A stretch of 64,000 bases of DNA from Escherichia coli. Its GTDB lineage: Bacteria > Pseudomonadota > Gammaproteobacteria > Enterobacterales > Enterobacteriaceae. The position numbers and the translations under genes were made by a program. The notes below the pieces were generated by a model. That model made no database searches. It worked only from the letters and a program-made list of their open reading frames with translations, and was not told where the DNA came from. The stretch lies in NCBI RefSeq assembly GCF_003790525.1, contig NZ_CP033636.1. One strand, written 5' to 3'. Below are positions 1-64,000 of this stretch, piece by piece; positions within the stretch are counted from its first letter, which is position 1, and each line of letters opens with the position of its first letter.

Positions 1-464
1 GCCGTGTTCCAACCATGAAAGATCCCGTCTCCACAGCGAGTGTTAAAAGCAAGAATTTCATCCCTGACCTGGTAAGCGAGCACTTCTGGCATATCAATAA
101 ATTCAGGTAAGGAAAGAAGAATCCCATGGATAACTTCTCCGGTTAACTTACTCATAACCTCTTCCTCAGACAGGGCAGCGTCCGGGAACAAACACGACGG
201 AAGTGAAAAACAACATAGGTCAAGACCAAGAGCAGCCCTTCCTGCGTCGTAGCCTTCTTCATTAACGACAAAACGAAAGAATTTTTCAGCCTCACCCAGT
301 AATGTTGACGGTCCTTCAGACGGAACTTCAATACCACTGAAGACTTTATCGGTCCAGTTGGTAAATGGACTGGTGAAAACCCAACAAATTAAGGATAACG
401 CCAGCTCTTCCTTAAACATACGTTCAGTGCCGGTTGTTCTGGAAAGTTGCTTTTGAGTACTCAT
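1..464 (-). CDS. hypothetical protein (partial; C-terminus lies beyond window start)
   Basis: Manual minus-strand translation: ATG at 464-462 with in-frame stop immediately upstream (470-468); frame stays open down to position 3 (about 154 codons, MSTQKQLSRTTGTERMFKEELALSL...). Missing from ORF track because truncated by window edge. No recognisable motif. Confidence 0.4.
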   Translation of the reverse strand, partial: MSTQKQLSRTTGTERMFKEELALSLICWVFTSPFTNWTDKVFSGIEVPSEGPSTLLGEAEKFFRFVVNEEGYDAGRAALGLDLCCFSLPSCLFPDAALSEEEVMSKLTGEVIHGILLSLPEFIDMPEVLAYQVRDEILAFNTRCGDGIFHGWNT

Positions 465-537
465 GTTTTACCTGTTGCATGAAATTATTGATGTTATATA
501 AACACAACCGGCATTTTATCTAATAGGTTTGAAAACA

Positions 538-795
538 CTAAAAATCGCAAATGCTGGTACCTTTCTGTTTTAAGAGATTTTCAAGGTAAAGTGAGCCGAG
601 ATCAATTGGCTGGTTCTCTTCAAGACAGGCTCGCACAAGATCTTCAATAGAGACCGAATCAACCCCCCTTCCCTGTAAAATTTCTTTAGCAGATGCCAGC
701 GTTTTATGAACGCTTCGACTTAGTTGTAATCTGACTTGTGTGCGGGTATCAAAAAGACAATCTTCTGTGACACTTTGTGAAACGGTTCTACTCAT
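538..795 (-). CDS. hypothetical protein (85 aa)
   Basis: ORF track; same strand and tight spacing with neighbouring minus-strand ORFs; no motif recognised. Confidence 0.35.
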   Translation of the reverse strand: MSRTVSQSVTEDCLFDTRTQVRLQLSRSVHKTLASAKEILQGRGVDSVSIEDLVRACLEENQPIDLGSLYLENLLKQKGTSICDF

Positions 796-802
796 TGAAA
801 AA

Positions 803-1393
803 TCACTCCATTTCTGGGATCGAATGAAAATTAACAGCTATAGATGTATCAGGTTTCCCATTTTCTACGATACTCAACCACGTACGCGCTGAGATTTGTT
901 GTTCACAGACGAGTATGTAACCTGTTCCCTGTTGATGATGTAGCTCAAGAGCTTTTAGGATAGGCCCTGAATGAGGTCCGAGAGCATCACGCGTGTGAAT
1001 AAGCGTTTGCTCTGGCAATACGTTGCTAAGCATAGACAGCAGAACATTACGCTCATCCTCATTATCCGACAAAACAAGAATTATACGAAAACCCGTTTTT
1101 ATACGAAATCTGATCTCTGAAACTAACTTTCTTAATCTTAATTTATATATGACCAGGCGGAATCGAGTCATCAGTAAAGAAACCACTGTGAAGATAACGA
1201 TTACTGCGCCATATTTTGACCTGTAGAACCACCAGTTAAGGCCTCCAGCAACTATCAGGATTAACATTAAAATTAAACTCCCATAGAAAAAAAGTGCTGG
1301 GTAGCGAGTTGTCTTTCCTTCAATTAGTGCTGAGGCAAATATCAAAATGGATATTCCGTAAATTACCCAGTCAAAAATACTTTCTCCAATCAT
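803..1393 (-). CDS. hypothetical membrane protein (N-terminal hydrophobic helices plus soluble C-terminal domain)
   Basis: ORF track 196 aa; N-terminal ~90 aa strongly hydrophobic (ILIFASALI..., LILMLILIVAGGLNWWF, AVIVIFTVVSLLM) followed by charged linker and soluble domain. Confidence 0.5.
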   Translation of the reverse strand: MIGESIFDWVIYGISILIFASALIEGKTTRYPALFFYGSLILMLILIVAGGLNWWFYRSKYGAVIVIFTVVSLLMTRFRLVIYKLRLRKLVSEIRFRIKTGFRIILVLSDNEDERNVLLSMLSNVLPEQTLIHTRDALGPHSGPILKALELHHQQGTGYILVCEQQISARTWLSIVENGKPDTSIAVNFHSIPEME

Positions 1394-1437
1394 TCTTTAG
1401 TGAACATCCTTAAAAGTGGAAATGTAGGTTTATGGGT

Positions 1438-1743
1438 TTATGCATTTTCCTGATGGCCTTGACAACCAAGGATTTCACAGAAATTGTCACAGTGTGAAGC
1501 TGTAACAAAGCGCTCTCCACGTTCGAATCGCTCAACCAAATCCTTTCTTACTTCACTTCCAGGTTTCTGGAAGATGTACTCAAGCTGGAGATCCTCGGCC
1601 GTAGAAAGTAGTCGTTCTATGCTGAAATCAACATGGTAAAAGCAAAACTGATTATCAACCGGGGGAAAGTTGCTTTTGGTACTGTTCTCGTTTTTGGATT
1701 TTAGTTCATTCATGAGCTCTCCTTGGTTGAGAACAGTATACAA
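1438..1743 (-). CDS. hypothetical protein (101 aa) with Cys/His cluster near C-terminus
   Basis: ORF track; C-terminal HCDNFCEILGCQGH cluster; no further assignment possible. Confidence 0.4.
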   Translation of the reverse strand: MYTVLNQGELMNELKSKNENSTKSNFPPVDNQFCFYHVDFSIERLLSTAEDLQLEYIFQKPGSEVRKDLVERFERGERFVTASHCDNFCEILGCQGHQENA

Positions 1744-1912
1744 ATCTCTTTAGGGATTTTTTTTCGTTAATAGCACTTTTTTGAGTTTAAAGAGTATGTT
1801 CATACCAGAGCATTAGAGGCTACGAAAAGGATAATGGAATTAGAAAGATAGATTTTAAGTGGTGATGTAAGGTGGGATAGGTAGAAGAGGAGTAGACGCT
1901 TGTAAGCGAGGC

Positions 1913-1937
1913 AAAAAAAAGGCACGGAAACCGTGCC
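1913..1937 (-). terminator. putative intrinsic terminator closing the long minus-strand operon
   Basis: GGCACGG-AAA-CCGTGCC hairpin (1921-1937) adjacent to A8 run on plus strand, i.e. hairpin followed by U8 on the minus-strand transcript, 40 nt downstream of the stop of the 1977-2939 gene. Confidence 0.55.
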
Positions 1938-1976
1938 ATAAGAGTATGTGAGAAAAAATCAAAATCAGGGAAAGAA

Positions 1977-2939
1977 TCAAGCAGCTTGTGAAACTGAATC
2001 TCCAACTGCAAGATTTAAATTTCTTAGGTTATCGAAAACTTCAGATACTAAGTCATTACGGTCGTGGATTTTAATCCGCCCACCGGTTAACTCTGAAACA
2101 TAAACGGTATGGCAGAGGTCAGTAACCACTTCGCCGTATTCATCAACGACTTCCAAAGATGCAATCATCGGAATATAAGAAGCCGCAGCATAGCTCTCAT
2201 AAATACTTATTATGGAGTCATTGTTGCGTCGAGAAATTACCCTACCAGAAGGTAAAGCCTCATCTTCCATATAGCAATCAGATAGGTCCTCACAGAAGTC
2301 ATTTTCTTTAAGTGAAATATTAAGGGTCAATTCACTGTTGATAGAGCGTGAATAAGAATATTCACTCAGTTTATAGCAAGCCAAACTAATATCACTAAAA
2401 GTTTCATAAGCTTTATAGAGGCTCGATGTTATAGACTCAGATACAAATGTTATTAGTCCAATAAAATGAGTATCCCAGAACTGTTGCAAAGCAAAACGGG
2501 CAATCATAACCTGACCATCAACCTGCATCAGTCTGTTATATTCATCCCGGTCATAACCTTTCGACTGAGAAACATCATTAGACATGCTAAGAACTTCACT
2601 ACAAACATCATCATATTCAAAACGACTAGTTGCAAAGTGTTTTCCTGAAATTTCAAGGTACTGACCAGAGACTGCGTCAAACACCTCAAGAAAGTAACAG
2701 AGTCGCGATTTTAAAGATTCTCTGTTTAAAGCTTCTATTTCATTCTCAGAGATACTATCGACATATAAATCAACAACATTCTTGAGTTCAATAGCTTTGA
2801 TATTACAGGTAAAAGAAAGCTCGTCACTTTGACAATGGCAAACACTTAATACTATATCCGCCTCATCAAAATCTATGCCAAGATAACTCAGAACTGCTCG
2901 GACATAGTTTTTATCATCAGATGAATGTGTCATATACAC
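1977..2939 (-). CDS. hypothetical protein, member A of tandem ~300-aa paralog family
   Basis: ORF track 320 aa; shares clear sequence blocks with the next gene upstream (VDGQVMIARFALQQFWDTHF vs VDGKVLVAKFALKQFFHSDF; DRNDLVSEVFDNLRN vs DRTLLITEAFDDFRN). Confidence 0.6.
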   Translation of the reverse strand: MYMTHSSDDKNYVRAVLSYLGIDFDEADIVLSVCHCQSDELSFTCNIKAIELKNVVDLYVDSISENEIEALNRESLKSRLCYFLEVFDAVSGQYLEISGKHFATSRFEYDDVCSEVLSMSNDVSQSKGYDRDEYNRLMQVDGQVMIARFALQQFWDTHFIGLITFVSESITSSLYKAYETFSDISLACYKLSEYSYSRSINSELTLNISLKENDFCEDLSDCYMEDEALPSGRVISRRNNDSIISIYESYAAASYIPMIASLEVVDEYGEVVTDLCHTVYVSELTGGRIKIHDRNDLVSEVFDNLRNLNLAVGDSVSQAA

Positions 2940-3104
2940 TACCTCGAATTTGAGAGGAAGTGCCCCAGAAGGGAAGCGACTTCCCCACTGGGTTAGATAA
3001 AAATTTGGTTAAGCTAAAAGAAGATGCCAGCGACAGATTTTACATTGTCATAGACAAGTGTCTTCAGCCAACCAAAGTTACTTTTTTGGACTGAAGCAAA
3101 AGGA

Positions 3105-4043
3105 TCATTGAGACGCGTTACGAAAATCGTCAAAAGCTTCAGTTATTAGTAATGTGCGATCAGTTACTCTGTATCGGTCATTACTTTCGAGAGATACGTA
3201 AGTTGAATGCGAAGAATCACAGACAACACGCCCTCTTTTATTGATCAATCTTACTTCCATCATCACCGGCACATTGATAATTGAAGCAACATCGGTATAG
3301 AGGGATATGAGGGCATCATTGTCACAATATAACGCCCCGTTCCCATCAAATGTATCGTTAAACTTAATATATATATCTGGCATATTTGCCGGATAATCAT
3401 CAGTATTGAAATCAATGCATAACTTTAAGTCATCATTAATACGGCGATTAATCTTATGCTGCCCTACACGTACAAAGCCATGTTCAACAGCTTTGATAAT
3501 CCTTAAAGTTTCATTAAGACAATCTGTAATTCTTTTCTCGACAAATGAGATAAAGTCACCAAAGTCGGAATGAAAAAACTGTTTAAGTGCAAATTTCGCA
3601 ACTAACACTTTCCCATCCACCTTCATTTTATCGAGATAAAGATTTCTTATAGCATCAGTAGAAGAATTAGCTTTAGATAACTCTTCACAGTCATTAATAA
3701 TCATTGAAACAATATCAATAACTTTAACTGGGCTTAAAGTATTACTATATCCGCGAATATCAAACGTAAAAAATCCGAAATTCTTAAATACTCCAAGAAA
3801 ATAAATTATTTTTTGTTTCAAAAGAATAGAATCGGAGTAAGATGCGTTGTGCTTTATTAGCTCAGATATGTAGAGATCCAACATACAATTTAAATTATCG
3901 ATATCTACATCGTAATCAAAGGTTACTTTGTCGAACGAAGTATCAGATAATTGAACGGTTATATCGTCAGCGGAAACATTAAGGCCTAAATTTTGATAAA
4001 GAAAGGCACTAACAAATTCCACGTGGTCAGATTCTTTAAACAT
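3105..4043 (-). CDS. hypothetical protein, member B of tandem ~300-aa paralog family
   Basis: ORF track 312 aa; paralogous to 1977-2939 (see shared blocks). Confidence 0.6.
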   Translation of the reverse strand: MFKESDHVEFVSAFLYQNLGLNVSADDITVQLSDTSFDKVTFDYDVDIDNLNCMLDLYISELIKHNASYSDSILLKQKIIYFLGVFKNFGFFTFDIRGYSNTLSPVKVIDIVSMIINDCEELSKANSSTDAIRNLYLDKMKVDGKVLVAKFALKQFFHSDFGDFISFVEKRITDCLNETLRIIKAVEHGFVRVGQHKINRRINDDLKLCIDFNTDDYPANMPDIYIKFNDTFDGNGALYCDNDALISLYTDVASIINVPVMMEVRLINKRGRVVCDSSHSTYVSLESNDRYRVTDRTLLITEAFDDFRNASQ

Positions 4044-4061
4044 TTACACTACCTCATGACT

Positions 4062-4106
4062 AAAAAGGAAGTGCTTCCCACCGGGAAGCAGGTTCCCGGA
4101 TGGGTT
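4062..4106 (-). terminator. intergenic compound GC hairpin (putative terminator/attenuator)
   Basis: Nested inverted repeats CCCATCCGGGAA...TTCCCGGTGGG and GGAAG..CTTCC with A5 on plus strand = U5 after hairpin on minus transcript; lies between stop of 4110-5030 and start of 3105-4043. Confidence 0.4.
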
Positions 4107-4109
4107 AGA

Positions 4110-5030
4110 TTAATTATAAAAGAGTTCTTCAGAAGGTACATGCATTTCTGGTTTGAACTGTTTTAAGGAGTTGTTTATAGCTTTTCGATATAACCCTGAA
4201 GAGTGTGGCTTAAACATTTGATATTCCGTAACGAGCAGAGGAGACGTAAAGCATCCTAAGTTCACTAGTGAAATACTTGATGTTTCTTCACAAACATCTA
4301 ATTCAGCGTATATCCGCCTCTTCATTACCCTGCCTGCTAAATAGCGACGAACATGATTTATAAACTTGTCCGCATCTGATATAGAATTAACTATATAATC
4401 AGATGTGACTATCTGATTAGATACAGTTTCAGGTATAGCTTCGGCTATTATTTTTACGTTCATTTCATAATCAACACTATGGAAGCAAGCAAGAATTTGT
4501 GGCTTCGCGCTTTCTAAAATCTTTTCAAGAACAGAAAAAATCAGAGAGAACTCGTTTAAAATTCGCTTTTGTATAAGTCCATGTAGATGTTTTATGAAAG
4601 GAGAACCGTGTTCAACAAGGCCTAGTATAAGATCCTTAGAGGCCAAATCTGAGCGGTAATAAACGTATTCTAGATTATCCCGGTTAAATCCTTTGAAAAG
4701 CAAATCAGGCTGCTCTGAGACCAGTCGTAAATGAGTTGAAGCTATAGAAACTTCAAAACGAAAGTTCGCGAGATTTACAGGACCTGCTTTTAATGTAGCC
4801 GCTTCGGAAAAATAAATGAAAAGAGGATGCAAATCATCGTTACCACTGTAAAGATGGTCTGCACCCTTAAGATATTTCACCAAATGAGGTAGAAAAGATA
4901 TTACTGGAATATCAGCCACAAATCGAATATGCCGAAATGGTTTTGAATCCAAATATATATTTTCCACTACAGCGCCAACAAAACCCATTTTAACAAGAAT
5001 AGATTCAACTAACTTTTGTATAGCATTCAT
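4110..5030 (-). CDS. hypothetical protein (~300-aa family, divergent member)
   Basis: ORF track 306 aa; N-terminal motif KLVESILVKMG resembles N-termini of the 5099-6049 and 6105-6983 products. Confidence 0.55.
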   Translation of the reverse strand: MNAIQKLVESILVKMGFVGAVVENIYLDSKPFRHIRFVADIPVISFLPHLVKYLKGADHLYSGNDDLHPLFIYFSEAATLKAGPVNLANFRFEVSIASTHLRLVSEQPDLLFKGFNRDNLEYVYYRSDLASKDLILGLVEHGSPFIKHLHGLIQKRILNEFSLIFSVLEKILESAKPQILACFHSVDYEMNVKIIAEAIPETVSNQIVTSDYIVNSISDADKFINHVRRYLAGRVMKRRIYAELDVCEETSSISLVNLGCFTSPLLVTEYQMFKPHSSGLYRKAINNSLKQFKPEMHVPSEELFYN

Positions 5031-5098
5031 TTCAATACCCTCTTAATAGAGGGATTTCTCCCATAGGGAGAAATCCCTATGGGAGAAAATAATTTTAA

Positions 5099-6049
5099 TT
5101 AATAATTATAGCGAAGCGCATGTTCTTTTTCACTAAGATGGTTTTCATATTCCGACTTACCAGAACTTAAACACTCTTTGAAAAAGACCTTTGAAAAATT
5201 CTTCAAGTCACTTCGGTTATTAATTTCTTTGTCAGACATCAACTTAGCTGAGTGTGAGGTATCAACAGGCCCCAACCACCATTCATATTTAATATAAACA
5301 CAATTGGTTTGTGTATGTCCATTTAGAAATCGTTTTGCATTTCTAAGTATTTTTCTACAACCGTTAAGGTCTGAAAGTAAGATATCTGGAGCAATGAGCT
5401 CTTCCAGAATATGACCAGGTAAGCCTTTCCTAAAAAGCTCAACATCGTAACTACAATACCAGTCACGATAATTAAAAGCTTTAATAAGTCTTTCAGGTGT
5501 ATCCAAAGATATCTTATTCAGGATTTTTAATGCAAAGCATACAGCATCTTTTAACAACTCGTGCACCTCAACATTGATAAATGAGAAAAACGAGCTTAAT
5601 TCTTTCTCTAAGGAATTATACAACTTACCGTAAATATCCTGAGAAAAAAGATACTGCAATCTTTCTTTATTATAAGTGCAATTCGAAATTGAATAGACTT
5701 CTCCTCTTTCGATTTTGCACCCTTCCCTTAAAACTATAGGAAACCTCAAATGGTTAACAAAGAAAGAATGATTCTTTCTTTGCTTCAAAGCATCTAATTG
5801 AAATTTCGTAATTTCCTCCAGATTTGCATCTTCAAAACCTGGAAAGGGAATATCACAGAAACAAGAACTATATGCTTTTGCTGATTCATACATAAACTCC
5901 AGTGAAACATCAGCATCAAAAGACATACCAGAGAACATGCCCTGCCCATTGTCTAAAAATGTAATGTTTTTAACCTGTATTTTTTTATGTTGAACAACCA
6001 AAAAGGCATTAATGATTTTTTCGATAATTTTCATGTGATCCTCTCTCAA
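5099..6049 (-). CDS. hypothetical protein (~300-aa family, divergent member)
   Basis: ORF track 316 aa; N-terminal KIIEKIINAFLV motif; true start may be the internal Met at residue 6. Confidence 0.55.
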   Translation of the reverse strand: MREDHMKIIEKIINAFLVVQHKKIQVKNITFLDNGQGMFSGMSFDADVSLEFMYESAKAYSSCFCDIPFPGFEDANLEEITKFQLDALKQRKNHSFFVNHLRFPIVLREGCKIERGEVYSISNCTYNKERLQYLFSQDIYGKLYNSLEKELSSFFSFINVEVHELLKDAVCFALKILNKISLDTPERLIKAFNYRDWYCSYDVELFRKGLPGHILEELIAPDILLSDLNGCRKILRNAKRFLNGHTQTNCVYIKYEWWLGPVDTSHSAKLMSDKEINNRSDLKNFSKVFFKECLSSGKSEYENHLSEKEHALRYNY

Positions 6050-6050
6050 T

Positions 6051-6094
6051 AAAAAAAGGGATCACTCCCATATGGGGTGTGATCCCCACATGGG
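6051..6094 (-). terminator. intergenic compound GC hairpin (putative terminator/attenuator)
   Basis: GGGATCAC...GTGATCCC and CCCATATGGGG inverted repeats preceded by A7 on plus strand (U7 after hairpin on minus transcript). Confidence 0.4.
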
Positions 6095-6104
6095 TATAAT
6101 TTAA

Positions 6105-6983
6105 TTAAAAATCTGTAAGACCTAAATCTTTATTTCTACCACAAACTGTAGAAGATATAAGACGTTTTACTCGCTTTCGAGCACTTCGGCCTGACGTATC
6201 TTTCAAGTACATCGGTAATGACAATGATGAAATTTGATTACTTCGCTTATGATGGCAGACTATATAGCCCTGCCTCCACCCCGAACGCACAAACTCACGG
6301 ATGCGGTTAATATATGCCGAAGCTTGAGATTTTGTACTTATCGATTCAGAACACTTTAAGTTCTGTTCGATAGAGTAAAGCTCAGCCGCCATGAATTTCA
6401 CCTCATACAGCTCATCGCCATAACTTATAGTTTTCAACAGCTCTTCCTTTTCCCGAATGAAAAATACTTGCTGCATTCCAAGGATCAGGTCATAGGCCTC
6501 TCGAAAGAGGTCGATAAGCTTATTACGAACATAAATCATAAACTCCTCAAAGTGCTGAAGCCAGAAATAAGCCGCATTACTTATTTGTGAATTGTGAGAA
6601 CAAACAAGCCCTTTAGCAAGCTCGACCTCTTCCTCCCGAAAAGTAAAGTTACTTTTCTTAAACCGACTTTGTTCAAAAATGCTTTGATGCATTTCTATCC
6701 ATACAGAAACAAAACCGAGGGATTCAAATTCTTCGTTTAACAAATGTAAACTTTCGAAGATTTTCTGAATTTCGATCCCGATGTCATATGACAGTGGACA
6801 TTCTTTTATAGAATAAACATAACCGGGTAGGAAGTGAGATAAATGCTCAGTTCGCAAATATAAACTGAATTTAAGTTCTGTCAGTGGTTGTTTCAAAGAT
6901 AACTTAGATGATTCGCTTATATTTACTGGTTCAACGCCATTTCTAATCAAAATAGCTTTTACCAGGTCCGTAGCTAACTTCAT
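6105..6983 (-). CDS. hypothetical protein (~300-aa family, divergent member)
   Basis: ORF track 292 aa; N-terminal DLVKAILIRNGV motif shared with neighbours. Confidence 0.55.
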   Translation of the reverse strand: MKLATDLVKAILIRNGVEPVNISESSKLSLKQPLTELKFSLYLRTEHLSHFLPGYVYSIKECPLSYDIGIEIQKIFESLHLLNEEFESLGFVSVWIEMHQSIFEQSRFKKSNFTFREEEVELAKGLVCSHNSQISNAAYFWLQHFEEFMIYVRNKLIDLFREAYDLILGMQQVFFIREKEELLKTISYGDELYEVKFMAAELYSIEQNLKCSESISTKSQASAYINRIREFVRSGWRQGYIVCHHKRSNQISSLSLPMYLKDTSGRSARKRVKRLISSTVCGRNKDLGLTDF

Positions 6984-7061
6984 ACAGCCTCCATTCGTTA
7001 TTGAGGCCTCCCTGATGCAGGTTGGCCATCAGGGAAAATATGTAAATCAATTAGCAATCAA

Positions 7062-7583
7062 TCAGACCGTTGCCATGACATTGTCAATGTATCTGACAAG
7101 GGATGGGCGGTCGTCCTGTAAGGCAAAACGGCGAAGGTCATCAAGATTATACGCAGGAAGATAATCAGCGTAACCTCGAATACGAAGGTCCTCAACCACA
7201 ACTTTTATATACTCAAATCGTCCAAGATTCCCTTTTAATGGGGGTTTTCCTGGACTAGACAGCATATCGTCTGCTTGCTCCCATGTGATTTCTTTAGCTT
7301 CACCACTATGTAGATCAAGATGGACATATATGAATGACTTATAATCTCCACGGCAACGAAGATAATATTTCGGATAGAAATATTTGTCACAACGCAACAA
7401 ACACGTTCCTGAAGGACGAACTACGTACAACAGGTTTCTGTCATTTTCTAATATGCTATGTTTCAAAATCGTTATATCTATCTCATTATCATGCAGCAAA
7501 TAGCATGACGATGGTTCATTGACGATGCGCGATTTTATAACAGCAGCAAATTTATTAAAAACTTCGTTAATTTGAAAATTCAT
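7062..7583 (-). CDS. hypothetical protein (173 aa)
   Basis: ORF track; within the co-directional gene string; no motif recognised. Confidence 0.5.
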   Translation of the reverse strand: MNFQINEVFNKFAAVIKSRIVNEPSSCYLLHDNEIDITILKHSILENDRNLLYVVRPSGTCLLRCDKYFYPKYYLRCRGDYKSFIYVHLDLHSGEAKEITWEQADDMLSSPGKPPLKGNLGRFEYIKVVVEDLRIRGYADYLPAYNLDDLRRFALQDDRPSLVRYIDNVMATV

Positions 7584-7774
7584 TAAAATGCTCTCCGATG
7601 TAAAACGACGAGCATCACCATAACGGTAATACTCCCGTTATGGGTTTTAATAGTTTATGGAATAACCATGTCATACAACCGACCATAGCCAGTAGTACCG
7701 CACATTTATTTAACTGAGCAAGCATCTCAGCCGTGAAAAGACCTTAAAGGCAGGTAATTATCACGAAGGAAAGC

Positions 7775-7822
7775 GGTTATCTTATCAATACAATTTTAAA
7801 ATATAATATTGATAAGATAACC
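7775..7822. promoter_or_regulatory. perfect 16-bp inverted repeat (GGTTATCTTATCAATA / TATTGATAAGATAACC) with 16-nt AT-rich spacer; candidate operator or structured site
   Basis: Read directly from sequence at 7775-7790 and 7807-7822; sits between primase stop (7854) and the next gene start (7583). Confidence 0.35.
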
Positions 7823-7841
7823 CCCCCCGCAAAAAGCGGGG
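7823..7841 (-). terminator. putative intrinsic terminator after primase gene
   Basis: CCCCCGC-AAAAA-GCGGGGG hairpin directly downstream of the 7854-9158 stop codon on the minus strand. Confidence 0.45.
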
Positions 7842-7853
7842 GAGTTATCGTTG

Positions 7854-9158
7854 TTACAGCTGATTAAGACATTCAGGAGCCCAGTGAATCGGGAATCCAT
7901 CCTGCCCTGTTAACTGGAGAACATCGTTCCAGTCGATACCCTTTTTCCCATCAGGAATATCTTGTGCTGGTTCGAAGACTTCAATTGTCAGCTTTGATGC
8001 GGGATATCGTTTAGCCAAAAACTCAACCATGCGGCTTTGAAGTCGCTGAGCAGCTTCAATACCGGCACGAGTGCCTTGTGAGTTAGCAATATCCTTATCC
8101 GCCCAGATATAAAAGTTTATAGATTTTACATCCGGCGGAGGCAGTAAAAAATCAGGAACAGTAACGTTTTCAAGGCACCATGCGGAGCTGGCTGCCCAGC
8201 ATGGTGTTGAAGTCGCTTCTACAACAGAAAGCGCGTTCTCGATCCCTTCAGCCACTCCCAGTGTCCAGGTCGAACTACCTGAATCATAGTGAGGGTCAAA
8301 CAACTGAATTGAGCCACCTGTCATATCGGCAGGAGGCTTCATCATCAGCTTTGGATTTTCTACAGGTGCCTTATCACCATTTTTGTCTACGTATGTTCTA
8401 TGAATAGTCAGAGGCCGACCTCGGGTGTCACGATAGATCGCAATCATTCCCGGATAGATAATCGATTTCTGCTTATCTTTATCCCAATAGTAGATCCGGT
8501 TATTAAAGCCTAAATCCTTTGGTAAGTGACTCAGTAAGCGGGAGATCCCACGATTACGGAGGTACAAAGCAACAGGAGTATTAGGCTTGATTTCACCGGT
8601 ATAGTGATACATCACATCAAGTTTTCGCATTCGCTTTGCCACTTCCTCTCGGTCAAGAGTTTCTGTGGCACGAACTGCTGATTTATAGCGTCGTTCATTT
8701 TCAATGTCGGCGTCAGTTAACGGAGCATGCAGATCCATCCCGAAAAAATCTGAGAGAATCTTTTTGCAAGTCTGCGTTTTACTTAATTCATAATATTTCG
8801 CCAGAACATCAATTCCGTCGCAAAACTCATTTACCGGAAAGTCATTATGGATCGCACATCCGGTATAAAGGTCTTTTTGTCGGAAACGAAACTTCGATTT
8901 CCCTGCGCCAGTAAACGGGCAAGGAACCTGGCTCGGGGCTTTTGCACAAGCGTCTTTGAAAGCAGGTATTCTTTCGAATATATACTTCCAGCCAGACACT
9001 TCAGCAATTCGAGCATGAACGAGTTTAATAAAGTGTTCAGATACTTCCTGTGGATTACGACGAAGAGCCGGGGATGCATAAGTCATGATGATCTCTCTTA
9101 TCTGGCATTGTGAGTTTCTCAATGCCTTCTGCGGTGCAGAAGACAGGGAGAAACCCAC
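7854..9158 (-). CDS. DNA primase (zinc-ribbon CHC2-like motif plus Toprim domain)
   Basis: ORF track 434 aa; CPFTGAGKSKFRF...C...H motif typical of primase zinc-binding domains (P4 alpha / plasmid primase type) and Toprim-like GVAEGIENALSV...DKD segment. Confidence 0.65.
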   Translation of the reverse strand: MGFSLSSAPQKALRNSQCQIREIIMTYASPALRRNPQEVSEHFIKLVHARIAEVSGWKYIFERIPAFKDACAKAPSQVPCPFTGAGKSKFRFRQKDLYTGCAIHNDFPVNEFCDGIDVLAKYYELSKTQTCKKILSDFFGMDLHAPLTDADIENERRYKSAVRATETLDREEVAKRMRKLDVMYHYTGEIKPNTPVALYLRNRGISRLLSHLPKDLGFNNRIYYWDKDKQKSIIYPGMIAIYRDTRGRPLTIHRTYVDKNGDKAPVENPKLMMKPPADMTGGSIQLFDPHYDSGSSTWTLGVAEGIENALSVVEATSTPCWAASSAWCLENVTVPDFLLPPPDVKSINFYIWADKDIANSQGTRAGIEAAQRLQSRMVEFLAKRYPASKLTIEVFEPAQDIPDGKKGIDWNDVLQLTGQDGFPIHWAPECLNQL

Positions 9159-9199
9159 AACGCAGAATTTAAGAAAGAGGGCCCGGGGGCCCTCAACAT

Positions 9200-9421
9200 T
9201 TATGCTTCAGTCGTGAAGCCATTATTCTCAAGACACTGTATGTAGTTATCTACAAGTAACGCAGCCTGCTGGCTATTACCCTCCGCTATAGTGACTTCGC
9301 GGAAGATTCTTTCCTGAGGGCTATCATTGCTTATAACTTCACCAACACGTCCGAAAATACGGACTTTATGCATCGCACCGACTTTTTCATGTTCTACACG
9401 GTAAGTTTTTATCTGAGTCAT
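9200..9421 (-). CDS. hypothetical protein (73 aa)
   Basis: ORF track; flanked by intergenic hairpins in the operon; no motif. Confidence 0.4.
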   Translation of the reverse strand: MTQIKTYRVEHEKVGAMHKVRIFGRVGEVISNDSPQERIFREVTIAEGNSQQAALLVDNYIQCLENNGFTTEA

Positions 9422-9448
9422 ATTTTGCTCCTTATTCCTTCATGGAGC

Positions 9449-9485
9449 AAAAAGACCCACCGGGGCCTTTTGCCCCGATTGGGTA
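9449..9485 (-). terminator. intergenic GC hairpin (putative terminator/attenuator)
   Basis: CCCACCGGGGC...GCCCCGATTGGG imperfect inverted repeat with A5 on plus strand side. Confidence 0.35.
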
Positions 9486-9492
9486 GAGTTTA

Positions 9493-11505
9493 TTAAGAAA
9501 GTATTTGATGAACTAGCTTACTGACTTCAATAGACAATAAAGAAGTATCATCAACTGTTACGAAAGTGTCCGTTTCAAAACCAATTATTTCATCAGTCTT
9601 AATACCAACACCAACGATTTCTATTCCATTACATTTAGCCTTTTCCATAACTTCGCCGATAGTAAATTCCGATTTATTCGGATAACCATCAGTTATAAGA
9701 AAAATTATTTTCCTATCGAATTGGCTGTCAAGTAACAGATCAACAGCTGCCATTAAAGCCGATCCCGTAGGGGTATAATAACCCTTACATCCAAGAGTGA
9801 ATTTCGATAGAGATTCCTCAACGCTTTGATCAAACGTTTTGATAATCTCAAATTCACTTTCCTTGAAGGGAAAGACTATATTGGAGACATGCATTTTTGA
9901 CAAACTTTCAGCGGCCATCGATAAAGCAAGATCTGACTTAATGGCATGAATATATCTTTCATCATTAGCCATTGACGCTGAAATATCACGAACTAATACG
10001 AGGCCAACATGCCCTCTATTTTTAGATTCGCTTTGAGCTCTGAAGACATCACGAACTCCCATTGGTGACAGAATTAATCGATTTCCATCGAAGGTAATTC
10101 CACGCTCATGAGTTTTGTTTCGGCCACGCATTTTAACCTGCTGTAAAACAGACAAGTCGCTACCGATTGAATGACTCAGAGACAAAGCCTCATTGTAAAC
10201 ATTCAAATCGATAAGGAGATCAGGGATATCCCATTCAGAAGCACCGAATTCGGCTTTCACGTCATCGGATACTTTTGATGCAATACCTTCAATCTCTTCA
10301 GCCAAAGCATCGTGATAATCTTCGCTATCCTCATCACTGCCAAGAAAGGCATCCAACAAATCTGCCAGTATCTCCCATTGAGCCGATGAAAAGTTACTTT
10401 CATCTTCAACGTTAGTCGAACTGGCTTCATCTGATTCACTCTCGGAAGGGTTAATCGCATCAGTATCGTCTTCAATAATGTTATCACCTGTGGGATTGCC
10501 ACCGGTGGGTTCATTATTTCCCTCGTTATCTTCAGCAAGTTCTGAAGGCTCAGAACATCCCTCTTGAGCAAGATCAGAGTTATCGGAAGTATCTGCCTGA
10601 CCTTCACTATCGTCCTCAGAATCATCCTCACGACTATCAGTCGACTCAAGCGATTTATCTTCTGATTCGGTATCGGTATCGGTATCGGTCTCGGATTCAT
10701 CATATGCCTCCTGCTCCTCCTGCTCTGTCTGCTGCTGTTGTTCCCTTGCCTCATCCCGCAGTCTCTCTAAAAGAGCCAGGGTCTTACGAGCAAGGGATTC
10801 ACAGCCCTGAGTATTTTCACAACCAAGAGCATCATGAAAAATTTCCTCAACATCAGAAATTACTGGAGAAAGTATCTTTTGGGCATAGTCAAAAAACGGA
10901 TCGAGTGTTTCTTTGTGACCTGCCTGCTGAAGGACTTTTACTCGCAATGAGTTAAGCAGATACCACTCAATAAATAGGACAGGATTTTCCGGACGAGAAG
11001 ATATATCAGGAGTCATCCTTCCGGCTTTAACCATCAGTGCGTAAGTGGCTGCAAGCCGCCGCTTTGCATCCGGATAATCGTTACCAACCTTCTCTTCCAT
11101 CTGTACATCATCGAACAGATTTATAAGCCCGGTAAGACGTTTTGCCCTGCTATAAGCTTTACGTTTCTCAGCGAGGCTCTCAAACTCTGCATTCATTCCG
11201 TCATCGAAGCGTGTAAACCCTTCAGATGACTTGAGAACACTATTAAAGGCGTCACTGTAAACCTCGCTGTCGGTATAGCGACCATGACCAGCTTCATGAC
11301 AGGTAAAACCTTCAATCAGACTGACAAAGTCATCATCGCTATAATCGCCGTTTGGTAAAACACAAACTTTATTTACAGGATCAAAATACGGTCCTTTGGT
11401 ATTGTCGTCTATTACAACTCTTACATCGCCTAAGCCGCTAATGACTTTTGCTATATTCTGTAAACGCTTAATATGGCGCGGTGATGATTTAAGATCTAAT
11501 TTCAT
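9493..11505 (-). CDS. CobT-like protein: N-terminal domain, long acidic low-complexity linker, C-terminal von Willebrand factor A (VWA) domain
   Basis: ORF track 670 aa; C-terminal VGLVLVRDISASM (DxSxS MIDAS motif) followed by VWA-like pattern; central ~120 aa stretch extremely rich in D/E/S/T (ESETDTDTDTESEDKSLESTDSREDDSEDDSEG...), as in aerobic cobaltochelatase CobT-type proteins. Confidence 0.65.
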   Translation of the reverse strand: MKLDLKSSPRHIKRLQNIAKVISGLGDVRVVIDDNTKGPYFDPVNKVCVLPNGDYSDDDFVSLIEGFTCHEAGHGRYTDSEVYSDAFNSVLKSSEGFTRFDDGMNAEFESLAEKRKAYSRAKRLTGLINLFDDVQMEEKVGNDYPDAKRRLAATYALMVKAGRMTPDISSRPENPVLFIEWYLLNSLRVKVLQQAGHKETLDPFFDYAQKILSPVISDVEEIFHDALGCENTQGCESLARKTLALLERLRDEAREQQQQTEQEEQEAYDESETDTDTDTESEDKSLESTDSREDDSEDDSEGQADTSDNSDLAQEGCSEPSELAEDNEGNNEPTGGNPTGDNIIEDDTDAINPSESESDEASSTNVEDESNFSSAQWEILADLLDAFLGSDEDSEDYHDALAEEIEGIASKVSDDVKAEFGASEWDIPDLLIDLNVYNEALSLSHSIGSDLSVLQQVKMRGRNKTHERGITFDGNRLILSPMGVRDVFRAQSESKNRGHVGLVLVRDISASMANDERYIHAIKSDLALSMAAESLSKMHVSNIVFPFKESEFEIIKTFDQSVEESLSKFTLGCKGYYTPTGSALMAAVDLLLDSQFDRKIIFLITDGYPNKSEFTIGEVMEKAKCNGIEIVGVGIKTDEIIGFETDTFVTVDDTSLLSIEVSKLVHQILS

Positions 11506-11520
11506 AGAATACCTCTTTAT

Positions 11521-11567
11521 AAAAAAGGGGTACTCACCCAGATGGTGAAGTACCCATCTGGGGTTTT
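11521..11567 (-). terminator. intergenic compound GC hairpin (putative terminator/attenuator)
   Basis: GGGTACTCACC / GGTGAAGTACCC and CCCAGATGG / CCATCTGGG inverted repeats; A6 on plus strand = U6 after hairpin on minus transcript, just upstream of next RBS. Confidence 0.4.
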
Positions 11568-11582
11568 TAATAAAGCAAACAG

Positions 11583-12710
11583 TTACCAGCCTTTGAGCTC
11601 GATATCAAAACCATTTTCAACATTGTCTTCCTGTTGCGAAACTGATTTCTCAGGTTCAGCTACAGGATCAGTGTTTGAAAACGTGCTGTTATTTATATCG
11701 TTCTCTACGACAGGTTCAACCTGGAACACATTTGTTGAATCTAAAATAGCTTCAATACCTGTGTTCTGTAGCGCGTTCGGTTCTGTTTGTGAGCTTTGAT
11801 TAAATGATCTGGTAATAGATTCCAACCAGTCAGTAACCTTTTGCTCTCCTGAAATAATACGCTTTAACATTGAAGCATCACTCATGAAATAAAACCACTG
11901 CTGTAACACCGCAACGTCGCGAGGTTCAGAAATGGCACCTTTAGGTAAATTATTCATTATGTGTTTTATAGCTTCTGCAAGTACTGCCGCCTCTTTATGT
12001 ATAAACATGAAGCTAATGATCTTATTTTGCATTTGCTTCAGTCGGTCAATAGTACTTGAGCGCAAATTGTTATTTTTGCTAATTTTTTCATAAACCTTCA
12101 TTGCTTCTTCTGCCAGATCTGTTATCAATTGTTCCTGATAGTAGTCCTGGGTTTCATCACCTTCAACGCTAATAGGCGTAAAAGGAATAAAGTGAGCAAT
12201 ATTAAATCTAAAGGATTTTATGAAATCATCTTTAGTTAATTTCAACTGATCAATCAAAGAAGACATTCTTGGGCTTCTATTTTTTTCAGCCTCAATATGC
12301 ATCTCATAATTGTCTACAACGTTTTGAATACCTGCCTGAAACTCTCGTTCAATCTCTTGGGCCCCTTCCAGAAACTCTTCCATACTGGATACTGGTAAAA
12401 TCCACATATTGCTATAGCGGATGCACAAGCGTGAGCAAAGAGTTGATATTCTGCTGGTAATCGTACTTTTGAAGCTAAGGGCTTTTATGTCAATCCAGCG
12501 TACTTCGCTTTTAGATACGCTTTTTTGATCCGTAATATCATCTCCATCATAAGACAAATCGATTTTATCGGTTCGACGCGATCCTTGACAGCCACTTATT
12601 TCAATTTTTGTTATAACTGCACCTTCCAGTAAATCTGGATATGATTTTGCAAAATTCTCAGAGATTTGTTTTGCAGATACTTTGTTAAGCATTGAAGTAT
12701 TTAAAGTCAT
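11583..12710 (-). CDS. hypothetical protein (~375 aa)
   Basis: ORF track gives 11583-12722, but the codon at 12722-12720 is TTG; the ATG at 12710-12708 with GGAG 7 nt upstream is a more plausible start. No motif recognised. Confidence 0.5.
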   Translation of the reverse strand: MTLNTSMLNKVSAKQISENFAKSYPDLLEGAVITKIEISGCQGSRRTDKIDLSYDGDDITDQKSVSKSEVRWIDIKALSFKSTITSRISTLCSRLCIRYSNMWILPVSSMEEFLEGAQEIEREFQAGIQNVVDNYEMHIEAEKNRSPRMSSLIDQLKLTKDDFIKSFRFNIAHFIPFTPISVEGDETQDYYQEQLITDLAEEAMKVYEKISKNNNLRSSTIDRLKQMQNKIISFMFIHKEAAVLAEAIKHIMNNLPKGAISEPRDVAVLQQWFYFMSDASMLKRIISGEQKVTDWLESITRSFNQSSQTEPNALQNTGIEAILDSTNVFQVEPVVENDINNSTFSNTDPVAEPEKSVSQQEDNVENGFDIELKGW

Positions 12711-12720
12711 GGGTTTCTCC

Positions 12721-12770
12721 AAAAAAAAGGGGAAACCCTCCCCAACGGGAAAGATTTCCCGATAGGGTTG
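12721..12770 (-). terminator. intergenic compound GC hairpin (putative intrinsic terminator)
   Basis: GGGGAAACCCTCCCC and CGGGAAAGATTTCCCG hairpins; A8 on plus strand = U8 following hairpin on minus transcript. Confidence 0.45.
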
Positions 12771-13078
12771 ATATTAAAGCTTCTCTGGTGAAATTAAAAG
12801 AATACCGGGAAACTCAGCAACAACATCATCATTGCCCATTGCTCCCTGATACATATAACCTTTTAATTCCATTTGTTTAATCAGACCTTCCATATTTATT
12901 TTACCATCATGATAAAACAATAAAGAATAGTCGTTATTCAGTTGCATAAGTCCAGTAAAATTAGTTCCGTTTTTTGCTATAGCAATGGTAGCAGCACCAT
13001 CCGTACTTAAAAACGCACTAAATTCAAGATGGGATAACTCTGAGATACAAATATCAGAGGTTTCATAACAAATCCCAT

Positions 13079-14137
13079 CTAACTCGACTTTTTTGCTGTG
13101 AAATACTCCAGCGATTTATCCTTGTCTTCGCCAAGAGAAAGATCTATAGCTTGAAGAACAAGATCGACCACATGTAAAGGTAAAGCAGAAGCAAAAGCTA
13201 TTTTGAAAGTGTCAAGAAGACTAAAGGTTTTTAACGTCATCGACGTGCCAACCCAAGCTACTAATTGACGAATATCCATCACACTGTCTTCTGTACCAGA
13301 GTCATTTACTGCAATCGCTACTCTTACGAACTTCTCAATGACCTGAAAAGGCAAAGAGCTATATCGTTTAGTAAGCACATTGGTTAAAGCAACTTTGTCG
13401 GGCTTCTCCATTTCAACTATCAAGAACCGCTTTATAAAAGCTGCATCTTGACGTTGAGAAGAAACGAACCGGCGAGCGCCTCCACTCATGTTTGTGTTTG
13501 CAGTACCAATAAATCGCGTGTAGCCATTAGCAGTTATAACCTCACCACCATTAGCACTGAGTGACCAGGGCTTACGTTCAATGGGCATGTGAAGTTTTGC
13601 TGCCGTATCAGGATCGATTTTGTCCACTTCATCCAGAAGAATGAGGTGACCATTACGAAATCCCGTTACCAAATCGCTGTGTACAAAACCTGTATTACCA
13701 CCATTAAGACTGCGCTCACCTTCAAGCTCATCAACTCGAATATTGCTGTTGATCTGCTTAATTGTCAGCGGCCAATTCATCATGTGGCTAATGTACATTA
13801 CCATTTCAGTCTTGCCAGAACCGGACTCACCTTTAAGACACACACTTAAATCTATATCCGGACTGATAAGCAGTTTAACCACTTGTTCAAGTATTCGGGG
13901 ATTTGGTATGTAGTCTTTGTTCAGCGGAGCTCGATACGAGGTTTTAGTTTTGAAAACAGGCACAGCCATCTTTGGATCCATTTCTGGAATACCAAAAAGG
14001 TCCTTTGCTAGAACTAAAAGATACTCACCTTTATCCACATAATGTTTTAACTTTATAACATCCGGGGAAAGAAGAGCTTCTAATTTTTCATAAGCATCAG
14101 AAGATGTTTCATTTAACTTCATAGCGGCATTAGACAT
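13079..14137 (-). CDS. AAA+ ATPase, MoxR/CobS-like
   Basis: ORF track 352 aa; Walker A GESGSGKTE, Walker B hhhhDE (LILLDEVDK), size and motif spacing as in CobS/MoxR-class ATPases; encoded in the same operon as the CobT-like VWA protein. Confidence 0.7.
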   Translation of the reverse strand: MSNAAMKLNETSSDAYEKLEALLSPDVIKLKHYVDKGEYLLVLAKDLFGIPEMDPKMAVPVFKTKTSYRAPLNKDYIPNPRILEQVVKLLISPDIDLSVCLKGESGSGKTEMVMYISHMMNWPLTIKQINSNIRVDELEGERSLNGGNTGFVHSDLVTGFRNGHLILLDEVDKIDPDTAAKLHMPIERKPWSLSANGGEVITANGYTRFIGTANTNMSGGARRFVSSQRQDAAFIKRFLIVEMEKPDKVALTNVLTKRYSSLPFQVIEKFVRVAIAVNDSGTEDSVMDIRQLVAWVGTSMTLKTFSLLDTFKIAFASALPLHVVDLVLQAIDLSLGEDKDKSLEYFTAKKSS

Positions 14138-14194
14138 TTTTAACTCCGGTAAAATGCAAACACCGCCCTCTGGCAGATGTTTGCCAGTGGCATT

Positions 14195-15172
14195 TTATTT
14201 GAGATTCATTTGGCAAATAGTTGCCATCAGTTTCCTGATTTGAGGCACATTATAACCAAGATGATTTCCCACTATTTCAAAAGCTTCAGACATGATCCAT
14301 TCAAAATGATTTTCGAATATTGGATTGATTTCTAACTTGCCAAAAGCGTTTCGTTTAGTTAACAGATCACATGAAACAAGCTCGTCAAACAACTCTAATG
14401 TGGATTTAAAAGCTTTTATGTAAACATCCATAATTTCCCTGTCAGTCCATTTAACAGCCAGTTTTTTTTCTGACATTAAATAATCCTGATCAAAGAAGAT
14501 GTCCCAGCCCATATCGTCATTGCAATCATGCAAAATGATTTCATCATCATTCCTGCATTCAGCTAATTTCGTGTTTTCACTAATCGAACGATGCGAATGA
14601 TAATAGAGCCATGATTTTAATTCCGCTCTAAATTCACATGCATCAAGTCCATGACATAAACAAGTGTATTCAAATGATTTTGACATATACCACCGTGTTT
14701 CAGCTTCTAAAAGTGGATTCACTGTGATATTACCATTGTCATCTTTGAAGAATAACTTTCTCCTCAACACTAGTTCTTTAATGATTTCCAAAGACTCTTC
14801 CATAGCGGATAGAAAAACAACATACACATCCTCAGGGGTCCATTCTATTACCAGACCACCCAAATCTGGGTTATATTCTTCAACCGTATATAGATAATCT
14901 GTTTCTGCTGCAAAATTAATTGTATGCAAAATCTGATTTTTAAGTAATTTGGATTTTTCATAAAGGTGATTTTCACGCCTTTCAGAATCATAATTTATCT
15001 CAGAAATGTTACTTTCTTCTGATTTAAAGTTTAATCCGGACGTGTAAGCATCATTTAAATGCTCTTTGGGTGAATCAACTATTTGCGTTATTTCATCTTC
15101 ATCTATATCGAGTATAGAAAAAAAACTAAGTTGATTACTACTTATTGCAGTAGCCCTAAATTTTTGTTTCAT
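14195..15172 (-). CDS. hypothetical protein (325 aa)
   Basis: ORF track; no motif recognised. Confidence 0.5.
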   Translation of the reverse strand: MKQKFRATAISSNQLSFFSILDIDEDEITQIVDSPKEHLNDAYTSGLNFKSEESNISEINYDSERRENHLYEKSKLLKNQILHTINFAAETDYLYTVEEYNPDLGGLVIEWTPEDVYVVFLSAMEESLEIIKELVLRRKLFFKDDNGNITVNPLLEAETRWYMSKSFEYTCLCHGLDACEFRAELKSWLYYHSHRSISENTKLAECRNDDEIILHDCNDDMGWDIFFDQDYLMSEKKLAVKWTDREIMDVYIKAFKSTLELFDELVSCDLLTKRNAFGKLEINPIFENHFEWIMSEAFEIVGNHLGYNVPQIRKLMATICQMNLK

Positions 15173-15180
15173 GGGGACTC

Positions 15181-15225
15181 CAAAAGGAGAAATCCCATGA
15201 AGGGATTTCTCCCCTTTAGGGTGGG
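15181..15225 (-). terminator. intergenic compound GC hairpin (putative terminator/attenuator)
   Basis: GGAGAAATCCC-ATGAA-GGGATTTCTCC perfect inverted repeat between 14195-15172 and 15233-15610. Confidence 0.4.
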
Positions 15226-15232
15226 TTTAATG

Positions 15233-15610
15233 TCAGATCTGATTAAAGCTACTTTGTCCAAAACCTTTTAGAGGTTTAGGTATGTGAGCCAACTTACTTG
15301 TTGCTACCACTCTCATGTAGTCAAGAGGATGTTCTCTCCCTTCAATCATAATAGTATCGACAACAATATAACCGGAGACCATCAACTCATCACCCTGATT
15401 TATACCAGTGAAACAGGTTGAATACATTTCAGGCGACACCTTGATTTGAACTGAAAATTCTCTCTCAGTGATTTCACCATCAACTTCTGTCTTCATCCTA
15501 TTTTTGAGCTTTATTAACAAACCTATACTCTGGTCAGTCATTTTTTTCTCCACAGCACTGATAACTATCCCGGACACTTTTACTTCATTGATATATTCAA
15601 GATATGACAT
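15233..15610 (-). CDS. hypothetical protein (125 aa)
   Basis: ORF track; beta-rich pattern loosely reminiscent of OB-fold proteins but not assignable. Confidence 0.45.
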   Translation of the reverse strand: MSYLEYINEVKVSGIVISAVEKKMTDQSIGLLIKLKNRMKTEVDGEITEREFSVQIKVSPEMYSTCFTGINQGDELMVSGYIVVDTIMIEGREHPLDYMRVVATSKLAHIPKPLKGFGQSSFNQI

Positions 15611-15667
15611 TTTCCGCTCCTCGATTTGTTCAAAGAGAAGCCCCGTTAGGGTTCCCCCTTAACAGGA

Positions 15668-16540
15668 TTAAATAAATTTATTAGTTACATACATGAACGT
15701 GCAGACTACCAAACAGGCAATTCCGGCAATATGTAACCAATTTCTTGTTGGTTTAGTTGGTGCAATCGCTAAAGAGTTCTCCAACTTCTCTGTTACAAGA
15801 CGTCGATTCTCTGCTTTAGCCGCATCATCTAAATATTGAGTTTCACGCTTAGCGAGAGTCTCAATTTTCGATTTTATTGCATGGTCCCATCCTTTAGTTT
15901 CAAAAACGCTTAACTCACTAAAGGTGTGCGTCATGAGATCTTCTGGGAAACCCAGTTTTTTCATTAACGGACGAATGGTATCATACATTTTTTCTACATT
16001 TTCGTAGTGGGCCTTTACTGCGACATCAAAACGCTTACGTAAAGTTAATTTTTCACGTTTGCAAATGATGTCCGAAACCCAATTTATTAACTGCTCATTT
16101 TTGAGTTCACTGGCTTTTTCAAGTGAGTAATCCAGATTATCCACGTCAAGAAATGAATTTAATCCGTATTTTTCAAACTCCTCAACAAGATATTTATCCA
16201 GTTCAGTTAAGCTTTTAAAAAGTGGTACATCTGGGGAAGCTTTAAGAAGCTTATAAGCTCCTTCGAAATCAATTTTCTTGACCACGAGCTCCACAACATC
16301 CACATGATAATAGCTTGAATAAGCAGAAAGCTTTTCGGCCAACAAAGACACAGGCTTAAGAGACTTAAGTTCAATGATATTTGGGCCGTCCTCATTCAAA
16401 ATAACAATCAGTTCATTATCACGTTCTGTATATTTCATCAGAACTTCTAAGAGCTGTTTGTTTAGCGCCTTATCCATCTCTGGAATAATTTCACTAAAGG
16501 TTTGATGAAGGGCTTTACTGCGAGCTTTATTTTTAGACAT
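15668..16540 (-). CDS. hypothetical protein with C-terminal transmembrane anchor
   Basis: ORF track 290 aa; single hydrophobic helix at extreme C-terminus (WLHIAGIACLVVCTFMYV); first gene of the long minus-strand string. Confidence 0.5.
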   Translation of the reverse strand: MSKNKARSKALHQTFSEIIPEMDKALNKQLLEVLMKYTERDNELIVILNEDGPNIIELKSLKPVSLLAEKLSAYSSYYHVDVVELVVKKIDFEGAYKLLKASPDVPLFKSLTELDKYLVEEFEKYGLNSFLDVDNLDYSLEKASELKNEQLINWVSDIICKREKLTLRKRFDVAVKAHYENVEKMYDTIRPLMKKLGFPEDLMTHTFSELSVFETKGWDHAIKSKIETLAKRETQYLDDAAKAENRRLVTEKLENSLAIAPTKPTRNWLHIAGIACLVVCTFMYVTNKFI

Positions 16541-16934
16541 TTGGGGTCACCTATATATAGTAAGAAGGAAGAAACAATTTTTTGTTTCAACACGAAGGCA
16601 AAGCCTGTCATTCATCTCCCGTAAGCTATGAACCGCCTGATTTATACTATCTGGCATTAGAAGTACGCAACAAAAATAGCTCCAGGAGGAGCTAAATTAG
16701 TTACGGTTTGGTAAATTCAGATTGCCTTTTTCAGGCATGGGAAGTGCACCAGCGACAAAGGTGACATTTTGCCGGTGGTGTCTTACAGCTTGTTTAAGCT
16801 GGCCGCTTTTCACGGCTAAATCAACGCTTAACGCGAAAGTAACTTTAAGCAAAGTTACTCAAATTTGGGAGCTGATATTTAAGCTCATTGTTTTTATACT
16901 ATAGCTTTAAGCATAAGTAAATGCCCATATCGAA

Positions 16935-18719
16935 TTATTCTGTATAAACTGGAGAAATTCGAATATTAGCTGCTTCTTTTATCTTTTCTTCACTGCATTC
17001 TCTTAAAAAGAAAGAAGGGTCACCATACCACATTACAAAAAGTTGCTTTTCTGCACGCGTAAATCCAACATAAAGCAAACGTCTTTCTTCTTCTATTGCC
17101 TCCTCCCCAACTGATCTTTTACTTGGTATCTGATCCGCATTACAACTCATTATTATTACTTTATTCCACTCAAGACCCTTTGAACCATGCAAGGTTGATA
17201 GGACTACTTTCTCTGGGCTGTATTCCTCGTCCTTCTTCCTAGGGCCTAATGACATTGCAGCAGCACGATTGATCATATTCATCCAACCAGTCTTTTCTGC
17301 CCACTGTTTACAAGTGTCTAAAGCAATTTTTGTTAAGGTTGCTGTACCTTTATTACTCCTCATCTTGATTGACGACGATTCCATCCATTTCGTAAGGTTG
17401 GCGAAACGTTTTGCTATCTCAACTTTATCAGTACTTTCCTGGGTAAAGCGCACGAAGTTTGAATGTAATGTTTTTGTTTCGAGAGAACTGTCCTCCGGGA
17501 TGGCAAGGTCGCCAAAAGTAACTTTTCTTCCTCTCATACTCAATGCCACATCATCCAAAACTGATTCCTGTTCTCCAAACAATGCCAATACTCTCTTCAT
17601 TAAGCGAGGATCATTTGATTGTCGGAAAAAGGCCATAAGGCTTAACACATCGCTTGTTTCTTTTTCATCCCAGAATGATTTACCTCCGTAACGAATTACT
17701 GGCTGTTCGATCAAACTTTCTAGCTCATCCAAGTGAGCATTATTGCGGCTTAGAATTGCCCATCCATGTGGATCCTGATTTATAAGGCTTAAAATACCCT
17801 GTATCTGTTCCTCCATATCTACATATGAACGAAAAGTGACCTTTCCTCCTCCCTTTTTTGCCGAGCGTAACTCTTTGGCATAACGGTAAACATTCTTTCC
17901 TATCAGTGCTCCGGCCACCTCTAAAATTTCAGGTTCACACCTAAAGCATGTGTTTAAGTAAAATATGTTAGGTCTGAAGTGTTTTTCAAACTGTTGAAAT
18001 ATTTTGACTCCTCCTGAGGATCTGAAGGAGTAGATGGCCTGATCATCGTCTCCAACTATACTCGTATAGACTCCAGCTCTTGTATGCAATGCTATCCATG
18101 AGAATTGTATAGAGTCAGTATCCTGAACTTCGTCTACTATCAAATGTGTCAAATCTAACGTGCGCATTTTTCCCGAATGCATTTGACCGACAACAAATTT
18201 TGAAAGAGCATTGAGGTCCGCCACATGGTCTTTCTGGCATAACGCCTGATAGGTATTAAATAAATGGATCTGTTGTCTGTTATGCCGAACTGAAATCACA
18301 TCCGTATCCATTTCTCTGCCGATAGCATCAATAACGAATTCAGCTTCAGCAAACTTCATCGTTACACCGGATTCTTTCAAAGCCCGGTGAATGACAGATC
18401 TCTGTGCTGGCCCTATCAACATCTTTCCCGGCCAGCGAATCATGTCCAGTTGCTTCTTAACGAGTCCGTGAAAAGTATCCACCAGCACCCGGTCAAGATC
18501 CTTCTTGCTCAATCGCTTTTGTAACTTTGCTGCAAGTGCGTTTGTTGCAGCGCGAGTAAAGGTCACCATCCCGATTCTTGCATATGGATACTTTTTGAGA
18601 ATCGATATAACCGCTTCTATCATGGTGAATGATTTGCCTGATCCAGGCGCTGCTATCACCATATTGTTTGCGCTAGCATTCTCGATAACAGGTCTTTGCT
18701 CTTCTGTTGGCTTACCCAT
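16935..18719 (-). CDS. UvrD/Rep-family (SF1) DNA helicase
   Basis: ORF track 594 aa; N-terminal Walker A AAPGSGKSFT, VTFTRAA motif, C-terminal GSKGLEW and YVGFTRAEKQLFV motifs characteristic of UvrD-like helicases. Confidence 0.75.
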   Translation of the reverse strand: MGKPTEEQRPVIENASANNMVIAAPGSGKSFTMIEAVISILKKYPYARIGMVTFTRAATNALAAKLQKRLSKKDLDRVLVDTFHGLVKKQLDMIRWPGKMLIGPAQRSVIHRALKESGVTMKFAEAEFVIDAIGREMDTDVISVRHNRQQIHLFNTYQALCQKDHVADLNALSKFVVGQMHSGKMRTLDLTHLIVDEVQDTDSIQFSWIALHTRAGVYTSIVGDDDQAIYSFRSSGGVKIFQQFEKHFRPNIFYLNTCFRCEPEILEVAGALIGKNVYRYAKELRSAKKGGGKVTFRSYVDMEEQIQGILSLINQDPHGWAILSRNNAHLDELESLIEQPVIRYGGKSFWDEKETSDVLSLMAFFRQSNDPRLMKRVLALFGEQESVLDDVALSMRGRKVTFGDLAIPEDSSLETKTLHSNFVRFTQESTDKVEIAKRFANLTKWMESSSIKMRSNKGTATLTKIALDTCKQWAEKTGWMNMINRAAAMSLGPRKKDEEYSPEKVVLSTLHGSKGLEWNKVIIMSCNADQIPSKRSVGEEAIEEERRLLYVGFTRAEKQLFVMWYGDPSFFLRECSEEKIKEAANIRISPVYTE

Positions 18720-18898
18720 TTCAACCTCATTACTTCGTTTTAATAATTATACATTTTTATAAAAGCGCTTTTCTTGTGTACTGCTGGTTCTACTGGAAAT
18801 CACTTTTTTTCCTTTTTTATGCAATCAGGTTGTTTGTGAAACGCGTGACTATGGAATAATGGTTCCATCTCCAAAAGACATTACAAAAAGGGCTTTAA

Positions 18899-19771
18899 AT
18901 GAAACTTTTACGTTTAGTATCTCTGGTCTCTTCTGTCGTCATTGGTTTTTCCCTATCGGGTTGTGCCGGTGACACCGGCACTACGCCAGGCACCGCTCTG
19001 AATGCGTACAGTCACGGCCAGTACTGGCATGCTAAAGCAAATGATTCTGTCGCCAAGAATGCCTATTCGTTTGCTGGTTTCGACGTTAATTTTAAGGAGC
19101 AAGAGGTTACTCCTGGAGGGGATGCCGACAACTTTCTTTCTAAGTATCTCATCAATAGTTCGATGGGCTACGTAACAGGCGGTCTAAAAGGTTTTGGGAT
19201 CATGAGCCTCGGCTCTTTGTACAGTTCTTCTGACGCCGAATACATCCAGGTCAATCAATACCTAGTGTTCGTCCCCAATCCAAAAAAATTGCCTTACAAT
19301 GATGAAAGTTTGGTACGTGAAGGAGCTAAGTATGTTTTTGAGCATACAAAAGCAACTCAGGCCTCATTTGGATACAACCCTGAAAAACAGAAAGCAGCTC
19401 TGGCCACATGTAAAATTGATATGGCAGTCGTCAATAAATGGAGTACCTGTGATCTGCCCTCTAAGCCTGATGCTGATGTTTTCCCTACAGATTCAATGTA
19501 CAGCTTTCAGGCGATTCGCCCCGCAACAGGAACCGAAACTCCTCAGCTAAACCTTCCCGCTGGTGATTACGCTGTAATTCGTTATGTGTTCATCCCATTT
19601 AAAGGAAACGAAACAAGCGCTGATTTTTCGGGTATCATTTTCCGTTCTGATAGCCCAAATACAACAACTCCAGGGGGTGTTGCAGCCTCCATCAACGGAA
19701 AAGATTATTACCTCTTTACCGGTGAATACGGTAAAAAAGGCTTCCCAGAAAAAACATTGAAAGCCAAGTAA
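18899..19771 (+). CDS. putative lipoprotein
   Basis: ORF track 290 aa; signal peptide with lipobox (FSLSGCAG); followed by a bidirectional terminator hairpin. Confidence 0.55.
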   Translation: MKLLRLVSLVSSVVIGFSLSGCAGDTGTTPGTALNAYSHGQYWHAKANDSVAKNAYSFAGFDVNFKEQEVTPGGDADNFLSKYLINSSMGYVTGGLKGFGIMSLGSLYSSSDAEYIQVNQYLVFVPNPKKLPYNDESLVREGAKYVFEHTKATQASFGYNPEKQKAALATCKIDMAVVNKWSTCDLPSKPDADVFPTDSMYSFQAIRPATGTETPQLNLPAGDYAVIRYVFIPFKGNETSADFSGIIFRSDSPNTTTPGGVAASINGKDYYLFTGEYGKKGFPEKTLKAK

Positions 19772-19773
19772 TT

Positions 19774-19799
19774 AAAAAAGGGGCCTAACGGCCCCTTCT
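19774..19799. terminator. bidirectional intrinsic terminator between convergent genes
   Basis: AAAAAAGGGGCC-TAAC-GGCCCCTTCTT hairpin flanked by A-run and T-rich run, between the plus-strand lipoprotein gene and the minus-strand traN-like gene. Confidence 0.6.
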
Positions 19800-22700
19800 T
19801 CAATATTTCGGCAACTGCTTGCCCGTAACCGGATCCAGCGTAGTTGAACCTACCTCACATATGGCCGGTCGAGGTAAATAGCTACAATCTACATTTTCCT
19901 CTTTTATAGCCTGAGCATTTTCTTGTCTGGCCTTTATCATATTTTCTTCACCGCCCATTGCTTCCTTGGTACGTTCTGATGGAAGTTGATAGTTCTCATT
20001 CTGGAATGGTAAGTTTTCCACAATTGATTCTTCGGAGAATTTTGAATATTGATCAGGAACTTCTCCTACCTGAACTGCATCATTAATCCACTCCGTCAGA
20101 TCAATTTTATCGAAATCCAGTTGCTGTATTTGCTTTATTGATAGCCCCACGCAATTAGAGGCGACAGGGTCTATTCCTAATTGCGGATAAGCTTGTTGCA
20201 TAATAACGCGTGACAACATGGAATTATAACAGCACATGTCTGTTGCTTTTTTAACGCATTTCTTTGTGAAACCAACATTCAGATATTTGACGCATCGTTC
20301 CGTATCTAATGTAAAACAGGATTTTTGATTCTTATGAATAGAAGCTTCCATCTCTTTCTGGTCGCATGCTACCAACATTTCTAAAAGCATTTTAGTGACC
20401 TGATAGGCTGTATAAATCCAACCGATCACGTTTAATGCAAGCATAAAGTTTTGAACCGCAGCCGAGAAGACAACCTCTCCTCCGGTAGTAGCAACGTTCT
20501 TAAAGACAAAGTCTCGAACTGTATCTGGTAGCAATTCGTAGGCTTTCTTCATTGCCATCTGCTTAAGCTGACCTATACCGAAGCTGGACATTGTTTCCTG
20601 TGCCAACTGGCCAGCACCTCCTGCCCCTCCAGAAGTTGCGGAAGACCCAACTGCCCTGCTTAGATTACCAGCGACGTTTTCATATACGCTCGTTAAGGAG
20701 CTCGTGACATTGTTCCACATTTGCCCTACTGTTTTACCAGCTGATGCAGTCCACTCACCGACCGCATTGGACATAGAAGCCCATGTACCTGTATCACCGC
20801 CGGTCCATTTTATTAGCTGAGCATTAACTCTGGTCCAGTTAGTGTTTCTGATCATAGATCCGGCAAGCATGATACCTTCAAGTGCTCCTGCGGTTCCCTG
20901 CGGTGCTTCGCAGCAGTCCGTCTTTGCCAGGCCATTTACAAAGCCTACTGAACGACCACACCATTCAGGTTTTCCTTCAAAGACAGAACAGGAATTGGCA
21001 TCGTTAGGGTCTTCGCATTTGGCTTCGCCCTGCATGTACTGAACCATGTTTGAATAAGCCGCAACTTTTCCAAAATCGTTGTTCTCTTCCTTTGGCCCAG
21101 TTTCGCATGTTCCTCCAGAACATGGGATCATGCCAACACAGGCATTTGTAGAAGATTCAACCTCACGAACTACATCCTTACCTCTGTCACAGGTGTATTT
21201 CTGTTCATACATGTAGCAGCTGTTAGTGCCCTCATCGAACCAACCCTCTGCACATGTTTGTTTATCGAGTACACATGCTGCATCATTTTTATAAGAACTA
21301 CATGCATCAGGCATACTCTTAATTTCTTCGTAGTTGTAACAGAGGTCCTTTCCATTAGCGTCTTTCATAATTTTCCCACTGGCGTCATAAGAGCAAATCT
21401 TGTCTTTAGCCAATGGATCACAAAAATAGCCTTCAAGGTTAGTCTTCCAGGTAAGAAAGCCTTTATCGCCTTCATACAGCGGCTTTGCCATAGAAAGCAC
21501 GCTTTCCGGAAGCCGCTTCGTGCCAACATCCATATCTTTAAACCGATCGAAACGGCAGAATGTATTTGGTGTTTGTACAGCATCGTAACAACCAGCTGGT
21601 TCCTGGACGTGCTTATCTTCGAGCTTCATATTTTCAAACGTCAGCTCAACCTCAAAGTACCCTTCACCTCCCCCACCAACCCAGACTCTGGATGCCATTG
21701 TCACTTCACGATCAGGTTCTTCATAAACTGATTTTCTGACCTTTTCAGTTACATCGTATACTTTGTCGAGTTTCCACGATTTTTTTAACTCCCAAGATCC
21801 CTTTGGAGCCGGATAGTCACTTTCTCGATATGCACCATCTATGTGAGCAAAAATCTGCGTGCCATCAAGTGTTACCCGCATGTGGTCATCCCACTCCGCG
21901 TTAACAATCTTTGCTGAGGCCAATTTTGCATCCGGATGGAATTTTAATGTCAGTTCGTTATCAAATACCCCGTCACTCCAGTAGTTGTCATCACGGCGAC
22001 CAAACCATATACGCACACAATTATCGCCGCACATCGACATGTCTCCGTTTCCGCCTGAAATGTATACAGGAACAGAGAAGTCACGAGTTATCGTGCAGCT
22101 GCTGAAGTTATCTTGCTTAGGCGAGTTACAGTAGAACTCTTTGTAATCAGGATAGTGTGTGGTTACTGTTTTTTTGGAGGTCTCAACATTACAGTTCTGA
22201 AGCCAGTTTCCAGTACCAGCAACAGCATTGGTTATCTCATTTCTCCCCGCAGTAAACATGGGATCGTTAGGCTTTACAGACGATGCCGGGTTGTCCTTGT
22301 TAGCATTTACGAGGGTGCGGTAGGCAACGCCATCATAACTTTGAGCATCAAATAACTGGCTTTTCCGATTCTTTATATCGTTAACAAAGCCATCCTCATC
22401 CCCATAACGATCTGCGGCGTTGAACTTTATATCGCTGTGCTTTTGCTCTGAGCTGAAAATCTCTCCCGTATTTGTTTTGGTTCCAGGAGTAGTATTGGGA
22501 TTACTGCTTATACCAATGTTGCCATTAGCATCACGAGAGAGCAGCTTTGCCCCTTCCTTGGTGTAGTTTGAATTGATTGTCCCTCCAGACATACTCGGCA
22601 GTTGTACGGCGCTACCAATAGACTTTCCATCGGATGCGGCATTTTTCATGACACTTTCATTAGAGTTCCCTGCCCCATACTTCCCGAGATTAAGATTAGC

Positions 22701-22988
22701 GGATTCGGCTTTACCCACGTATTTCTCGGTGATCTTCCCACTGACATTCTCGCCTGAATCCGCGTTCTTGTATTTCTCCACAATGTCCTGAGCACTGGTG
22801 GTTGCATTGCGATTTGCGTTAGGATTTGCAAGGTTAAAATTATTTTCGAGCTGGTCAAATATAGCGTCAGCAGCGTAAACACGTGGTGTCATTACCATGT
22901 TTATGAGTGTGACATAAAAAGCCCAACTCATAGTATTGGCAACCATTGATGCAATAATCGCTGAGGTGATTGTTTTTCTAAGTTTCAC
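19800..22988 (-). CDS. traN: TraN-like mating-pair stabilisation protein (large, secreted, cysteine-rich)
   Basis: ORF track 1062 aa; signal peptide; dense conserved-looking cysteine pattern in the C-terminal half including CC pairs; position immediately downstream of traU as in F-type systems. Confidence 0.65.
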   Translation of the reverse strand: MKLRKTITSAIIASMVANTMSWAFYVTLINMVMTPRVYAADAIFDQLENNFNLANPNANRNATTSAQDIVEKYKNADSGENVSGKITEKYVGKAESANLNLGKYGAGNSNESVMKNAASDGKSIGSAVQLPSMSGGTINSNYTKEGAKLLSRDANGNIGISSNPNTTPGTKTNTGEIFSSEQKHSDIKFNAADRYGDEDGFVNDIKNRKSQLFDAQSYDGVAYRTLVNANKDNPASSVKPNDPMFTAGRNEITNAVAGTGNWLQNCNVETSKKTVTTHYPDYKEFYCNSPKQDNFSSCTITRDFSVPVYISGGNGDMSMCGDNCVRIWFGRRDDNYWSDGVFDNELTLKFHPDAKLASAKIVNAEWDDHMRVTLDGTQIFAHIDGAYRESDYPAPKGSWELKKSWKLDKVYDVTEKVRKSVYEEPDREVTMASRVWVGGGGEGYFEVELTFENMKLEDKHVQEPAGCYDAVQTPNTFCRFDRFKDMDVGTKRLPESVLSMAKPLYEGDKGFLTWKTNLEGYFCDPLAKDKICSYDASGKIMKDANGKDLCYNYEEIKSMPDACSSYKNDAACVLDKQTCAEGWFDEGTNSCYMYEQKYTCDRGKDVVREVESSTNACVGMIPCSGGTCETGPKEENNDFGKVAAYSNMVQYMQGEAKCEDPNDANSCSVFEGKPEWCGRSVGFVNGLAKTDCCEAPQGTAGALEGIMLAGSMIRNTNWTRVNAQLIKWTGGDTGTWASMSNAVGEWTASAGKTVGQMWNNVTSSLTSVYENVAGNLSRAVGSSATSGGAGGAGQLAQETMSSFGIGQLKQMAMKKAYELLPDTVRDFVFKNVATTGGEVVFSAAVQNFMLALNVIGWIYTAYQVTKMLLEMLVACDQKEMEASIHKNQKSCFTLDTERCVKYLNVGFTKKCVKKATDMCCYNSMLSRVIMQQAYPQLGIDPVASNCVGLSIKQIQQLDFDKIDLTEWINDAVQVGEVPDQYSKFSEESIVENLPFQNENYQLPSERTKEAMGGEENMIKARQENAQAIKEENVDCSYLPRPAICEVGSTTLDPVTGKQLPKY

Positions 22989-23006
22989 TTATTTTCTCCT
23001 TAGAAA

Positions 23007-24068
23007 TCAAACGCCTGGAACGTAGCGAACACAACAGTCATTGTAACGCCACAACATATAGACATAATTATCGTTGCCTATTTTTTTGCGCCCACCTTTA
23101 AGGGTTGACCAGTCGTGTACCGAATCACCAAGACGATGACAGCAATCCGGTCCCTTCGCCTCAGGAGTAGGGAAAAGCATTGAAAGCCGATACTGGGAAC
23201 GTGGTGTAAAGTATTCCCACGTTTTCTCACACATTGCGTCTGCTCCCATCGTTCGCATCAGCATGCCTTGGCGATGTAGTTTTGTCAGAAGACGCTGGGT
23301 AATCAGTGAACTCGTCCTTACAGCGTCATCATTTGCGTAAATGTGGCCGGTTAATGGGTAAAGGTTGCCATCGCATCCGGCACAAAAGTATGCAGCGAGA
23401 TTATCCTTTCCTGCTGTTACTGCTACACAGTCAGCAGCGCACACCATTGAGGCAATTGGGTTTGCAAAAACTACTGCCTCGGGATTCAGGACGAGTGTAA
23501 GCAGATCACTTTCCCACATAGGGTCCACTTCGCTTATATAGGTCAGGCTGGCATCTATATAGGGTTCAGCAGTGCACTCGCCAATAATCAGTAATTTGAG
23601 CATTGTCATGATTGGGAACTCCCAAAGATGAACATCGTAAAATCCGGCTTCAGTTGCTGTCATTGGCTGATTAGTGTTGCTTTTACCAATATCAAACTGC
23701 GATTTTTGAAGCATCGTGCCTTCAAGAAAGGGGCTGCACCAGGGGCTCTTTACAACTTCTACAATCTTCACCGGCTGAAAGAAGCTCAATTGCCAACCTA
23801 TTTCCGGTACGCCGTTCTGATCTGTGCAGTAGCAACCCGGACGTGAAGGTGCAGCGCCTTCTGGAGCAGCCCCTATGCCCATTATCCTCATGGGAAAAAT
23901 GCAGCTCCAACAGATATTCTTAATCAAGCCCTGCCACACTCCAGCTGACTGACACATAGCCCCAGGGACTCCAGCATCTGCTGCCATAGCCATACCAGGT
24001 ATAGAAAGCGAAAGCATAACTGCTACAATGAACTCTAAAAGTAACTTTTTGAATTTTTTCACCATCAT
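23007..24068 (-). CDS. traU: TraU conjugal transfer protein
   Basis: ORF track gives 23007-24167; product contains ICWSCIFP, LNPEAVVFANPIA and KLHRQGM blocks that I recall as conserved in F-plasmid TraU. A signal peptide begins at the internal Met-Met (MMVKKFKKLLLEF...), so the start is more likely 24068 than 24167. Confidence 0.8.
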   Translation of the reverse strand: MMVKKFKKLLLEFIVAVMLSLSIPGMAMAADAGVPGAMCQSAGVWQGLIKNICWSCIFPMRIMGIGAAPEGAAPSRPGCYCTDQNGVPEIGWQLSFFQPVKIVEVVKSPWCSPFLEGTMLQKSQFDIGKSNTNQPMTATEAGFYDVHLWEFPIMTMLKLLIIGECTAEPYIDASLTYISEVDPMWESDLLTLVLNPEAVVFANPIASMVCAADCVAVTAGKDNLAAYFCAGCDGNLYPLTGHIYANDDAVRTSSLITQRLLTKLHRQGMLMRTMGADAMCEKTWEYFTPRSQYRLSMLFPTPEAKGPDCCHRLGDSVHDWSTLKGGRKKIGNDNYVYMLWRYNDCCVRYVPGV

Positions 24069-24206
24069 GCTCACTTGGATGTAATAAATGTTGCAACACT
24101 TTCGATATAGTCGACGGCTTTGGTAAAATAACTTCTCATCTGGTCCGGATAATTTAGCGTCAGCCATGTTGCAAAGAGAGCGCCTATAATAAATCCGAGT
24201 TTCATA

Positions 24207-25730
24207 TTATTTTTCCTCTGAAAGATTTGGGGCTCCGATTCCACGGACTTCTGCCTCGCTAAACAGGGTGATCCGGAATTTATCTTGGTCAGTAGTTATA
24301 AGCGCAGGTGTATTTTTAATCTGAAAGCGTGAGATAATCTGTTCGTTTACTTTAAACACCTTACCGTTAAATTTTTCACGTAAATCATTTAGGTGATCCC
24401 ATCCATTATCTTTTTGGATACGGGTAAACATTGGCATTACTTTTCCACTACCCAGACGTTGTCGATACTGCTGCTCAGCCCATACCAGCTGGCCCGGATT
24501 GAGTGGATCGAAAATTATCATCGTCAGGTTTTGAGGAAATCTCGAAAGTGGATTAATCAACTCCCCGGCGGAAGCTATTACACGGCCCTGCTTATCTTTT
24601 ACGTCCTGAGTGACCCTCACTGTAGGGTCAATTAAAAATTCTTTGTGTTCCTGGGCAGGAGGGAGATCGACCATCCATTGATTTTTCCAGGTGTCCGCAA
24701 CGGCCCTTTTTTTTGCACCTTCCCAGTCATATTTTTGTGCGCGTTCTTCCAGTTCTTTAATGATGCTCTTTTCTTCAACGGGATAAATCGTACCAGCAAC
24801 AGGAAAAATGTCCTGATCGGGTTTTTTAGCAAGTTCTCGCTGAAAAAACTCAACGTTGAAGGACCCTACCATTTTTGCAAAACGAGCTTGCTCCCGAGAA
24901 ATAATTGTCGGTACTTGAGTTACTTGATACTGACTGAAGCTATCAGGATCAATTGTAATCAAAGGAGATTCAAATTTTCCTTTGACAATCATTTGGTTTA
25001 TTGCTGCCTGTGTCTCTGGTAGCCGAGTAGTTCCTTTCTTTAGACCATTGAAAACTACACGAGCTTTATGCTCTGAGGCCGTACGTAAAAGGTCTTCCAG
25101 TACATAATCCGGTAAGCTAAATGAAGCAAAGATCGTTATACCATTTTCAGTTGATAGTGCTTCTTCACGTGTGCTATCCATTTTTCTTTCGAAGTCAGCA
25201 GCTGTGATGCCCGAGGAACCAAACAATTTTTCGATATTTTTAGATTGTCCTCGCATGACTTCCGGCTTATTTTCCACAGCTTTCAGAGCCGCTTCATTAA
25301 GGCTGGCGTTTTCCTGAATTTCATCACGTCTTCTAATTATATCGTTGACAGCATCAGAGTTATTACTTTGGGCCCTTATAGCCTGGGTATGGTCTATAAC
25401 TGCTTGAACACTATCCGCATTCATACCGGGCACGTAACCACGGTTTGTTTGCCTGCTCAGGTCCTGGTTTTTTTTGAGTGCTTCAGATTGCGCAATGTAC
25501 TTCTGCACATCTGGTGAATTTAGCGTAGCATCAAGGCTAAGAGCCCCATCTGGCTGCTGTGCACCTTTAGCCTGAGCGCCAAGCCCTTTTGCTTGCTGAG
25601 CGATTAGGTCAGCATCATGTTGATACTCAGTGCTTGCATTTGTATTACTTAAAACTGCACATAACGCAAGTCCAGGAAGTATTGGTAAATATTTTTTATT
25701 TACATTAAAAGATCGCATATGTTTTCCCAA
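24207..25730 (-). CDS. traW: TrbC/TraW-like pilus assembly protein (fused two-domain form)
   Basis: ORF track 507 aa; signal peptide; size consistent with a TrbC-TraW fusion seen in non-F MPF-F systems; position between peptidase and traU. Confidence 0.55.
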   Translation of the reverse strand: MGKHMRSFNVNKKYLPILPGLALCAVLSNTNASTEYQHDADLIAQQAKGLGAQAKGAQQPDGALSLDATLNSPDVQKYIAQSEALKKNQDLSRQTNRGYVPGMNADSVQAVIDHTQAIRAQSNNSDAVNDIIRRRDEIQENASLNEAALKAVENKPEVMRGQSKNIEKLFGSSGITAADFERKMDSTREEALSTENGITIFASFSLPDYVLEDLLRTASEHKARVVFNGLKKGTTRLPETQAAINQMIVKGKFESPLITIDPDSFSQYQVTQVPTIISREQARFAKMVGSFNVEFFQRELAKKPDQDIFPVAGTIYPVEEKSIIKELEERAQKYDWEGAKKRAVADTWKNQWMVDLPPAQEHKEFLIDPTVRVTQDVKDKQGRVIASAGELINPLSRFPQNLTMIIFDPLNPGQLVWAEQQYRQRLGSGKVMPMFTRIQKDNGWDHLNDLREKFNGKVFKVNEQIISRFQIKNTPALITTDQDKFRITLFSEAEVRGIGAPNLSEEK

Positions 25731-26217
25731 TTACTGAATTCAGCTTTACTGTTCCCCAAAAACGGGAATCCCATGAGTGATCGGTTTGCCCAATTAGGAA
25801 AACTTCGCCTTCAGGAATTATCAATTCTTTTTCAATCAAAATGGACGGAATACTGTATTTCTTTGAAATACGACGTGCATTAGCTTCAAAAAATTTGTCC
25901 CCGTTATAAACCCCATCCATTGTTACTTTGAGTTTGTCACCGCCCACACCGGCAACAATTTTTATGACTCGTTCATTTTCTGGGATAAAACGAACCGATT
26001 TCGGCATGTTGAAAGCTATGAGTTCACCAGTTTTAATAGTTTTATCCGAATGATCAATCATATAAAAATCAGCAGGCAGGCACCCATTCAATAAACCGTA
26101 TCCAAATGTATAACGGGTGAAAAAGACACACATAACGAGAATCAGCAATAAAATATTAATGGGGACATACCAATCCAGTATAAGCAGCCCTCTCTTTTTA
26201 GGTATGTAGTCGCTCAT
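25705..26217 (-). CDS. TraF-type conjugative signal peptidase (S26 family-like)
   Basis: ORF track 170 aa; N-terminal TM helix; VIKIVAGVGGD and DHSWDSRFWG segments resemble conserved boxes D and E of signal peptidase I family. Confidence 0.6.
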   Translation of the reverse strand: MSDYIPKKRGLLILDWYVPINILLLILVMCVFFTRYTFGYGLLNGCLPADFYMIDHSDKTIKTGELIAFNMPKSVRFIPENERVIKIVAGVGGDKLKVTMDGVYNGDKFFEANARRISKKYSIPSILIEKELIIPEGEVFLIGQTDHSWDSRFWGTVKLNSVIGKTYAIF

Positions 26218-26449
26218 ATTTTTCTCACTAGCACTGAAGAATATTTTTACTAAGTAGATACACCTCTATCCAAGTAACTATTATCCATGTTTTTCAACGC
26301 TCGGAAGTCTGCAAACTAACCTAATATTAACCTATAAGGATGTTAATTTCTCAGCATGTAGACGCAGCCTTGTTAGCGGCCATGAAAGATACCTTTGTAG
26401 CAAAGTTACTTTCCGGTATTAATTTTTCAAAGGTCCAATTGTTGGGCAT

Positions 26450-26482
26450 AAAAAAGCCGGGACAAAATGTCCCGGCTTTATA
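26450..26482 (-). terminator. intrinsic terminator after giant exoprotein gene
   Basis: AGCCGGGACA-AAA-TGTCCCGGCT hairpin flanked by A5 and T-rich run, 15 nt downstream of the 26495 stop. Confidence 0.6.
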
Positions 26483-26494
26483 TTTAAAAATTTA

Positions 26495-29400
26495 TTACTC
26501 ACTGCTTGGTATTGATACAGTGTTTTCAGACTTACTTGCCTCTTCAGCCGGTCCGAAAACTGTCACGTGCTGCGTTGCAAAGTCTCCACTATCATCATAA
26601 GCAATTACTTTTATGTCCTGCTTACCACGGTTAAGGTTTTTAGAAAGTGTAGCCGTACTACCGAAAACGTTCCTTAATTCGCCGTTGATGAACCATTCAT
26701 ATCTAACCATTTTTCCATCAGTATCATCACATTTATTGGTAAAGCTCCAGCTTAGGTTGGTTTCCGTGTAGCTCAATGTACAATTAGGCACTGCGTTTTT
26801 AACGACATCAAACTCAACAGATGCTGAACCTCTCTGTCCAAGTTTACTAACAACATCAATTGTGATCTCGTATTTCTTTTCTTTTAAACCCGAAATCAGT
26901 TGAGCCCAATAATTTTTGCCGCTGGGTATTACCTCACCGTTCACCTTGTATGTGACCGTATCTATCGAGTCCGCCGAATGAGATAGCTTGATGTTTGACC
27001 TTAAGGTTACATCGAGTGGAGCTCTCATATATTTGTTAGAGAACTTGGGTGTCATCTCAACGTTCATTGGCGTTTGTTCATCGACAACAAAGGTATTTTC
27101 GATACGCTGTTCATTGTTGCGGTTATCTTTGAAAACAACCATCAATGTATATTTGCCAGGATTTTCAATTGTAAATTCTTTGGTGTCACCTTCATCTTTA
27201 GTGATTACCAGATTCTCTTTGTCGTAAATCCATTCTCGGGAATAAGTAACACCAGGATAGTCTCCATCCTTAATACCGCTCAACGCAACGCGTAGGGTGG
27301 TCGGTGCCATGTCGTATTTAAGTTTGGAGCTTATTTTCATTTCGGGGAATTTATAAACCCACGATTTGACAGAAACTCTACGGGTAGAAACCGTATTCAC
27401 CTTATTGTCCGCTAACCATGCACTGTATTCAAAAGCAGCATATCCCTGTTTATCCAACATTTGCTCAGTAAGGGTAACAGACAGTGTAGAGCCTTTAAAT
27501 GTCTGGCCATCCGGTGTTTTCCATTCTTCAACTACGTTATTACCATTCTGGTACTTACTGTTAGGGTTCGTGAACTTACCTTCCAAAGTAACTTTTTGAC
27601 CAACCTCTACCTTAGAAACCCCCGTTACCGAGACAGAAAGGCGCTTGGGTTTTGCGGCTGCCAACCGAGCAGACGTTTCCTTCCATGAAGACTCCTCTGC
27701 CAGTTCATCGGAATCAAGGTAACGCATCCGGGCATAAATCGTAGACGGTAGGGTATCAGCTGAAGCCACAGTGTAAGTTGTATCTCCCTGCACCCAGTTG
27801 ACTTTATCCTCTGACCAGAGAACCTCAGCGGTGCCTGCTGGTATAGGCTCATCGTTATCAAGCAGGGTTACAGGTACATCTGAGCCCTGAAGAATGTCTG
27901 TCACATCTATACTGAGCTTAGGCTGCTTGTAGGTAACTACCGTTAAGGCATCTGTGTAGGAAACCTTAGATGTGAATTTATTGGTCATTTTTGCCCTATA
28001 AAGCCACTTTCCTACTTCTGTCTTTTTGATACTTACACTTCTCTTTCCGGTCATGTCGGAAAGCATATTCCAGGTTTGACCATTATCAGAGGACTGCTGC
28101 CATTCGGTGGGGGCAAGTGCGTCAGAGTTAGCAGTACTGGCAGATTTGAAGCTTACCAGAGTACTAAGTGGGATCCTTCCGATAATAAGGCTTTTCGACA
28201 GGTTACCCTCCAGTTCCTCACCTTTATAGATTCGAATGCCTACAGCACTGGTCTCACGTTTCATTTCAAAATCAGAGAATGGCGATCTGACCTTAGCCAC
28301 ACCAACCAGACGCATATTACCCAGATCCATATTTTCAATTTTAATCTTGGTTTCGACAATGCCCGCATCATTGACCGGCAATGCTTCAGTCAGCGCAGTT
28401 CTTTCGTATGTAGTTTTATAACGGCCTGTTTCTGGATCTTTGCCGTATACACTTTTTTGCGAGTATATCGTGACGTCCCATTCTCCCATTGTTTTACGGT
28501 CAAATGCACTTTTACGTGTGGAGTTGTTATAACGCCCCACTGTTACCTTTAAGGGCACTTCAAGAGATGTGGCTGTTTTTCTGTCATCCACTTCCATCGA
28601 TGCTCGAATATTGAAATCAGGCACCGTATATACGTTGAGTGTGTCTGTAGTTCTTAATTCTGGATCCTTTGAGTATTCTACAGCTATGTCAAAGACGTTC
28701 TTTGTCCACAATGGTGCAGCAGCAACCTTAACCCTTTGTACAAAGGTCGTTGCATCGTTGTTTGAGGAACGATTTTTAAATGACGTTTTGACAGCCTCAG
28801 AGCCGTTTTGAGAGACGATCATCGTAACGTCAGCTGGTACCACCTTCGCTAATATTCGAGCGGCCTCCCCCCCGGTCGTATAAGCCAGAGCAGTGTTCGG
28901 ATTGATGCCAGCTATGACTTTATTCTTTTTGTAAGAGATGATCGGGTTGTATGGTAATTGTGTGGTCAGAGTACGGCGATTCCTTGCGGATACCGCTTTA
29001 GAGCCCTTCCCGTTAATCATATAGACTTGATAGTCGAGCAGATTCTCACCTGTTTTATTAAAGAATCCAGTTAGACCCGGGGTACGTCCTTTAAAATAGA
29101 ACTCCAACCCATCAGGGACATTGTTCCACTGAGGGTAGCATGCTGTAACATCTGATTTTTCCCCATACCAGGCGAGGTAAGCATTCGCATTTTCCTCTGT
29201 GGTAAACAGAGTGCATTTATCACCAGCTGTTTGACTAAGCAGGTCCGTATACTGACGTACACGCGAGTAAAGAGTTACGTTTTTTTCCAGATTCTTGAGA
29301 GTGAATCCAGTAGGTTGATAAGTGAAAACGGTACTGAAATTAACGTTTTTTCCATAAAGGTTTTCAGCCACCACAGTAATCTCGTGATCCGAATTAACTG

Positions 29401-38550: not shown

Positions 38551-39800
38551 GCGTTAACTCCTTGCTTAGCTGAAAAACTTTTTATTTCATTTATAAATTG
38601 TTGATATACCTGTAATACAGATTCTTCTGCGACATCAAGTTGCTTTGCGGAACAAAGTTCCTCTGATTTTTTGATATCAAGCACTGTACGCCCTTTGGAA
38701 GCAGCTGCCTTAAATGCTTCAGAATTTTTTATGTTAGCGGACATCAAAAGGTCCTGAACAGTTCTGATTAATTTATCCAAAACTATTCTTTCATATGGAC
38801 TTTTGTCATCAACATTGACAGCAAGAACTTTGAACCATTTTAAATTATCGCCCTTACTTGGTGATTGTTTAAACCTTTCACTTATTGTAAGCATGAAGTC
38901 TGTAGTAGAGGCGTAATCATATTCACGTGGTGACACTGCGACAAGAATCCCATCGGCCGCTTCGTCAGCAGCCCAGATCAAAGGTGAATCTTCAGGTGGA
39001 GTGTCTATAATAATCAAATCATAGTTCTGCTTCAGTACCGGTAAGATAACTTCCTTGAAACGTAGTAACAAAGACGTTCGTTCTTCTCTAGAACATTGCC
39101 AGTATTTATCTTTAAAACGAGCATCTGTCGGAAATGCCGTTATCACGTCCAAGTTTGGCAGATGCGTTGAAAAAGGCATATTAGTGATGATTTCTTCTTC
39201 AGAGAATCCTGAATCTAAATATTTTTTATACTCAGAATTTTCTTCATAAATTCCAAGGATTGCATCAATTGCTGTAAGGAAGACATCATCTTCTGAGACA
39301 CTTTGAATCATGCTGCTTCCAATCGAACCTTGTGGGTCCCATTCGATCATTAATACACGTGCATTCAGTTGTAGATCTAAAGCAGCTGCTACTGCTAAAG
39401 CTACAGATGTAGTGCTTTTCCCTGTACCGCCTTTATGATTCTGAGTAACAATAGCTCTGCTAAAGTAATGATCGCGGTACTTGGGATAACCCAGGGCATC
39501 CATTATTTTTTGAACATCCCAGCGGGTGTAAAGATGATTTTTGTTTTGATAAATAGGTGCACCAACAACTTCTTTTTCTTCTAAGTCCGAAAGTATTTTA
39601 TTGAACGTTACTCGTGACTTCCCAAAAAAATCAGAGAGATTTTTTTTATTTAAACAGTGGTTGTAGATCAGTCTATCAACACCATCAACACTATCATCAG
39701 AAACAGATACTCTTGATGAAGCCATCAGAGATTCCTTAAGAGAAATCTGCTCGCTTTTCATGCGCTGACCAACGAGGGCGATCTTTTCAAGTAAATTCAT
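38547..39800 (-). CDS. parA: ParA/SopA-family partition ATPase (type Ia, long N-terminal extension)
   Basis: ORF track 417 aa; deviant Walker A KGGTGKSTT, ~110-aa N-terminal extension typical of SopA/P1 ParA-type proteins. Confidence 0.85.
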   Translation of the reverse strand: MNLLEKIALVGQRMKSEQISLKESLMASSRVSVSDDSVDGVDRLIYNHCLNKKNLSDFFGKSRVTFNKILSDLEEKEVVGAPIYQNKNHLYTRWDVQKIMDALGYPKYRDHYFSRAIVTQNHKGGTGKSTTSVALAVAAALDLQLNARVLMIEWDPQGSIGSSMIQSVSEDDVFLTAIDAILGIYEENSEYKKYLDSGFSEEEIITNMPFSTHLPNLDVITAFPTDARFKDKYWQCSREERTSLLLRFKEVILPVLKQNYDLIIIDTPPEDSPLIWAADEAADGILVAVSPREYDYASTTDFMLTISERFKQSPSKGDNLKWFKVLAVNVDDKSPYERIVLDKLIRTVQDLLMSANIKNSEAFKAAASKGRTVLDIKKSEELCSAKQLDVAEESVLQVYQQFINEIKSFSAKQGVNA

Positions 39801-39830
39801 GGTTATGACCTTTTTGCACTGAAAACCGAC

Positions 39831-39868
39831 TTTTACGCATATATGTAAACTTTACGCATAATGCGTCC
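39831..39868. promoter_or_regulatory. candidate parA operator (TTTACGCATA direct repeats plus ACGCATAATGCGT palindrome)
   Basis: Read from sequence 30-70 nt upstream of parA start; type Ia ParA proteins autoregulate through operators at this position. Confidence 0.3.
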
Positions 39869-40199
39869 ATTTCATTGTTATACGTACAATTCTATCCTTT
39901 GTTTCAATCCTAAGCTAATGTTTGTTTACTTTTTTATGATTTTTTGTGAGCTTAACTTGCAGATGAGAGCTCAGACTCTCTAGTCCATACCTAATGCTCA
40001 TTCTTTTTAAACCACGATTCTTGTCGACTTCTCTACGCTTTGACGTTATGAGCTCCATTAATGAATCTTCACGCCTACCCTATTTCTTGCTTAGACCCTA
40101 AAATCTATCTCACCGGTGTGCTGATTTACGTTTCCTAACTGTGAATCGTTGTCGTCAGTCCAGTCTAAAGATATGAGGTGTTAATCTCTTGAGTAGGCC

Positions 40200-43100
40200 C
40201 ACTACGAATTATGGGAGCAGAGTTAGCAACCTAGCCCAGAACTGAAACCCAACTTCAGGAGGCAACCCCAGTGTGGCGATTAAGGGGGTTAAATCTGCCA
40301 GCGGCTGACAGTGTCCTAGCTGCTGCTCAGTCACACCACGCCCTGATTAAATCTCCTGCCCGGTATTGTAAGGACCGAAAAAAGCCCGTGCATTTGTGTC
40401 GGCAGACCGGCATGAAGGAATATGACGTTAATCTGTATCAGCAGGCACTTTTCGCATGATGGGAGCAAGTGATAGCAACCCCGCCCAGAACGGAAGGCCA
40501 GCATCAGGACAAAACCCAAGTTTGGCGATTAAGGGGGTTAAATTTGCAAGCGGATGACAGTGCCCCAGCTGCTGCTCAGTCACACCACGCCCTGAGTAAA
40601 TCTCTCGCCAGGTCTTGTTATGACCGAAAATAGCCCAAGCACTGGTGTCGGCAGACCGGCATACAGGAATATGACGTTAATCTGTATCAGCAGATACATT
40701 TCGCATTATGGGAGCAAGAGATAGCAACCCAGCCCAGAACTGAAGGCCAGCATGAGGACAGAACACCAGTTTGGCGATTAAGGGAGTTAAATATGCAAGC
40801 TGCTGATAGTGCCCCAGCTCCTGCTCAGTAACACCACGCCCTGATAAAATCTCCTGCCCGGTAATGTAATGACCGAAAAAAGGCCGTGCACTGGTGTCGG
40901 CAGACCGGCACGCAGGAAAATGACGTTAATCTGTATTAACAGACACATTTCGCATTAGGGGAGCAAGTGATAGCCACCCAGCCCAGAACTGAAGGCCAGC
41001 ATCAGGACAGTACCCCAGTTTGGCGATTAAGGGGGTTAAATCCGCCAGTGGCTGTAAGTGCCCGAGCGGTGTATAAGAAATATTTCCCGAAGGACAATCT
41101 TTCGCTCGTACGATGAATAAAGTGTTCAACCCGGGAGCGGGGATCACTTAACCTGCTTAGCCTAAATCTTACGTCATTCTCTAAACGGAGTTTAAGCTTA
41201 ATGGTCCTTAGAAAGTTAAAAGGACTACCCATAATGACGTCTTGAGATGGCGAATAAAGGGTTTTAATCTGCCAGCGGCTGACAGTGCCCCAGCTTCTGC
41301 TCAGTCACACCACGCCTGATTAAATCTCCCGCCAGGTCTTATTATGACCGAAAATAGTCCCCGTGCACTAGAGTCGTAAGACCGGCATACAGGAATGAAG
41401 CTTAAATCTTTATCAGGTTGCAAGGTTCGCATCATGGGAGCAAGGGCCTTGAACTGTAGGTTAACATCAGAAAATCCCAGATTGGCGATTAAGGGGGTTA
41501 AATCTGACAGCGACTGAAAGTGCCTTCAGATGCTGCTCAGGTATATTACAACCTGAAAAAATCAAGCGTCTGTTCATGCGAATATCGAAAAAAGCTATGC
41601 ACCAGTTTCGGCAGACCGGCATGGAGTAATGAGACGTTAATCTGTATCAGCTGGCGCATTTCGTATCATGGGAGCAAGTGTTAGCAACCCTGCCCAGGAC
41701 GGAAGGACACTATCAGGACTGATCCCAGTTTGGAGATTAAGGGGGTTAAATCTGCCAGTGGCTGACAGAGCCTTCTGATGCTGCTCAGACATACTATGCA
41801 ACGATAAAATCACCCGTCCGTCCTTGTGATTATCGGAAAAAGCCATGCACCGGAGTCGGCAGATCGGTATGCAGTAATGTGACTTTAATCTGTATCAGCA
41901 GGCGCAATGGGAGCAAGTGTTAGCAACCGAGCCCAGGACGGAAGGACACTATCAGGACTGAACCCCAGTGTGGCGATTAAGGGGGTTAAATCTGCAAGCG
42001 GATAACAGTGCCCCAGCTGCTGCTCAGTCACACCACGCCCTGATTAAATCTCTCGCCAGGTCTTGTTAGGACCGAAAATAGCCCGAGCACTGGTGTCGGC
42101 AGACCGGCATACAGGAATACGACGTTAATTTGTATCAGCAGGTACATTTCGCATTATGGGAGCAAGTGATAGCAACCCAGCTCAGAACTGAAGGCCTGCA
42201 TGAGGACAGAACACCAGTTTGGCGATTAAGGGGGTTAAATCTGACAGCGGCTGACAGTGCCTTCAGATGCTGCTCAGGCATACTACTCTCCCTGATATAA
42301 TCTCCCATATGTTCTTGAGATCGTCGGAAATCGCCCATGCACCGGTGTCGGCAGACCGGTATGCAGTAATGTGATTTTAATCTGTATCAGCAGGCACATT
42401 TCGTATCATGGGAGTAAGTGTTAGCAAACCGAACCCCGCCCAGCACGGAAGGTCAATATCAGACCAGAATCCCAGTTTGGCGATTAAGGGGGTTAAATCT
42501 GCAAGCTGCTGACAGTGCCCCAGCTTCTGCTCAGTCACACCACGCCCTGATAAAATCTCCTGCCCGGTAATGTGATGACCGAAAAAAGCCCGTGCACTGG
42601 TGTTGGCAGACCGGCACGCAGGAATATGACGTTAATCTGTATCAGCAGTTACATTTCGCATTATGGGAGGAAGTGATAGCCACCCAGCCCAGAACTGAAG
42701 GCCAGCATCAGGACAGTACCCCAGTTTGGCGATTAAGGGGGTTAAATCCGGCAGCGGCAGTAAGTGCCCGTGCTGTGTTAAAGGAATATTTCCCTAAGGA
42801 CAATCTTCCGATCGGCCTTTTGTATAAAGTGGTCACCCCGGGAGCGGGGATCACTTTACCTGCTTAGCCTAAATCTTACGTCAATCACTATCCGGAATTT
42901 TAGCTTAATGGTCCTGAGCAAGTTAAAAGGGGTACCCCTAATGACGTCCCCAGATGGCGATAAAGGAGTTAATTCCGCCTTCGGCTTACAGTGCCGCAGC
43001 TGCTGCTAAGGAACACCACGCCCTGATTAAATCTCCCGCCTGGCCTTGTGATGACCAAAAATTGTCCGTGCACTGGCGTCGTAAGACCGGCATACAGGAA

Positions 43101-43210
43101 TGAGGCGTTAATCTTTATTAGGTGGAAGGATTCGCATCATGGGAGCAAGGGCCCTAGAACTGTAGGCTAACATTAGAAAATCACAGATTGGCGATAAAGG
43201 GGGTTAAATA
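40200..43210. repeat. tandem array of about 13 direct repeats of ~245-260 bp with higher-order organisation (two blocks of A-type units each ending in a diverged B and C unit)
   Basis: Unit starts marked by TGGCGATTAAGGGGGTTAAATCTGC at 40264, 40523, 40772, 41021, then B-type 41021-41260 and C-type 41262-41480, A-type units resume 41483-42720, B-type again 42722-42950 and C-type 42953-43205; shared blocks GTGTCGGCAGACCGGCAT and ATGACGTTAATCTGTATCAGCAGG in A units. Confidence 0.85.
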
Positions 43211-43575
43211 AGTTAAAAGTCTTCGGTGAGCAAATTGGATAAATTTTCATAAACCAAAGCGTTAATATTAAACTTTTAGAAGAATGATTAAAGGATATTA
43301 AGTTTTGTATGCAATATGACACCAGTGATCTGTTTTCACTAATAATGCCGCGCTCCTTTGATTACCTTTGGTAAACAAAAATGTAATTTACGTGAATTTC
43401 ATCTTATAAAGTCAGTATTGATGTTATAAATTTTGTTTACTTAATGCGTACACAACCTAAATGCGATTTGTAATTATGTCACTGTTTTTAAGCCATATTA
43501 ATTATAAAACCAAAATTTGCAGCACAGTGATGAACTCATTAAGTCATAACCTCATTTGTTTACTTAAGGCATACA

Positions 43576-43608
43576 ATAAAAAACCAGATTCTTATGAGAC
43601 ATCTGGTT
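43576..43608 (-). terminator. intrinsic terminator after traC
   Basis: AACCAGAT...ATCTGGTT hairpin with A6 on plus strand (U-run after hairpin on minus transcript) 30 nt downstream of the traC stop (43637). Confidence 0.55.
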
Positions 43609-43636
43609 TAATTGTTTTTGCTTGAAGATATTTACT

Positions 43637-46318
43637 CTACGCGGCCAAACCCGCTGCTACTTCTTGAGCATAGAGAATTTCTATTGCCTCGCCATAGCTA
43701 CAATTCTCGCGGCTTTGAATTTCCCATAATTTACTCCTGTCAGCACTATCCGTAGTAAAACAAAGCTCCATTTTCCGGTCTACGTATAACCGACAGATCT
43801 CTTGGAAGTTTTCGAACCTGACTAACATCTCTGAAAACACCTTTTTGACTGTACGAATATTTTTCATTCGTTCATATTCTGCATCTGAAGTAGAAAAATA
43901 TTTATTAGCCTTCATTGCTTCAATGCTTTCTTTTTCTTGTTTCATGATTATCTTCCAAGGCGAGTTAGCAGTCAGGGCCCGGCCAACAGAAGAAGTAAAA
44001 TAATCTTCAAACGACTGTGTGATACAGATGCCAGCGCAGTTTGTTTTCCTGAACCTACGCCATGCCGCTTCGAGGAAGGAAGAGAAGAATTGGTTTGATT
44101 GATTTCCGGCACCTGATGAATTATCAGGACGAATGTACTCCCAAGCTTCATCTAGGATGAACAAGCGACGACGCCCATCTTTTTTGATGAACATTGCATG
44201 CTGAGCAGCCTGAATGATAGACATTAAAACAACTGTCTGAAGGTGGGGGGTGCCTTTTAGCTCCTCCAGTTCCAAAACAATAAATCTGCTGTCGAAGTTG
44301 ATTGGAGGCAACGTATCGGTAAACCGGTGCCCATAAATTCCACCTTCGCACCATGCTCCGAGTTGCTCCCCAATATCCTTTATACGTTTGTCTTCATGCT
44401 TCTTGCAACGCAGAGCAAAGCCGGTTATTGAACCGGTCCGACCTGATTTTCTGGATTCCTGGTACTCTTCTGCAATAAGCTGAAGCATCACTGATTGTTG
44501 ATAATCATCGATAAGGCCTTTCTCTGAAGCCATAATTTTTAGCTGATTCAGAACCATTATGGTCTGAGCAACTTTGTCTTTTTCTGCATCGTTTGAAGTT
44601 GATTCACCGGTAAATTCAGGTGCTTCGTTAAATACATCGTCGTTAACAGTGATGTCAGTTAGGAAGGCAAAGGGATTTAGGGTGAAGTCAGGGGTTTTAC
44701 CGAAATCAATAAATTGACTGTTTGTATATTGTTCCGCAATCCCCTGGTAAGAACGCCCCACGTCCACTACAAAAACTTGAGCACCATCAGGATCATCATC
44801 TGGGTATTCGTTTTCTAAAAAATGCTTAAATGTTGAGCGATAATGAACGAGGTTATTAGATCGCGGTCCAGCTCCAAGATAGTTATTGATTAGATATGCT
44901 GTCCAGAATGACTTGCCTGCACCTGACGTTGCACCAATAACCATGTTATAGCTTGCAGAAGTCTTGAAAATATCAAGTCCCATGAGTTGACCTTCACGAG
45001 AAACTAAACTCAGTACTGGTCTATCTGTATTACCTTTCCAGGGCCCAAAGATCGGCGTCATATGAGCCGCTCCGGTGTTGCTCACTACTTCGGATCGGTC
45101 AAGGTCGAAAATTGTCTTTGGGTCATTGCACATTGGCAGACATGACATAAATGACGGGAAAACGATAAAGGAATCATCTGCTACTTTGACCCGGCTTTCG
45201 AGGTAAAAGGATTTGAGATCGTTAGCTGCTGTCTGCACAGAATTGGCATTACTACCCATAACAGTGAAAGTAAGATACCCTCTTAAAAGCTTTGCGCCAT
45301 CCTCAAGCTCGCGAGTTACGGCCATGTAGTCATTATCCATATCCCGCAGGCGAGGGCAGAATGTGACAACTGAAGGTATACTTGCCTGTTTATTAGTGAT
45401 TGCTTTGTAGCGGACGTTTTCTTTTGACAACTTGAGCGGATCGGCAAACTGAACAGTCTGAGTGATCATAAATGGGCTGAAAATTGTCTTACGTCCATGC
45501 ATCCAGTTAACTACTAACTCATACATACAACCGAAATTGACGTATTCAGGAAACTTTACAACGGAAAGTTGTTTGAAGTAACGATGCTCAGATTCGTCGT
45601 CACTTTGTGTGACTGATGAGAAATGATTTTCTGTGACTGTATACTTACGGCCGGGAACGTTAACTTGTTCATTAAGCCTTTTCATAGTGTTAACGTCTAT
45701 AAAACCTTCAGCCCACCGAGAGTTCTTTCCGGGGTTTACGACCTTATCTATACAATAGAGCCAGTTTTCTGCATCGACCTTAAACGGATGCAGTCCAATC
45801 GTAATTAACTTACTTACAAGTTCAGAGTAAAGTGAATCGATACGCGAATGTTCCAGCTCGGTAGGAAGGGCAGACTGTAAAGGAATCGATAGCGAGATCC
45901 ATACCTGAAAATCCCTCAACATAAGGTTATCATGATCAGGTTTTAAAGGCTTATGCATACTTCTGTCGTAGTAGTCCAACTGATAACCATTAAGCAGATC
46001 TGCTTTAAGCTTATCGTTCCCAGTCATACGCCCACCTCGCACAGCTGACCAAGCACTAAGCTGTAAAGTCAAGTCTGGCAATGCAGTCAGAGATATTTGA
46101 CAGACAGTATCTGTAGGAAAATCCATTTTGAACATTTCAGCAAGAACATCTTGCTGATTATCAAAAACTCCAGGTGATGGATTACAGATAAACATAAACC
46201 CTAATCTGTTGCCATCAATCAAAAAATAGTGAGTCCCTGCTAATTGATCGTAAACAGGGATAAACCCACCTAATTGATGGCGATTTAAACCGCTATTGTA
46301 ATTATTGATAGCTTCCAT
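43637..46318 (-). CDS. traC: TraC (VirB4-like) conjugative transfer ATPase
   Basis: ORF track 893 aa; Walker A GATSGAGKS, Walker B-like FILDEAW; size and position after traV typical of F-type TraC. Confidence 0.8.
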   Translation of the reverse strand: MEAINNYNSGLNRHQLGGFIPVYDQLAGTHYFLIDGNRLGFMFICNPSPGVFDNQQDVLAEMFKMDFPTDTVCQISLTALPDLTLQLSAWSAVRGGRMTGNDKLKADLLNGYQLDYYDRSMHKPLKPDHDNLMLRDFQVWISLSIPLQSALPTELEHSRIDSLYSELVSKLITIGLHPFKVDAENWLYCIDKVVNPGKNSRWAEGFIDVNTMKRLNEQVNVPGRKYTVTENHFSSVTQSDDESEHRYFKQLSVVKFPEYVNFGCMYELVVNWMHGRKTIFSPFMITQTVQFADPLKLSKENVRYKAITNKQASIPSVVTFCPRLRDMDNDYMAVTRELEDGAKLLRGYLTFTVMGSNANSVQTAANDLKSFYLESRVKVADDSFIVFPSFMSCLPMCNDPKTIFDLDRSEVVSNTGAAHMTPIFGPWKGNTDRPVLSLVSREGQLMGLDIFKTSASYNMVIGATSGAGKSFWTAYLINNYLGAGPRSNNLVHYRSTFKHFLENEYPDDDPDGAQVFVVDVGRSYQGIAEQYTNSQFIDFGKTPDFTLNPFAFLTDITVNDDVFNEAPEFTGESTSNDAEKDKVAQTIMVLNQLKIMASEKGLIDDYQQSVMLQLIAEEYQESRKSGRTGSITGFALRCKKHEDKRIKDIGEQLGAWCEGGIYGHRFTDTLPPINFDSRFIVLELEELKGTPHLQTVVLMSIIQAAQHAMFIKKDGRRRLFILDEAWEYIRPDNSSGAGNQSNQFFSSFLEAAWRRFRKTNCAGICITQSFEDYFTSSVGRALTANSPWKIIMKQEKESIEAMKANKYFSTSDAEYERMKNIRTVKKVFSEMLVRFENFQEICRLYVDRKMELCFTTDSADRSKLWEIQSRENCSYGEAIEILYAQEVAAGLAA

Positions 46319-46326
46319 ATTTGACC

Positions 46327-47277
46327 TTACAGTTGTCTAACAATGCCGTTCGAAGAGACAGCTTTAGTTGCTTTTTGTTGCTGCTGCATATTTTCCCGGG
46401 CCGCATCCTGTACTTCTAAAGGAACTATGCGAGCTGGGTTTGAGGTCGAATTCTTGCCAGCAATCCATGTTTGCGGTTTTACGTTGACATAAACGTAGCC
46501 GGGAAGATTAAGCGCATCGTTATCATCGGTATAAGGTGCAAAAGTAATTCTCATTACTTTCCCCTGTTGCAGAACAGCAAGTGGTTCAGGAGCCACTACA
46601 GCTTGTTTATAACCTTGCGAACGGTATTGCTGGATCTGCCCAGTGTTGAGAGTAGGGTTAACGGGCTGGCCATTGTAAAGAGAGTACATATCCTTGCCAG
46701 GGCTGATATCAGAATTAGGTGCAACGTAGCGTGGTGCATTTCCAGCAGAAACCGGATAGCTTGTTTGTTTAACGACTTCCGCAGCCGGATGAACGAAAGG
46801 GTTACCAGCTGAAGAGGCAGTGCTATAACTGCTAGTCATCCTTACGTTTGAATTAACCGGTACACCAGAAATAGGCCGTGGTCCAATGGATGAAGTAGGG
46901 GCACCCATTTTTAAAGTTTTATCGTACATGACAGGTAACTGACCAACTGGCTTAATTTCGGTTTTTGAATAAGCCACAGGCTGATTTTTAAGGGTTGTAG
47001 ACTGTGGATATTTGACTTCCCCTGGAGGGCTAATTTCAGTTGGATAACGGCTGTCATTGACAGCCGATTTCTCCTTTCCCGATTCCGACTCTTCCCCCGC
47101 AAGTGCAGACAGATCATCTCGATTATTAGTTAACTCCATAACTTCGCGAGGACCTTTACAGATAACGCCCTTTTCAATGCCTGGACATTCGGATTCGGAA
47201 CTCCCGATGGAGCACCCCGTAAGATATGAGGATGTACCTACAACCAGAGCACTGAGTACCAATCTTTTGATGTTCAT
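46327..47277 (-). CDS. traV: TraV-like outer-membrane lipoprotein
   Basis: ORF track 316 aa; lipobox SYLTGCS; position between traB-region genes and traC. Confidence 0.5.
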   Translation of the reverse strand: MNIKRLVLSALVVGTSSYLTGCSIGSSESECPGIEKGVICKGPREVMELTNNRDDLSALAGEESESGKEKSAVNDSRYPTEISPPGEVKYPQSTTLKNQPVAYSKTEIKPVGQLPVMYDKTLKMGAPTSSIGPRPISGVPVNSNVRMTSSYSTASSAGNPFVHPAAEVVKQTSYPVSAGNAPRYVAPNSDISPGKDMYSLYNGQPVNPTLNTGQIQQYRSQGYKQAVVAPEPLAVLQQGKVMRITFAPYTDDNDALNLPGYVYVNVKPQTWIAGKNSTSNPARIVPLEVQDAARENMQQQQKATKAVSSNGIVRQL

Positions 47278-47286
47278 AAACTAGCC

Positions 47287-48171
47287 TTAATTTGTCTCAA
47301 ATGGATTTTTTAAGAGAGGTTCAACGCTTTGGTTCAACCAGTAGTCGAAATCTTTTGGAATGCCATTACCAGCCAAACCATCCTGTCTGACAACTGAAGG
47401 TACACCCTGCAATTTATAAATTCCTGCGAGCATCAATGACGCTACCAAAGGTTCCGCCGGACATTCTTCTGCTTCTTTTTGAGAGAGCAATCTTTTTTCA
47501 ATGTCGGATTTGCTTCCCATTAGCCAACGAAGAATATCGAGGTTGTTTATTTTTCCTTTTTCTTTACTACACCAGAGCCTTCTAAGCTCTTCTTTTGGCT
47601 CACCGGGTGAGGGAACTAAAACAATATCTATCCGATACTTGTCCCGATCTGCATAAAATTTCTTAACAAGTTCCATGCAACCGTCACAATCAAGTGTTAA
47701 GAAAATGGCTGCTTGTCTCTTAAGCTTTGAATTTCCCAGATGAATGGACGCTACAGTTTCCAGAGGGAAGGGGGCCTCATCAAGACTAATAAAATAGGAA
47801 TTTCTGATTTCTTCTACAGTCAGAACAGGTTTACGTTTAATTACATCAACAAGGCTTCCCCCAGTAAGGGAGTATCGGCCATCGGTCGTTACTGCCATTA
47901 GCTGCGAACGCTCGTCCTGAAAGAGGTATAGCCCACCAGAAGGAATGTATATGGCATCCTTAGGTTTATATCCTTTCATTTTTGATAACGCACCCGAGAT
48001 CTGACTGGGTGAAACGCCGCCTTCCTTTGCCTTTGCCATTAACGCAGCAGCATCACTATTAGTTAGGACCTGCTCTGAAGCATAAGTGACCGTATTCGCC
48101 ATAATGGCGAAAGCCGCCATTAAAGGGAAAAGTAACTTTTTCACTATTGGGTGCCCTCTACTTCTTTGCAT
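47287..48171 (-). CDS. periplasmic thioredoxin-like protein (DsbC/TrbB-like)
   Basis: ORF track gives 47287-48270; a signal peptide begins at the internal Met (MQRSRGHPIVKKLLFPLMAAFAIMA), so start set to 48171; CxxC motif DCDGCM. Confidence 0.5.
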   Translation of the reverse strand: MQRSRGHPIVKKLLFPLMAAFAIMANTVTYASEQVLTNSDAAALMAKAKEGGVSPSQISGALSKMKGYKPKDAIYIPSGGLYLFQDERSQLMAVTTDGRYSLTGGSLVDVIKRKPVLTVEEIRNSYFISLDEAPFPLETVASIHLGNSKLKRQAAIFLTLDCDGCMELVKKFYADRDKYRIDIVLVPSPGEPKEELRRLWCSKEKGKINNLDILRWLMGSKSDIEKRLLSQKEAEECPAEPLVASLMLAGIYKLQGVPSVVRQDGLAGNGIPKDFDYWLNQSVEPLLKNPFETN

Positions 48172-48640
48172 TATAAGAACTTGATTGTACCGCTTCAGAG
48201 CTATCTTCAAGTTCCATATAAGTGACGATTTCAACACTATCCGGTACAGTAACGGCAAGCGTTGCATCAATAATTAAATAGCCACGGTCACGGTAGATCT
48301 TCATTAATGTTCTGAAATATTCTTCGAATTGAGTTCTATCATTGTCAGCAGTACGGCCTCCGTGATGCTTGAAAAATTCCTTACGTAATTCAGGCATGTC
48401 AAGCACTGCAATCTTGTACGAAGGCTGTGATTGTTTATTGAAGTAATCGTAAACATTCATAAAGCCTTTATAACCATAAATAATGACCAAAACGGCAAAG
48501 GCGAAGAAAAATAAATACTTCAATATTTTTTCAATATCAATTTCGAAGGTAATTTTTTTTGTTGTCCTTTCTCGCACCATTTTTTTAGTGATTTCAGGTC
48601 CAGCTGATTCAGTCGATTCTTTTTTTTCTAAACTATCCAT
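48158..48640 (-). CDS. hypothetical membrane protein (single TM helix)
   Basis: ORF track 160 aa; one hydrophobic helix (YLFFFAFAVLVIIYGY). Confidence 0.45.
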   Translation of the reverse strand: MDSLEKKESTESAGPEITKKMVRERTTKKITFEIDIEKILKYLFFFAFAVLVIIYGYKGFMNVYDYFNKQSQPSYKIAVLDMPELRKEFFKHHGGRTADNDRTQFEEYFRTLMKIYRDRGYLIIDATLAVTVPDSVEIVTYMELEDSSEAVQSSSYNAKK

Positions 48641-48647
48641 TTAAACC

Positions 48648-50015
48648 TCAGCGACTGGTCAGATTCGTTGGAATTGTAGTTCCGGTCTGAACGACAAATG
48701 TAATAGCTCGGCCAGGGCTAATTTCTACGATTGGCCACTGTTGTTCTGCAATTGCGGTGTAGTAATCGACGAGTCGATTAAGGCCACCTTGAGCTGCACC
48801 AGCCCCGGCTAATGCCCCAAGTGCACCAAAATTAGGGGACTGATACTGAGCCTGTGAATTAGGGTCGATGTTAAGTGAAGATACCTTACTGGGGCTTAAG
48901 CTACCGGCAAGTGAAGAAAGTCCACCGGCAAATGCAGCTCCTGCAATTGCGTTACCATTTCGGCTGATAAGCGTGCCTCGGATCCCATTTTTTCCGTCAT
49001 TTTCACTTACAGCATATGCTTCCAGTTTTACGTCAAAAGCTTTCCCTTTTGAATTAACACAAGAGATAGAAGTGGCACGTATGTAAGCACGCTGTGACGC
49101 CAAATCACCAACAGCTGAACCCAGAAGGTTACAGTCACGCAAATCCATGGTGAAATTATTGGGCATGATGACATCTTTTTTAATACGCATTGTTACTGGC
49201 ATTGGTTCTGATTTGGAAGAAAGGCTTGTAGGCGCTTCAAGCCCGGTAATCAGAACACCAGTGATAATAGATGTTGCCGGAAGAAACATTTCATCTTTTC
49301 GGGCAGCATGCCGCGCTTTGCTATCAACTGGCGCAGTACCATCACCTCGTACAGTCCGAGTAGGCGCTTTATCTCCTGCAATGACCTCTCTGCCTTCCTT
49401 GATTCTGTTTTCAGACACGGGCATAACCTGAATGACACCATCGGTACCATTAGTCTTAATGGAACTTTGTGTGATTGTTCTCATCGGGCTATTACGCGTA
49501 GGTGTGATAGACGCGTAATTAGGGTTTACGCCATTAATCGGCGCATTAGCATTAAGCTGATAAGGAGCTGCCGGTGCCTGCTCATTAATCGTTTTACGCG
49601 AACTACCAGCATCCAAGTTACGATTGCCGTTTCGATTAGTCTGCATATCATTAATTTGCTGAGACAGTTGCTGAAGTTGAGAAGTTAAACTTGCAACTTG
49701 GGCTTTAGTTTCCTGTTGGGCTTTTTCTGCTTTTTCGCGGTCCTCTTTCGCCGCATTTTGATCAAGTCGGTTTTGCTTAACCATTTCCTTATATACTTTC
49801 TGGCTTTCTTCATTACTCAATTTGTTCATTTGCGAATCATCTAACAACAAATTGGTCTGCATGTCTTTTTTCTGTGTTTTCTTTTCTTTCTTAACTGGTG
49901 TGGAAAAAATAGACTGGCTAATAATATAAACAATCACTACCAGCAGAGCGCCAATAACAGAAAGTCTGACGGTCTTATTTTCCCAGGCCTTTTTAATGTC
50001 CATGATTAGCTCCAC
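48648..50015 (-). CDS. traB: TraB (VirB10-like) conjugal transfer protein
   Basis: ORF track 455 aa; N-terminal TM helix, coiled-coil/Q-rich linker, C-terminal beta-rich domain with Gly/Ala-rich tail as in F-type TraB. Confidence 0.65.
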   Translation of the reverse strand: MELIMDIKKAWENKTVRLSVIGALLVVIVYIISQSIFSTPVKKEKKTQKKDMQTNLLLDDSQMNKLSNEESQKVYKEMVKQNRLDQNAAKEDREKAEKAQQETKAQVASLTSQLQQLSQQINDMQTNRNGNRNLDAGSSRKTINEQAPAAPYQLNANAPINGVNPNYASITPTRNSPMRTITQSSIKTNGTDGVIQVMPVSENRIKEGREVIAGDKAPTRTVRGDGTAPVDSKARHAARKDEMFLPATSIITGVLITGLEAPTSLSSKSEPMPVTMRIKKDVIMPNNFTMDLRDCNLLGSAVGDLASQRAYIRATSISCVNSKGKAFDVKLEAYAVSENDGKNGIRGTLISRNGNAIAGAAFAGGLSSLAGSLSPSKVSSLNIDPNSQAQYQSPNFGALGALAGAGAAQGGLNRLVDYYTAIAEQQWPIVEISPGRAITFVVQTGTTIPTNLTSR

Positions 50016-50454
50016 TTGTAGGTTTCTGGAATCGTTTAATTTTTAGATTTCGTTCGCTGTCAGACATCTGAGGAACGATATAGGGATCACCTGCTCTGGC
50101 CCAGTTTTCACGAACAGATGGATGATTCATTTCAGCTTTATCTATCTGGCTCGTTCTAGATATTTCATGTTTGTAATTAGGTTCCAAAACGTTACTTTTG
50201 TGATAGTCAAAAGCATTCTCCTCATTAATATTGTCCTCTCCTACAAATTTATCAATAAGAGTTGGATCGTTCATTATTACTGTCTGAACGGGAAAAGCGT
50301 TACTGCCATCTTCGATACTAATGGGTGCGTCCGGAACGATTAATACACTCCTTTTTGGTATATATTCTGACCTGTAGTAAAAGCTGGTTAAAGCAAATAC
50401 GACAAAACCAATCACGGTGGCCCCAAGCAGAGCAGGCAAAGTAACTTTTCCCAT
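49993..50454 (-). CDS. hypothetical membrane protein
   Basis: ORF track 153 aa; N-terminal TM helix; located between traK and traB. Confidence 0.45.
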   Translation of the reverse strand: MGKVTLPALLGATVIGFVVFALTSFYYRSEYIPKRSVLIVPDAPISIEDGSNAFPVQTVIMNDPTLIDKFVGEDNINEENAFDYHKSNVLEPNYKHEISRTSQIDKAEMNHPSVRENWARAGDPYIVPQMSDSERNLKIKRFQKPTSGANHGH

Positions 50455-50455
50455 A

Positions 50456-51730
50456 TTATTTTCTGATTAGACTTGGTCTGGTTGTAACCCGGGCCTCGCG
50501 TTCCTTGAACAATTTATCCCGGACTATGTAAAGCTCTGTTTCTTCTCCCGGTTGCAGGTATGCTTTATCAAATAAAGCACTTGCAATAACGCCTTCTGCC
50601 ATACACTGCTGATCAGCAACGATTTGACCGTATGGTTTATCGTTTTTCACAAGAATTACATCAATAAGTTCACGTGAGCCAACCAGTCTCTGACCGAGCT
50701 TTGCATACATATTAAAGTTACATGGGGACTGCTCTGACGCAGGAATACGAGAAAGTCGGTCCTGTTGTAAACTGAATCCTGAAGGGACCTCACCAAGAGC
50801 CACAGGAGTCAATAAATCAATGATTCTTTGTTTATGATCGTCTTGTTTTGGATCCGATGGAGCCAGTTCTTCTGACTGGGAGCGGGCCAACATTTCCTCA
50901 TAGTTTTGCTTATCCAATGAGGTTTCACGTTTGGCTTGCATAGATGGGCTTAAAGATGTAGTAACTGAAATCATCGCACCGGGAACATCAAGCGGTACCA
51001 GGGTCAGGTTATAGGTCGATTCAGGTACCTGATCTTCCGACAACATAATCCCGATTGGTTTATCGGTATTAGTTGAAATAAAGACATCGCCACCATTAAC
51101 AAATATGCTTGCCTCTTCAGCAGGGGTAGAAGTGCTGACAGAAGCATTCTTGAAGCTGGTCGATATTCTGTTTTGAAGTCCTCGTGAAACTGGCAGTACC
51201 ACATTCCCACCAGGCGGCACATTTACACGCTGAACTTCTTTATATCGGTTACGAGCTTCGACATAAAGTTCATCGGCTTTTGACGTGGCGGTCGCATTGG
51301 TTGCATTCTGCTGGGAAGAGGTACCTGTTGGTCTCCCATAGCTATCAATTGCACCAGAGCGGGTCTGTGCGTCAAATCCGGGGAGACTAGGATTATTTGA
51401 TAATGCTCCAGTAATAGCGCTTACCGCAGGCGAAGCATTGCTGGCTGGGGAAAGTTGCACGGTAGGGAGATCAGTTGTAGGTTTTTGTCCCTGCGCATTA
51501 CCGGCTTCACTAAGGTTTGTTTGTGCACCTGACTGTTCAGAACCAGCTTGACCCGGAATAATGGCTTTTGCAGCTCCATTCTGAAATCCGTCAGCACCAA
51601 CTGGCATTACAACCGGGTTATTAATTGTTGCTGGCAATTGGTATTCTTCAGCGATTACGCAGTTCGAAGTCGTGAGCATGATCAATGCGGTAATTGCGTT
51701 GAACCCTAAGCCCTTTTTTTTAATCATCAC
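50456..51730 (-). CDS. traK: TraK-like (VirB9-like) secreted conjugal transfer protein
   Basis: ORF track 424 aa; signal peptide; assignment by synteny (between traE and traB). Confidence 0.55.
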   Translation of the reverse strand: MMIKKKGLGFNAITALIMLTTSNCVIAEEYQLPATINNPVVMPVGADGFQNGAAKAIIPGQAGSEQSGAQTNLSEAGNAQGQKPTTDLPTVQLSPASNASPAVSAITGALSNNPSLPGFDAQTRSGAIDSYGRPTGTSSQQNATNATATSKADELYVEARNRYKEVQRVNVPPGGNVVLPVSRGLQNRISTSFKNASVSTSTPAEEASIFVNGGDVFISTNTDKPIGIMLSEDQVPESTYNLTLVPLDVPGAMISVTTSLSPSMQAKRETSLDKQNYEEMLARSQSEELAPSDPKQDDHKQRIIDLLTPVALGEVPSGFSLQQDRLSRIPASEQSPCNFNMYAKLGQRLVGSRELIDVILVKNDKPYGQIVADQQCMAEGVIASALFDKAYLQPGEETELYIVRDKLFKEREARVTTRPSLIRK

Positions 51731-52515
51731 TTGTTACCTGTAGACGGTGGCGGATTATCCAGCGTTGCCAGTTGCTCTTTGCCGTTTATCGTAATTTTTT
51801 TAATATTCGGTGTTCCGGAATATTGATTTACATATGCAATTCTTGGGCGACCATTTTTCATCCCGAGAACCCATTCATAAGTCCATTTCGATGATTCAGT
51901 TTTGTCCGGAACATTTACAAGTCGAGTCGTTTTGGTACCCCAGACATAGACCATGTCATTTTTTGGATCAAAGTAAATATCATTAGGCTTAAAGGTCTGC
52001 TCAACACCACGAGCCTGCATGATATTTATCTGCTCCTGTAAAGACTCACTCGTTTTAGCCTGTAGTTCAGGTGAAAGGGCATCGAGGACATAGGCCGTCA
52101 CAAAGGAAATATTAGTTGGATTAATATTCCCTAAAAGGGTACTAAAAAAGAGAGCCCATTGTGTTTTATAAGATTCCGATGCTTTGTTACCAACAACCGT
52201 GATCTCTTCATTCATGTTTGGAGGGGTAACAATCGTCACTGGGTCAGTGAAAAAAAGAATCTTTGCAACCAATAACCCAATGACGGCTATTGAAACAGTA
52301 TTAATGCGGATAAGTTTTGTATCACGATTAATCAGGGCGCTGTATGTAATTCCAGCACCTGACGCTTCAGCTTGTGGGCTAAATCGTTTTTTAATGTCCA
52401 AAAAACGTCCCTTAGCACTTTCATCTTTCTTTACGTATGACTGTTCAAGATCACCGTTTTCATCCTTTTTAGATTTTTTGAAAAAAGGGATGTTAATGCC
52501 ACTTAGCATTTTCAT
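51727..52515 (-). CDS. traE: TraE-like inner-membrane conjugal transfer protein
   Basis: ORF track 262 aa; single N-proximal TM helix then periplasmic domain; synteny after traL. Confidence 0.55.
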   Translation of the reverse strand: MKMLSGINIPFFKKSKKDENGDLEQSYVKKDESAKGRFLDIKKRFSPQAEASGAGITYSALINRDTKLIRINTVSIAVIGLLVAKILFFTDPVTIVTPPNMNEEITVVGNKASESYKTQWALFFSTLLGNINPTNISFVTAYVLDALSPELQAKTSESLQEQINIMQARGVEQTFKPNDIYFDPKNDMVYVWGTKTTRLVNVPDKTESSKWTYEWVLGMKNGRPRIAYVNQYSGTPNIKKITINGKEQLATLDNPPPSTGNK

Positions 52516-52526
52516 TCATAGCTCCA

Positions 52527-52877
52527 TCAAGAATACAAATCTCTGATAAATGGATCGTTGAAATAACGGCTACTAAAAACTGCTTTACCTGGCAAAAAAC
52601 CGAGCCACCAGAGTCTGTGTTTTAGCAATCCTCTTATTCCTGACTCAGCTGCTTTGTTATACGCAATCCAATATACAACCGCTACTACAACAGAAAACCC
52701 GAAGCATTCGAAGATATTCCCAAATGCAACCAGAATGAATGCAAGCCCTATTTTTTTTGCATCCCAAAACAAAATCAGTAGAGGCATGTTGATCCTGAAA
52801 GGGAATCTATAGGTATGCTGAGGAACGTCGTTCTGCTTACTCATTAAAAATCCAGAGAGGGGGATGAACCCCCTCAT
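52527..52877 (-). CDS. traL: TraL-like (VirB3-like) conjugal transfer protein
   Basis: ORF track 116 aa; YRFP motif near N-terminus as recalled for F TraL (KYRFPK), followed by hydrophobic helix. Confidence 0.6.
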   Translation of the reverse strand: MRGFIPLSGFLMSKQNDVPQHTYRFPFRINMPLLILFWDAKKIGLAFILVAFGNIFECFGFSVVVAVVYWIAYNKAAESGIRGLLKHRLWWLGFLPGKAVFSSRYFNDPFIRDLYS

Positions 52878-52894
52878 GCATGATTAACAATAAA

Positions 52895-53275
52895 TTACAG
52901 CGGTACGCCAGCATCCATAAAGGTGCTGATAATTTTCTCGCCGTTGGCCATTACCAGCATCATGAATAATGAAACCAGTGCCAGGCCCGGGTTAGGCTTA
53001 AGGACAGAGAAATATACGCTTGAGATCAACATCGCGGCTGCCAGAATTTTGCCCGGAGCTCCAGTCATACTTTCACTCATGTATGACCAAATATCTCCCA
53101 GTGCCCCATCATCTGAACCCGCATATGCCAGACCGCAAAAAAGCACGGTCAGCAGAACAAACAAAATCACTTTTGCGCTTTTTGTTTTAAAAAGTGCAGC
53201 CGTGTTAGATTTCTTTTCACTAAGGCCAATATTTAAAGAAAGTTCCATAATTACTCCGTGTAGATTTGAGTTCAC
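52895..53275 (-). CDS. putative conjugative pilin precursor
   Basis: ORF track 126 aa; leader followed by two hydrophobic helices, probable cleavage after AYA; first gene of the traL-E-K-B-V-C string. Confidence 0.5.
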   Translation of the reverse strand: MNSNLHGVIMELSLNIGLSEKKSNTAALFKTKSAKVILFVLLTVLFCGLAYAGSDDGALGDIWSYMSESMTGAPGKILAAAMLISSVYFSVLKPNPGLALVSLFMMLVMANGEKIISTFMDAGVPL

Positions 53276-53740
53276 GTAAACGCGAATGAATAATACTTTT
53301 TTATTCCGATCCTTCCGTTCGCATAAACCCCCTTTTTTTAACGTTTAGCGATTGGTGAATTTTTAAGCAAAGGGGCCTAAAGCATAATCTTTGAAAAGTA
53401 CCAGTGAACGCTTAGTAAAAGTTTGAAAGAGGGGAGGGGGTAAGATTACGTTAAGCTCAATCCTGAAGCTGATGAGACTCCTCAAGCATAAAAGTCACTT
53501 TTGATGGTTTGAAAAGCTCTAACTAGATATCGGGCAGGTAACTAAGCTTCATATCTAATCTTTTTTGTTCCCTTAATATCTATCTCTTGATTCTGAGAAG
53601 GCCGCATATCACTGTGCTCCCTGGTTCGGCAACTATCAGTTGGAGAAACTACATACAATCCTCGGCCGGTGCGTCATTCATCTAAATGCCTTTTACACCT
53701 CTGGGCGTGAGTGGGACTTTGTCTTGTCCATATGAACATC

Positions 53741-54258
53741 ATTCATTCGAATGCTTTTGGCCAATGCTATTTAAGCAAATGCTTTCTGGCTGAGTCCTTT
53801 TGCGAATGAGTCTTTGATATAACTGCATGAATTTTGGGTTGTTTGGTGTACTAACAAAACAAAGGCATTTCTTTGAATGCCATTGGAGTTGTGATGCTTC
53901 TGATATTTTTTTGATCTCATATCAAACACATAGTCCTTCTGATGCCCAATGTCATAGATGTCTTGGACCATTCTCGCTCTTAACAAAGCTGTACTGTGTG
54001 TCATTCGACCTAATGCCATTCACCAAAATGCCTTTTTATACCACTGCATAGCTATGCTCGGGATACAGTGGCAAACAAAAGCATTTCAATGAATGATTTT
54101 TTGGGATACCGACATCAAAAGCATTTGTATGAATGTAAGAGGCGTAATCCACAAAAGGCATTCACGTGAATAGAGTGCGCACGAAACCATCTTGCTCCAC
54201 GGCATTTAATGAATGGGCTAGCATGTACGCTTGAGCCAGAAAGGCATACAGATGAATA
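53741..54258. repeat. iteron-like direct repeats (about 10 copies of a ~19-bp AAAGGCATT-N3-5-TGAATG-like motif), candidate oriV
   Basis: Copies read at about 53741, 53776, 53861, 54011, 54028, 54078, 54118, 54155, 54199, 54240; several are internally palindromic (GGCATTC...GAATGCC, ATTCACGTGAAT). Confidence 0.5.
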
Positions 54259-54396
54259 GTCAGGAGTTCGTTTGAAAAGTTACTTTTTTGCACATTAAGC
54301 CGAGATGTAAGACCAGTAGTAAAAGAAGCACTAAGCATAGCACTGATAAATAACTTATTTTTCAGCATGTTATAACCAGTGCATACCTGGTAGCTT

Positions 54397-55272
54397 TCAA
54401 CCTTGTTTGGCGAGGGCCAGCTTAGGGCTTCTTTTGAAGATCTGAAATTGTATGTCGCGACCTTTCTTAACTTCTTGATAATCGAGATATCCGATAGATT
54501 CAAGTTCCCGCATTGCTTTACGAATTATCTGGTTTTGCGTACGAATAGGGGTTGTAAGAAGCAACCTTTCCCTCAACCGTTTCATATTAACGAACAACGT
54601 ACCAGCTGGCATTGCTTCAAAATAAATATAGAGAGATTGCGCAGCTTCTTTTTTAGCCAAAATGTATAGAACCTGAAGGCTTAACAATGTCTTATGGTCG
54701 TAACGATACAGTTCCCACATAGAAGGATCCCCAACCAACTCAACAGTATCGCTTTTTGGATCAATCATAGCCTTCTGCACCAGATGCGTTACTGTGAACC
54801 GACCACTCCGAGAGTCTGAGAAGGCAAGCACTACCGATGCAAGGTTCATTAATGACTCTTTAAAGCGCGCACGAGTTCGTTTGTTGATGTTTGTTGAACT
54901 GATACCACACATCTTCGCAAACTCGTTAAAAGTCAGGGTAATCTTCTCGGAAGTAAAACCATATTTACTGAAAGCCATGATGATCCCGAGCCAGCACTTA
55001 AAGTCGGTAGACATAGATAGTTTGACACCAGTTATCTTGATGTCGTCATAACCCTCCGATCTTGCAATTTCCATACACGAAAGCTCATCAGAGGCATCAA
55101 CTTCAAAGTTTCGGTCGCGGTTTTCTTTTGTGCCGACAGGGGTAAATACACTCAATCTCAACAGGGCCACGGGCTGAACCGACTTGGACGAGTTAGGCGT
55201 CAGTTGATAAGTCTTACCTGATTCATTACTGGTTACGTCAAAAGGATGGATTAACTCGTTGTTTTTAATCAT
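54397..55272 (-). CDS. putative replication initiator (Rep) protein
   Basis: ORF track 291 aa; flanked on both sides by iteron-like repeats; C-terminal region resembles winged-helix of iteron-binding Rep proteins. Confidence 0.5.
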   Translation of the reverse strand: MIKNNELIHPFDVTSNESGKTYQLTPNSSKSVQPVALLRLSVFTPVGTKENRDRNFEVDASDELSCMEIARSEGYDDIKITGVKLSMSTDFKCWLGIIMAFSKYGFTSEKITLTFNEFAKMCGISSTNINKRTRARFKESLMNLASVVLAFSDSRSGRFTVTHLVQKAMIDPKSDTVELVGDPSMWELYRYDHKTLLSLQVLYILAKKEAAQSLYIYFEAMPAGTLFVNMKRLRERLLLTTPIRTQNQIIRKAMRELESIGYLDYQEVKKGRDIQFQIFKRSPKLALAKQG

Positions 55273-55330
55273 TAACTTAACTCGTCGGTGATAAGATTTT
55301 CATTTGGCAAACTGTTTATAACATATTCTT

Positions 55331-55430
55331 GCAAATGCTTTTTACGCATTAACCTAAATGCCATAAGCATTCCAGTAAATGCCTTCCTTATTCATTCAAA
55401 TGCTTTTCGCATGCATCCGAATGCCGGATC
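55331..55430. repeat. second set of iteron-like repeats (AAATGCYTT...CATTC, 4-5 copies) upstream of the Rep gene
   Basis: Read from sequence: CAAATGCTTTTTACGCATT, TAAATGCCATAAGCATTC, TAAATGCCTTCCTTATTCATTC, CAAATGCTTTTCGCATGC, GAATGCC. Confidence 0.45.
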
Positions 55431-55748
55431 CTTTCATAAAGTCACTATAATCAATGAGTTAAAGATGCCGTGATCTTTACTTGAACTCTATTGATCTTTA
55501 GTGATCTAAAGAATTGATCTATCCTGTTGAAAACAATGATAAGTCCATATAAAACAAGGAATAGCGCTCCTTTAACAATATCTACAGATCGCAAACGGAA
55601 ATGAACGAGGGTCTACTATCATTGTTTTATTCAAGACAGTTTTTATTTTAATTTTATTAAGCAAATTTTTTGAGTTTACCTTTTAGATGTATCAGCCCTA
55701 TTTGGCAAATTTGAGGTTCATGTATCATGTAGTAAACAGGAGGAAGAT

Positions 55749-56804
55749 ATGAACAACAGCAAACATACAGTCATTGAAGTGGATACTAATCTAGTTGAAA
55801 TTGAAAAGGGATTTAATCCCCGAGAGGCGGTAATCGGAGATTTGTGTTACGAACAAGAACCTGTCAAGTCGATGATTGTGTCAATCAAACAAGCCTTTAA
55901 GGAAGGAAGGCAGGTTGATATGATCAAGGTCGTAAAAAGAAAAGGTAAATATTTAGTTCGTCAAGGTCATACTCGTTTTCATGGCTTAAAATTAGCAATT
56001 TCTGAAGGTGCTAATATTCCAAAATTATCTGTTATCCTAATCGATTATAAAAACGAAATTGAAGAATACCTTGAGAACCTCGATGGTAACAGAAGCAATG
56101 GGCTAAATCCGGTTGGGCAAGCTCATGCATTAGCTCATGCTGTTAGTCTCGGGTATTCGGTTGAAGAACTAGCAATGCGATATCAACGATCAACTACCGC
56201 AATTCGTAATATGCTAAAAATCCTTGATATGCCATTAGAGCTTCAACGTTTGATTAGCCTAAATCTAATCAAAAAAACGCTCGCCATTGAAATAATGTTA
56301 AAATATTCCAACGATCACAAAATGGTTTTAAAACATATAGAAGGTTTCTTACCTGGCGTTAAGAATATTGAGACTACAACGAGCAAAATTGTAGGCATAC
56401 CTGAACACAATGCAGCTGGAGCAGGACCAGACACCTTAAATAAAGGCGGACCAGAAAAGAAAAATTCGGCAGTCACTCGTAAGACTTTGGGTATTAAGCG
56501 CCTCTCGCATAAGAAAACAGAACGGCTAAAATCTGAATTTCTTGAGCTTGTGGAAAGTACACATACGGAATCTATAACGAATACTCAAACAGAACTAAAA
56601 TTTGGTAGAGATAGTGCACACTTGTTCAAAAATGTTAATAGTAATAATGTAATATTTTCCAATGATGGTGTTCAAATAATCTTGAATGATGAAAAGCTAA
56701 ATATTTTATTGTCTTTACTTAACGACGAAAATACAGCAATCATTGTTTCTAAACCAAAATTAGAAGAGCTTCTGGAAATTCGAGATCTCCTTAAGGAATA
56801 TTAA
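55749..56804 (+). CDS. ParB/Srx-fold N-terminal domain protein (ParB-like nuclease domain), paralog 1
   Basis: ORF track 351 aa; GFNPRE and VRQGHTRF motifs of the ParB N-terminal domain. Confidence 0.6.
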   Translation: MNNSKHTVIEVDTNLVEIEKGFNPREAVIGDLCYEQEPVKSMIVSIKQAFKEGRQVDMIKVVKRKGKYLVRQGHTRFHGLKLAISEGANIPKLSVILIDYKNEIEEYLENLDGNRSNGLNPVGQAHALAHAVSLGYSVEELAMRYQRSTTAIRNMLKILDMPLELQRLISLNLIKKTLAIEIMLKYSNDHKMVLKHIEGFLPGVKNIETTTSKIVGIPEHNAAGAGPDTLNKGGPEKKNSAVTRKTLGIKRLSHKKTERLKSEFLELVESTHTESITNTQTELKFGRDSAHLFKNVNSNNVIFSNDGVQIILNDEKLNILLSLLNDENTAIIVSKPKLEELLEIRDLLKEY

Positions 56805-56821
56805 AAACGAGGATTAGTTGA

Positions 56822-57022
56822 GTGATTAAACCTATAAAGCTGACTCTTATCGATAATTATAGTGATTTGCTTCTAACTCATGAAGTCCTTAAACGCAACA
56901 TGGAAGAGTTAGAACACGGTAAACGTTTTGATCAATTTCCTGAAGGGCATGACCACTATGAAAAAACTGTGAAAGAAGCTGTAGCAATCGTAGAGGCACG
57001 TTTGGAGGTGTTTCGAAAATGA
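56822..57022 (+). CDS. hypothetical small protein (66 aa)
   Basis: ORF track (GTG start); GAGGA upstream; stop overlaps start of next gene (ATGA). Confidence 0.4.
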   Translation: MIKPIKLTLIDNYSDLLLTHEVLKRNMEELEHGKRFDQFPEGHDHYEKTVKEAVAIVEARLEVFRK

Positions 57023-57735
57023 AATCTCTTTTCTTTACTCTTGATGGTCATATGGTACCAGCCTCAGTGAATGTATCACTTAACGGAGATGGAAATTATT
57101 ATGCACCTATCGAAAGAGAATGTAACGAATGTGCGGGCACAGGCCACAAAGGGGCTGATTTATGTGAAAAGTGTCATGGGGTACAAACAGTTGGACCCAT
57201 TATTGAAAAATTAGTGGCACTAGAGCCAATTACCTTTCTCGATAACATTCCGGAACTGCGTGTTAACCCAACACTCGAAGCATGGAAATCCAGAAACCAC
57301 GTCCTTATTGAGAAAGCAAAAAAGGCTAACACTAAGTTTTCTAATAGTATATTGGCGCAATTAGACAATAACCGTTTCTTGACAGAACGCCAGCTGGATT
57401 GTTTCTTTACAACTTTTGATGTGATGTTGTCTGAAACTCCGGAAAATGAACAAGAAATTTTAAAACATAGCTACAATATCGGCCAGGTCATAAGCATTGA
57501 ACTAACATTTACTGAAGTCAGGGCCGCGTACGCAAAAAGTAAAGGGAGTTATTTTTTTACATTTACTGGTAAAGTTAGAAATGACGGGATCGCTTTAACG
57601 GCCGATAAACAGGATCACATTTTATTGGGTGAACGTTATCATTTGACTGGAAAAGTCAGAAAATTCTATGAATTTGATTCGAAAAATTATGCTGCAATAA
57701 CAGTTTTTAAGTTAAATAAACTCCAAGACAGTTAA
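57019..57735 (+). CDS. hypothetical protein with DnaJ-type CxxCxGxG zinc-finger motif
   Basis: ORF track 238 aa; CNECAGTGHKGADLCEKCHG. Confidence 0.5.
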   Translation: MKSLFFTLDGHMVPASVNVSLNGDGNYYAPIERECNECAGTGHKGADLCEKCHGVQTVGPIIEKLVALEPITFLDNIPELRVNPTLEAWKSRNHVLIEKAKKANTKFSNSILAQLDNNRFLTERQLDCFFTTFDVMLSETPENEQEILKHSYNIGQVISIELTFTEVRAAYAKSKGSYFFTFTGKVRNDGIALTADKQDHILLGERYHLTGKVRKFYEFDSKNYAAITVFKLNKLQDS

Positions 57736-57966
57736 ATGTTTTTGCTGCTTAAATATAGAGCCAAGACTTTAACTGTCGTTAGGACTCACTCACGTAATAT
57801 TGTTGCTTACGCAATGGGTTTTATCCCTCATAAAGATCTGCGAGTATAAATCTTTTACATTTAAATTCCCCTCTATCAGAACCTTTTCTATTGTAAAAAA
57901 ATGATAATCTTATTAATTATAATTTTAATTTTTTGTATACCAATACCATACAGTTAAGGCTAAAAG

Positions 57967-58824
57967 GTGATGATGGAGATGGACTTTAAAATGCACAATG
58001 ATCTGGGTCTCGGTTTCATTTGTAAAAATGCAAGAACATCGTCAAAGCCAACGTTAAGAAAAGTTACTTTTCCGGTAAGCGCATATGAAACGTCTAAGCT
58101 TTCTTTAACCGGTTTTCAATGCCCCACAGCCTGCCGTTTTCCTTTTTTTGTGCTATGCATGATAATCCATAACCATCTTTCGTCTGCATGCCCTATCACC
58201 CAAAATGAATGTTCAAATCATATCTCGCAATTTTCTATCGACATTAAAGTACAAGATTGGCTTAGCCGTTCAAGAGTAGCGTTTATTGATTTCCATAATC
58301 TTAGAAATACAGATAAAACCACTTTAATAACAGTGAACCATCTTGAAGCTTTACTTACTGTTATGTCGACTACTCTTGTCGCTTATGTTCCATATTCAAA
58401 AAAGAGACTAAACTTTAGCTTTCTAAACTCATTCACTTTGTCTAAAACTTCTCAAAGTTACACATTAACTTTCCCGGTAGTTCTCAGTCCGCTTTTAGAT
58501 GCTCTTGGCGACTTCATTCAGGAATGCATAACCGAAAAATTGTTAAAACGACGAAATTCGAATTTCATGGTTTACGAGTATCTTAAACGTTCAGGCCAGA
58601 GCTCTCATAAAGTGGAGGACATTAATAACGACTTACAGCTTAAAAGTCTAAATATAAGACTTATGAGCGTCCTTACTGGCCTTTCTCAGCAAGGACTCAT
58701 TTCATTTATTTGCGAAGGAAAGAGGGGCGACCGGAGAATAGAAGAGCTTCAGTTTATACCTTATGTTCAACGAACTTACCCTGAGGTATTAACTTTTGAG
58801 GAATGGATTAGCCTAGTTGATTAG
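57967..58824 (+). CDS. hypothetical protein
   Basis: ORF track 285 aa; no motif. Confidence 0.35.
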   Translation: MMMEMDFKMHNDLGLGFICKNARTSSKPTLRKVTFPVSAYETSKLSLTGFQCPTACRFPFFVLCMIIHNHLSSACPITQNECSNHISQFSIDIKVQDWLSRSRVAFIDFHNLRNTDKTTLITVNHLEALLTVMSTTLVAYVPYSKKRLNFSFLNSFTLSKTSQSYTLTFPVVLSPLLDALGDFIQECITEKLLKRRNSNFMVYEYLKRSGQSSHKVEDINNDLQLKSLNIRLMSVLTGLSQQGLISFICEGKRGDRRIEELQFIPYVQRTYPEVLTFEEWISLVD

Positions 58825-58832
58825 AATTTACT

Positions 58833-64000: not shown

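What the first reader, a model, noticed from the sequence alone, without database searches (positions are those of the whole stretch)
1..464. Edge-truncated gene missed by the ORF track
Manual translation shows an uninterrupted minus-strand frame from the ATG at 464 to the window start. The 61-aa ORF called at 152-337 lies in a different frame within this interval and is probably a shadow ORF.
Basis: seen in the sequence. Interest (0 to 1): 0.2.

Follow-up and report, generated by a model that had tools for sequence, protein, structure and literature searches.

The report
Edge-cut IncHI2 plasmid backbone gene
The open frame at the left edge of the window is a real, already annotated gene of unknown function from the backbone of IncHI2 resistance plasmids, cut 24 codons short by the window boundary; it is ordinary, not a discovery.

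Summary
The minus-strand frame from the ATG at 464 to base 3 is open for 154 codons, and it is the only one of the six frames in 1-464 without a stop. The ORF lister skipped it only because it drops ORFs that run off the window.

Window 1-520 is 100% identical to E. coli IncHI2 plasmid pSA186_MCR1. There the frame runs 24 more codons to a stop and is annotated as a 178-aa hypothetical protein (WP_000107168.1). More than 1,000 plasmid records carry it at 95% identity or more.

It is a real gene:
- dN/dS is 0.27 against an 87%-identical relative.
- Third-codon positions dominate the differences to distant relatives.
- The IncHI1 orthologue was detected by published mass spectrometry.

The 152-337 ORF is a same-strand, +1-frame shadow ORF that carries stops in relatives.

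Function is unknown. There is no Pfam, NCBIfam, PHROG, PADLOC or PDB sequence match. A confident AlphaFold model (pLDDT 82) has no fold neighbour in the PDB or BFVD. The gene always sits in a conserved IncHI module of small membrane and soluble proteins, usually with plasmid tus, about 120 kb from the relaxase. My best guess, at low confidence, is a non-catalytic cytoplasmic partner within that module.

The parts
1..464 (-). First 154 of 178 codons (codons occupy 3-464; bases 1-2 begin codon 155) of the IncHI2 backbone gene annotated as hypothetical protein WP_000107168.1. The last 24 codons and the stop lie beyond the window edge.
   Evidence: Open frame. 100% identity to pSA186_MCR1, where the CDS is annotated. 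dN/dS 0.27. Third-position bias 100 vs 36/30.
471..473 (-). AGG Shine-Dalgarno-like triplet 6 nt upstream of the ATG (context ACAGGTAAAACATG).
   Evidence: Sequence read. ACAGGTAAA is kept in the IncHI1 and Photorhabdus relatives.
493..506 (-). Conserved intergenic motif TGTGTTTATATAAC in the 73-nt spacer between the upstream 85-aa gene and this gene. It may be an internal promoter or regulatory site (inference only).
   Evidence: Kept in relatives whose synonymous sites are saturated. Single copy in the window, so not a repeated operator. Not called by the sigma-70 consensus scan.
152..337 (-). 61-aa shadow ORF in frame +1 of the real gene; not a gene.
   Evidence: Listed mechanically. The equivalent frame carries stops in L015 and L002.
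538..795 (-). Upstream module gene, 85 aa, soluble (WP_001371933.1, hypothetical).
   Evidence: Homologues sit in the same position in 4 of the 5 relatives compared; no match at E<=1e-3 in the Klebsiella locus L006. Only a sub-threshold TetR_N hit, E 0.075.
803..1393 (-). Upstream module gene, 196 aa, about three N-terminal hydrophobic segments plus a soluble C-terminal part (WP_000578892.1, hypothetical).
   Evidence: Homologues in the same position in all loci compared.
1438..1713 (-). First gene of the conserved module, 91 aa as annotated in RefSeq. The mechanical ORF call extends it to 1743 (101 aa, TTG start).
1921..1937 (-). G+C-rich hairpin GGCACGGTTTCCGTGCC followed by T8. This terminator-like site separates the upstream paralogue array from the module, so the module may be its own transcription unit (inference).
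   Evidence: same site with T7 in pSA186_MCR1.

Best explanation
Shown: window 1-464 (minus strand) is the 5' 86% of a genuine protein-coding gene of the IncHI2 plasmid backbone. The full gene is 537 nt (178 aa) and is annotated in RefSeq as hypothetical protein WP_000107168.1. The window boundary cuts off its last 24 codons, which is why an ORF lister that ignores edge-running ORFs missed it. The overlapping 61-aa ORF is a frame +1 shadow.

Shown: the product is soluble, with no hydrophobic segment. It has a confidently predicted alpha/beta fold and belongs to a small, Pfam-less family confined to IncHI-like (MOBH relaxase, F-type pilus) plasmids. It is always embedded in the same co-oriented module: 91 aa / 196-aa membrane protein / 85 aa / this gene / ~145-aa membrane protein / (sometimes a ~200-aa protein) / usually plasmid Tus / ~300 aa / ~110-aa membrane protein.

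Inferred, with about 0.3 probability for this specific role: the protein is a non-catalytic cytoplasmic partner that acts by binding other products of this module, in a plasmid housekeeping role (replication termination or maintenance at the membrane). I do not think it is an enzyme, a toxin or a transfer-leading-region anti-defence factor.
For: Gene identity:
- The frame is open.
- Window 1-520 is 100% identical to pSA186_MCR1, where the CDS at 50897-51433 is annotated as 178 aa.
- 1,128 PLSDB plasmids and 281 E. coli RefSeq records (278 genomes) match window 1-1500, nearly all at 99% or more.
- R478, the IncHI2 reference plasmid, carries it as WP_000107167.1.

Coding:
- dN/dS is 0.27 against L015.
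- pN is 0.18-0.31 and pS 0.78-0.87, with third-position differences dominating, against L002 and L003.
- In Table S3 of PMC5390554 the IncHI1 orthologue was detected by mass spectrometry in all four plasmids studied. I mapped the gene by exact GC-fraction matches of six consecutive genes.

Protein:
- No 19-residue hydrophobic window reaches the 1.6 cut-off; the maximum Kyte-Doolittle value is 1.25.
- The AlphaFold model has pLDDT 81.6 and pTM 0.78.
- The only conserved polar residues are K18, R64 and E121; the rest are Gly, Pro and aromatics, with no obvious catalytic set.

Module: the neighbours were shown to be homologous by BLASTP across five diverged loci, and the gene order is the same.
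Against: DNA beyond base 1 of this particular window was not seen. The 24-codon extension is inferred from identical records. Frameshifted 169-aa alleles exist in some database entries, so I cannot formally exclude that this copy is broken downstream.

The functional part rests only on gene neighbourhood and on the absence of enzyme-like features. No experiment, homology or fold match supports it. AFDB fold libraries could not be searched.
Confidence: 0.9

Rival explanations
1. The open frame is a chance run without stops, or a decayed pseudogene, and encodes nothing.
For: From length alone, about 0.3 such 154-codon runs are expected per 64-kb window. Some database alleles are frameshifted to 169 aa.
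Against: dN/dS is 0.27. Third-position differences dominate and relatives down to 25% identity keep the length. The start and the Shine-Dalgarno-like site are conserved. Peptides of the IncHI1 orthologue were detected.
Confidence: 0.01
2. The 61-aa ORF at 152-337 is the real gene and the long frame is incidental.
For: It is the only ORF the mechanical lister reports in the interval.
Against: Its frame carries stops in the 87%-identical relative and in Photorhabdus. The substitution pattern fits the long frame. RefSeq annotates the long frame.
Confidence: 0.01
3. It is an accessory factor of plasmid replication termination that works directly with the co-encoded Tus protein, for example by modulating fork arrest at plasmid ter sites.
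For: tus (PF05472) lies one to three genes downstream, in the same orientation, in 7 of the 8 distinct loci examined. An IncHI2 paper notes tus and a putative ter site in this region (PMC5923156).
Against: Locus L012 keeps the module, including this gene and the ~300-aa gene, but has no tus. Chromosomal Tus acts as a monomer without partners (established knowledge). No DNA-binding motif was found in this protein.
Confidence: 0.15
4. It is an anti-defence or establishment protein, for example an acidic mimic or inhibitor of a host factor, expressed on entry into a new host.
For: It is found only on plasmids. It is acidic (pI 4.4-4.9) in the IncHI1/IncHI2 clade. It diverges faster than its module neighbours (36% vs 54% for the 196-aa membrane protein in L013). 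It has no enzyme signature and no known fold.
Against: The gene lies at 51 kb, whereas mobI, the MobH relaxase and traD lie at 170-177 kb of the 241.6-kb plasmid. It is therefore about 115-125 kb from the likely oriT in either direction. A more typical candidate leading region, with methyltransferases, hok and small same-strand ORFs, lies at about 130-165 kb. Acidity is not conserved in the Klebsiella clade, where pI is 5.5-8.8. There are no PHROG or PADLOC hits.
Confidence: 0.1
5. It forms a toxin-antitoxin-like pair with the upstream 85-aa protein.
For: A small upstream gene with a sub-threshold helix-turn-helix hit (TetR_N, E 0.075) is followed by a ~20-kDa protein, and the pair is conserved.
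Against: A conserved ~73-nt spacer separates them rather than the tight coupling usual for type II pairs. The putative toxin is acidic. No toxin or antitoxin family hit appears in Pfam, NCBIfam or PADLOC. The pair never occurs outside the larger module.
Confidence: 0.03

Closest known systems
RefSeq WP_000107168.1 (and WP_000107167.1 of reference plasmid R478), 'hypothetical protein' of IncHI2 plasmids
   Same: The 154 residues encoded in the window are identical to the pSA186_MCR1 protein WP_000107168.1; the window DNA matches at 520 of 520 bases. The gene order matches R478.
   Different: Nothing, except that the window holds only codons 1-154 of 178.
IncHI1 orthologue (UniRef entry V9SHG3_ECOLX; core gene no. 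21 in Table S3 of PMC5390554)
   Same: 178 aa, 57% identity, same position in the same module. Detected by mass spectrometry.
   Different: A different plasmid subgroup. Its function is equally unknown.
Klebsiella IncFIB/IncHI1B plasmid protein WP_004181762.1 (154 aa)
   Same: A homologue at about 25% identity over about 90% of the length, in the same module position upstream of a two-segment membrane protein and tus.
   Different: Shorter, with a deleted variable loop (residues ~45-58) and a basic rather than acidic pI (8.75).
Tus / Ter protein family (PF05472)
   Same: Encoded in the same co-oriented gene block in most loci.
   Different: No sequence relationship. The finding's protein matches no Pfam family, and the module persists without tus in L012.

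Membership tests
IncHI2 backbone hypothetical protein WP_000107168.1 | Sequence identity over the available length | tested here: met
   Window 1-520 is 100% identical to pSA186_MCR1. The translated 154 aa equal residues 1-154 of the annotated product.
IncHI2 backbone hypothetical protein WP_000107168.1 | Same genomic context (85-aa and 196-aa genes upstream; downstream Tus block in the reference) | tested here: met
   The upstream neighbours are inside the window and identical in order. The downstream part was seen only in the identical reference records.
IncHI2 backbone hypothetical protein WP_000107168.1 | Intact full-length frame (178 aa) in this particular molecule | not testable with these tools
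   The last 24 codons lie outside the window. This is inferred from more than 1,000 near-identical plasmids.
Any curated protein family (Pfam-A, NCBIfam, PHROGs, PADLOC) | Profile match at or near the curated threshold | tested here: not met
   No hit for the full protein at E<=10 (Pfam) or E<=1 (NCBIfam). All 19 family members scanned against Pfam gave only scattered single weak hits. PHROGs and PADLOC gave none.
Any solved or viral predicted fold | Significant structural similarity of the pLDDT-82 model | tested here: not met
Leading-region anti-defence genes of conjugative plasmids (Samuel et al. 2024, PMC11541004) | Location within the first tens of ORFs next to oriT on the leading side | tested here: not met
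   The gene is at 51 kb. mobI, the MobH relaxase and traD are at 170-177 kb of 241.6 kb. oriT itself was not mapped; its position is inferred from mobI and mobH.
Leading-region anti-defence genes of conjugative plasmids (Samuel et al. 2024, PMC11541004) | Encoded on the transferred strand and expressed early in the recipient | not testable with these tools
   This needs the oriT nick site and its polarity, plus expression data.
Type II toxin-antitoxin pair | Homology of either partner to a known toxin or antitoxin family, and tight translational coupling | tested here: not met
   No family hits. A conserved ~73-nt spacer separates the genes.

The most novel reading that the evidence does not exclude
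This Pfam-less family may have a fold with no solved or viral-predicted neighbour. Together with its invariably linked small membrane and soluble proteins, it could form a previously unrecognised IncHI-plasmid system. One possibility is a membrane-anchored apparatus that couples Tus-dependent replication termination, or plasmid maintenance, to the cell envelope.
Probability: 0.15. Interest if true: 0.4.

Novelty: already known. Interest (0 to 1): 0.08.

Why it matters
It matters little as a discovery. The gene is already annotated as a hypothetical protein in more than a thousand IncHI2 plasmid records, and it looked 'missed' only because of how the ORF track handles window edges.

Two minor points are worth keeping:
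- ORF tracks for windowed scans should report edge-truncated frames.
- The gene belongs to a strictly conserved, entirely uncharacterised eight-to-nine-gene block in the core of IncHI plasmids. These plasmids are major carriers of mcr-1 and other resistance genes, and published work counts 67 hypothetical genes among the 122 IncHI1 core genes (PMC5390554). That block would be a reasonable target for a deletion study.

Tried and rejected
- **Family scans.** Pfam, NCBIfam, PHROGs and PADLOC scans of the protein, its relatives and its neighbours gave nothing usable.
- **PDB sequence searches.** Neither the single sequence nor the profile found anything.
- **First AlphaFold run.** With 8 close sequences the model was unusable (pLDDT 46). 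It improved to 81.6 only after adding relatives at 25-35% identity, found by an exhaustive profile search and a second word-index search.
- **DNA-mimic idea from acidity.** Rejected, because the Klebsiella clade is neutral to basic.
- **Leading-region anti-defence idea.** Rejected on position.
- **Obligate Tus partner.** Weakened by L012, which lacks tus.
- **Ter-like or repeated operator reading of the conserved spacer motif.** Rejected. Only GTTGT resembles the Ter core and it is not conserved in IncHI1, and the motif is single-copy in the window.
- **Literature searches.** Searches for functional data (Tn-seq or TraDIS on IncHI plasmids, R27 or R478 tus region) found nothing specific to this gene.

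Full report
**Observation.**
Reading window 1-464 on the minus strand from the ATG at 464-462 gives 154 sense codons down to base 3, with no stop. Of the six frames in this interval it is the only one without a stop; the others carry 4 to 16.

With the window's base composition, a given frame stays open for 154 codons with probability about 4e-5. Across all frames of a 64-kb window that is about 0.3 such runs, so length alone is only suggestive.

The mechanical ORF list does not contain the frame. By its own description the tool leaves out ORFs that run off an end of the source. What it lists instead is a 61-aa GTG-started ORF at 152-337. That ORF is on the same strand, in frame +1 of the long frame. 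An AGG lies 6 nt upstream of the ATG.

**Where the sequence comes from, and what lies beyond the edge.**
Window 1-1500 matches 1,128 PLSDB plasmids, 1,050 of them at 99% or more. They are mostly conjugative plasmids of 150-390 kb from Escherichia, Salmonella and Enterobacter. It also matches 281 RefSeq E. coli records, almost all of them plasmids.

Window 1-520 is identical base for base to pSA186_MCR1, an mcr-1 plasmid. In that record the frame is annotated as a 537-nt CDS encoding the 178-aa 'hypothetical protein' WP_000107168.1. So only 24 codons and the stop lie outside the window.

The IncHI2 reference plasmid R478 carries the same gene as WP_000107167.1, in the same place.

**Is it really coding?**
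- Against a relative that is 87% identical in protein (L015, 90.5% nucleotide identity), dS is 0.246, dN is 0.066 and dN/dS is 0.27. The differences number 29 at third codon positions against 14 and 8 at first and second positions.
- Against relatives at 71% and 58% identity, synonymous sites are saturated (pS 0.78-0.87) while pN is 0.18-0.31. Third-position differences again dominate, for example 100 vs 36 and 30.
- Full-length relatives of 146-178 aa exist down to about 25% identity.
- The +1 frame that holds the 61-aa ORF is interrupted by stops in L015 and in the Photorhabdus relative, so it is a shadow ORF.
- Published proteomics gives independent support. In Table S3 of PMC5390554 (IncHI1 plasmids in S. 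Typhimurium), the hypothetical core gene three rows after tus in the table was detected in at least one growth condition for each of the four plasmids, with 1-2 peptides.
- I verified that this row is the orthologue. The GC fractions the table gives for six consecutive genes (0.500931 for this one) equal those computed from locus L007 to six decimals.

**What the protein is.**
It matches no family in Pfam, NCBIfam, PHROGs or PADLOC. Neither the single sequence nor a family profile matches any PDB sequence. Every database name for it and its relatives is 'hypothetical' or 'uncharacterized'.

It has no hydrophobic segment, with a maximum 19-residue Kyte-Doolittle value of 1.25.

An AlphaFold model from 8 close sequences was poor (pLDDT 46). 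With 19 sequences that include relatives at 25-35% identity, it became confident (pLDDT 81.6, pTM 0.78). The model is an alpha/beta protein with a low-confidence variable loop at about residues 45-58.

That model has no significant neighbour:
- Foldseek against the PDB: best E 0.86.
- BFVD: best E 0.35.
- The AlphaFold-database library could not be searched.

Family-wide invariant residues are K18, L23, W28, R64, G71, G75, G80, F86 and P165. G114, P120, E121, F140, G151 and W159 are nearly invariant. This pattern suggests a structural or binding role more than a catalytic one; that is my inference.

**Context.**
The family occurs only on IncHI-like plasmids with a MOBH relaxase and an F-type pilus:
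- IncHI2, at 95% identity or more: about 1,125 PLSDB records.
- IncHI1, at about 57% identity.
- Photorhabdus and other enterobacterial plasmids.
- Klebsiella IncFIB/IncHI1B plasmids, at about 25% identity.

In every locus examined it sits in the same co-oriented block: 91 aa / 196-aa membrane protein / 85 aa / this gene / ~145-aa membrane protein / sometimes a ~200-aa DUF2913-like protein / Tus (PF05472) / ~260-300 aa / ~110-aa membrane protein. An oppositely oriented tyrosine recombinase and hha follow.

BLASTP confirms that the neighbours are true homologues across five diverged loci. One distant locus, L012, keeps the block but lacks tus. None of the block's other proteins matches a characterised family.

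In pSA186_MCR1 the block lies downstream of the Tra2 genes (trhI and others) and of an ATPase / DUF3150 / VWA / DUF7146-toprim set. The mobI gene, the MobH relaxase gene and traD lie at 170-177 kb of the 241.6-kb circle, about 115-125 kb from this gene. A more typical candidate leading region lies at 130-165 kb.

A strong terminator-like hairpin at window 1937-1921 precedes the block. A 14-nt motif, TGTGTTTATATAAC at 493-506, is conserved in the 73-nt spacer just upstream of the gene.

**Most likely mechanism, and rivals.**
It is shown that the product is a soluble, conserved, expressed plasmid-core protein that co-inherits strictly with three small membrane proteins and several small soluble ones.

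From that I infer, with roughly 0.3 probability for this specific role, that it works as a non-catalytic cytoplasmic binding partner inside the block. The block probably serves plasmid housekeeping, meaning replication termination or maintenance at the membrane.

- **Direct Tus accessory role (0.15).** Adjacency suggests it. The tus-less locus weakens it, as does the fact that chromosomal Tus needs no partner (established knowledge).
- **Anti-defence or establishment role (0.1).** The acidity of the IncHI1/IncHI2 clade and its fast divergence relative to neighbours fit it. The distance from the relaxase counts against it, as do the basic Klebsiella homologues and the lack of any hit.
- **Toxin-antitoxin reading with the 85-aa gene (0.03).** It lacks any family support and the conserved spacer argues against it.
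- **Chance ORF, or the 61-aa ORF as the real gene.** Both are excluded by the conservation data.

**Comparison with known things, and verdict.**
The window fragment is identical to the N-terminal 154 residues of an already annotated RefSeq protein, so as a gene it is already known. It is not a member of any curated family or known fold that I could test.

The finding is correct but ordinary: an edge artefact of the ORF track over a hypothetical backbone gene. The only residual interest is that this gene and its whole conserved block in the IncHI core remain without any assigned function.

Noticed in passing
window 40180-42769: A 2.6-kb non-coding tandem array (period 249 bp, 10.6 copies, 70% matches) lies between parA (38547-39800, minus) and the TraC-family gene (43637-46318, minus). 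RefSeq annotates nothing in the equivalent ~4.3 kb of pSA186_MCR1, and the spacing differs by about 500 bp between the window and that record, which suggests copy-number variation. It may be a centromere- or iteron-like array.
   Followed up: partly
window 1977-2939, 3105-4043, 4110-5030, ~5098-6033, ~6104-6982 (all minus strand): Five tandem, co-oriented genes of 292-320 aa appear to be very diverged paralogues (13-27% identity to the first). None has a Pfam match. The array, with variable copy number, is also present in the IncHI1, Photorhabdus and other related plasmids.
   Followed up: partly
window 493-506 (minus strand): A motif, TGTGTTTATATAAC, sits in the 73-nt spacer upstream of the finding's gene. 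Both the motif and the spacer length are conserved in IncHI1, Photorhabdus and more distant relatives even though synonymous sites are saturated. It is single-copy in the window and was not called by the sigma-70 consensus scan.
   Followed up: partly
window 1921-1937 (minus strand): A strong terminator-like hairpin, GGCACGGTTTCCGTGCC, is followed by T8. The T-run is one base shorter (T7) in pSA186_MCR1; this is one of the differences behind the 99.9% identity over window 1-1500.
   Followed up: no
window 1438-1743 (minus strand): The mechanical ORF call gives 101 aa from a TTG at 1743. RefSeq annotates 91 aa, equivalent to 1438-1713. The true start is unresolved.
   Followed up: no
database relatives P0003, P0006, P0008, P0009 (169 aa): Several near-identical database alleles of the finding's gene switch into the +1 frame near codon 132 or 150 and end at 169 aa. 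These are either real frameshift alleles or assembly errors. In NZ_CP040806.1 an ISKpn26 interrupts the 1.5-kb stretch.
   Followed up: no
L013 and L012, compared with L001: Within the conserved module the finding's protein diverges faster than its neighbours. For example, it is 36% identical where the 196-aa membrane protein is 54% and Tus is 46% in the same locus.
   Followed up: no
pSA186_MCR1 record 130-165 kb (L016; outside the window): A long run of small same-strand hypothetical genes with two DNA methyltransferases, a PAPS-reductase-family protein, an HNH endonuclease, hok and DUF957 lies next to the mobI / mobH / traD region. It looks like the plasmid's leading-region, anti-defence-type island.
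   Followed up: no

Follow-up and report, generated by a model that had tools for sequence, protein, structure and literature searches.

The closest described relative of the locus analyzed here is the hde (host defence evasion) operon of IncC plasmids and SXT/R391 elements, in which vcrx089-vcrx090 confer anti-restriction and ssb-bet-exo repair CRISPR breaks (Roy et al., 2020, PMC7498323; Dimitriu et al., 2024, PMC11602122). The pair also has an entry in AntiDefenseFinder, 'vcrx089_090'. When vcrx089-090 are deleted, IncC transfer is 25-fold lower into V. cholerae proficient in type I restriction-modification, and in E. coli restriction by EcoKI and EcoBI increases 400–900-fold (PMC7498323; PMC11602122). 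Transfer of the deletion mutant recovers when the genes are expressed in the recipient but not when they are expressed in the donor, and no defect is seen with an hsdR mutant. The DUF3150 gene vcrx094 is on the same IncC transcript as vcrx089-090, and published work gives the DUF3150 and VWA genes of this operon no role. Transposon sequencing of IncC highlighted only vcrx089-093, neither the DUF3150 nor the VWA gene; as this screen compared Cas+ with Δcas recipients, both of which restrict, its outcome is compatible with a role for either.

Among IncHI plasmids, nine genes of the IncHI1 plasmid R27, 'R0204 to R0002', are upregulated 5–23-fold at 25°C, the temperature permissive for conjugation, and under conjugation-promoting conditions, and are described as 'function not known' (Gibert et al., 2020, PMC7366339). 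That study reported induction without domain analysis; domains are assigned here for IncHI2. In the literature on IncHI plasmids, we found no experiment addressing genes of the cluster.

The window, a 64,000-nucleotide stretch of E. coli DNA (NZ_CP033636.1), is IncHI2 plasmid backbone. Positions 1977–16540, on the minus strand, lie directly downstream of trhN and trhI in the same direction, and this 14,564-bp sequence has 100% identity with over 1,000 IncHI2/HI2A plasmids with a MOBH relaxase and MPF_F transfer system (1,088 records span at least 80% of the query). RefSeq annotates 15 minus-strand CDS (Table 1). The gaps between them measure 41–165 bp, apart from one of 270 bp that separates the primase gene from orf173. 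The packed, co-directional gene set adjoining the transfer region of a conjugative plasmid, as proposed in an initial annotation, is thus real, and the 15th gene which that annotation considered possible is the 57-aa ORF, kept in IncHI1 (local alignment score 139) and absent in IncHI1B. The trhI gene, beyond the stretch first described, is directly upstream of the cluster and co-directional with it in all IncHI types (upstream in loci L002, L003, L009, and L010).

Table 1. Features of the IncHI2 locus and its flanks, in the order of transcription
Feature	Coordinates	Strand	Remarks
trhI	16935..18719	(-)	UvrD/Rep-like helicase; NCBIfam Rep/UvrD 7e-53; annotated TrhI
Terminator-like hairpin	16677..16694	(-)	In 394-bp gap between trhI and first cluster gene; consensus scan only
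orf290	15668..16540	(-)	First gene of nine-gene unit; inferred R27 R0002; C-terminal hydrophobic segment
orf125	15233..15610	(-)	Inferred R27 R0001; kept in IncHI1 and IncHI1B
orf325	14195..15172	(-)	Inferred R27 R0210; acidic, pI 4.7
MoxR/CobS-type AAA+ ATPase	13079..14137	(-)	Pfam AAA_5 9e-28; inferred R27 R0209
Small ORF, 57 aa	12774..12947	(-)	Inferred R27 R0208
DUF3150 protein	11583..12722	(-)	Pfam DUF3150 3.8e-23; inferred R27 R0207
CobT-like protein, whole gene	9493..11505	(-)	670 aa; inferred R27 R0206
N-terminal M48-like zincin domain	10750..11505	(-)	Residues 1-252; HEAGH at nt 11284-11298
Hyper-acidic disordered linker	10246..10743	(-)	About residues 255-420
C-terminal VWA domain	9496..10023	(-)	Complete MIDAS; Pfam VWA 8e-7
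orf73	9200..9421	(-)	Small conserved ORF between VWA and primase genes; inferred R27 R0205
Toprim primase	7854..9158	(-)	Last gene of nine-gene unit; inferred R27 R0204; RefSeq start 9086
GC-rich hairpin	7822..7844	(-)	9 pairs, 8 G-C; immediately 3′ of primase stop codon
orf173	7062..7583	(-)	Homologous to IncC ORF downstream of VWA gene; present in IncHI1B
Five-gene array	1977..6983	(-)	6105-6983, 5099-6049, 4110-5030, 3105-4043, 1977-2939; ~300 aa each
Intrinsic-terminator-like hairpin + T8	1921..1937	(-)	End of gene array

The conserved core consists of the AAA+ ATPase, the DUF3150 protein, and the CobT-like HExxH/VWA protein, whose genes are contiguous in IncHI2 and also occur together in IncHI1, IncHI1B, IncC/SXT-type elements, and diverse Proteobacteria. 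At the 27 loci found in an AAA+-seeded search (Enterobacterales, Chromatiaceae, Methylococcales, Halomonas, Alcanivorax, Marinomonas, and others), DUF3150 and then VWA genes follow wherever the downstream flank suffices, and the neighbors on DUF3150-seeded contigs agree (AAA_5/CbbQ_C, RecT, YqaJ, and VWA/CobT). Outside IncHI, ssb-bet-exo is usually adjacent. The initial annotation had asked whether the AAA+ and VWA genes are co-conserved with their neighbors: the core trio is, whereas the five-gene array is not co-conserved outside IncHI1/HI2, and the association with a primase holds within IncHI and not beyond it.

As first reported, the ATPase contains both Walker A (GESGSGKT, residues 103–110, nt 13808–13831) and Walker B (LLDEVD, about nt 13622–13645) motifs. 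Its relatives of solved structure are midasin, NorQ, CobS, and CbbQ, and it aligns with IncC Vcrx089 over nearly its full length (27% identity, 2e-26), a level of identity that leaves room for functional divergence. In the CobT-like protein, the VWA-family profile matches NorD (4e-11, the best solved match) and CobT (8e-10), and MIDAS residues D507, S509, S511, T578, and D606 are invariant among relatives. These similarities in profile searches bear out the initial assignment of the pair to the MoxR/CobS and CobT kind. The described architecture, a VWA/MIDAS protein of 670 aa with an acidic linker, also stands; the linker, with up to 21 D/E per 40 residues, is longer than the ~120 aa first given. 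Overlooked earlier was the HExxH peptidase-like N-terminal domain. Its fold is M48-like, the corresponding domain of relatives matches Pfam CobT, and the HExxH motif and an acidic pair (D133/E137) are invariant in the family, so that the adaptor looks catalytically competent. The DUF3150 protein is a fourth assignable product where only three had been recognized. It has a β-sheet and helical-bundle core followed by a disordered tail with the end ...ELKGW; for its fold no informative match was obtained.

The other products of the unit are less readily classified. orf290, which has no match in Pfam, NCBIfam, or PADLOC and has an ortholog in IncHI1B (24% identity, 2e-19), has a domain in common with orf173 and with an ORF of IncC (orf173 HMM match, 2e-5; hhalign probability 40% with L004:21623-22057). 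orf125 aligns with an SSB profile in full-length register at an E of only 0.06, which is no more than suggestive of an SSB-like OB-fold protein. orf325 has two internal repeats of ~85 aa and a conserved N-terminal motif, Q-[LM]-[SD]-F; it gave no family match in profile searches and no relation to Vcrx090 with hhalign. orf73 is conserved in IncHI1 and IncHI1B. The primase, already recognized as such, matches DUF7146 (4e-19), Toprim_3 (7.5e-12), and PHROG 510 'DNA primase' (1.7e-27). Some non-IncHI elements have a primase gene a few kb downstream of the trio.

Positions 1977–16540, initially described as a single operon, are probably not one. The nine genes of R27 appear to be the same nine, from orf290 to the primase; we assigned putative orthologues gene for gene through an IncHI1 comparison plasmid, the proteins of which are for the most part identical to those of R27, and IncHI1 counterparts are 58–81% identical in protein sequence. 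The GC-rich hairpin that follows the primase gene is at the position where the thermoregulated cluster of R27 ends, and it is likely the end or an attenuation point of the nine-gene unit. Beyond this hairpin and the 270-bp gap lie orf173 and the five-gene array, an accessory block that is separate and evolves fast. orf173 is related to the same IncC family as orf290 (hhalign probability 90%, E = 1.5e-6). The array has a narrow distribution, being found only in IncHI1/IncHI2 and absent in IncHI1B, and its members are 48–64% identical between IncHI2 and IncHI1, against 76–82% for the core genes. Profile searches gave no family matches for its products. The notion of a diversified paralog family fits the genes at 1977–2939 and 3105–4043, which are clear paralogs (27% identity, 6e-37). 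Those at 4110–5030 and 5099–6049 are weakly related (1e-4), and this second pair is probably related to 6105–6983 (hhalign probability 53–62%); sequence and hhalign comparisons did not demonstrate relatedness of the first pair to these three.

How does this unit compare with the hde operon? Both have a homologous AAA_5 ATPase, both follow traN/trhN within a MOBH/MPF_F backbone, and both have DUF3150 and CobT-like VWA genes within the same gene string. They are also alike in regulation: in SXT, the promoter of the homologous operon carries the strongest SetCD peak, so that in both relatives studied, R27 and SXT, the homologous genes are co-expressed with transfer genes. The IncHI2 unit differs in that the trio is contiguous and that the Toprim primase, orf290, orf125, and orf325 are part of it. 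Moreover, neither HMM nor profile-profile searches detected Vcrx090, Bet, Exo, or a canonical SSB in the window. IncHI2 therefore lacks part of the two-gene unit for which anti-restriction was experimentally defined. The view that the module matches no described system holds within IncHI plasmids and needs amending in that a partly characterized relative exists.

Three other kinds of system resemble the trio. In the cryo-EM structure of CobSTN, CobS serves as the motor and CobT, whose N-domain is M48C-like, as the adaptor; CobN is bound beside the MIDAS (preprint 10.64898/2026.07.21.739949). The IncHI2 trio likewise combines a CobS-type AAA+ motor, an adaptor in which a disordered linker joins an M48C-like N-domain to VWA/MIDAS, and a third protein. 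However, it scores far under chelatase cut-offs, is found in the context of conjugation rather than B12 synthesis, has a third protein of ~375 aa (DUF3150) instead of the much larger CobN, and has an HExxH that is invariant in its family. NorQ-NorD and CbbQ-CbbO similarly pair a CbbQ/NorQ-clade AAA_5 ATPase with a VWA/MIDAS protein; they activate metabolic enzymes (nitric oxide reductase and Rubisco) and are not known to have an N-terminal HExxH domain or DUF3150. Lastly, the 'cobT-cobS' genes of phages encode a MoxR ATPase and a metallopeptidase-vWA co-chaperone (Iyer et al., 2021, PMC7824862; Liu et al., 2021, PMC8651126) with the same two domain architectures as the IncHI2 proteins; HExxH is present in 32/33 and DxSxS in 33/33 of the phage VWA proteins. 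These are two-gene pairs in reversed order (VWA, then AAA+), DUF3150 is absent from all ~45 phage loci with sufficient flank, and their ATPases are distant (HMM E-values ~1e-30 versus 1e-75 to 1e-137 for conjugative elements).

Our favored explanation, held with roughly even confidence, is that this is the IncHI version of an operon of the MOBH/MPF_F backbone, common to IncHI, IncC, SXT/R391, and relatives, that would serve the plasmid on entering a new cell and allow evasion of host defences through a three-part remodelling or proteolytic machine. The motor would be a hexameric MoxR/CobS-type AAA+ ATPase. The CobT-like protein would be the adaptor, its M48-like domain docking on the ATPase and its VWA/MIDAS domain holding the partner, and the DUF3150 protein would be this partner, in the place of CobN in cobaltochelatase. 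Its substrates may be host proteins dangerous to plasmid DNA on arrival, which it would remodel or cleave; type I restriction enzymes are a precedent. The Toprim primase, the TrhI helicase, and the possible SSB-like protein could assist in converting the transferred strand and in its establishment. Our analysis covers homology, domain architecture, the conservation of catalytic and MIDAS residues, and the co-conservation of the trio; co-regulation with transfer and anti-restriction were demonstrated by others, in R27 and for the IncC homologue, respectively. That the three proteins form a complex, what DUF3150 does, whether the adaptor acts as a peptidase and on what target, and whether IncHI2 shows any phenotype are matters of inference. 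Because Vcrx089, with Vcrx090, protects against restriction in the recipient, the initial guess of a function in establishment or anti-defence gains indirect experimental support. Several findings weigh against our reading: Vcrx090, Bet, Exo, and a canonical SSB were not detected in the window, the IncC transposon screen did not highlight the DUF3150 or VWA gene, identity to Vcrx089 is only 27%, and the fold of DUF3150 matched nothing informative. The modest effect of SXT deletions on transfer and the insertion sequences in natural plasmids, both detailed below, count against it as well.

It is also possible, if rather unlikely, that instead of countering defences the trio chaperones DNA transactions on the incoming strand, loading, recycling, or removing SSB, annealase/exonuclease, primase, and helicase complexes during complementary-strand synthesis and recombinational repair. 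The trio outside IncHI is almost always beside or interleaved with ssb-bet-exo or RecT/YqaJ/PDDEXK genes, and in IncHI a UvrD-like helicase gene is found on one side of it and a Toprim primase gene on the other, with an ORF that may be SSB-like. Such a function would also fit the acidic-aromatic C-terminal tails of DUF3150 and Vcrx090, which resemble the SSB C-terminal tip, and the clamp-binding-like motif in orf325. However, IncHI retains the trio without Bet or Exo, and the absence of the Δ(vcrx089-090) defect in an hsdR-null recipient points to restriction, not replication, as the limiting step.

A very improbable alternative is that the trio functions in the donor as an assembly or maturation chaperone-protease for the H-pilus or T4SS, much as MoxR-VWA pairs are proposed to aid virus particle assembly. 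The Tra2 transfer region ends with the cluster, which in R27 is thermoregulated like the tra genes, and a role in virion assembly and proteolytic processing has been suggested for a phage MoxR/peptidase-vWA pair. Against this, SXT deletions affecting s067, s068, and s070, which belong to the homologous region, change transfer between unrestricted E. coli by at most 10-fold, and the IncC Δ(vcrx089-090) mutant transfers normally where the recipient does not restrict; supplying the genes to the recipient complements it, and supplying them to the donor does not. Systematic deletions in Rts1 identified 32 genes needed for efficient transfer, including bet, exo, and an s063 homologue, and no AAA+ or VWA gene. 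Furthermore, insertion sequences interrupt the AAA+ gene (H31), the VWA gene (L003), and orf125 (L002; IS903) of natural plasmids that are still typed conjugative; these genes are therefore dispensable for maintenance.

We give equally little weight to a plasmid-borne defence or competition system (a MoxR-vWA 'conflict system') directed at phages or rival plasmids. MoxR-vWA modules are reported as components of predicted conflict systems, and the adjoining five-gene array evolves fast. PADLOC defence models, however, give no meaningful match, only weak P-loop similarity; the backbone position is fixed and common to all MOBH element families, unlike a variable hotspot; and the IncC homologue acts for the incoming plasmid. 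Finally, a genuine cobaltochelatase CobS/CobT boosting vitamin B12 synthesis, suggested by distant similarity to CobS and CobT and by older annotations as 'aerobic cobaltochelatase CobS', is almost certainly not encoded here, given scores of 34 bits against a cut-off of 558 for the CobS equivalog model (TIGR01650) and 33.5 against 779 for the putative cobaltochelatase model TIGR02442, no CobN-annotated gene within the annotated 38.6-kb neighborhood, DUF3150 rather than CobN as the third conserved partner, and a context of conjugation and recombination genes.

Evasion of host defences on entry remains our preferred reading. The kind of operon to which the locus is related is known, from anti-restriction by IncC/SXT elements, and the mechanism that we propose for the IncHI trio would extend it to a motor, an adaptor, and a partner acting together.

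The cluster lies directly downstream of trhI, a helicase gene, and of trhF-trhW-trhU-trhN, the Tra2 genes, and runs in the same direction. More than 1,000 plasmids are 100% identical to the 14.5-kb stretch; they type as IncHI2/HI2A, their relaxase is MOBH and their mating-pair formation system is F-type. Where the initial annotation had called 14 genes and a possible 15th, RefSeq has 15 protein-coding genes, all on the minus strand. The motifs described there were all found (Walker A GESGSGKT, Walker B LLDEVD, a DISAS MIDAS, an acidic linker and a Toprim primase) and the three products considered assignable hold, but two assignments had been missed: another product belongs to Pfam family DUF3150, and the VWA protein starts with an HExxH domain. 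When each product was searched against profiles, NCBIfam, PHROGs and Pfam were silent for 10 of the 15, with DUF3150 the new assignment.

Features of the cluster and its flanks (window coordinates; all terminator calls are consensus matches)
Feature	Position	Strand	Remark
Cluster, 15 protein-coding genes	1977-16540	-	RefSeq
orf290	15668-16540	-	hydrophobic, membrane-anchor-like C-terminal end
orf125	15233-15610	-	conserved C-terminal PKP..GFG.S.F
orf325	14195-15172	-	two internal repeats of ~85 aa; acidic, pI 4.7
orf325 N-terminal motif	15110-15172	-	QLSFF
AAA+ ATPase gene	13079-14137	-	
Small ORF	12774-12947	-	
DUF3150 gene	11583-12722	-	Pfam PF11348
DUF3150 C-terminus	11583-11760	-	ends ELKGW
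CobT-like VWA protein gene	9493-11505	-	
orf73	9200-9421	-	
Primase gene	7854-9158	-	
GC-rich hairpin	7844-7822	-	after primase stop codon, before 270-bp gap
orf173	7062-7583	-	
Five-gene array	1977-6983	-	
Hairpin with T8 tail	1937-1921	-	closes gene array
Terminator-like hairpin	16694-16677		394-bp gap between trhI and orf290
Terminator-like hairpin	14176-14163		short gap
Terminator-like hairpin	12760-12730		short gap
Terminator-like hairpin	9479-9459		short gap
Terminator-like hairpin	9194-9177		short gap
Terminator-like hairpin	5055-5088		
Terminator-like hairpin	4090-4072		
Lipoprotein gene, 290 aa	18899-19771	+	between trhN and trhI
Further co-directional small genes	803-1743		past the lower boundary first drawn

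The region had been taken for a single operon of ~14.5 kb. Its co-directional packing is borne out, with intergenic gaps of 41–165 bp except that 270 bp separate the primase gene from orf173, but evidence from the IncHI1 plasmid R27 argues for a division. In R27, genes of the cluster are induced 5- to 23-fold at 25 °C, a temperature at which IncHI plasmids can conjugate, and further conditions that promote conjugation induce them too (Gibert 2020, PMC7366339). Since R0005 of that paper is trhN and position 1 of the R27 sequence falls within the cluster by R27 coordinates, nine R27 genes are probably orthologous to window 7854-16540; mapped by gene order, these would be orf290, orf125, orf325, the genes for the ATPase, the small ORF, DUF3150 and the VWA protein, orf73 and the primase gene. 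Expression of the R27 cluster is co-regulated with that of the transfer genes. Together with the hairpins and the 270-bp gap, the R27 cluster leads us to divide the region into a unit of nine genes and, after it, a probably separate block of orf173 and five genes encoding proteins of ~300 aa, a division drawn from the orthologous plasmid and from promoter and terminator calls that are consensus matches throughout.

Terminator-like GC hairpins are enriched in the intergenic gaps of window 1-19500 (30, compared with 12.7 ± 3.5 in shuffles), and many short gaps of the cluster hold one; one of these, separating two array genes, is a perfect palindrome of 15 bp. They could possibly function in transcript processing, stabilization or attenuation. 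No known Rfam RNA family was found in window 1-20000, hairpins included.

The ATPase, whose Walker A and Walker B motifs are both intact, falls in the CbbQ/NorQ/CobS clade of the MoxR group, whose solved relatives are midasin, NorQ, CobS and CbbQ. Pfam detects AAA_5 alone, leaving CbbQ_C undetected. It is homologous to Vcrx089 of IncC plasmids, with 27% identity over residues 47–303 of 352 (BLASTP, 2e-26; the alignment reaches the C terminus). Assignment as a chelatase CobS was rejected, with scores of 34.4 bits for TIGR01650 (cut-off 558.55) and 33.5 for TIGR02442 (cut-off 779.45).

The VWA protein resembles CobT at both ends: the VWA profile matches NorD and CobT, and 11 of 16 relatives have an N-terminal domain that Pfam CobT recognizes. 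Its MIDAS (DxSxS...T...D) is complete, with D507, S509, S511, T578 and D606 invariant in the 16 relatives, and these five residues together with H70, E71, H74, R76, D133 and E137 are invariant among relatives of only ~20% identity. The N-terminal domain has the features of M48-like gluzincins: a zincin fold that carries an HExxH motif and, downstream of it, an acidic ligand. Foldseek comparison of this domain with the PDB returned nothing significant, and CobT in the PDB was beyond the reach of its sequence profile.

The DUF3150 assignment (3.8e-23) agrees with a precomputed Pfam assignment, and the family comprises 1,331 clusters at 50% identity in a large protein library. A structure model is confident over residues 20–320 (pLDDT 84) and consists of a small sheet and helical bundles, with no informative solved relative. 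Word-indexed protein searches returned close relatives only, both for DUF3150 and for the 3105-4043 product, and no match to the DUF3150 protein turned up when 50,697 phage records were searched by tblastn. After a disordered linker, the last residue is aromatic in 127 of 142 diverse members (F in 96, W in 26 and Y in 5), typically in the ending DDEDxFF. All 10 relatives examined of the IncC protein Vcrx090 (L004:13947-14855) end likewise (EQEDHFF, DIDDDYF, DTDDRWF). The tails of both proteins look like the C-terminal tip of SSB, which suggests a shared docking site.

How much of the cluster travels together? The order helicase-orf290-orf125-orf325-AAA+-DUF3150-VWA-orf73-primase-orf173 is common to IncHI1, IncHI1B and IncHI2, and the five-gene array occurs in IncHI1 and IncHI2 only, where it diverges faster (48–64% identity, compared with 76–82% for core genes). 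An alignment scan with the ATPase, sampling one genome per species, yielded 27 loci, and a DUF3150 gene and then a VWA gene followed in every one with sufficient downstream flank. Three layouts were seen: that of IncHI; an IncC/SXT-like layout, with the IncC order AAA+-vcrx090-ssb-bet-exo-DUF3150-VWA and a Toprim gene ~5 kb beyond; and a Chromatiaceae/Methylococcales-like layout of ssb-bet-exo-AAA+-DUF3150-VWA, at times followed by a Toprim gene. The same neighbors were present on contigs reached independently via distant DUF3150 proteins. The phage arrangement differs, with the CobT-like gene directly upstream of the CobS-like gene and DUF3150 in none of ~45 phage loci with sufficient flank. 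Because DUF3150 and VWA genes are present at every well-flanked locus, the trio of ATPase, DUF3150 and VWA protein is, judged from gene neighborhoods, the invariant unit in conjugative elements, with DUF3150 its signature. The expectation that the ATPase and VWA genes are conserved with their neighbors holds for DUF3150 in relatives and fails for the array outside IncHI1 and IncHI2.

Some natural plasmids carry insertion sequences here: IS1 within the ATPase gene of NZ_CP091320.1, ISKpn26 splitting the VWA gene of a Klebsiella IncHI1B plasmid (L003:15468-16654) and IS903 interrupting orf125 on an IncHI1 plasmid (L002:10741-11709). These insertions indicate that the three genes are dispensable for plasmid maintenance.

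The primase is predicted from a Toprim domain and an N-terminal DUF7146 and resembles phage or plasmid primases. An SSB OB-fold profile can be aligned with the entire orf125 product, in the sensible register N.V.vsG...GD.LmvsG, at a non-significant E = 0.06. The conserved orf325 motif, QMDFF in IncHI1 and QLSF in IncHI1B, resembles the beta-sliding-clamp binding motif QL[SD]LF. A common domain links orf290, orf173 and a small IncC ORF downstream of the VWA gene (L004:21623-22057): orf173 and the IncC ORF align with an hhalign probability of 90% (E = 1.5e-6), and the orf173 HMM matches orf290 at 2e-5. In the flanks, the opposite-strand lipoprotein gene occupies the same place in IncHI1. Compared by position and size only, IncHI1B has a similarly sized ORF on the opposite strand after traN, as do IncC and SXT-like loci, which add an s063-like gene. 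The co-directional small genes past the lower boundary (also L001:1-11737) include orf101 and orf196, which are conserved in IncHI1B, where they directly follow orf173. These small genes lead on to genes for a tyrosine recombinase, a Hha-family regulator and a replication-terminus protein resembling Tus.

The module had not been matched to a described system in the initial annotation. The locus is real and conserved; it is a variant of a partly characterized operon, a relative of IncC hde, and not an unknown kind of system. IncC plasmids lacking vcrx089-090 transfer 25-fold less well into V. cholerae with type I restriction, a defect that is rescued from the recipient and not the donor and is absent with an hsdR mutant (Roy 2020, PMC7498323), and in E. 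coli the deletion raises EcoKI/EcoBI restriction 400- to 900-fold (Dimitriu 2024, PMC11602122). AntiDefenseFinder now lists the pair as an anti-defense system. Such recipient-side protection of incoming plasmid DNA against type I restriction enzymes is known for IncC only (PMC7498323, PMC11602122). The DUF3150 gene vcrx094 shares a transcript with vcrx089-090 (PMC7498323). Both recipients compared in the TnSeq that defined the five hde genes were restricting, so its result does not speak against an anti-restriction role for DUF3150 and VWA genes. The strongest SetCD peak of SXT lies at the promoter of the homologous operon, and deletions of s067, s068 and s070 cost at most 10-fold in transfer between unrestricted hosts. 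Our literature search found no paper naming vcrx095, and DUF3150 in one unrelated preprint only.

Although IncHI2 has a homologous AAA_5 ATPase, the adjoining Vcrx090 and ssb-bet-exo (vcrx091-093) were not detected. A single-sequence IncC HMM of Vcrx090 had no match in the window or IncHI loci, and hhalign of the 10-member Vcrx090 family against orf325, orf290, orf173, the array families and DUF3150 gave probabilities of at most 1.7%. HMMs for Bet, Exo and SSB matched nothing in the 64-kb window or in the IncHI loci L002, L003, L009 and L010, and profile-profile searches with the orf290, orf125, orf325 and array families revealed no equivalent of Vcrx090, Bet, Exo or SSB, apart from the orf125-SSB alignment. 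With no detectable Vcrx090, Bet, Exo or canonical SSB, we do not class the IncHI2 operon as a vcrx089_090 member, although it may work like one.

The closest structural analogy to the trio is CobSTN. A recent cryo-EM preprint describes CobS as a ring motor and CobT as an adaptor that contacts CobS through an M48C-like N-domain and CobN through its VWA side (10.64898/2026.07.21.739949). By analogy with CobST, the ATPase ring and the VWA adaptor may form a physical complex. Unlike in CobSTN, scores are under the family cut-offs and the conserved third gene is DUF3150. A cobaltochelatase was rejected, since the annotated 38.6-kb neighborhood has no gene annotated as CobN, as checked by annotation only.

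What might the unit do? All functional statements are carried over from homologues of 20–27% identity or from an orthologous plasmid, and the most economical reading is that the nine-gene unit would be an entry or establishment operon whose core trio would form a motor-adaptor-partner machine related to the IncC anti-restriction machine. A more far-reaching proposal, which we put forward tentatively and consider unlikely as a whole, is that the trio is a previously unrecognized three-component ATP-driven remodeling protease, present in all MOBH-type conjugative elements, that disables host barriers at entry, including type I restriction enzymes. DUF3150, joined by Vcrx090 in IncC-type elements, would then be an exchangeable client or specificity subunit recognized via its disordered acidic tail and terminal aromatic residue, and the anti-restriction activity of vcrx089-090 would be one visible output of a larger machine. 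In the main alternative, the trio would act in DNA transactions on the incoming strand, a reading suggested by the recombination genes to which it is almost always linked and, in IncHI, by its linkage to helicase and primase genes; the hsdR result, obtained with IncC and not IncHI, favors restriction as the barrier that matters. Less likely are roles in the assembly of pilus or T4SS, in defense or in B12 synthesis, and PADLOC defense models returned nothing past weak P-loop or helicase similarity.

Resistance genes, mcr and NDM among them, have major vehicles in SXT elements and in plasmids of the IncHI2, IncHI1, IncHI1B and IncC types, all of which keep the trio in their backbone. The only phenotype so far is that of the ATPase, in IncC, which the paper describing it calls a novel anti-restriction mechanism under study. 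As far as our literature search shows, neither the trio as one unit nor the peptidase motif in it has been described for conjugative elements. Because the ATPase is always accompanied by the CobT-like peptidase/VWA adaptor and DUF3150, the zinc-peptidase motif of the adaptor is intact, and the partners have a common acidic-aromatic terminal signature, the mechanism becomes directly testable as a model of motor, adaptor-protease and client. If true, this model would account for how very large plasmids cross interspecies restriction barriers and would offer a conserved target against their spread; if the trio instead serves replication or recombination, it would be a new addition to the accessory factors through which transferred DNA becomes established.

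What the first reader, a model, noticed from the sequence alone, without database searches (positions are those of the whole stretch)
1977..6983. Tandem array of five ~300-aa paralogous genes
The products of 1977-2939 and 3105-4043 share unmistakable blocks (VDGQVMIARFALQQFWDTHF / VDGKVLVAKFALKQFFHSDF; CHTVYVSELTGG / SHSTYVSLESND; DRNDLVSEVFDNLRN / DRTLLITEAFDDFRN). The next three genes are the same size and share an N-terminal K/D-L-V-x-x-I-L-V/I-K/R motif. Five diverged copies in a row suggest repeated duplication and diversification. That pattern is typical of proteins under conflict-driven selection, though nothing here proves it.
Basis: seen in the sequence. Interest (0 to 1): 0.6.

Follow-up and report, generated by a model that had tools for sequence, protein, structure and literature searches.

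The report
Five-paralog orphan gene array, IncHI plasmids
Five neighbouring genes on an IncHI2 resistance plasmid are ancient, diverged copies of one protein that matches no known family or solved fold, is found only on IncHI-type plasmids, and in the related plasmid R27 is expressed only when conjugation is derepressed at low temperature.

Summary
Five minus-strand genes (A 1977-2933, B 3105-4043, C 4110-5030, D 5099-6034, E 6105-6983) sit on an IncHI2 plasmid backbone. A-B are clear paralogs (27% identity, E 2e-37). C-D are related (hhalign 96%). E links both pairs (76% and 93.5%; cross-family HMM scores 13-28 bits against decoy maxima of 7-9). AlphaFold models share the same order of secondary-structure elements, and a C+E model hits an A-family AFDB model (TM 0.59).

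The duplications predate the IncHI1/IncHI2 split. Related lineages carry 2, 4 or 5 copies in the same slot.

Published R27 microarrays show the orthologs silent in wild type and 38-107-fold derepressed in an htdA mutant at 25 C only. The one R27 deletion that could not be made covers B-E.

Likely function: non-catalytic binding proteins of the conjugation regulon. The target is unknown.

The parts
1977..2933 (-). Gene A (318 aa by the RefSeq start; longest ORF reaches 2939). A/B clade, acidic (pI 4.3).
   Evidence: ORF; annotation WP_046788424; AlphaFold2 model pLDDT 89, pTM 0.82; pI.
3105..4043 (-). Gene B (312 aa). Paralog of A, pI 4.8.
   Evidence: BLASTP to A E 2e-37; hhalign 100%.
4110..5030 (-). 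Gene C (306 aa). C/D/E clade.
   Evidence: hhalign C-D 95.7%, C-E 60%. Model as part of the C+E fusion: pLDDT about 80-93 for most of residues 1-240, with a dip to 56 around residues 100-110; low beyond 240.
5099..6034 (-). Gene D (311 aa by the RefSeq start; longest ORF reaches 6049). Absent from some related arrays.
   Evidence: Missing in the Lelliottia-type 4-gene arrays L003 and L010.
6105..6983 (-). Gene E (292 aa, pI 8.2). The sequence intermediate that links the A/B and C/D pairs. Has a conserved C-terminal motif NRLISSTxxGRNxDLGLxDF.
   Evidence: Alignment A1; hhalign E-AB 75.8%, E-CD 93.5%; HMM cross-hits.
7062..7583 (-). Gene F (173 aa). An unrelated orphan gene that precedes the array in every lineage with an intact array; probably the first cistron of the same unit.
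   Evidence: Synteny. No Pfam, NCBIfam, PHROG or PADLOC match. No similarity to A-E. R27 R0203 shows the same expression pattern.
7587..7853 (-). Conserved structured leader between the Toprim gene and F. It holds the Toprim terminator (7822-7844), several conserved hairpins, and the first bipartite hairpin module (7587-7643).
   Evidence: MFE -99.8 kcal/mol, z -8.3. 80% nt identity to IncHI1 and 78% to L003, higher than the flanking coding sequences. Conserved hairpins, 8 pairs with compensatory changes.
6986..7035 (-). Bipartite hairpin module upstream of E: a GC-rich CCCnnnnGGG-type hairpin, then a hairpin that holds the Shine-Dalgarno sequence.
6035..6094 (-). Bipartite hairpin module upstream of D.
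   Evidence: z -7.3.
5038..5088 (-). Bipartite hairpin module upstream of C. Its first hairpin is a 15-bp perfect palindrome (5055-5088).
   Evidence: z -8.3.
4046..4104 (-). Bipartite hairpin module upstream of B.
   Evidence: z -4.2.
2936..2992 (-). Bipartite hairpin module upstream of A. Its second hairpin resembles in sequence the one upstream of B.
   Evidence: z -5.6 for the whole spacer.
1921..1937 (-). Intrinsic-terminator-like hairpin followed by a T run, downstream of A. Probable end of the transcription unit.

Best explanation
Shown here:
- The five genes are ancient tandem paralogs of one orphan protein superfamily, found so far only on the backbone of IncHI-type conjugative plasmids of Enterobacterales.
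- The proteins are soluble, about 300 aa, with no predicted membrane segment.
- They share an alpha/beta architecture: N-terminal helix, beta-hairpin, helices, beta-hairpin, two helices, one helix of about 45 residues, then a beta-rich C-terminal half ending in a helix.
- No polar residue is conserved across the superfamily.
- All five are kept under purifying selection.

Shown by published R27 data for the IncHI1 orthologs: they belong to the HtdA/TrhR-TrhY thermoregulated block that is transcribed together with the transfer genes. They are silent in wild type, induced about 40-110-fold in an htdA mutant at 25 C, and off at 37 C.

Inferred: they lie downstream of the AAA-DUF3150-VWA-Toprim genes in a long same-strand gene train. 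Each cistron is preceded by a hairpin pair that occludes its ribosome-binding site, so translation is probably also controlled.

Proposed mechanism (inferred, not shown): they are non-catalytic binding proteins (adaptors, chaperones or inhibitors) made in the cytoplasm only when the plasmid is in its transfer-competent state. Each paralog would be specialised for a different partner. The minimal set is one E-type plus one A/B-type protein. Their targets are unknown.
For: Paralogy.

Common architecture. Cross-family Foldseek hit of the C+E model to the A-family AFDB entry A0A381KN38, E 2.3e-4, TM 0.59.

Restricted distribution: 68 hits in 1.84e9 representatives, all classifying as A/B, C, D or E. 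Every context examined is the same IncHI-like slot between Toprim/F and the Tus-like gene.

Purifying selection.

No conserved polar residue: only A10, L12, L48 and Y55 are near-invariant in the 42-sequence alignment.

No hydrophobic segment.

Expression: PMC7366339 Tables S3 and S4. Gene numbering was fixed by R27 coordinates and PMC4853401 Table S2.

Hairpin modules.
Against: - No direct functional evidence exists for any member.
- 139 of 181 expressed R27 genes rise in the htdA mutant, so co-regulation alone is not specific.
- The expression data are for IncHI1 R27, not for this IncHI2 plasmid.
- Natural plasmids tolerate IS insertions in A (R27), B and the end of C, and a Photorhabdus relative has lost most of the array. 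No single copy is therefore essential.
- The model of the C-terminal third of C has low confidence.
Confidence: 0.5

Rival explanations
1. The proteins are anti-defence or establishment factors. Diversified inhibitors would neutralise restriction or other defence systems, or host factors, of the new host, in the way leading-region anti-defence islands do.
For: - Multi-paralog array with lineage-specific copy number.
- Faster divergence than the backbone.
- A and B are strongly acidic.
- Weak resemblance to inhibitor and immunity proteins.
- Expression is tied to conjugation.
- The A model also hits, weakly, a 708-aa protein with the DUF1738 (ArdC N-terminal) domain.
- A highly structured conserved leader lies upstream.
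Against: - No PADLOC or Pfam anti-defence match.
- dN/dS 0.13-0.39 and near-identity across more than 1100 IncHI2 plasmids.
- The family is absent from all other mobile elements in 1.84e9 proteins, which is unusual for anti-defence genes.
- The array adjoins Tra2. In R27 numbering it is R0198-R0202, about 70 ORFs from the Tra1 genes R0121-R0126. From my own knowledge oriT lies in Tra1, so the array is not obviously in the leading region.
Confidence: 0.2
2. The five proteins are subunits or accessory parts of one plasmid machine, together with the neighbouring AAA_5 ATPase, DUF3150, VWA and Toprim proteins. That machine would carry out DNA processing or priming linked to transfer or replication.
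For: - Invariant synteny and shared strand with AAA-DUF3150-VWA-Toprim.
- The same hairpin module runs through the whole gene train from about 15.6 kb to A.
- The whole block R0198-R0210 has one expression pattern.
- Paralog order is conserved.
- The R27 deletion of R0199-R0205 could not be obtained.
Against: - Copy number varies from 2 to 5, and different paralogs are missing in different lineages.
- Individual copies are interrupted in natural, conjugative-typed plasmids.
- From my own knowledge the AAA-DUF3150-VWA-Toprim cluster occurs in other MOBH elements, while the exhaustive search found the array family only on IncHI-like backbones.
- The failed deletion also removes F, Toprim and orf73, and the failure may be technical.
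Confidence: 0.15
3. One reading: the array is being shaped by ongoing conflict-driven diversifying selection.
For: Copy-number differences between lineages and lower protein identity than neighbouring backbone genes.
Against: - Gene-wide purifying selection in every close pair.
- One-to-one orthology of all five positions across IncHI1 and IncHI2.
- Near-clonal conservation within IncHI2.
Confidence: 0.1
4. The genes are functionless remnants or mis-called ORFs.
For: They are barely expressed in wild-type R27. IS insertions are tolerated.
Against: - Intact ORFs of conserved length in all lineages with dN/dS well below 1.
- A confident structure prediction.
- Strong regulated expression in the htdA mutant.
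Confidence: 0.03

Closest known systems
R27 (IncHI1) ORFs R0198-R0202, and the pHCM1 equivalents
   Same: Direct orthologs of A-E (45-64% protein identity), in the same order and the same slot. Expression data exist for them.
   Different: They are listed in the literature only as ORFs of unknown function. I found no report that they are paralogs of each other. In R27, A is split by IS2.
Small alpha+beta binding proteins: Rhs immunity protein TriX (8s2m), T7 Gp1.2 dGTPase inhibitor (7u65), class I type III secretion chaperones (3kxy, 3epu, 1s28), VirB8-like proteins (4o3v, 5i97)
AFDB group of about 300-aa uncharacterised Enterobacterales proteins (Dickeya A0A5B8HP55, Brenneria A0A421DJK9, Photorhabdus A0A6L9JU38, Serratia A0AAJ1YHK3, Klebsiella 'NgrC' A0AAN2CGC7)
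   Same: Foldseek E 1e-9 to 1e-5 and TM 0.60-0.65 to the A model, with similar length. 'NgrC' is also hit by the C+E model.
   Different: Only 10-13% identity. The exhaustive profile search did not find them. Their sequences and genomic context could not be retrieved here, and no literature on NgrC was found.
Leading-region anti-defence islands of conjugative plasmids (Samuel et al. 2024, PMC11541004)
   Same: Clusters of small to medium orphan genes on conjugative plasmids whose expression is tied to transfer.
   Different: The location relative to oriT is not that of a leading region as far as can be judged. There is no similarity to known anti-defence genes. The family is not shared with other plasmid groups.
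Ribosome-binding-site-sequestering hairpins (RNA thermometers, translational-coupling stem-loops) and REP-like intercistronic hairpins
   Same: The second hairpin of every intercistronic module contains the Shine-Dalgarno sequence of the next gene. The first is a GC-rich stem-loop just after the upstream stop codon.
   Different: Here the element is bipartite, repeated before 10 or more consecutive cistrons, and conserved in structure but not in sequence across IncHI lineages. There is no Rfam match, and its function is untested.

Membership tests
One paralogous superfamily comprising A-E | Statistically supported sequence or profile similarity linking all five | tested here: met
   A-B E 2e-37. 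hhalign C-D 95.7%, E-CD 93.5%, E-AB 75.8%. HMM cross-scores 13-28 bits against decoy maxima of 7-9. The direct AB-CD comparison alone is not significant.
One paralogous superfamily comprising A-E | Same fold or order of secondary-structure elements | tested here: met
   A, C and E models share the same order of elements through the long central helix and the following hairpin. A and E also share the C-terminal helix, three strands and terminal helix. The C+E model hits an A-family AFDB model at TM 0.59. B and D were not modelled, and the C-terminal third of C has low confidence.
Any curated protein family (Pfam-A, NCBIfam, PHROGs) | Profile match at or near the family threshold | tested here: not met
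   No NCBIfam match. PHROG matches only at E >= 0.005. No Pfam match for any of 42 members.
Known defence-system proteins (PADLOC-DB) | Profile match to a PADLOC model | tested here: not met
   Zero families at E <= 1 for A-E, F and the downstream ORFs.
DNA-mimic anti-restriction proteins (ArdA/Ocr type) | Strongly acidic protein with an elongated DNA-like charge pattern and family sequence similarity | tested here: not met
   A and B are acidic (pI 4.3 and 4.8), but C, D and E are neutral to basic. There is no sequence or fold match to ArdA or Ocr.
IncHI HtdA/TrhR-TrhY thermoregulated conjugation regulon | Derepressed in an htdA mutant at 25 C and not expressed at 37 C | tested here: met
   R27 orthologs R0198-R0202 rise 38-107-fold at 25 C and give signal <= 64 at 37 C (PMC7366339 Table S4). 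For the IncHI2 window this is inferred by orthology.
Leading-region early-entry genes | Located within the first-transferred segment next to oriT, behind an ssDNA (Frpo-type) promoter | tested here: inconclusive
   The array adjoins Tra2 genes. In R27 numbering it is about 70 ORFs from the Tra1 genes. The position of oriT and the direction of transfer were not determined here. The upstream leader is highly structured, but no Frpo test was possible.

The most novel reading that the evidence does not exclude
The array would be a new, IncHI-specific class of conjugation-coupled effector proteins with a previously unseen fold: for example, inhibitors of recipient defences or host factors, or adaptors for proteins exported through the H-type transfer apparatus. 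Their synthesis would be gated twice, transcriptionally by HtdA/TrhR-TrhY and temperature, and translationally by a repeated bipartite RNA switch in front of every cistron.
Probability: 0.25. Interest if true: 0.8.

Novelty: categorically new. Interest (0 to 1): 0.58.

Why it matters
IncHI1 and IncHI2 plasmids are major carriers of multidrug, mcr-1 and typhoid resistance, and about two thirds of their genes have no known function. This work turns five 'hypothetical proteins', present in about 1400 sequenced plasmids, into one defined superfamily with four useful properties:
- a confident structural model that has no PDB counterpart;
- a restricted distribution;
- a defined regulatory setting (the low-temperature conjugation regulon);
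- a hint of importance, since the only R27 deletion that failed covers these genes.

That makes them concrete candidates for the unexplained parts of IncHI biology, such as thermosensitive transfer and establishment in new hosts. The repeated intercistronic hairpin module is a separate, testable candidate for post-transcriptional control of a 14-kb operon.

Tried and rejected
- NCBIfam, PADLOC, PHROG and Pfam scans of A-E, F and the downstream ORFs found nothing usable.
- PDB sequence searches with three family profiles found nothing below E 0.1.
- The word-indexed homolog searches returned only close IncHI relatives.
- The exhaustive profile search found no outside relatives.
- The 'NgrC' name attached to one structural neighbour led nowhere in the literature.
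- Searches for the RefSeq protein accessions and for DUF3150 in papers found nothing relevant. An IncHI comparative-genomics preprint does not discuss these genes.
- The diverged 2- and 4-gene arrays have no near-identical DNA in PLSDB.
- A MAFFT alignment of the hairpin modules was not in structural register, so RNAalifold recovered only 4 pairs and no formal covariation statistic was obtained.
- Rfam gave only sub-threshold matches.
- Rejected readings: pseudogenes (purifying selection), membrane or secreted proteins (no hydrophobic segment), enzymes (no conserved polar residue).
- Structure jobs were limited to two, so C and E were modelled as one linker-joined chain. B and D were not modelled, and no direct superposition of my models was possible.


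Full report
**What the window is.** The 5.2-kb region matches 1124 plasmid records. Of these, 1111 are at least 99% identical. They come from Escherichia, Salmonella, Enterobacter, Klebsiella and others, and are typed IncHI2A with MPF_F. All five genes, and the 173-aa gene upstream (called F here), are annotated 'hypothetical protein'. The neighbours on the same strand are Tra2 transfer genes (trhN, trhU, rsp, htdA), then a UvrD-like helicase, three orphan genes, an AAA_5 ATPase, DUF3150, a VWA protein, a 73-aa ORF and a Toprim protein. Next come F and the array, then small ORFs, a Tus-like Ter protein, an integrase and Hha.

**The observation.** The five ORFs are on the minus strand: A 1977-2939 (annotated start 2933), B 3105-4043, C 4110-5030, D 5099-6049 (annotated start 6034) and E 6105-6983. 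A and B are unmistakable paralogs (27% identity over 309 residues, E 2e-37). C and D are weakly similar by BLASTP (E 5e-5), and E matches nothing significantly.

- *Profiles.* I collected orthologous arrays from eight further loci (IncHI1 pHCM1 and pCFR-eb27, and six metagenomic or genomic contigs) and built per-position profiles. hhalign gives A-B 100%, C-D 95.7% (E 8e-9), E versus C+D 93.5% (E 2e-7), E versus A+B 75.8% (E 2e-5) and C-E 60%. All alignments are colinear from the N terminus. A+B versus C+D directly is not significant.
- *Calibration.* I ran the family HMMs against 989 decoys. The highest decoy score was 7-9 bits, or 11.9 for one merged leave-one-out model. Cross-family scores were 13-28 bits: A+B to E up to 26, C+D to E up to 21, E to A 20, E to B, C and D 13-14, and C+D+E to B 28. 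E is therefore a genuine intermediate, and all five belong to one superfamily.

**Structure.** A was modelled with an A+B alignment and gave pLDDT 89 and pTM 0.82.

- All three models show the same order of elements: N-terminal helix, beta-hairpin, two helices, one or two strands (a clear beta-hairpin only in A), two helices, a central helical stretch of about 45 residues (one continuous helix in A and E, three consecutive helices in C), then a beta-hairpin.
- A and E then share a helix, three strands and a terminal helix.
- Foldseek of the A model against AFDB50 returns A and B orthologs first.
- Foldseek of the C+E model returns C, E and D-like entries, and also the A-family entry A0A381KN38 (E 2.3e-4, TM 0.59 on the target).

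**How isolated the family is.** No member matches Pfam, NCBIfam, PHROGs or PADLOC. No family profile matches any PDB sequence. A profile of all five families (42 sequences) was read against 1.84 billion representative proteins. It found 68 hits at E <= 0.001, about 30 of them full length, and each classifies cleanly as A/B, C, D or E. Every genomic context I examined is the same slot of an IncHI-like backbone. The only possible outside relatives are structural. A group of about 300-aa uncharacterised Enterobacterales proteins resembles the A model (TM 0.60-0.65, 11-13% identity; one, at TM 0.51, is named 'NgrC'). A 708-aa DUF1738 (ArdC-N) protein is a weaker hit. I could not retrieve these sequences.

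**Evolution.** IncHI1 plasmids carry the same five genes in the same order. Orthologs are 45-64% identical, against 70-80% for F, Toprim and DUF3150 and 63% for VWA. The duplications therefore predate the IncHI1/IncHI2 split.

- *Other architectures.* More distant backbones differ: E-C-B'-A in a Lelliottia plasmid, D'-C-A'-A/B'' without E, and only E'-A/B' in the most divergent lineage. A Photorhabdus contig keeps only fragments.
- *Tree.* A neighbour-joining tree has two clades, (A, B) and (C, D, E). The two genes of the minimal array sit at the base of the A/B clade and of the E clade.
- *Selection.* Nei-Gojobori dN/dS between close lineages is 0.13-0.30 for A-E in all but one comparison (E in L003/L010, 0.39), and 0.00-0.26 for most flanking genes, with orf73 reaching 0.81. 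That indicates purifying selection on all copies.
- *Residues.* The only nearly invariant columns across the superfamily are hydrophobic or aromatic (A10, L12, L48, Y55 in E numbering), which argues against a shared catalytic site.
- *Protein properties.* A and B are acidic, C and D near neutral, and E basic. None has a hydrophobic segment.
- *Tolerated damage.* Natural plasmids carry IS insertions in A (R27), in B and at the end of C.

**Published experiments on the orthologs.** R27 coordinates and Supplementary Table S2 of Tassinari et al. 2016 (PMC4853401) fix the numbering: R0198 is the N-terminal fragment of A, R0199 is B, R0200 is C, R0201 is D, R0202 is E, R0203 is F and R0204 is Toprim.

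- *Expression.* In the microarrays of Gibert et al. 2020 (PMC7366339), these genes are at or below the detection limit in wild-type R27 at 25 and 37 C. In the htdA (derepressed) mutant at 25 C they rise 38-, 97-, 52-, 107-, 102- and 116-fold. At 37 C they stay off. The whole block R0198-R0210 behaves this way, whereas the downstream genes R0183-R0192 are expressed constitutively. The htdA effect is broad, with 139 of 181 expressed genes rising, but these are among the largest changes shown.
- *Deletion.* Of 19 deletions covering the non-essential parts of R27, only deletion 18 could not be obtained. It spans 168,601-175,050 and removes B, C, D, E, F, Toprim and orf73. Deletion 17 (which includes the A fragment) and deletion 19 (VWA to R0210) were made, and those plasmids were stable. 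The authors give no interpretation, and a technical cause cannot be excluded.

**Regulatory anatomy seen along the way.** A strong terminator follows Toprim (7822-7844) and another follows A (1921-1937).

- *Hairpin module.* Every intercistronic spacer from about 15.6 kb down to gene A ends in two adjacent hairpins. The first is GC-rich and of the form CCCnnnnGGG-loop-CCCnnnnGGG. The second has the Shine-Dalgarno sequence of the next gene in its 3' arm.
- *Conservation.* The same module precedes every array gene in IncHI1 and in four other lineages, although the sequences differ. All 28 upstream segments tested fold into exactly two hairpins, and z-scores for the spacers are -2.3 to -8.3.
- *Possible alternative pairing.* In several cases the first hairpin carries a near copy of the Shine-Dalgarno arm (GGGGATCAC and GAGGATCAC in IncHI2 D; GGGGATTACA and GAGGATTACA in IncHI1 D). 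The anti-SD strand therefore has two possible partners.
- *Specificity.* The module is not in Rfam, and the strict motif occurs nowhere else in the 64-kb window.
- *Leader.* The 270-nt Toprim-F spacer is more conserved at the nucleotide level (80% and 78%) than the coding sequences on either side, and is strongly structured.

**Interpretation.** The evidence supports an orphan superfamily of non-catalytic cytoplasmic proteins. It expanded by ancient tandem duplication, is kept by selection, is specific to IncHI-type plasmids, and is expressed as part of the low-temperature conjugation programme. What the proteins bind is unknown.

- I rank a conjugation-linked adaptor, chaperone or inhibitor role first.
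- A recipient-directed anti-defence role comes second.
- A fixed multi-subunit machine with the neighbouring AAA, VWA and Toprim proteins comes third.
The suggestion of conflict-driven selection is not supported by the rates measured here.

Noticed in passing
window 2936-2992, 4046-4104, 5038-5088, 6035-6094, 6986-7035, 7587-7643, 9422-9492, 11506-11582, 3' end of 12711-13078, 15611-15667 (minus strand); also L006, L008, L003, L013, L018: A bipartite stem-loop module precedes at least 10 consecutive cistrons. It consists of a GC-rich CCCnnnnGGG-type hairpin followed by a hairpin that sequesters the Shine-Dalgarno sequence. Its structure is conserved across IncHI lineages while its sequence is not. 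In some copies the first hairpin mimics the SD arm. There is no Rfam match.
   Followed up: partly
window 7584-7853 (minus strand): The 270-nt spacer between Toprim and F is more conserved (78-80% nt identity to distant lineages) than the flanking coding sequences. It folds into a series of conserved hairpins (MFE -99.8 kcal/mol, z -8.3), and in IncHI2 it contains a 19-bp-arm palindrome, GGTTATCTTATCAATA...TATTGATAAGATAACC. It may be a promoter/operator, a leader RNA or a single-strand DNA element.
   Followed up: partly
window 40180-42769: A non-coding tandem array of about 10.6 copies of a 249-bp unit (70% matches, GC about 0.49), with no long ORF. It lies between the ParA-family gene (38547-39800) and the TraC-family (trhC-like) gene (43637-46318). 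It could be a partition or incompatibility repeat region.
   Followed up: no
window 2001-7000: The array has the lowest GC content of the window (0.33-0.38, against 0.40-0.45 in the adjoining Toprim/VWA and Tra2 genes). Low GC of this kind is typical of H-NS-silenced DNA, and these plasmids encode Hha and H-NS-like proteins.
   Followed up: no
AFDB entries A0A5B8HP55, A0A421DJK9, A0A6L9JU38, A0AAJ1YHK3, A0AAE9NQL1, A0AAN2CGC7 ('NgrC'), A0A5Y2S904: A set of about 300-aa uncharacterised proteins from Dickeya, Brenneria, Photorhabdus, Serratia, Pectobacterium, Salmonella and Klebsiella resembles the A model (TM 0.60-0.65, 11-13% identity; 'NgrC' is weaker, TM 0.51). A 708-aa DUF1738 (ArdC N-terminal) protein is a weaker hit (TM 0.37). 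None is detectable by sequence.
   Followed up: partly
R27 NC_002305.1 166237-168529 (L019); L020; L021; hits H1-H7, H82, H83, H93, H100, H115, H125: IS elements (IS1, IS2/IS3, IS5/IS903B, IS21) have inserted repeatedly into the array in natural IncHI1 and IncHI2 plasmids. A is split by IS2 in R27, B is truncated by IS21, and C is clipped by IS5.
   Followed up: partly
L004 (Photorhabdus tasmaniensis contig) 8812-10552: An IncHI-like backbone in which the array has decayed to a B fragment and two A fragments. F, E and D are not detectable, and only a short C fragment remains.
   Followed up: partly
R27 168,601-175,050 (PMC4853401, deletion 18): This is the only one of 19 systematic R27 deletions that could not be obtained. 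It covers B-E, F, Toprim and orf73. The published paper does not explain it.
   Followed up: partly
window 6105-6983 (E) and alignment A1: The E family ends in an almost invariant C-terminal motif, NRLISSTxxGRNxDLGLxDF, at the very end of the protein. The other four families lack it.
   Followed up: no

What the first reader, a model, noticed from the sequence alone, without database searches (positions are those of the whole stretch)
2953..15225. Family of compound GC-rich hairpins placed between almost every gene of the long operon
Intergenic spacers at about 2953, 4062, 5050, 6058, 7005, 9177, 9453, 11521, 12721, 14151 and 15183 each carry nested or alternative inverted repeats built on a GGGA-N4-6-TCCC core. 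Examples are GGGATTTCTCCC-ATA-GGGAGAAATCCC and GGAGAAATCCC-ATGAA-GGGATTTCTCC. Many are followed on the transcript by a U-run placed directly before the next RBS. This looks like a chain of partial terminators or attenuators, or RNA processing and stability elements, setting graded expression along the operon. The alternative pairings could allow switch-like folding.
Basis: seen in the sequence. Interest (0 to 1): 0.5.

Follow-up and report, generated by a model that had tools for sequence, protein, structure and literature searches.

The report
Repeated RNA switches hiding ribosome-binding sites
Eleven gene junctions of one conserved operon on an IncHI2 resistance plasmid each carry the same small RNA module, which is predicted to fold over the next gene's ribosome-binding site and can refold into one competing hairpin, so it looks like a repeated translation gate rather than a simple chain of terminators.

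Summary
The window is IncHI2 (R478-type) plasmid backbone. The finding lies in the minus-strand gene string downstream of the helicase gene trhI.

Each module has hairpin I, with an ACCC-n4-GGG … CCC-n4-GGG core. Hairpin II follows 0-2 nt later. Its 3' arm is the next gene's Shine-Dalgarno sequence and it ends 1-9 nt before the AUG in IncHI2. A central helix (2:3) excludes both hairpins and is about as stable as hairpin I.

It is the lowest-energy fold at only one of the eleven junctions. The U-run is the loop of hairpin II and is not conserved in other IncHI lineages.

The core motif occurs 7 times against 0.01 expected. Fold z-scores are mostly -4 to -7. Opening the ribosome site costs 9-13 kcal/mol at ten module genes, against a median of 4 for other genes. 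The architecture, not the sequence, recurs in a plasmid clade whose proteins are about 40% identical.

A covariance model finds the family nowhere else on a 236-kb plasmid, and Rfam has no match.

Most likely function: translation gating of each cistron. What flips the switch is unknown.

The parts
15608..15668 (-). Module 290aa->125aa, a variant. Hairpin I is 15642-15666. Hairpin II is 15616-15641 and contains SD GAGGAG. AUG is at 15608-15610.
   Evidence: MFE is two adjacent hairpins. z = -4.1. RBS opening cost 8.6 kcal/mol. Weak CM hit, E = 0.34. The central 2:3 helix is not significant here.
15170..15226 (-). Module 125aa->325aa. This is the only junction whose MFE is the central 2:3 helix GGGGAGAAAUCCC/GGGAUUUCUCC, followed by UUUU and SD GGAG.
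   Evidence: CM hit at 15159-15223, E = 0.0018. RBS opening cost 5.2 kcal/mol. The IncHI1A orthologue folds as hairpins I + II.
12708..12769 (-). Module 57aa->DUF3150. Hairpin I is 12740-12767. Hairpin II is 12711-12738 (GGGUUUCCCC…GGAGAAACCC). The loop of hairpin II is U8.
   Evidence: CM 57.8 bits. 2:3 helix -21.5 kcal/mol, p = 0.003. RBS opening cost 9.5.
11503..11564 (-). Module DUF3150->VWA. Hairpin I is 11537-11562. Hairpin II is 11507-11535.
   Evidence: CM 46.6 bits. 2:3 helix p = 0.003. RBS opening cost 10.4.
9419..9486 (-). Module VWA->73aa. Hairpin I is 9455-9484. Hairpin II is 9423-9452 (UUUUUGCUCC…GGAGCAAAA).
   Evidence: CM 46.5 bits. RBS opening cost 9.2.
7581..7645 (-). Module in front of the 173-aa gene. 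It lies about 200 nt after the toprim stop codon, so it is not stop-proximal. Hairpin I is 7618-7643. Hairpin II is 7587-7616.
Evidence: CM 39.8 bits. RBS opening cost 9.3.
6981..7037 (-). Module 173aa->p5, a variant with the core CCCUGAUGG/CAUCAGGG. Hairpin I is 7009-7035. Hairpin II is 6986-7008 (GGCCUC…GGAGGCU).
   Evidence: RBS opening cost 10.2. The orthologue in L002 is a weak CM hit, E = 0.19.
6032..6096 (-). Module p5->p4, the exemplar. seg1 is 6084-6094 (CCCAUGUGGGG). The 3' arm of hairpin I is 6067-6077. seg3 is 6054-6065 (GUGAUCCCUUUU). seg4/SD is 6035-6046 (…GAGGAUCAC). AUG is 6032-6034. The central helix is GGGGAUCAC…/…GUGAUCCC.
   Evidence: Best CM hit, 60.5 bits. z = -7.0. RBS opening cost 13.0. 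Three-way covariation: C->U in seg2, G->A in seg3 and C->U in seg4 in the IncHI1 lineages.
5028..5090 (-). Module p4->p3. Hairpin I is 5055-5088. Hairpin II is 5038-5053 (CCCUCU/AGAGGG). A perfect 12-bp central helix GGGAUUUCUCCC/GGGAGAAAUCCC is present.
   Evidence: CM 39.4 bits. RBS opening cost 9.5.
4041..4106 (-). Module p3->p2. Hairpin I is 4077-4104. Hairpin II is 4046-4074. U5 follows the central helix.
   Evidence: CM 45.9 bits. 2:3 helix p = 0.003. RBS opening cost 8.9.
2931..2994 (-). Module p2->p1. It lies about 105 nt after the p2 stop codon. Hairpin I is 2964-2992. Hairpin II is 2936-2963.
   Evidence: CM 41.6 bits. RBS opening cost 12.1.

Best explanation
Each element is a cis-acting mRNA module of four segments.

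In the predicted ground state, segments 1:2 form hairpin I and segments 3:4 form hairpin II. Segment 4 is the Shine-Dalgarno region of the next gene, so that gene's ribosome-binding site is closed.

Segments 2 and 3 are also complementary. Segment 2 resembles segment 4. The 2:3 helix is about as stable as hairpin I and excludes both hairpins, so forming it frees the ribosome-binding site.

The modules therefore gate translation initiation cistron by cistron along the operon.

Shown here: the anatomy, its non-randomness, the closure of the ribosome site in thermodynamic prediction, the competing helix, the strand bias, and conservation of the architecture across IncHI lineages.

Inferred: that the switch is used in vivo, and what flips it. 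The trigger I favour is a ribosome arriving at or leaving the upstream stop codon and invading the 5' side of hairpin I. That would be translational coupling through an RNA relay, with the logic of an ermC-type attenuator. A related possibility is a co-transcriptional window in which 2:3 forms before segment 4 is made.

In IncHI2 the 2:3 helix followed by a U-run may also terminate a fraction of transcripts.
For: - **Fold:** two adjacent hairpins are the MFE fold at nearly all junctions in 7 lineages. The I-II gap is mostly 0-2 nt (up to 5). Hairpin II ends between 4 nt inside and 8 nt before the AUG across lineages.
- **Closed ribosome site:** opening cost is 8.6-13 kcal/mol for ten module genes, against a median of 4.1 for 39 other genes in the window. 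Mann-Whitney p = 0.01 with all 15 genes of the string, non-module genes included.
- **Central helix:** significant against shuffles of segment 3 in most junction groups, p = 0.003-0.03. It is within about 1-5 kcal/mol of hairpin I at most junctions.
- **Switching in silico:** blocking the outer 5' part of hairpin I raises predicted SD accessibility from 0-0.2 to 0.4-0.8 at about half of the modules tested.
- **Covariation on the family alignment:** 71% of cells paired against 41-54% when partners are slid, and 0 of 500 shuffles reach the observed score.
- **Constraint on stems:** 16% of paired columns vary among orthologues, against 45% of unpaired columns.
- **Three-way compensatory change** at the p5->p4 junction.
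- **Strand bias:** 74 G·U pairs in sense folds against 36 in antisense folds. The sense strand is more stable in 35 of 47 modules, p = 9e-5.
- **Conserved architecture, different sequence:** the same design occurs in MAR-type plasmids whose proteins are about 35-40% identical.
- **Restricted distribution:** the family is confined to this operon on a whole 236-kb plasmid.
- **Proteomics (weak):** IncHI1 proteins of this string were detected in only 3-7 of 12 samples, against 10-12 of 12 for neighbouring Tra proteins (PMC5390554 Table S3).
Against: - Everything rests on nearest-neighbour folding and comparative sequence. There are no 3'-end, structure-probing or translation data.
- The distance from the stop codon to hairpin I varies from 0 to 38 nt. 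Two modules lie more than 100 nt from any stop codon.
- A ribosome parked on the stop codon reaches far enough to flip the switch at equilibrium in only two or three modules.
- At equilibrium the closed state wins by 8-16 kcal/mol, so activation must be kinetic or assisted.
- The central helix does not resolve into one register on the family alignment.
- Lineages are few (7, in 2 clades) and related. The covariance-model hits are largely its own seeds.
Confidence: 0.55

Rival explanations
1. A chain of partial intrinsic terminators or transcription attenuators. The GGG-a-CCC/GGG-a'-CCC hairpin followed by a U-run would stop a fraction of RNA polymerases at each junction. This would give stepwise falling mRNA levels, with hairpin I acting as the antiterminator.
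For: - Five to six of the 11 IncHI2 modules have U4-U8 directly after the 2:3 helix.
- A simple terminator scan picks up several of them, at 12760, 9479, 4090 and 12743 on the minus strand. It found 30 sites in 20 kb against 13.5 in shuffles.
- The 2:3 helix is the MFE of the nascent prefix in roughly half of the modules.
Against: - The U-tract is weak or absent in the IncHI1A, IncHI1B and MAR orthologues, while pairing to the SD is kept everywhere.
- In the full spacer the terminator conformer is the MFE at only 1 of 11 junctions.
- This reading does not explain why segment 3 is complementary to the downstream SD, or why hairpin II ends at the AUG.
Confidence: 0.2
2. mRNA punctuation for processing and stability. 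The hairpins would act as 3'-exonuclease barriers and 5' protective structures after endonucleolytic cleavage in the A/U-rich linkers, setting different half-lives for segments of the polycistronic RNA. REP elements and phage intercistronic hairpins are thought to act in this way.
For: - The hairpins are stable and GC-rich in an AT-rich transcript, and sit just after stop codons, with A/U-rich single-stranded flanks.
- The family is strand-specific.
- A syntenic Aeromonas operon carries a different set of very stable C(UUCG)G mini-hairpins in its spacers without closing the ribosome-binding sites.
Against: - A barrier function needs one stable hairpin. It does not need a bistable three-helix design.
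- It does not need the SD and the last bases before the AUG to be one arm of the structure.
- No RNase data exist.
Confidence: 0.15
3. A DNA-level element. Candidates are single-strand hairpins used for priming or by a protein during conjugative transfer or replication (the operon encodes a helicase and a Toprim protein), cruciform or protein-binding sites, or REP/MITE-like mobile repeats.
For: - The inverted repeats fold on both strands, with antisense z about -3.5.
- The neighbouring genes are DNA-metabolism genes.
Against: - The sense strand is systematically favoured: twice as many G·U pairs and lower energy, p = 9e-5.
- The structure is locked to the SD and AUG of each gene, which a DNA signal would not need.
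- Spacing between the CCC/GGG blocks varies, which does not fit a double-stranded protein site.
- The copies differ in sequence and occur only in this operon, unlike transposed repeats.
Confidence: 0.05

Closest known systems
ermC / cat-type translational attenuators
   Same: Four segments with pairings 1:2, 2:3 and 3:4. The SD and start of the regulated gene lie in segment 4. Opening depends on freeing segment 2 so that 2:3 forms. A ribosome on the upstream reading frame is the actuator. (The abstract of PMC5118997, listed, states that ribosome stalling destabilises the inhibitory stem-loop; the segment scheme is from my own knowledge.)
   Different: There is no short leader peptide and no stall site inside segment 1. 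The upstream frame is a full-length gene whose stop codon lies 0-38 nt, sometimes more than 100 nt, before segment 1. The module is repeated 11 times inside one operon. No inducer is known.
Translational coupling by RNA unfolding (rpmI-rplT, MS2 coat-lysis, f1 VII-IX), as reviewed in PMC12548453
   Same: The downstream ribosome-binding site is silenced by secondary structure, so its translation can be made to depend on the upstream gene.
   Different: In the known cases one strand of the inhibitory structure lies inside, or within reach of, the upstream reading frame. Here both strands lie in the spacer, and the upstream ORF has no complementarity to the module. A relay through hairpin I would be needed.
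Rho-independent terminators and trp-type transcription attenuators
   Same: A GC-rich hairpin followed by a U-tract at some modules, with a competing upstream 'antiterminator' pairing.
   Different: The terminator conformer is the minor state. The U-tract is not conserved. A further segment pairs with the SD.
REP/BIME elements of enterobacterial operons, and the CUUCGG hairpins of T4 intercistronic regions (from my own knowledge, not tested against a library here)
   Same: Strand-specific GC-rich palindromes placed after stop codons between genes of operons.
   Different: REP copies share a consensus sequence and are dispersed genome-wide. These modules differ in sequence, share only a CCC/GGG skeleton, include the SD, and occur in one operon only.

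Membership tests
Rho-independent terminator | Stable GC-rich hairpin | tested here: met
   The 2:3 helix is -13 to -22 kcal/mol.
Rho-independent terminator | U-tract immediately 3' of the hairpin, conserved | tested here: inconclusive
   U4-U8 is present at 5-6 of the 11 IncHI2 modules. It is weak or absent in the IncHI1 and MAR orthologues.
Rho-independent terminator | RNA 3' ends produced at the site | not testable with these tools
   No term-seq or RNA-seq data for IncHI plasmids were found.
ermC-type translational attenuator | Four segments with 1:2 and 3:4 in the ground state and a mutually exclusive 2:3 pairing | tested here: met
ermC-type translational attenuator | SD/start of the regulated gene sequestered in 3:4 | tested here: met
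   Opening cost is 8.6-13 kcal/mol. Hairpin II ends between 4 nt inside and 8 nt before the AUG.
ermC-type translational attenuator | Short leader ORF whose stall site overlaps segment 1 | tested here: not met
   The upstream frames are full-length genes ending 0-38 nt, or more than 100 nt, before segment 1. I saw no leader ORF when reading the spacers. No systematic short-ORF search was run.
Translational coupling by RNA unfolding | Downstream RBS closed by structure | tested here: met
Translational coupling by RNA unfolding | Inhibitory partner strand inside, or within ribosome reach of, the upstream ORF | tested here: not met
   Segment 3 lies 30-45 nt downstream of the stop codon. Complementarity between the last 50 nt upstream and segment 1 is at chance level, 4 of 47 at p < 0.05.
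Translational coupling by RNA unfolding | Downstream translation depends on upstream translation | not testable with these tools
   This needs reporter fusions with moved or premature stop codons.
REP/BIME-type dispersed palindromes | Many copies of one consensus sequence dispersed over the replicon | tested here: not met
   The covariance model finds the family only in this operon on 236 kb. Stems differ between copies.
RNA thermometer | SD helix melts within the physiological temperature range | tested here: not met
   For the ten genes with a closed ribosome-binding site, the predicted opening cost is 10.8-15.9 kcal/mol at 25 °C and still 7.7-11.8 at 42 °C. The 325-aa gene is lower at every temperature, 6.2 and 4.9.
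Any Rfam family | Match to a curated covariance model | tested here: not met
   Only four sub-threshold chance hits in 1-20000, none at a module.

The most novel reading that the evidence does not exclude
The operon is wired as a daisy chain of ribosome-actuated RNA relays. Each ribosome finishing one cistron disturbs hairpin I. That lets the central helix form and opens a ribosome-binding site 40-70 nt downstream, which no terminating ribosome could reach directly. Translation would then propagate gene by gene through eleven junctions. This would be a long-range form of translational coupling that needs neither re-initiation nor an inhibitory strand inside the upstream gene. In some lineages the same conformer would double as a terminator.
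Probability: 0.3. Interest if true: 0.75.

Novelty: new variant of a known kind. Interest (0 to 1): 0.6.

Why it matters
IncHI plasmids (R27, R478, pNDM-MAR types) are major carriers of multidrug resistance in Salmonella, E. coli, Enterobacter and Klebsiella. This operon is part of their conserved backbone, appearing in about 2000 plasmid records, yet it is almost entirely unannotated.

A modular RNA device repeated at eleven junctions and kept across all sampled IncHI lineages implies strong selection on how these proteins are made. It is a natural test bed for the open question of how translational coupling works over long intercistronic distances (PMC12548453). It would also offer compact, composable parts for setting expression ratios in synthetic operons.

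Tried and rejected
- **Phage origin.** PHROGs gave only a primase-like hit and a CobT-like hit. The window is IncHI2 plasmid backbone.
- **Known RNA family.** Rfam found nothing.
- **RNA thermometer, prompted by the cold-favoured transfer of IncHI plasmids.** The ribosome sites stay closed from 15 to 42 °C in prediction.
- **A 'segment 0' inside the upstream ORF that would extend the chain of alternating pairings.** Complementarity is at chance level.
- **CsrA-type sites.** Reading the sequences, no GGA motifs lie in the hairpin loops.
- **Internal promoters at each module.** The promoter scan found fewer sites than in shuffles and none systematically at modules.
- **Defence-system membership of the operon.** PADLOC gave nothing meaningful. 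Pfam gave nothing for the 125-aa, 318-aa and 325-aa proteins.
- **Central helix on a single family alignment.** Registers differ between modules, so slid controls score as well as the true register. Per-module tests were used instead.
- **Literature.** Searches found no description of these elements.

Full report
**Where we are**

The window is backbone of an IncHI2 conjugative plasmid.
- The 2900-15300 stretch is 99-100% identical to more than 1100 plasmid records, and a full-length TraN/TrhN model match lies nearby.
- A 78-nt piece is identical to R478, NC_005211.1.
- The finding covers a minus-strand gene string downstream of the helicase gene trhI (16935-18719).
- The genes, in order, encode: 290, 125 and 325 aa proteins; a CobS-like AAA ATPase; a 57-aa ORF; a DUF3150 protein; a CobT-like VWA protein; a 73-aa ORF; a Toprim protein; a 173-aa protein; and five ORFs of about 300 aa.
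- Most have no Pfam, NCBIfam, PHROG or PADLOC assignment.

Yes.
- Read in transcript sense, the spacers carry GC-rich compound inverted repeats.
- The skeleton CCC-N3-5-GGG-N3-9-CCC-N3-5-GGG occurs 7 times in 64 kb, always in spacers of this string. Dinucleotide shuffles give 0.01.
- Spacer folds have z-scores mostly between -4 and -7.
- The strongest 60-nt folds of the window are concentrated here.
Sites 9177 and 14151 are other hairpins.
- Two family members were missed, at 7581-7645 and 15608-15668.

**Anatomy**

Folding each spacer from stop codon to start codon gives the same picture at almost every junction.
- Hairpin I comes first. It has the outer pairs (A)CCC:GGG(U) and the inner pairs GGG:CCC.
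- Hairpin II follows mostly 0-2 nt later (up to 5).
- The 3' arm of hairpin II is the Shine-Dalgarno sequence of the next gene. In IncHI2 it ends 1-9 nt before the AUG, and between 4 nt inside and 8 nt before it across lineages.
- A third helix is possible between segment 2 (the inner 5' arm and loop of hairpin I) and segment 3 (the 5' arm of hairpin II).
It excludes both hairpins.
- It is statistically supported in most junction groups when segment 3 is shuffled, p = 0.003-0.03.
- It is close to hairpin I in energy, mostly within 1-5 kcal/mol.
- Segment 2 therefore resembles the SD segment. An example is GGGGAUCAC against GAGGAUCAC at p5->p4.
- In the full spacer, I+II is the MFE fold at 10 of 11 IncHI2 junctions. 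The 2:3 helix wins only at 15170-15226.

**The ribosome-binding sites are closed**
- The ensemble cost of freeing positions -13 to +3 is 8.6-13 kcal/mol for ten module-bearing genes.
- The median for 39 other genes in the window is 4.1.
- The two genes of the string without a module, the AAA gene and the Toprim gene, have open sites at 1.8 and 2.0 kcal/mol.
- The sites stay closed from 15 to 42 °C in prediction, so this is not a thermometer.

**Comparative evidence**

The gene string is syntenic in several other lineages:
- IncHI1A (L004);
- an IncHI1B-typed Citrobacter plasmid (L002);
- a Pseudocitrobacter contig (L009);
- three plasmids or contigs of a second clade (L005, L006, L010), which I call 'MAR-type' after pNDM-MAR as I recall it. 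L005 is typed IncFIB/IncHI1B and L006 is typed IncU.

The DUF3150 protein of the MAR-type clade is only 35-40% identical to the IncHI2 one. Even so, six of its junctions carry modules of the same architecture with unrelated stem sequences.

Among orthologues, 16% of paired columns vary against 45% of unpaired columns. There are 13 compensatory and 23 one-sided changes. One is a three-way change at p5->p4: seg2 AUCAC->AUUAC, seg3 GUGAU->GUAAU, seg4 AUCAC->AUUAC.

An alignment of 36 modules gives these results:
- 71% of cells are paired, against 41-54% when partners are slid by 1-3 columns.
- 0 of 500 shuffles reach the observed covariation score.
- The 2:3 helix is not resolved on that alignment, because its register differs between modules.

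A covariance model built from the alignment behaves as follows:
- It recovers further, non-seed members.
- It finds nothing else in the window.
- It finds nothing in the remaining ~170 kb of a complete IncHI2 plasmid.
- It finds nothing in a syntenic Aeromonas plasmid.

Rfam has no match.

**RNA or DNA?**
- Sense folds contain twice as many G·U pairs as antisense folds, 74 against 36.
- Sense folds are more stable in 35 of 47 modules, Wilcoxon p = 9e-5. With one representative per junction and clade the result is 14 of 17, p = 0.006.
- Together with the lock on the SD and AUG, this points to the mRNA and not to double-stranded or antisense DNA.

**Mechanism**

The conserved, demonstrable property is a bistable three-helix design whose ground state hides each downstream ribosome-binding site. 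The logic is that of an ermC-type translational attenuator, but with a full gene in place of the leader peptide.

The trigger is not established.
- If the first nucleotides of hairpin I are made unavailable in silico, SD accessibility jumps to 0.4-0.8 at about half of the modules tested.
- The stop codon lies 0-38 nt upstream, with a median of about 10 nt. Two modules are more than 100 nt from any stop codon.
- A ribosome parked at the stop codon would reach far enough in only a few cases.
- The upstream ORF has no complementarity to the module. The classical unfolding model reviewed in PMC12548453 therefore cannot apply directly.
- Because hairpin I and 2:3 are nearly iso-energetic in the nascent prefix, a kinetic co-transcriptional window is an alternative. 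The 2:3 helix could form before segment 4 is made, then relax to I+II.
- At modules with a U-tract, the same window would favour termination.

Published proteomics of IncHI1 plasmids gives weak support (PMC5390554 Table S3).
- I matched the table to the operon by gene order, anchored on TrhI (core gene 38) and on the cobaltochelatase-annotated gene (core gene 34).
- Core genes 25-36, which by that order cover the module-bearing stretch, were detected in only 3-7 of 12 samples.
- The first gene, which has no module, was detected in 11 of 12. TrhI and TrhN were detected in 10-12 of 12.
- This is compatible with damped but non-zero translation. It is weak evidence.

**Verdict**
The alternative pairing is real, but the terminator reading describes the minor and less conserved conformer, and it misses the pairing to the ribosome-binding site.
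- I found no prior description of the family.
- I class it as a new variant of a known kind: a structure-gated ribosome-binding site with an attenuator-like alternative pairing.
- What is unusual is its modular repetition through one operon and the placement of both strands of the inhibitory helix outside the upstream gene.

**Limits**
- All structures are predictions.
- Gene starts come from RefSeq annotation.
- There are seven related lineages in two clades.
- The model's E-values are rough, and most strong hits are its own seeds.

Noticed in passing
window 9101-9167, minus strand (with a small hairpin at 9177-9194 just upstream): A ~65-nt hairpin of 25 pairs lies between the 73-aa ORF and the Toprim gene. 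It is the strongest 60-nt fold in the window (-39.8 kcal/mol). Its sequence is almost invariant between IncHI2/HI1 and the MAR-type clade, whose flanking proteins are only about 40% identical. It is present and unannotated in 1969 plasmid records at 84-100% identity, and has no Rfam match. It is not a member of the module family and its function is unknown.
   Followed up: partly
L008 (Aeromonas media plasmid pAeme5, NZ_CP038449.1), spacers between 7617 and 18518: A syntenic helicase/Toprim/AAA/DUF3150/VWA string carries a different intercistronic family. It consists of tandem C(UUCG)G tetraloop mini-hairpins, for example AATCCTTCGGGATATGACGCCTTCGGGCA. CCTTCGGG occurs 20 times on the coding strand and never on the other. 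They sit just upstream of ribosome-binding sites that stay open (opening cost 0.5-6.5 kcal/mol).
   Followed up: partly
window 7776-7844: In the 270-nt Toprim->173aa spacer, a strong hairpin (CTCCCCCGC…GCGGGGGGG, 7822-7844) is followed by a perfect 15-bp inverted repeat, GTTATCTTATCAATA / TATTGATAAGATAAC (7807-7821 and 7776-7790). This looks like a terminator plus an operator, suggesting that the 173-aa gene and the five ~300-aa ORFs form a separately controlled sub-operon.
   Followed up: no
L005 about 9871-9890 (AAA->DUF3150 spacer); the same site in L006 and L010: Segment 1 of this module is a homopolymeric C tract. Its length differs between lineages: C14 in L005 against C5 and C4 in L006 and L010. 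It may be a length-variable tract next to the switch.
   Followed up: no
window 1977-6983: Five tandem ORFs of 292-318 aa (p1-p5) have no family assignment in PHROGs or NCBIfam. PADLOC (p1 and p4 tested) and Pfam (p1 tested) also found nothing. Only p1 and p2 are detectably related to each other (27% identity), so the modules between them are not simply recent gene-plus-spacer duplicates.
   Followed up: partly
window 14138-14194: The 325aa->AAA spacer has nested repeats (CTGGCA…TGCCAG and GCAAACA…TGTTTGC). They are nearly invariant among the IncHI1 and IncHI2 lineages but only weakly structured (z about -1.5), and they leave the AAA gene's ribosome-binding site open (1.8 kcal/mol). This is not part of the family.
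   Followed up: partly
window 19761-19820: A strong hairpin (-31.2 kcal/mol on the minus strand) lies between the convergent 290-aa lipoprotein gene and trhN. It is probably a bidirectional terminator.
   Followed up: no

What the first reader, a model, noticed from the sequence alone, without database searches (positions are those of the whole stretch)
7775..7841. Perfect 16-bp inverted repeat with AT-rich spacer next to the primase gene
GGTTATCTTATCAATA and its exact reverse complement are separated by 16 AT-rich nucleotides and abut a G/C hairpin terminator. A perfect palindrome of this length is unlikely by chance in AT-rich DNA. Candidate roles are an operator for a dimeric regulator, a structured single-strand initiation site used by the adjacent primase, or a recombination site.
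Basis: seen in the sequence. Interest (0 to 1): 0.35.

Follow-up and report, generated by a model that had tools for sequence, protein, structure and literature searches.

The report
Conserved hairpin behind a plasmid terminator
The perfect palindrome is real and is kept in every related IncHI plasmid lineage examined as a roughly 20-base-pair A/U-rich stem-loop, not as a fixed sequence, so it is most likely an ordinary RNA hairpin in a double transcription terminator after the primase-like gene rather than a protein-binding, priming or recombination site.

Summary
GGTTATCTTATCAATA (7775-7790) and its exact reverse complement (7807-7822) flank a 16-nt A/T spacer and abut a G/C hairpin. This is the longest perfect inverted repeat in the 64-kb window: 16 nt, against at most 13 in 40 shuffles.

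The window is an IncHI2 plasmid. The palindrome lies in the 270-bp gap between a toprim/DUF7146 primase-like gene and a 173-aa gene, both on the - strand.

Across 13 sequence variants (IncHI2, IncHI1 and five further lineages) the arm sequences differ almost completely. An 18-23 bp A/U-rich hairpin is nevertheless always present at the same spot:
- 14 of 20 pairs show changes on both sides.
- It starts in the G-run of the G/C hairpin.
- Its 5' arm is that hairpin's U-rich tail.
- A U-rich tract follows it on the sense strand.

No second copy exists on the plasmid, and neither a promoter-like site nor a nearby DNA-binding protein was found.

Best reading: a sense-strand RNA stem-loop forming the second half of a compound, fail-safe terminator or processing site. 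An operator or recombination site is disfavoured. An ssDNA priming site cannot be excluded but is unsupported. Interest is low, although the adjoining, unusually conserved structured leader deserves a separate look.

The parts
7854..9086 (-). Toprim/DUF7146 primase-like gene (the ORF can extend to 9158); stop codon at 7854-7856
   Evidence: ORF list. Pfam DUF7146 and Toprim_3. PHROG_510 'DNA primase' at E 1.4e-27. RefSeq annotation.
7816..7849 (-). T1, a G/C-rich terminator-like hairpin. The core is 7822-7844 (CUCCCCCGC-UUUUU-GCGGGGGGG). It can be extended by GAUAAC (7849-7844) pairing with GUUAUC (7821-7816). It starts 9 nt after the stop codon.
   Evidence: Called terminator-like on the - strand in the window and in relatives. 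The six core pairs are 100% paired in 13 variants, with two U.G wobbles that pair only on the sense strand. GATAACT is invariant in all lineages.
7775..7822 (-). H2, the reported palindrome: arms 7775-7790 and 7807-7822, centre 7791-7806. As sense-strand RNA it forms a 17+2 bp A/U-rich stem-loop. Its 5' arm (7822-7807) is also the U-rich tail of T1.
   Evidence: the repeat is real and non-random. (minimum-free-energy fold). (covariation). (18-23 pairs in all 13 variants).
7764..7774 (-). U-rich tract GCUUUCCUUCG directly 3' of H2 on the sense strand
   Evidence: Present in all 13 variants as (G/A)(C/A)UUUCCUU, GUUUUUCUU or GUUUUUUAU (alignment; sequences).
7584..7763 (-). Highly conserved, hairpin-rich leader of the 173-aa gene. 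It contains a hairpin with a U-rich tail at about 7731-7765, CUGAG/CUCAG at 7714-7732, the ssNA-helicase-like hairpin at 7618-7643, and a hairpin at 7587-7616 that pairs the Shine-Dalgarno sequence. It is context for H2, not part of the palindrome.
   Evidence: Identity of 0.92-0.95 between IncHI2 and IncHI1 at 7671-7730, against about 0.75 in the genes. Folding z-score of -8.0. Rfam partial hit.
7062..7583 (-). Downstream 173-aa gene of unknown function, syntenic in all lineages
   Evidence: No Pfam, NCBIfam, PHROG or PDB match.

Best explanation
The palindrome is the DNA image of a roughly 20-bp A/U-rich stem-loop (H2) that forms in the sense (- strand) transcript just after the toprim gene. 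Together with the G/C hairpin T1 it makes a compound terminator. T1 sits only 9 nt after the stop codon, and its U-rich tail is the 5' arm of H2. A transcript that reads through T1 completes H2, which is closed by two G-C pairs and followed within 1-3 nt by a U-rich tract. This gives a second, fail-safe chance to terminate or to form a protected or processed 3' end. Shown: the repeat is non-random, and pairing rather than sequence is conserved at a fixed position and length. Also shown: U-tracts follow both hairpins on the sense strand only, and the site is unique on the plasmid. Inferred: that the hairpin acts as RNA, and that it terminates or stabilises transcripts. Also inferred: that a ribosome at the nearby stop codon weakens T1, which would make a back-up hairpin useful (based on established knowledge that terminators very close to stop codons are occluded by ribosomes).
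For: Conservation of pairing: the stem sequences fall into at least four unrelated types (UUAUCUUAUCAAUA, UUAUCUCUUUAGUG, (U)CCUUUUUAAUA, CCUAUUAAAC), yet every one of 13 variants folds into 18-23 pairs with sense-strand RNA energies of -12 to -25 kcal/mol. On the 13-variant alignment, 14 of 20 H2 pairs have changes on both sides and 91% of cells are paired, against 46-57% when the partners are slid. None of 500 shuffles reached the observed values (earlier subsets). Sequence identity: the palindrome is the least conserved 60-nt stretch of the region (0.55 between IncHI2 and IncHI1) while its flanks are at 0.87-0.95. Loops are free to vary: the only differences among IncHI2 plasmids that are at least 99% identical fall in the two hairpin loops. 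Strand: all genes are on the - strand. U-rich tracts follow T1 and H2 on the - strand in all variants, while on the + strand H2 is followed by a C-run. There are 16 G.U cells that pair only on the sense strand, against 6 A.C cells that would pair only on the antisense strand. T1 has two sense-only U.G wobbles. RNA versus DNA: in the R27 lineage the hairpin is -13.3 kcal/mol as RNA but only -4.5 kcal/mol (z -2.0) as DNA. Context: terminator-like hairpins follow nearly every gene of this cluster. Uniqueness: no other copy of the half-site or of the T1+H2 module was found on the plasmid.
Against: There is no transcript data, so termination or processing at H2 is not shown. H2 is atypical for an intrinsic terminator: its stem is 18-23 bp and 71-81% A+U, and the consensus scan never calls it. 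In IncHI2 the U-tract (GCUUUCCUU) is weak. The strand preference is not universal: in L047 and L060 the + strand hairpin is the more stable one, and in L057 and L058 the two strands are about equal. The 13 variants represent perhaps 5-8 independent lineages. The largest alignment was fitted to the model structure, which inflates pair counts. Template-switch 'correction' of quasi-palindromes can create paired changes without selection. If T1 and H2 terminate efficiently, the downstream gene needs a promoter, and none is recognisable.
Confidence: 0.5

Rival explanations
1. RNA processing or stability hairpin rather than a terminator. The roughly 20-bp duplex in read-through polycistronic mRNA is cut by RNase III, or blocks 3' exonucleases. 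This would uncouple the stability and expression of the toprim message from the downstream genes, as the long hairpin after the rpsO terminator does in the rpsO-pnp intergenic region of E. coli.
For: The duplex length is held at 18-23 bp, about two helical turns, in all variants despite sequence turnover. No promoter-like site is found in the gap in three lineages, which suggests the downstream genes depend on read-through. Both U-tracts are imperfect in IncHI2.
Against: No cleavage data exist. The conserved U-rich tract right after H2 is not needed for an RNase III site. Internal C.C or U.C mismatches occur in the IncHI1-type stems.
Confidence: 0.15
2. Single-stranded DNA hairpin used as a priming or loading site (ssi-like) by the adjacent toprim primase-like protein or by the host primosome, during conjugative or vegetative replication.
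For: It is adjacent to a primase-like gene. Structure rather than sequence is conserved. The whole 286-nt gap is hairpin-rich on both strands (z -8.0 and -6.2). A neighbouring hairpin (7618-7643) closely resembles the first hairpin of Rfam ssNA-helicase. From my own recollection, the authors of that motif thought it might act as ssDNA.
Against: As DNA the hairpin is marginal in the R27 lineage (-4.5 kcal/mol, 9 of 200 shuffles as good). Many stem pairs are G.U. The sense-strand U-tracts after each hairpin are a terminator feature, not a feature of priming sites. The site is roughly 120 kb from mobI/mobH, where oriT is expected. Klebsiella IncHI1B/FIB plasmids keep the toprim gene but have only a 68-nt gap with a plain terminator and no match to the model. 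Some plasmids carry IS-disrupted toprim genes.
Confidence: 0.1
3. Palindromic operator or activator site for a dimeric DNA-binding protein that controls the 173-aa gene and the genes after it.
For: It is a perfect inverted repeat upstream of the next gene. The half-sites are 32 bp apart centre to centre, about three helical turns. The outer GGTTAT/ATAACC is conserved in most lineages. A -10-like GATAAT or GAAAAT (7757-7762) would place the palindrome at about -25 to -72.
Against: The inner half-site sequence changes completely between lineages whose neighbouring proteins are 61-78% identical, while self-complementarity is kept. A protein site has no need for that. There are G.U-type asymmetries, and the centre varies by indels among near-identical plasmids. 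No other copy exists on the plasmid. No promoter passes the scan. No neighbour has a DNA-binding signature.
Confidence: 0.07
4. No function of its own: a quasi-palindrome next to a terminator that has been made perfect by template-switching during replication and is tolerated.
For: The arms are perfect only in IncHI2; relatives carry mismatches. Template switching produces paired changes without selection (established knowledge). The A/T-run centre shows slippage-type variation.
Against: A hairpin of the same length, at the same position, with the same G-C closing pairs and the same following U-tract is found in all 13 variants. These include lineages with unrelated stems. The surrounding non-coding DNA is under strong constraint.
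Confidence: 0.08

Closest known systems
Tandem or compound Rho-independent terminators (for example rrnB T1-T2)
   Same: Two successive stem-loops lie on the sense strand, directly after a stop codon, and each is followed by a U-rich tract. The first is a classic G/C hairpin. The scan calls T1 in several lineages.
   Different: The second stem is 18-23 bp and 71-81% A+U, far longer and weaker per pair than usual. It overlaps the first terminator, because its 5' arm is T1's U-tail. The scan does not call it, and termination has not been measured.
Intercistronic RNase III or stability hairpins (rpsO-pnp leader hairpin, T7 early-region R sites, REP-type stabilisers)
   Same: A long duplex of about two helical turns lies between cistrons, downstream of a terminator, in a unit that appears to lack its own promoter.
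   Different: No cleavage or stability data exist. A conserved U-tract follows the hairpin. There is no sequence relation to these sites.
Single-strand initiation signals and ssDNA promoters of plasmids (G4-type ssi, RSF1010 ssiA/ssiB, F Frpo)
   Same: Conserved hairpins next to a plasmid primase-like gene, with structure conserved more than sequence.
   Different: The site is not near oriT or oriV. It is marginal as DNA in one lineage. The 16-23 bp stem is too short to hold -35 and -10 boxes as Frpo does. It is absent from relatives that keep the toprim gene. Priming was not tested.
Rfam RF03070 ssNA-helicase motif (relevant to the neighbouring hairpin 7618-7643, not to the palindrome)
   Same: CCAUAACGG-GAGUAUUA-CCGUUAUGG matches model positions 3-29 (consensus cCaUAAGGGuUAGUAUUACCCUUAuGg), including the loop.
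   Different: Only 27 of 49 model positions match. The score is 23.4 bits against a gathering score of 41.5. The downstream gene is not a helicase. The palindrome itself matches no Rfam family.

Membership tests
Rho-independent terminator | G/C-rich stem-loop with a short loop on the sense strand just after the gene (T1) | tested here: met
   A hairpin of 9-10 pairs with 8 G-C pairs, called in the window, in L004 and in L057. The core pairs are 100% paired in 13 variants.
Rho-independent terminator | U-rich tract within 0-3 nt of the 3' end of the stem (for H2, the palindrome) | tested here: met
   All 13 variants have 5-7 U in the 8 nt that begin 1-3 nt after the stem, on the sense strand only.
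Rho-independent terminator | Compact, G/C-rich stem of typical size (for H2) | tested here: not met
   The stem is 18-23 pairs and 71-81% A+U. The scan does not call it in any lineage.
Rho-independent terminator | RNA 3' ends generated at the site | not testable with these tools
   No transcript data are available. No paper on this region was found.
Palindromic operator of a dimeric regulator | Half-site sequence conserved among related replicons | tested here: not met
   Identity is 0.55 across the palindrome against 0.87-0.95 in its flanks. There are at least four unrelated stem sequences.
Palindromic operator of a dimeric regulator | Adjoins or overlaps a recognisable promoter; further sites or a cognate regulator gene nearby | tested here: not met
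   No promoter-like site. No other copy on about 236 kb of the plasmid. The neighbouring proteins have no DNA-binding domain hits.
ssi / primosome assembly site / ssDNA promoter | Stable hairpin as single-stranded DNA | tested here: inconclusive
   The DNA energy is -12.8 kcal/mol in IncHI2 and -13.8 in L047, but -4.5 (z -2.0) in the R27 type.
ssi / primosome assembly site / ssDNA promoter | Position in the leading region or at an origin | tested here: not met
   mobI/mobH lie at 53-57 kb and repHI2 at 1 kb of pMS8345A; the palindrome is at 179.8 kb.
ssi / primosome assembly site / ssDNA promoter | Site-specific primer synthesis on the single strand | not testable with these tools
   This needs a biochemical or M13-rescue assay.
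RNase III processing site | Duplex of about 20 bp or more in the transcript | tested here: met
   18-23 pairs in all variants. Cleavage itself cannot be tested here.
Site-specific recombination site | Rearrangement junctions at the site, or an adjacent recombinase | tested here: not met
   1,166 of 1,183 plasmids align across it in one place. The split alignments inspected are IS insertions inside the toprim gene. No recombinase gene lies within 8 kb.
Any Rfam family | Score at or above the family's gathering threshold | tested here: not met
   The best hits on the palindrome are miRNA-precursor models at 27.6 bits against a gathering score of 85. These are generic long-hairpin matches.

The most novel reading that the evidence does not exclude
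The palindrome is one module of a roughly 270-nt, unusually conserved array of hairpins between the toprim gene and the 173-aa gene. On this reading the array acts as a single-stranded nucleic-acid element rather than as a set of terminators. It could be a loading or priming site for the plasmid's primase-like protein, related to the uncharacterised ssNA-helicase motif. Alternatively it could be a sense/antisense RNA control region (FinP-like) governing a conserved IncHI backbone operon.
Probability: 0.1. Interest if true: 0.6.

Novelty: new member of a known kind. Interest (0 to 1): 0.2.

Why it matters
IncHI1 and IncHI2 plasmids carry typhoid multidrug resistance, mcr-1 and many other resistance genes, and most of their backbone is unannotated. 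Showing that this eye-catching palindrome is most likely a terminator-type RNA hairpin keeps it from being misread as an operator, origin or recombination hotspot. It also marks an operon boundary or attenuation point in a conserved cluster (CobS-like ATPase, DUF3150, VWA, toprim) of unknown function. The practical lead is the adjoining leader, which is more conserved than the genes around it. That leader is a better candidate for a new cis-regulatory element than the palindrome itself.

Tried and rejected
- **Rfam:** the region, the whole window and 150 kb of the rest of the plasmid gave nothing at threshold for the palindrome.
- **Other copies:** no other copy of the half-site (up to 3 mismatches) or of the T1+H2 covariance model was found in the window or on the plasmid.
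- **Genome-contig scan:** a conserved 19-mer returned only one true relative of an already known type, plus chance hits.
- **Tus/Ter fork trap:** I considered this because the plasmid encodes a Tus-like protein. The arms do not resemble Ter, and a Ter-like site lies elsewhere, so I rejected it.
- **Small-protein reading of the conserved gap:** a 36-aa ORF on the - strand is frameshifted in IncHI1 and its substitutions are mostly non-synonymous, so I rejected it (by inspection).
- **Other binding sites and promoters, checked by eye:** IHF, Fur-box, DnaA-box, sigma-54, ops/RfaH, UP-element and a promoter inside the hairpin. None fits or is conserved across lineages.
- **Leading-region or Frpo-type ssDNA promoter:** rejected on position and because the stem is too short.
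- **Neighbouring proteins:** no family or structure match that would name a regulator.
- **Literature:** searches on IncHI with ssDNA promoter, toprim, primase or transcription start sites found nothing on this region. The supplement describing the ssNA-helicase motif was not available.
- **Excluded records:** CP044306 and pYSP8-1 look like error-prone assemblies and were left out.

Full report
**What is there.** Reading the sequence confirms the finding. GGTTATCTTATCAATA at 7775-7790 and its exact reverse complement at 7807-7822 are separated by 16 nt (caattttaaaatataa, 15/16 A/T). They are followed at once by a C-run, AAAAA loop and G-run hairpin at 7822-7844. With three mismatches the symmetry runs almost to the centre: 23-nt arms, 87% complementary, 2 nt apart. 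It is the longest perfect inverted repeat with a spacer of 40 nt or less in the window. In 40 dinucleotide-preserving shuffles the longest such repeat was 9-13 nt, against 16 observed.

**Where it is.** The window is an IncHI2 plasmid. A 2.2-kb stretch around the site is at least 99% identical in 1,117 plasmid records, mostly typed IncHI2A, MOBH, MPF_F. The window covers the Tra2 transfer genes and, downstream of trhI, a run of genes all on the - strand: a CobS-like AAA ATPase, DUF3150, a VWA protein, a 73-aa protein, a toprim/DUF7146 protein, then hypothetical proteins.
- The palindrome lies in the 270-bp gap between the toprim gene (7854-9086; PHROG_510 'DNA primase', E 1.4e-27) and a 173-aa gene (7062-7583).
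- That gene has no family or structure match.
- On the - strand the order is: stop codon, 9 nt, G/C hairpin T1, palindrome H2, GCUUUCCUUCG, then a 180-nt leader.
- Terminator-like G/C hairpins follow nearly every gene of this cluster.
- RefSeq annotates nothing in the gap.

**Is it one of several sites?** No. Allowing three mismatches, the half-site occurs only in the two arms in the window and on about 236 kb of a complete IncHI2 plasmid, pMS8345A. A covariance model of T1+H2 finds no other copy there. The putative oriT region (mobI/mobH, 53-57 kb) and repHI2 (1 kb) are far from the site (179.8 kb).

**Comparative evidence.** I collected the same gap from three sources:
- IncHI2 subtypes, IncHI1 (R27/pHCM1 type) and an 'IncHI1B+IncP' Citrobacter/Klebsiella type.
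- Two metagenomic lineages, found with a conserved 19-mer.
- Five more lineages, found through homologues of the 173-aa protein.

All are syntenic. The toprim proteins of the two metagenomic lineages (L047, L035) are 74-78% identical to the window's, and the 173-aa proteins across the lineages are 55-78% identical.

The result is clear. The palindrome is the least conserved stretch in sequence (0.55 identity between IncHI2 and IncHI1 over 7761-7820), while neighbouring non-coding DNA reaches 0.92-0.95 and the genes about 0.75. Yet every one of the 13 variants has a hairpin of 18-23 pairs at exactly this place. The stems are of at least four unrelated sequences, and the sense-strand RNA energies run from -12 to -25 kcal/mol.

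Pair counts on the 13-variant alignment:
- 14 of 20 H2 pairs have changes on both sides.
- 91% of cells are paired, against 46-57% when partners are slid by 1-3 columns.
- None of 500 shuffles reached the observed values.
- Smaller, structure-blind alignments give the same picture.

Among IncHI2 plasmids that are otherwise at least 99% identical, the only differences in this stretch fall in the two hairpin loops.

Caveats: the variants stand for perhaps 5-8 independent lineages, and the largest alignment was fitted to the structure. Template switching can also generate paired changes without selection.

**Which molecule and which strand.** Several features point to the sense (- strand) transcript.
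- *U-tracts.* T1 and H2 are each followed by a U-rich tract on the - strand in all variants (UUAUCUU or CUUUUU after T1; UUUCCUU, UUUUUCUU or UUUUUUAU after H2). On the + strand H2 is followed by a C-run.
- *Wobble pairs.* 16 pair cells are G.U (paired only on the sense strand), against 6 A.C (paired only on the antisense strand). T1 carries two independent sense-only U.G wobbles.
- *RNA versus DNA.* As RNA the R27-type hairpin is -13.3 kcal/mol. As DNA it is -4.5 kcal/mol, no better than 9 of 200 shuffles.

The preference is not absolute. In L047 and L060 the + strand folds better.

**Most likely mechanism.** H2 is the second stem-loop of a compound terminator.
- T1 is a classic G/C hairpin called by the scan in several lineages. 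Its stem starts only 9 nt after the stop codon.
- Its tail is imperfect in IncHI2, and that tail is the 5' arm of H2.
- T1 can also be extended by invariant GAUAAC pairing with GUUAUC, so the base of H2 and the extended T1 compete for the same bases.
- Transcripts that escape T1 finish H2, which is closed by two G-C pairs and followed by a U-tract. This gives a second termination or 3'-end-protection point.

The idea that a ribosome on the stop codon weakens T1 is an inference from established knowledge of ribosome-terminator interference. What has been shown is the anatomy and its conservation. Termination itself has not been shown.

H2 is far longer and more A/U-rich than standard terminators, and the scan never calls it. 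A processing or stability role, such as an RNase III-type hairpin like the one in the rpsO-pnp gap, is therefore a serious variant. That reading is strengthened by the absence of any promoter-like site in the gap in three lineages.

**Rivals.**
- *Operator.* Disfavoured. A protein site has no reason to keep self-complementarity while its sequence turns over. There is also no second site, no promoter and no candidate regulator.
- *Recombination site.* Disfavoured. Of the 1,183 plasmids, 1,166 align across it in one place, and the split alignments inspected are IS insertions inside the toprim gene.
- *ssDNA priming site for the adjacent primase-like protein.* Cannot be excluded, but several points count against it. 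The DNA stability is marginal in one lineage, and the U-tracts are a terminator feature. The site is far from oriT, and Klebsiella IncHI1B/FIB plasmids keep the toprim gene with only a 68-nt gap and a plain terminator.
- *Functionless quasi-palindrome.* Unlikely, given the constant position, length, closing pairs and following U-tract in all lineages.

**Comparison with what is known.** The element works like a tandem intrinsic terminator or an intercistronic RNA hairpin. It meets the terminator features of position, orientation and U-tract, but not that of a compact G/C-rich stem. It is not a member of any Rfam family. I found no paper describing it. I therefore rate it a new member of a known kind, of low interest in itself.

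**What is more interesting nearby.** The leader 7584-7774 is more conserved than the flanking genes and folds into a chain of hairpins (z -8.0).
- One hairpin (7618-7643) closely matches the first hairpin of the uncharacterised Rfam motif ssNA-helicase, but scores below threshold (23.4 bits against 41.5).
- The last hairpin pairs the Shine-Dalgarno sequence of the 173-aa gene.
- On the + strand these two hairpins plus a U-tail resemble a FinP-type antisense RNA. This is untested.

This leader, rather than the palindrome, is where something new might be found.

Noticed in passing
window 7584-7774 (- strand): The leader of the 173-aa gene is more conserved than the surrounding genes: 0.92-0.95 identity between IncHI2 and IncHI1 at 7671-7730, against about 0.75 in coding DNA. 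It folds into a chain of hairpins (z -8.0). It is invariant over long blocks in 12 lineages. Its function is unknown.
   Followed up: partly
window 7618-7643 (- strand): The hairpin CCAUAACGG-GAGUAUUA-CCGUUAUGG matches positions 3-29 of Rfam RF03070 (ssNA-helicase), including the loop. The score is 23.4 bits, below the gathering score of 41.5. It shows one compensatory change and one sense-only wobble change in IncHI1. No full-length copy of that motif occurs elsewhere on the plasmid.
   Followed up: partly
window 7587-7653 (+ strand): Read on the + strand, the hairpin that covers the Shine-Dalgarno sequence and start codon of the 173-aa gene, then the 7618-7643 hairpin, then GUUUUAAUAG, look like a short cis-antisense RNA of the FinP/CopA kind. 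The scan calls the second hairpin terminator-like on that strand in three lineages. No promoter has been confirmed.
   Followed up: no
window 7620-7727 (- strand): A 36-aa hydrophobic ORF (MLAQLNKCAVLLAMVGCMTWLF...) lies inside the conserved leader. It is frameshifted in IncHI1 and its substitutions are mostly non-synonymous, so it is probably not a gene.
   Followed up: yes
window 5051-5077 and 15186-15212: Two intergenic hairpins in the same gene cluster share the identical 11-nt arm GGAGAAATCCC. That gives 4 occurrences, against 0.96 expected by chance. At 5050-5088 two overlapping inverted repeats of 13 and 15 nt give alternative hairpins.
   Followed up: partly
window 1-17000 (- strand): Nearly every gene downstream of trhI is followed by its own terminator-like G/C hairpin: 29 sites found, against 12.6 expected in shuffles. 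This suggests stepwise attenuation or mRNA-end protection along the cluster.
   Followed up: no
L005 (CP122839) 2474-3702; NZ_CP055552.1: The toprim gene is interrupted by an IS3-family element or by IS903B in some otherwise intact IncHI2 plasmids. One of these is typed as conjugative by prediction. The gene may therefore be dispensable for maintenance.
   Followed up: no
L020 (CP044306) and L024 (pYSP8-1), aligned to window 7775-7850: These two public records are garbled exactly at the palindrome and at homopolymer runs. This is probably long-read assembly error and not biological variation.
   Followed up: partly
L028 8698-8713 (pMS8345A 58698-58713, - strand); L030 19072-20034: A Ter-like sequence, TTTAAGTTGTAACTAA, lies near the Tra1/oriT region of a plasmid that encodes a Tus-like terminus-binding protein.
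   Followed up: no
L008 4316-4383 (Klebsiella IncHI1B/FIB plasmid pMB5632_2): This more distant relative keeps the VWA, toprim and downstream gene order. However, its gap is only 68 nt with one plain terminator, so the long structured gap is specific to the IncHI1/IncHI2-like clade.
   Followed up: yes
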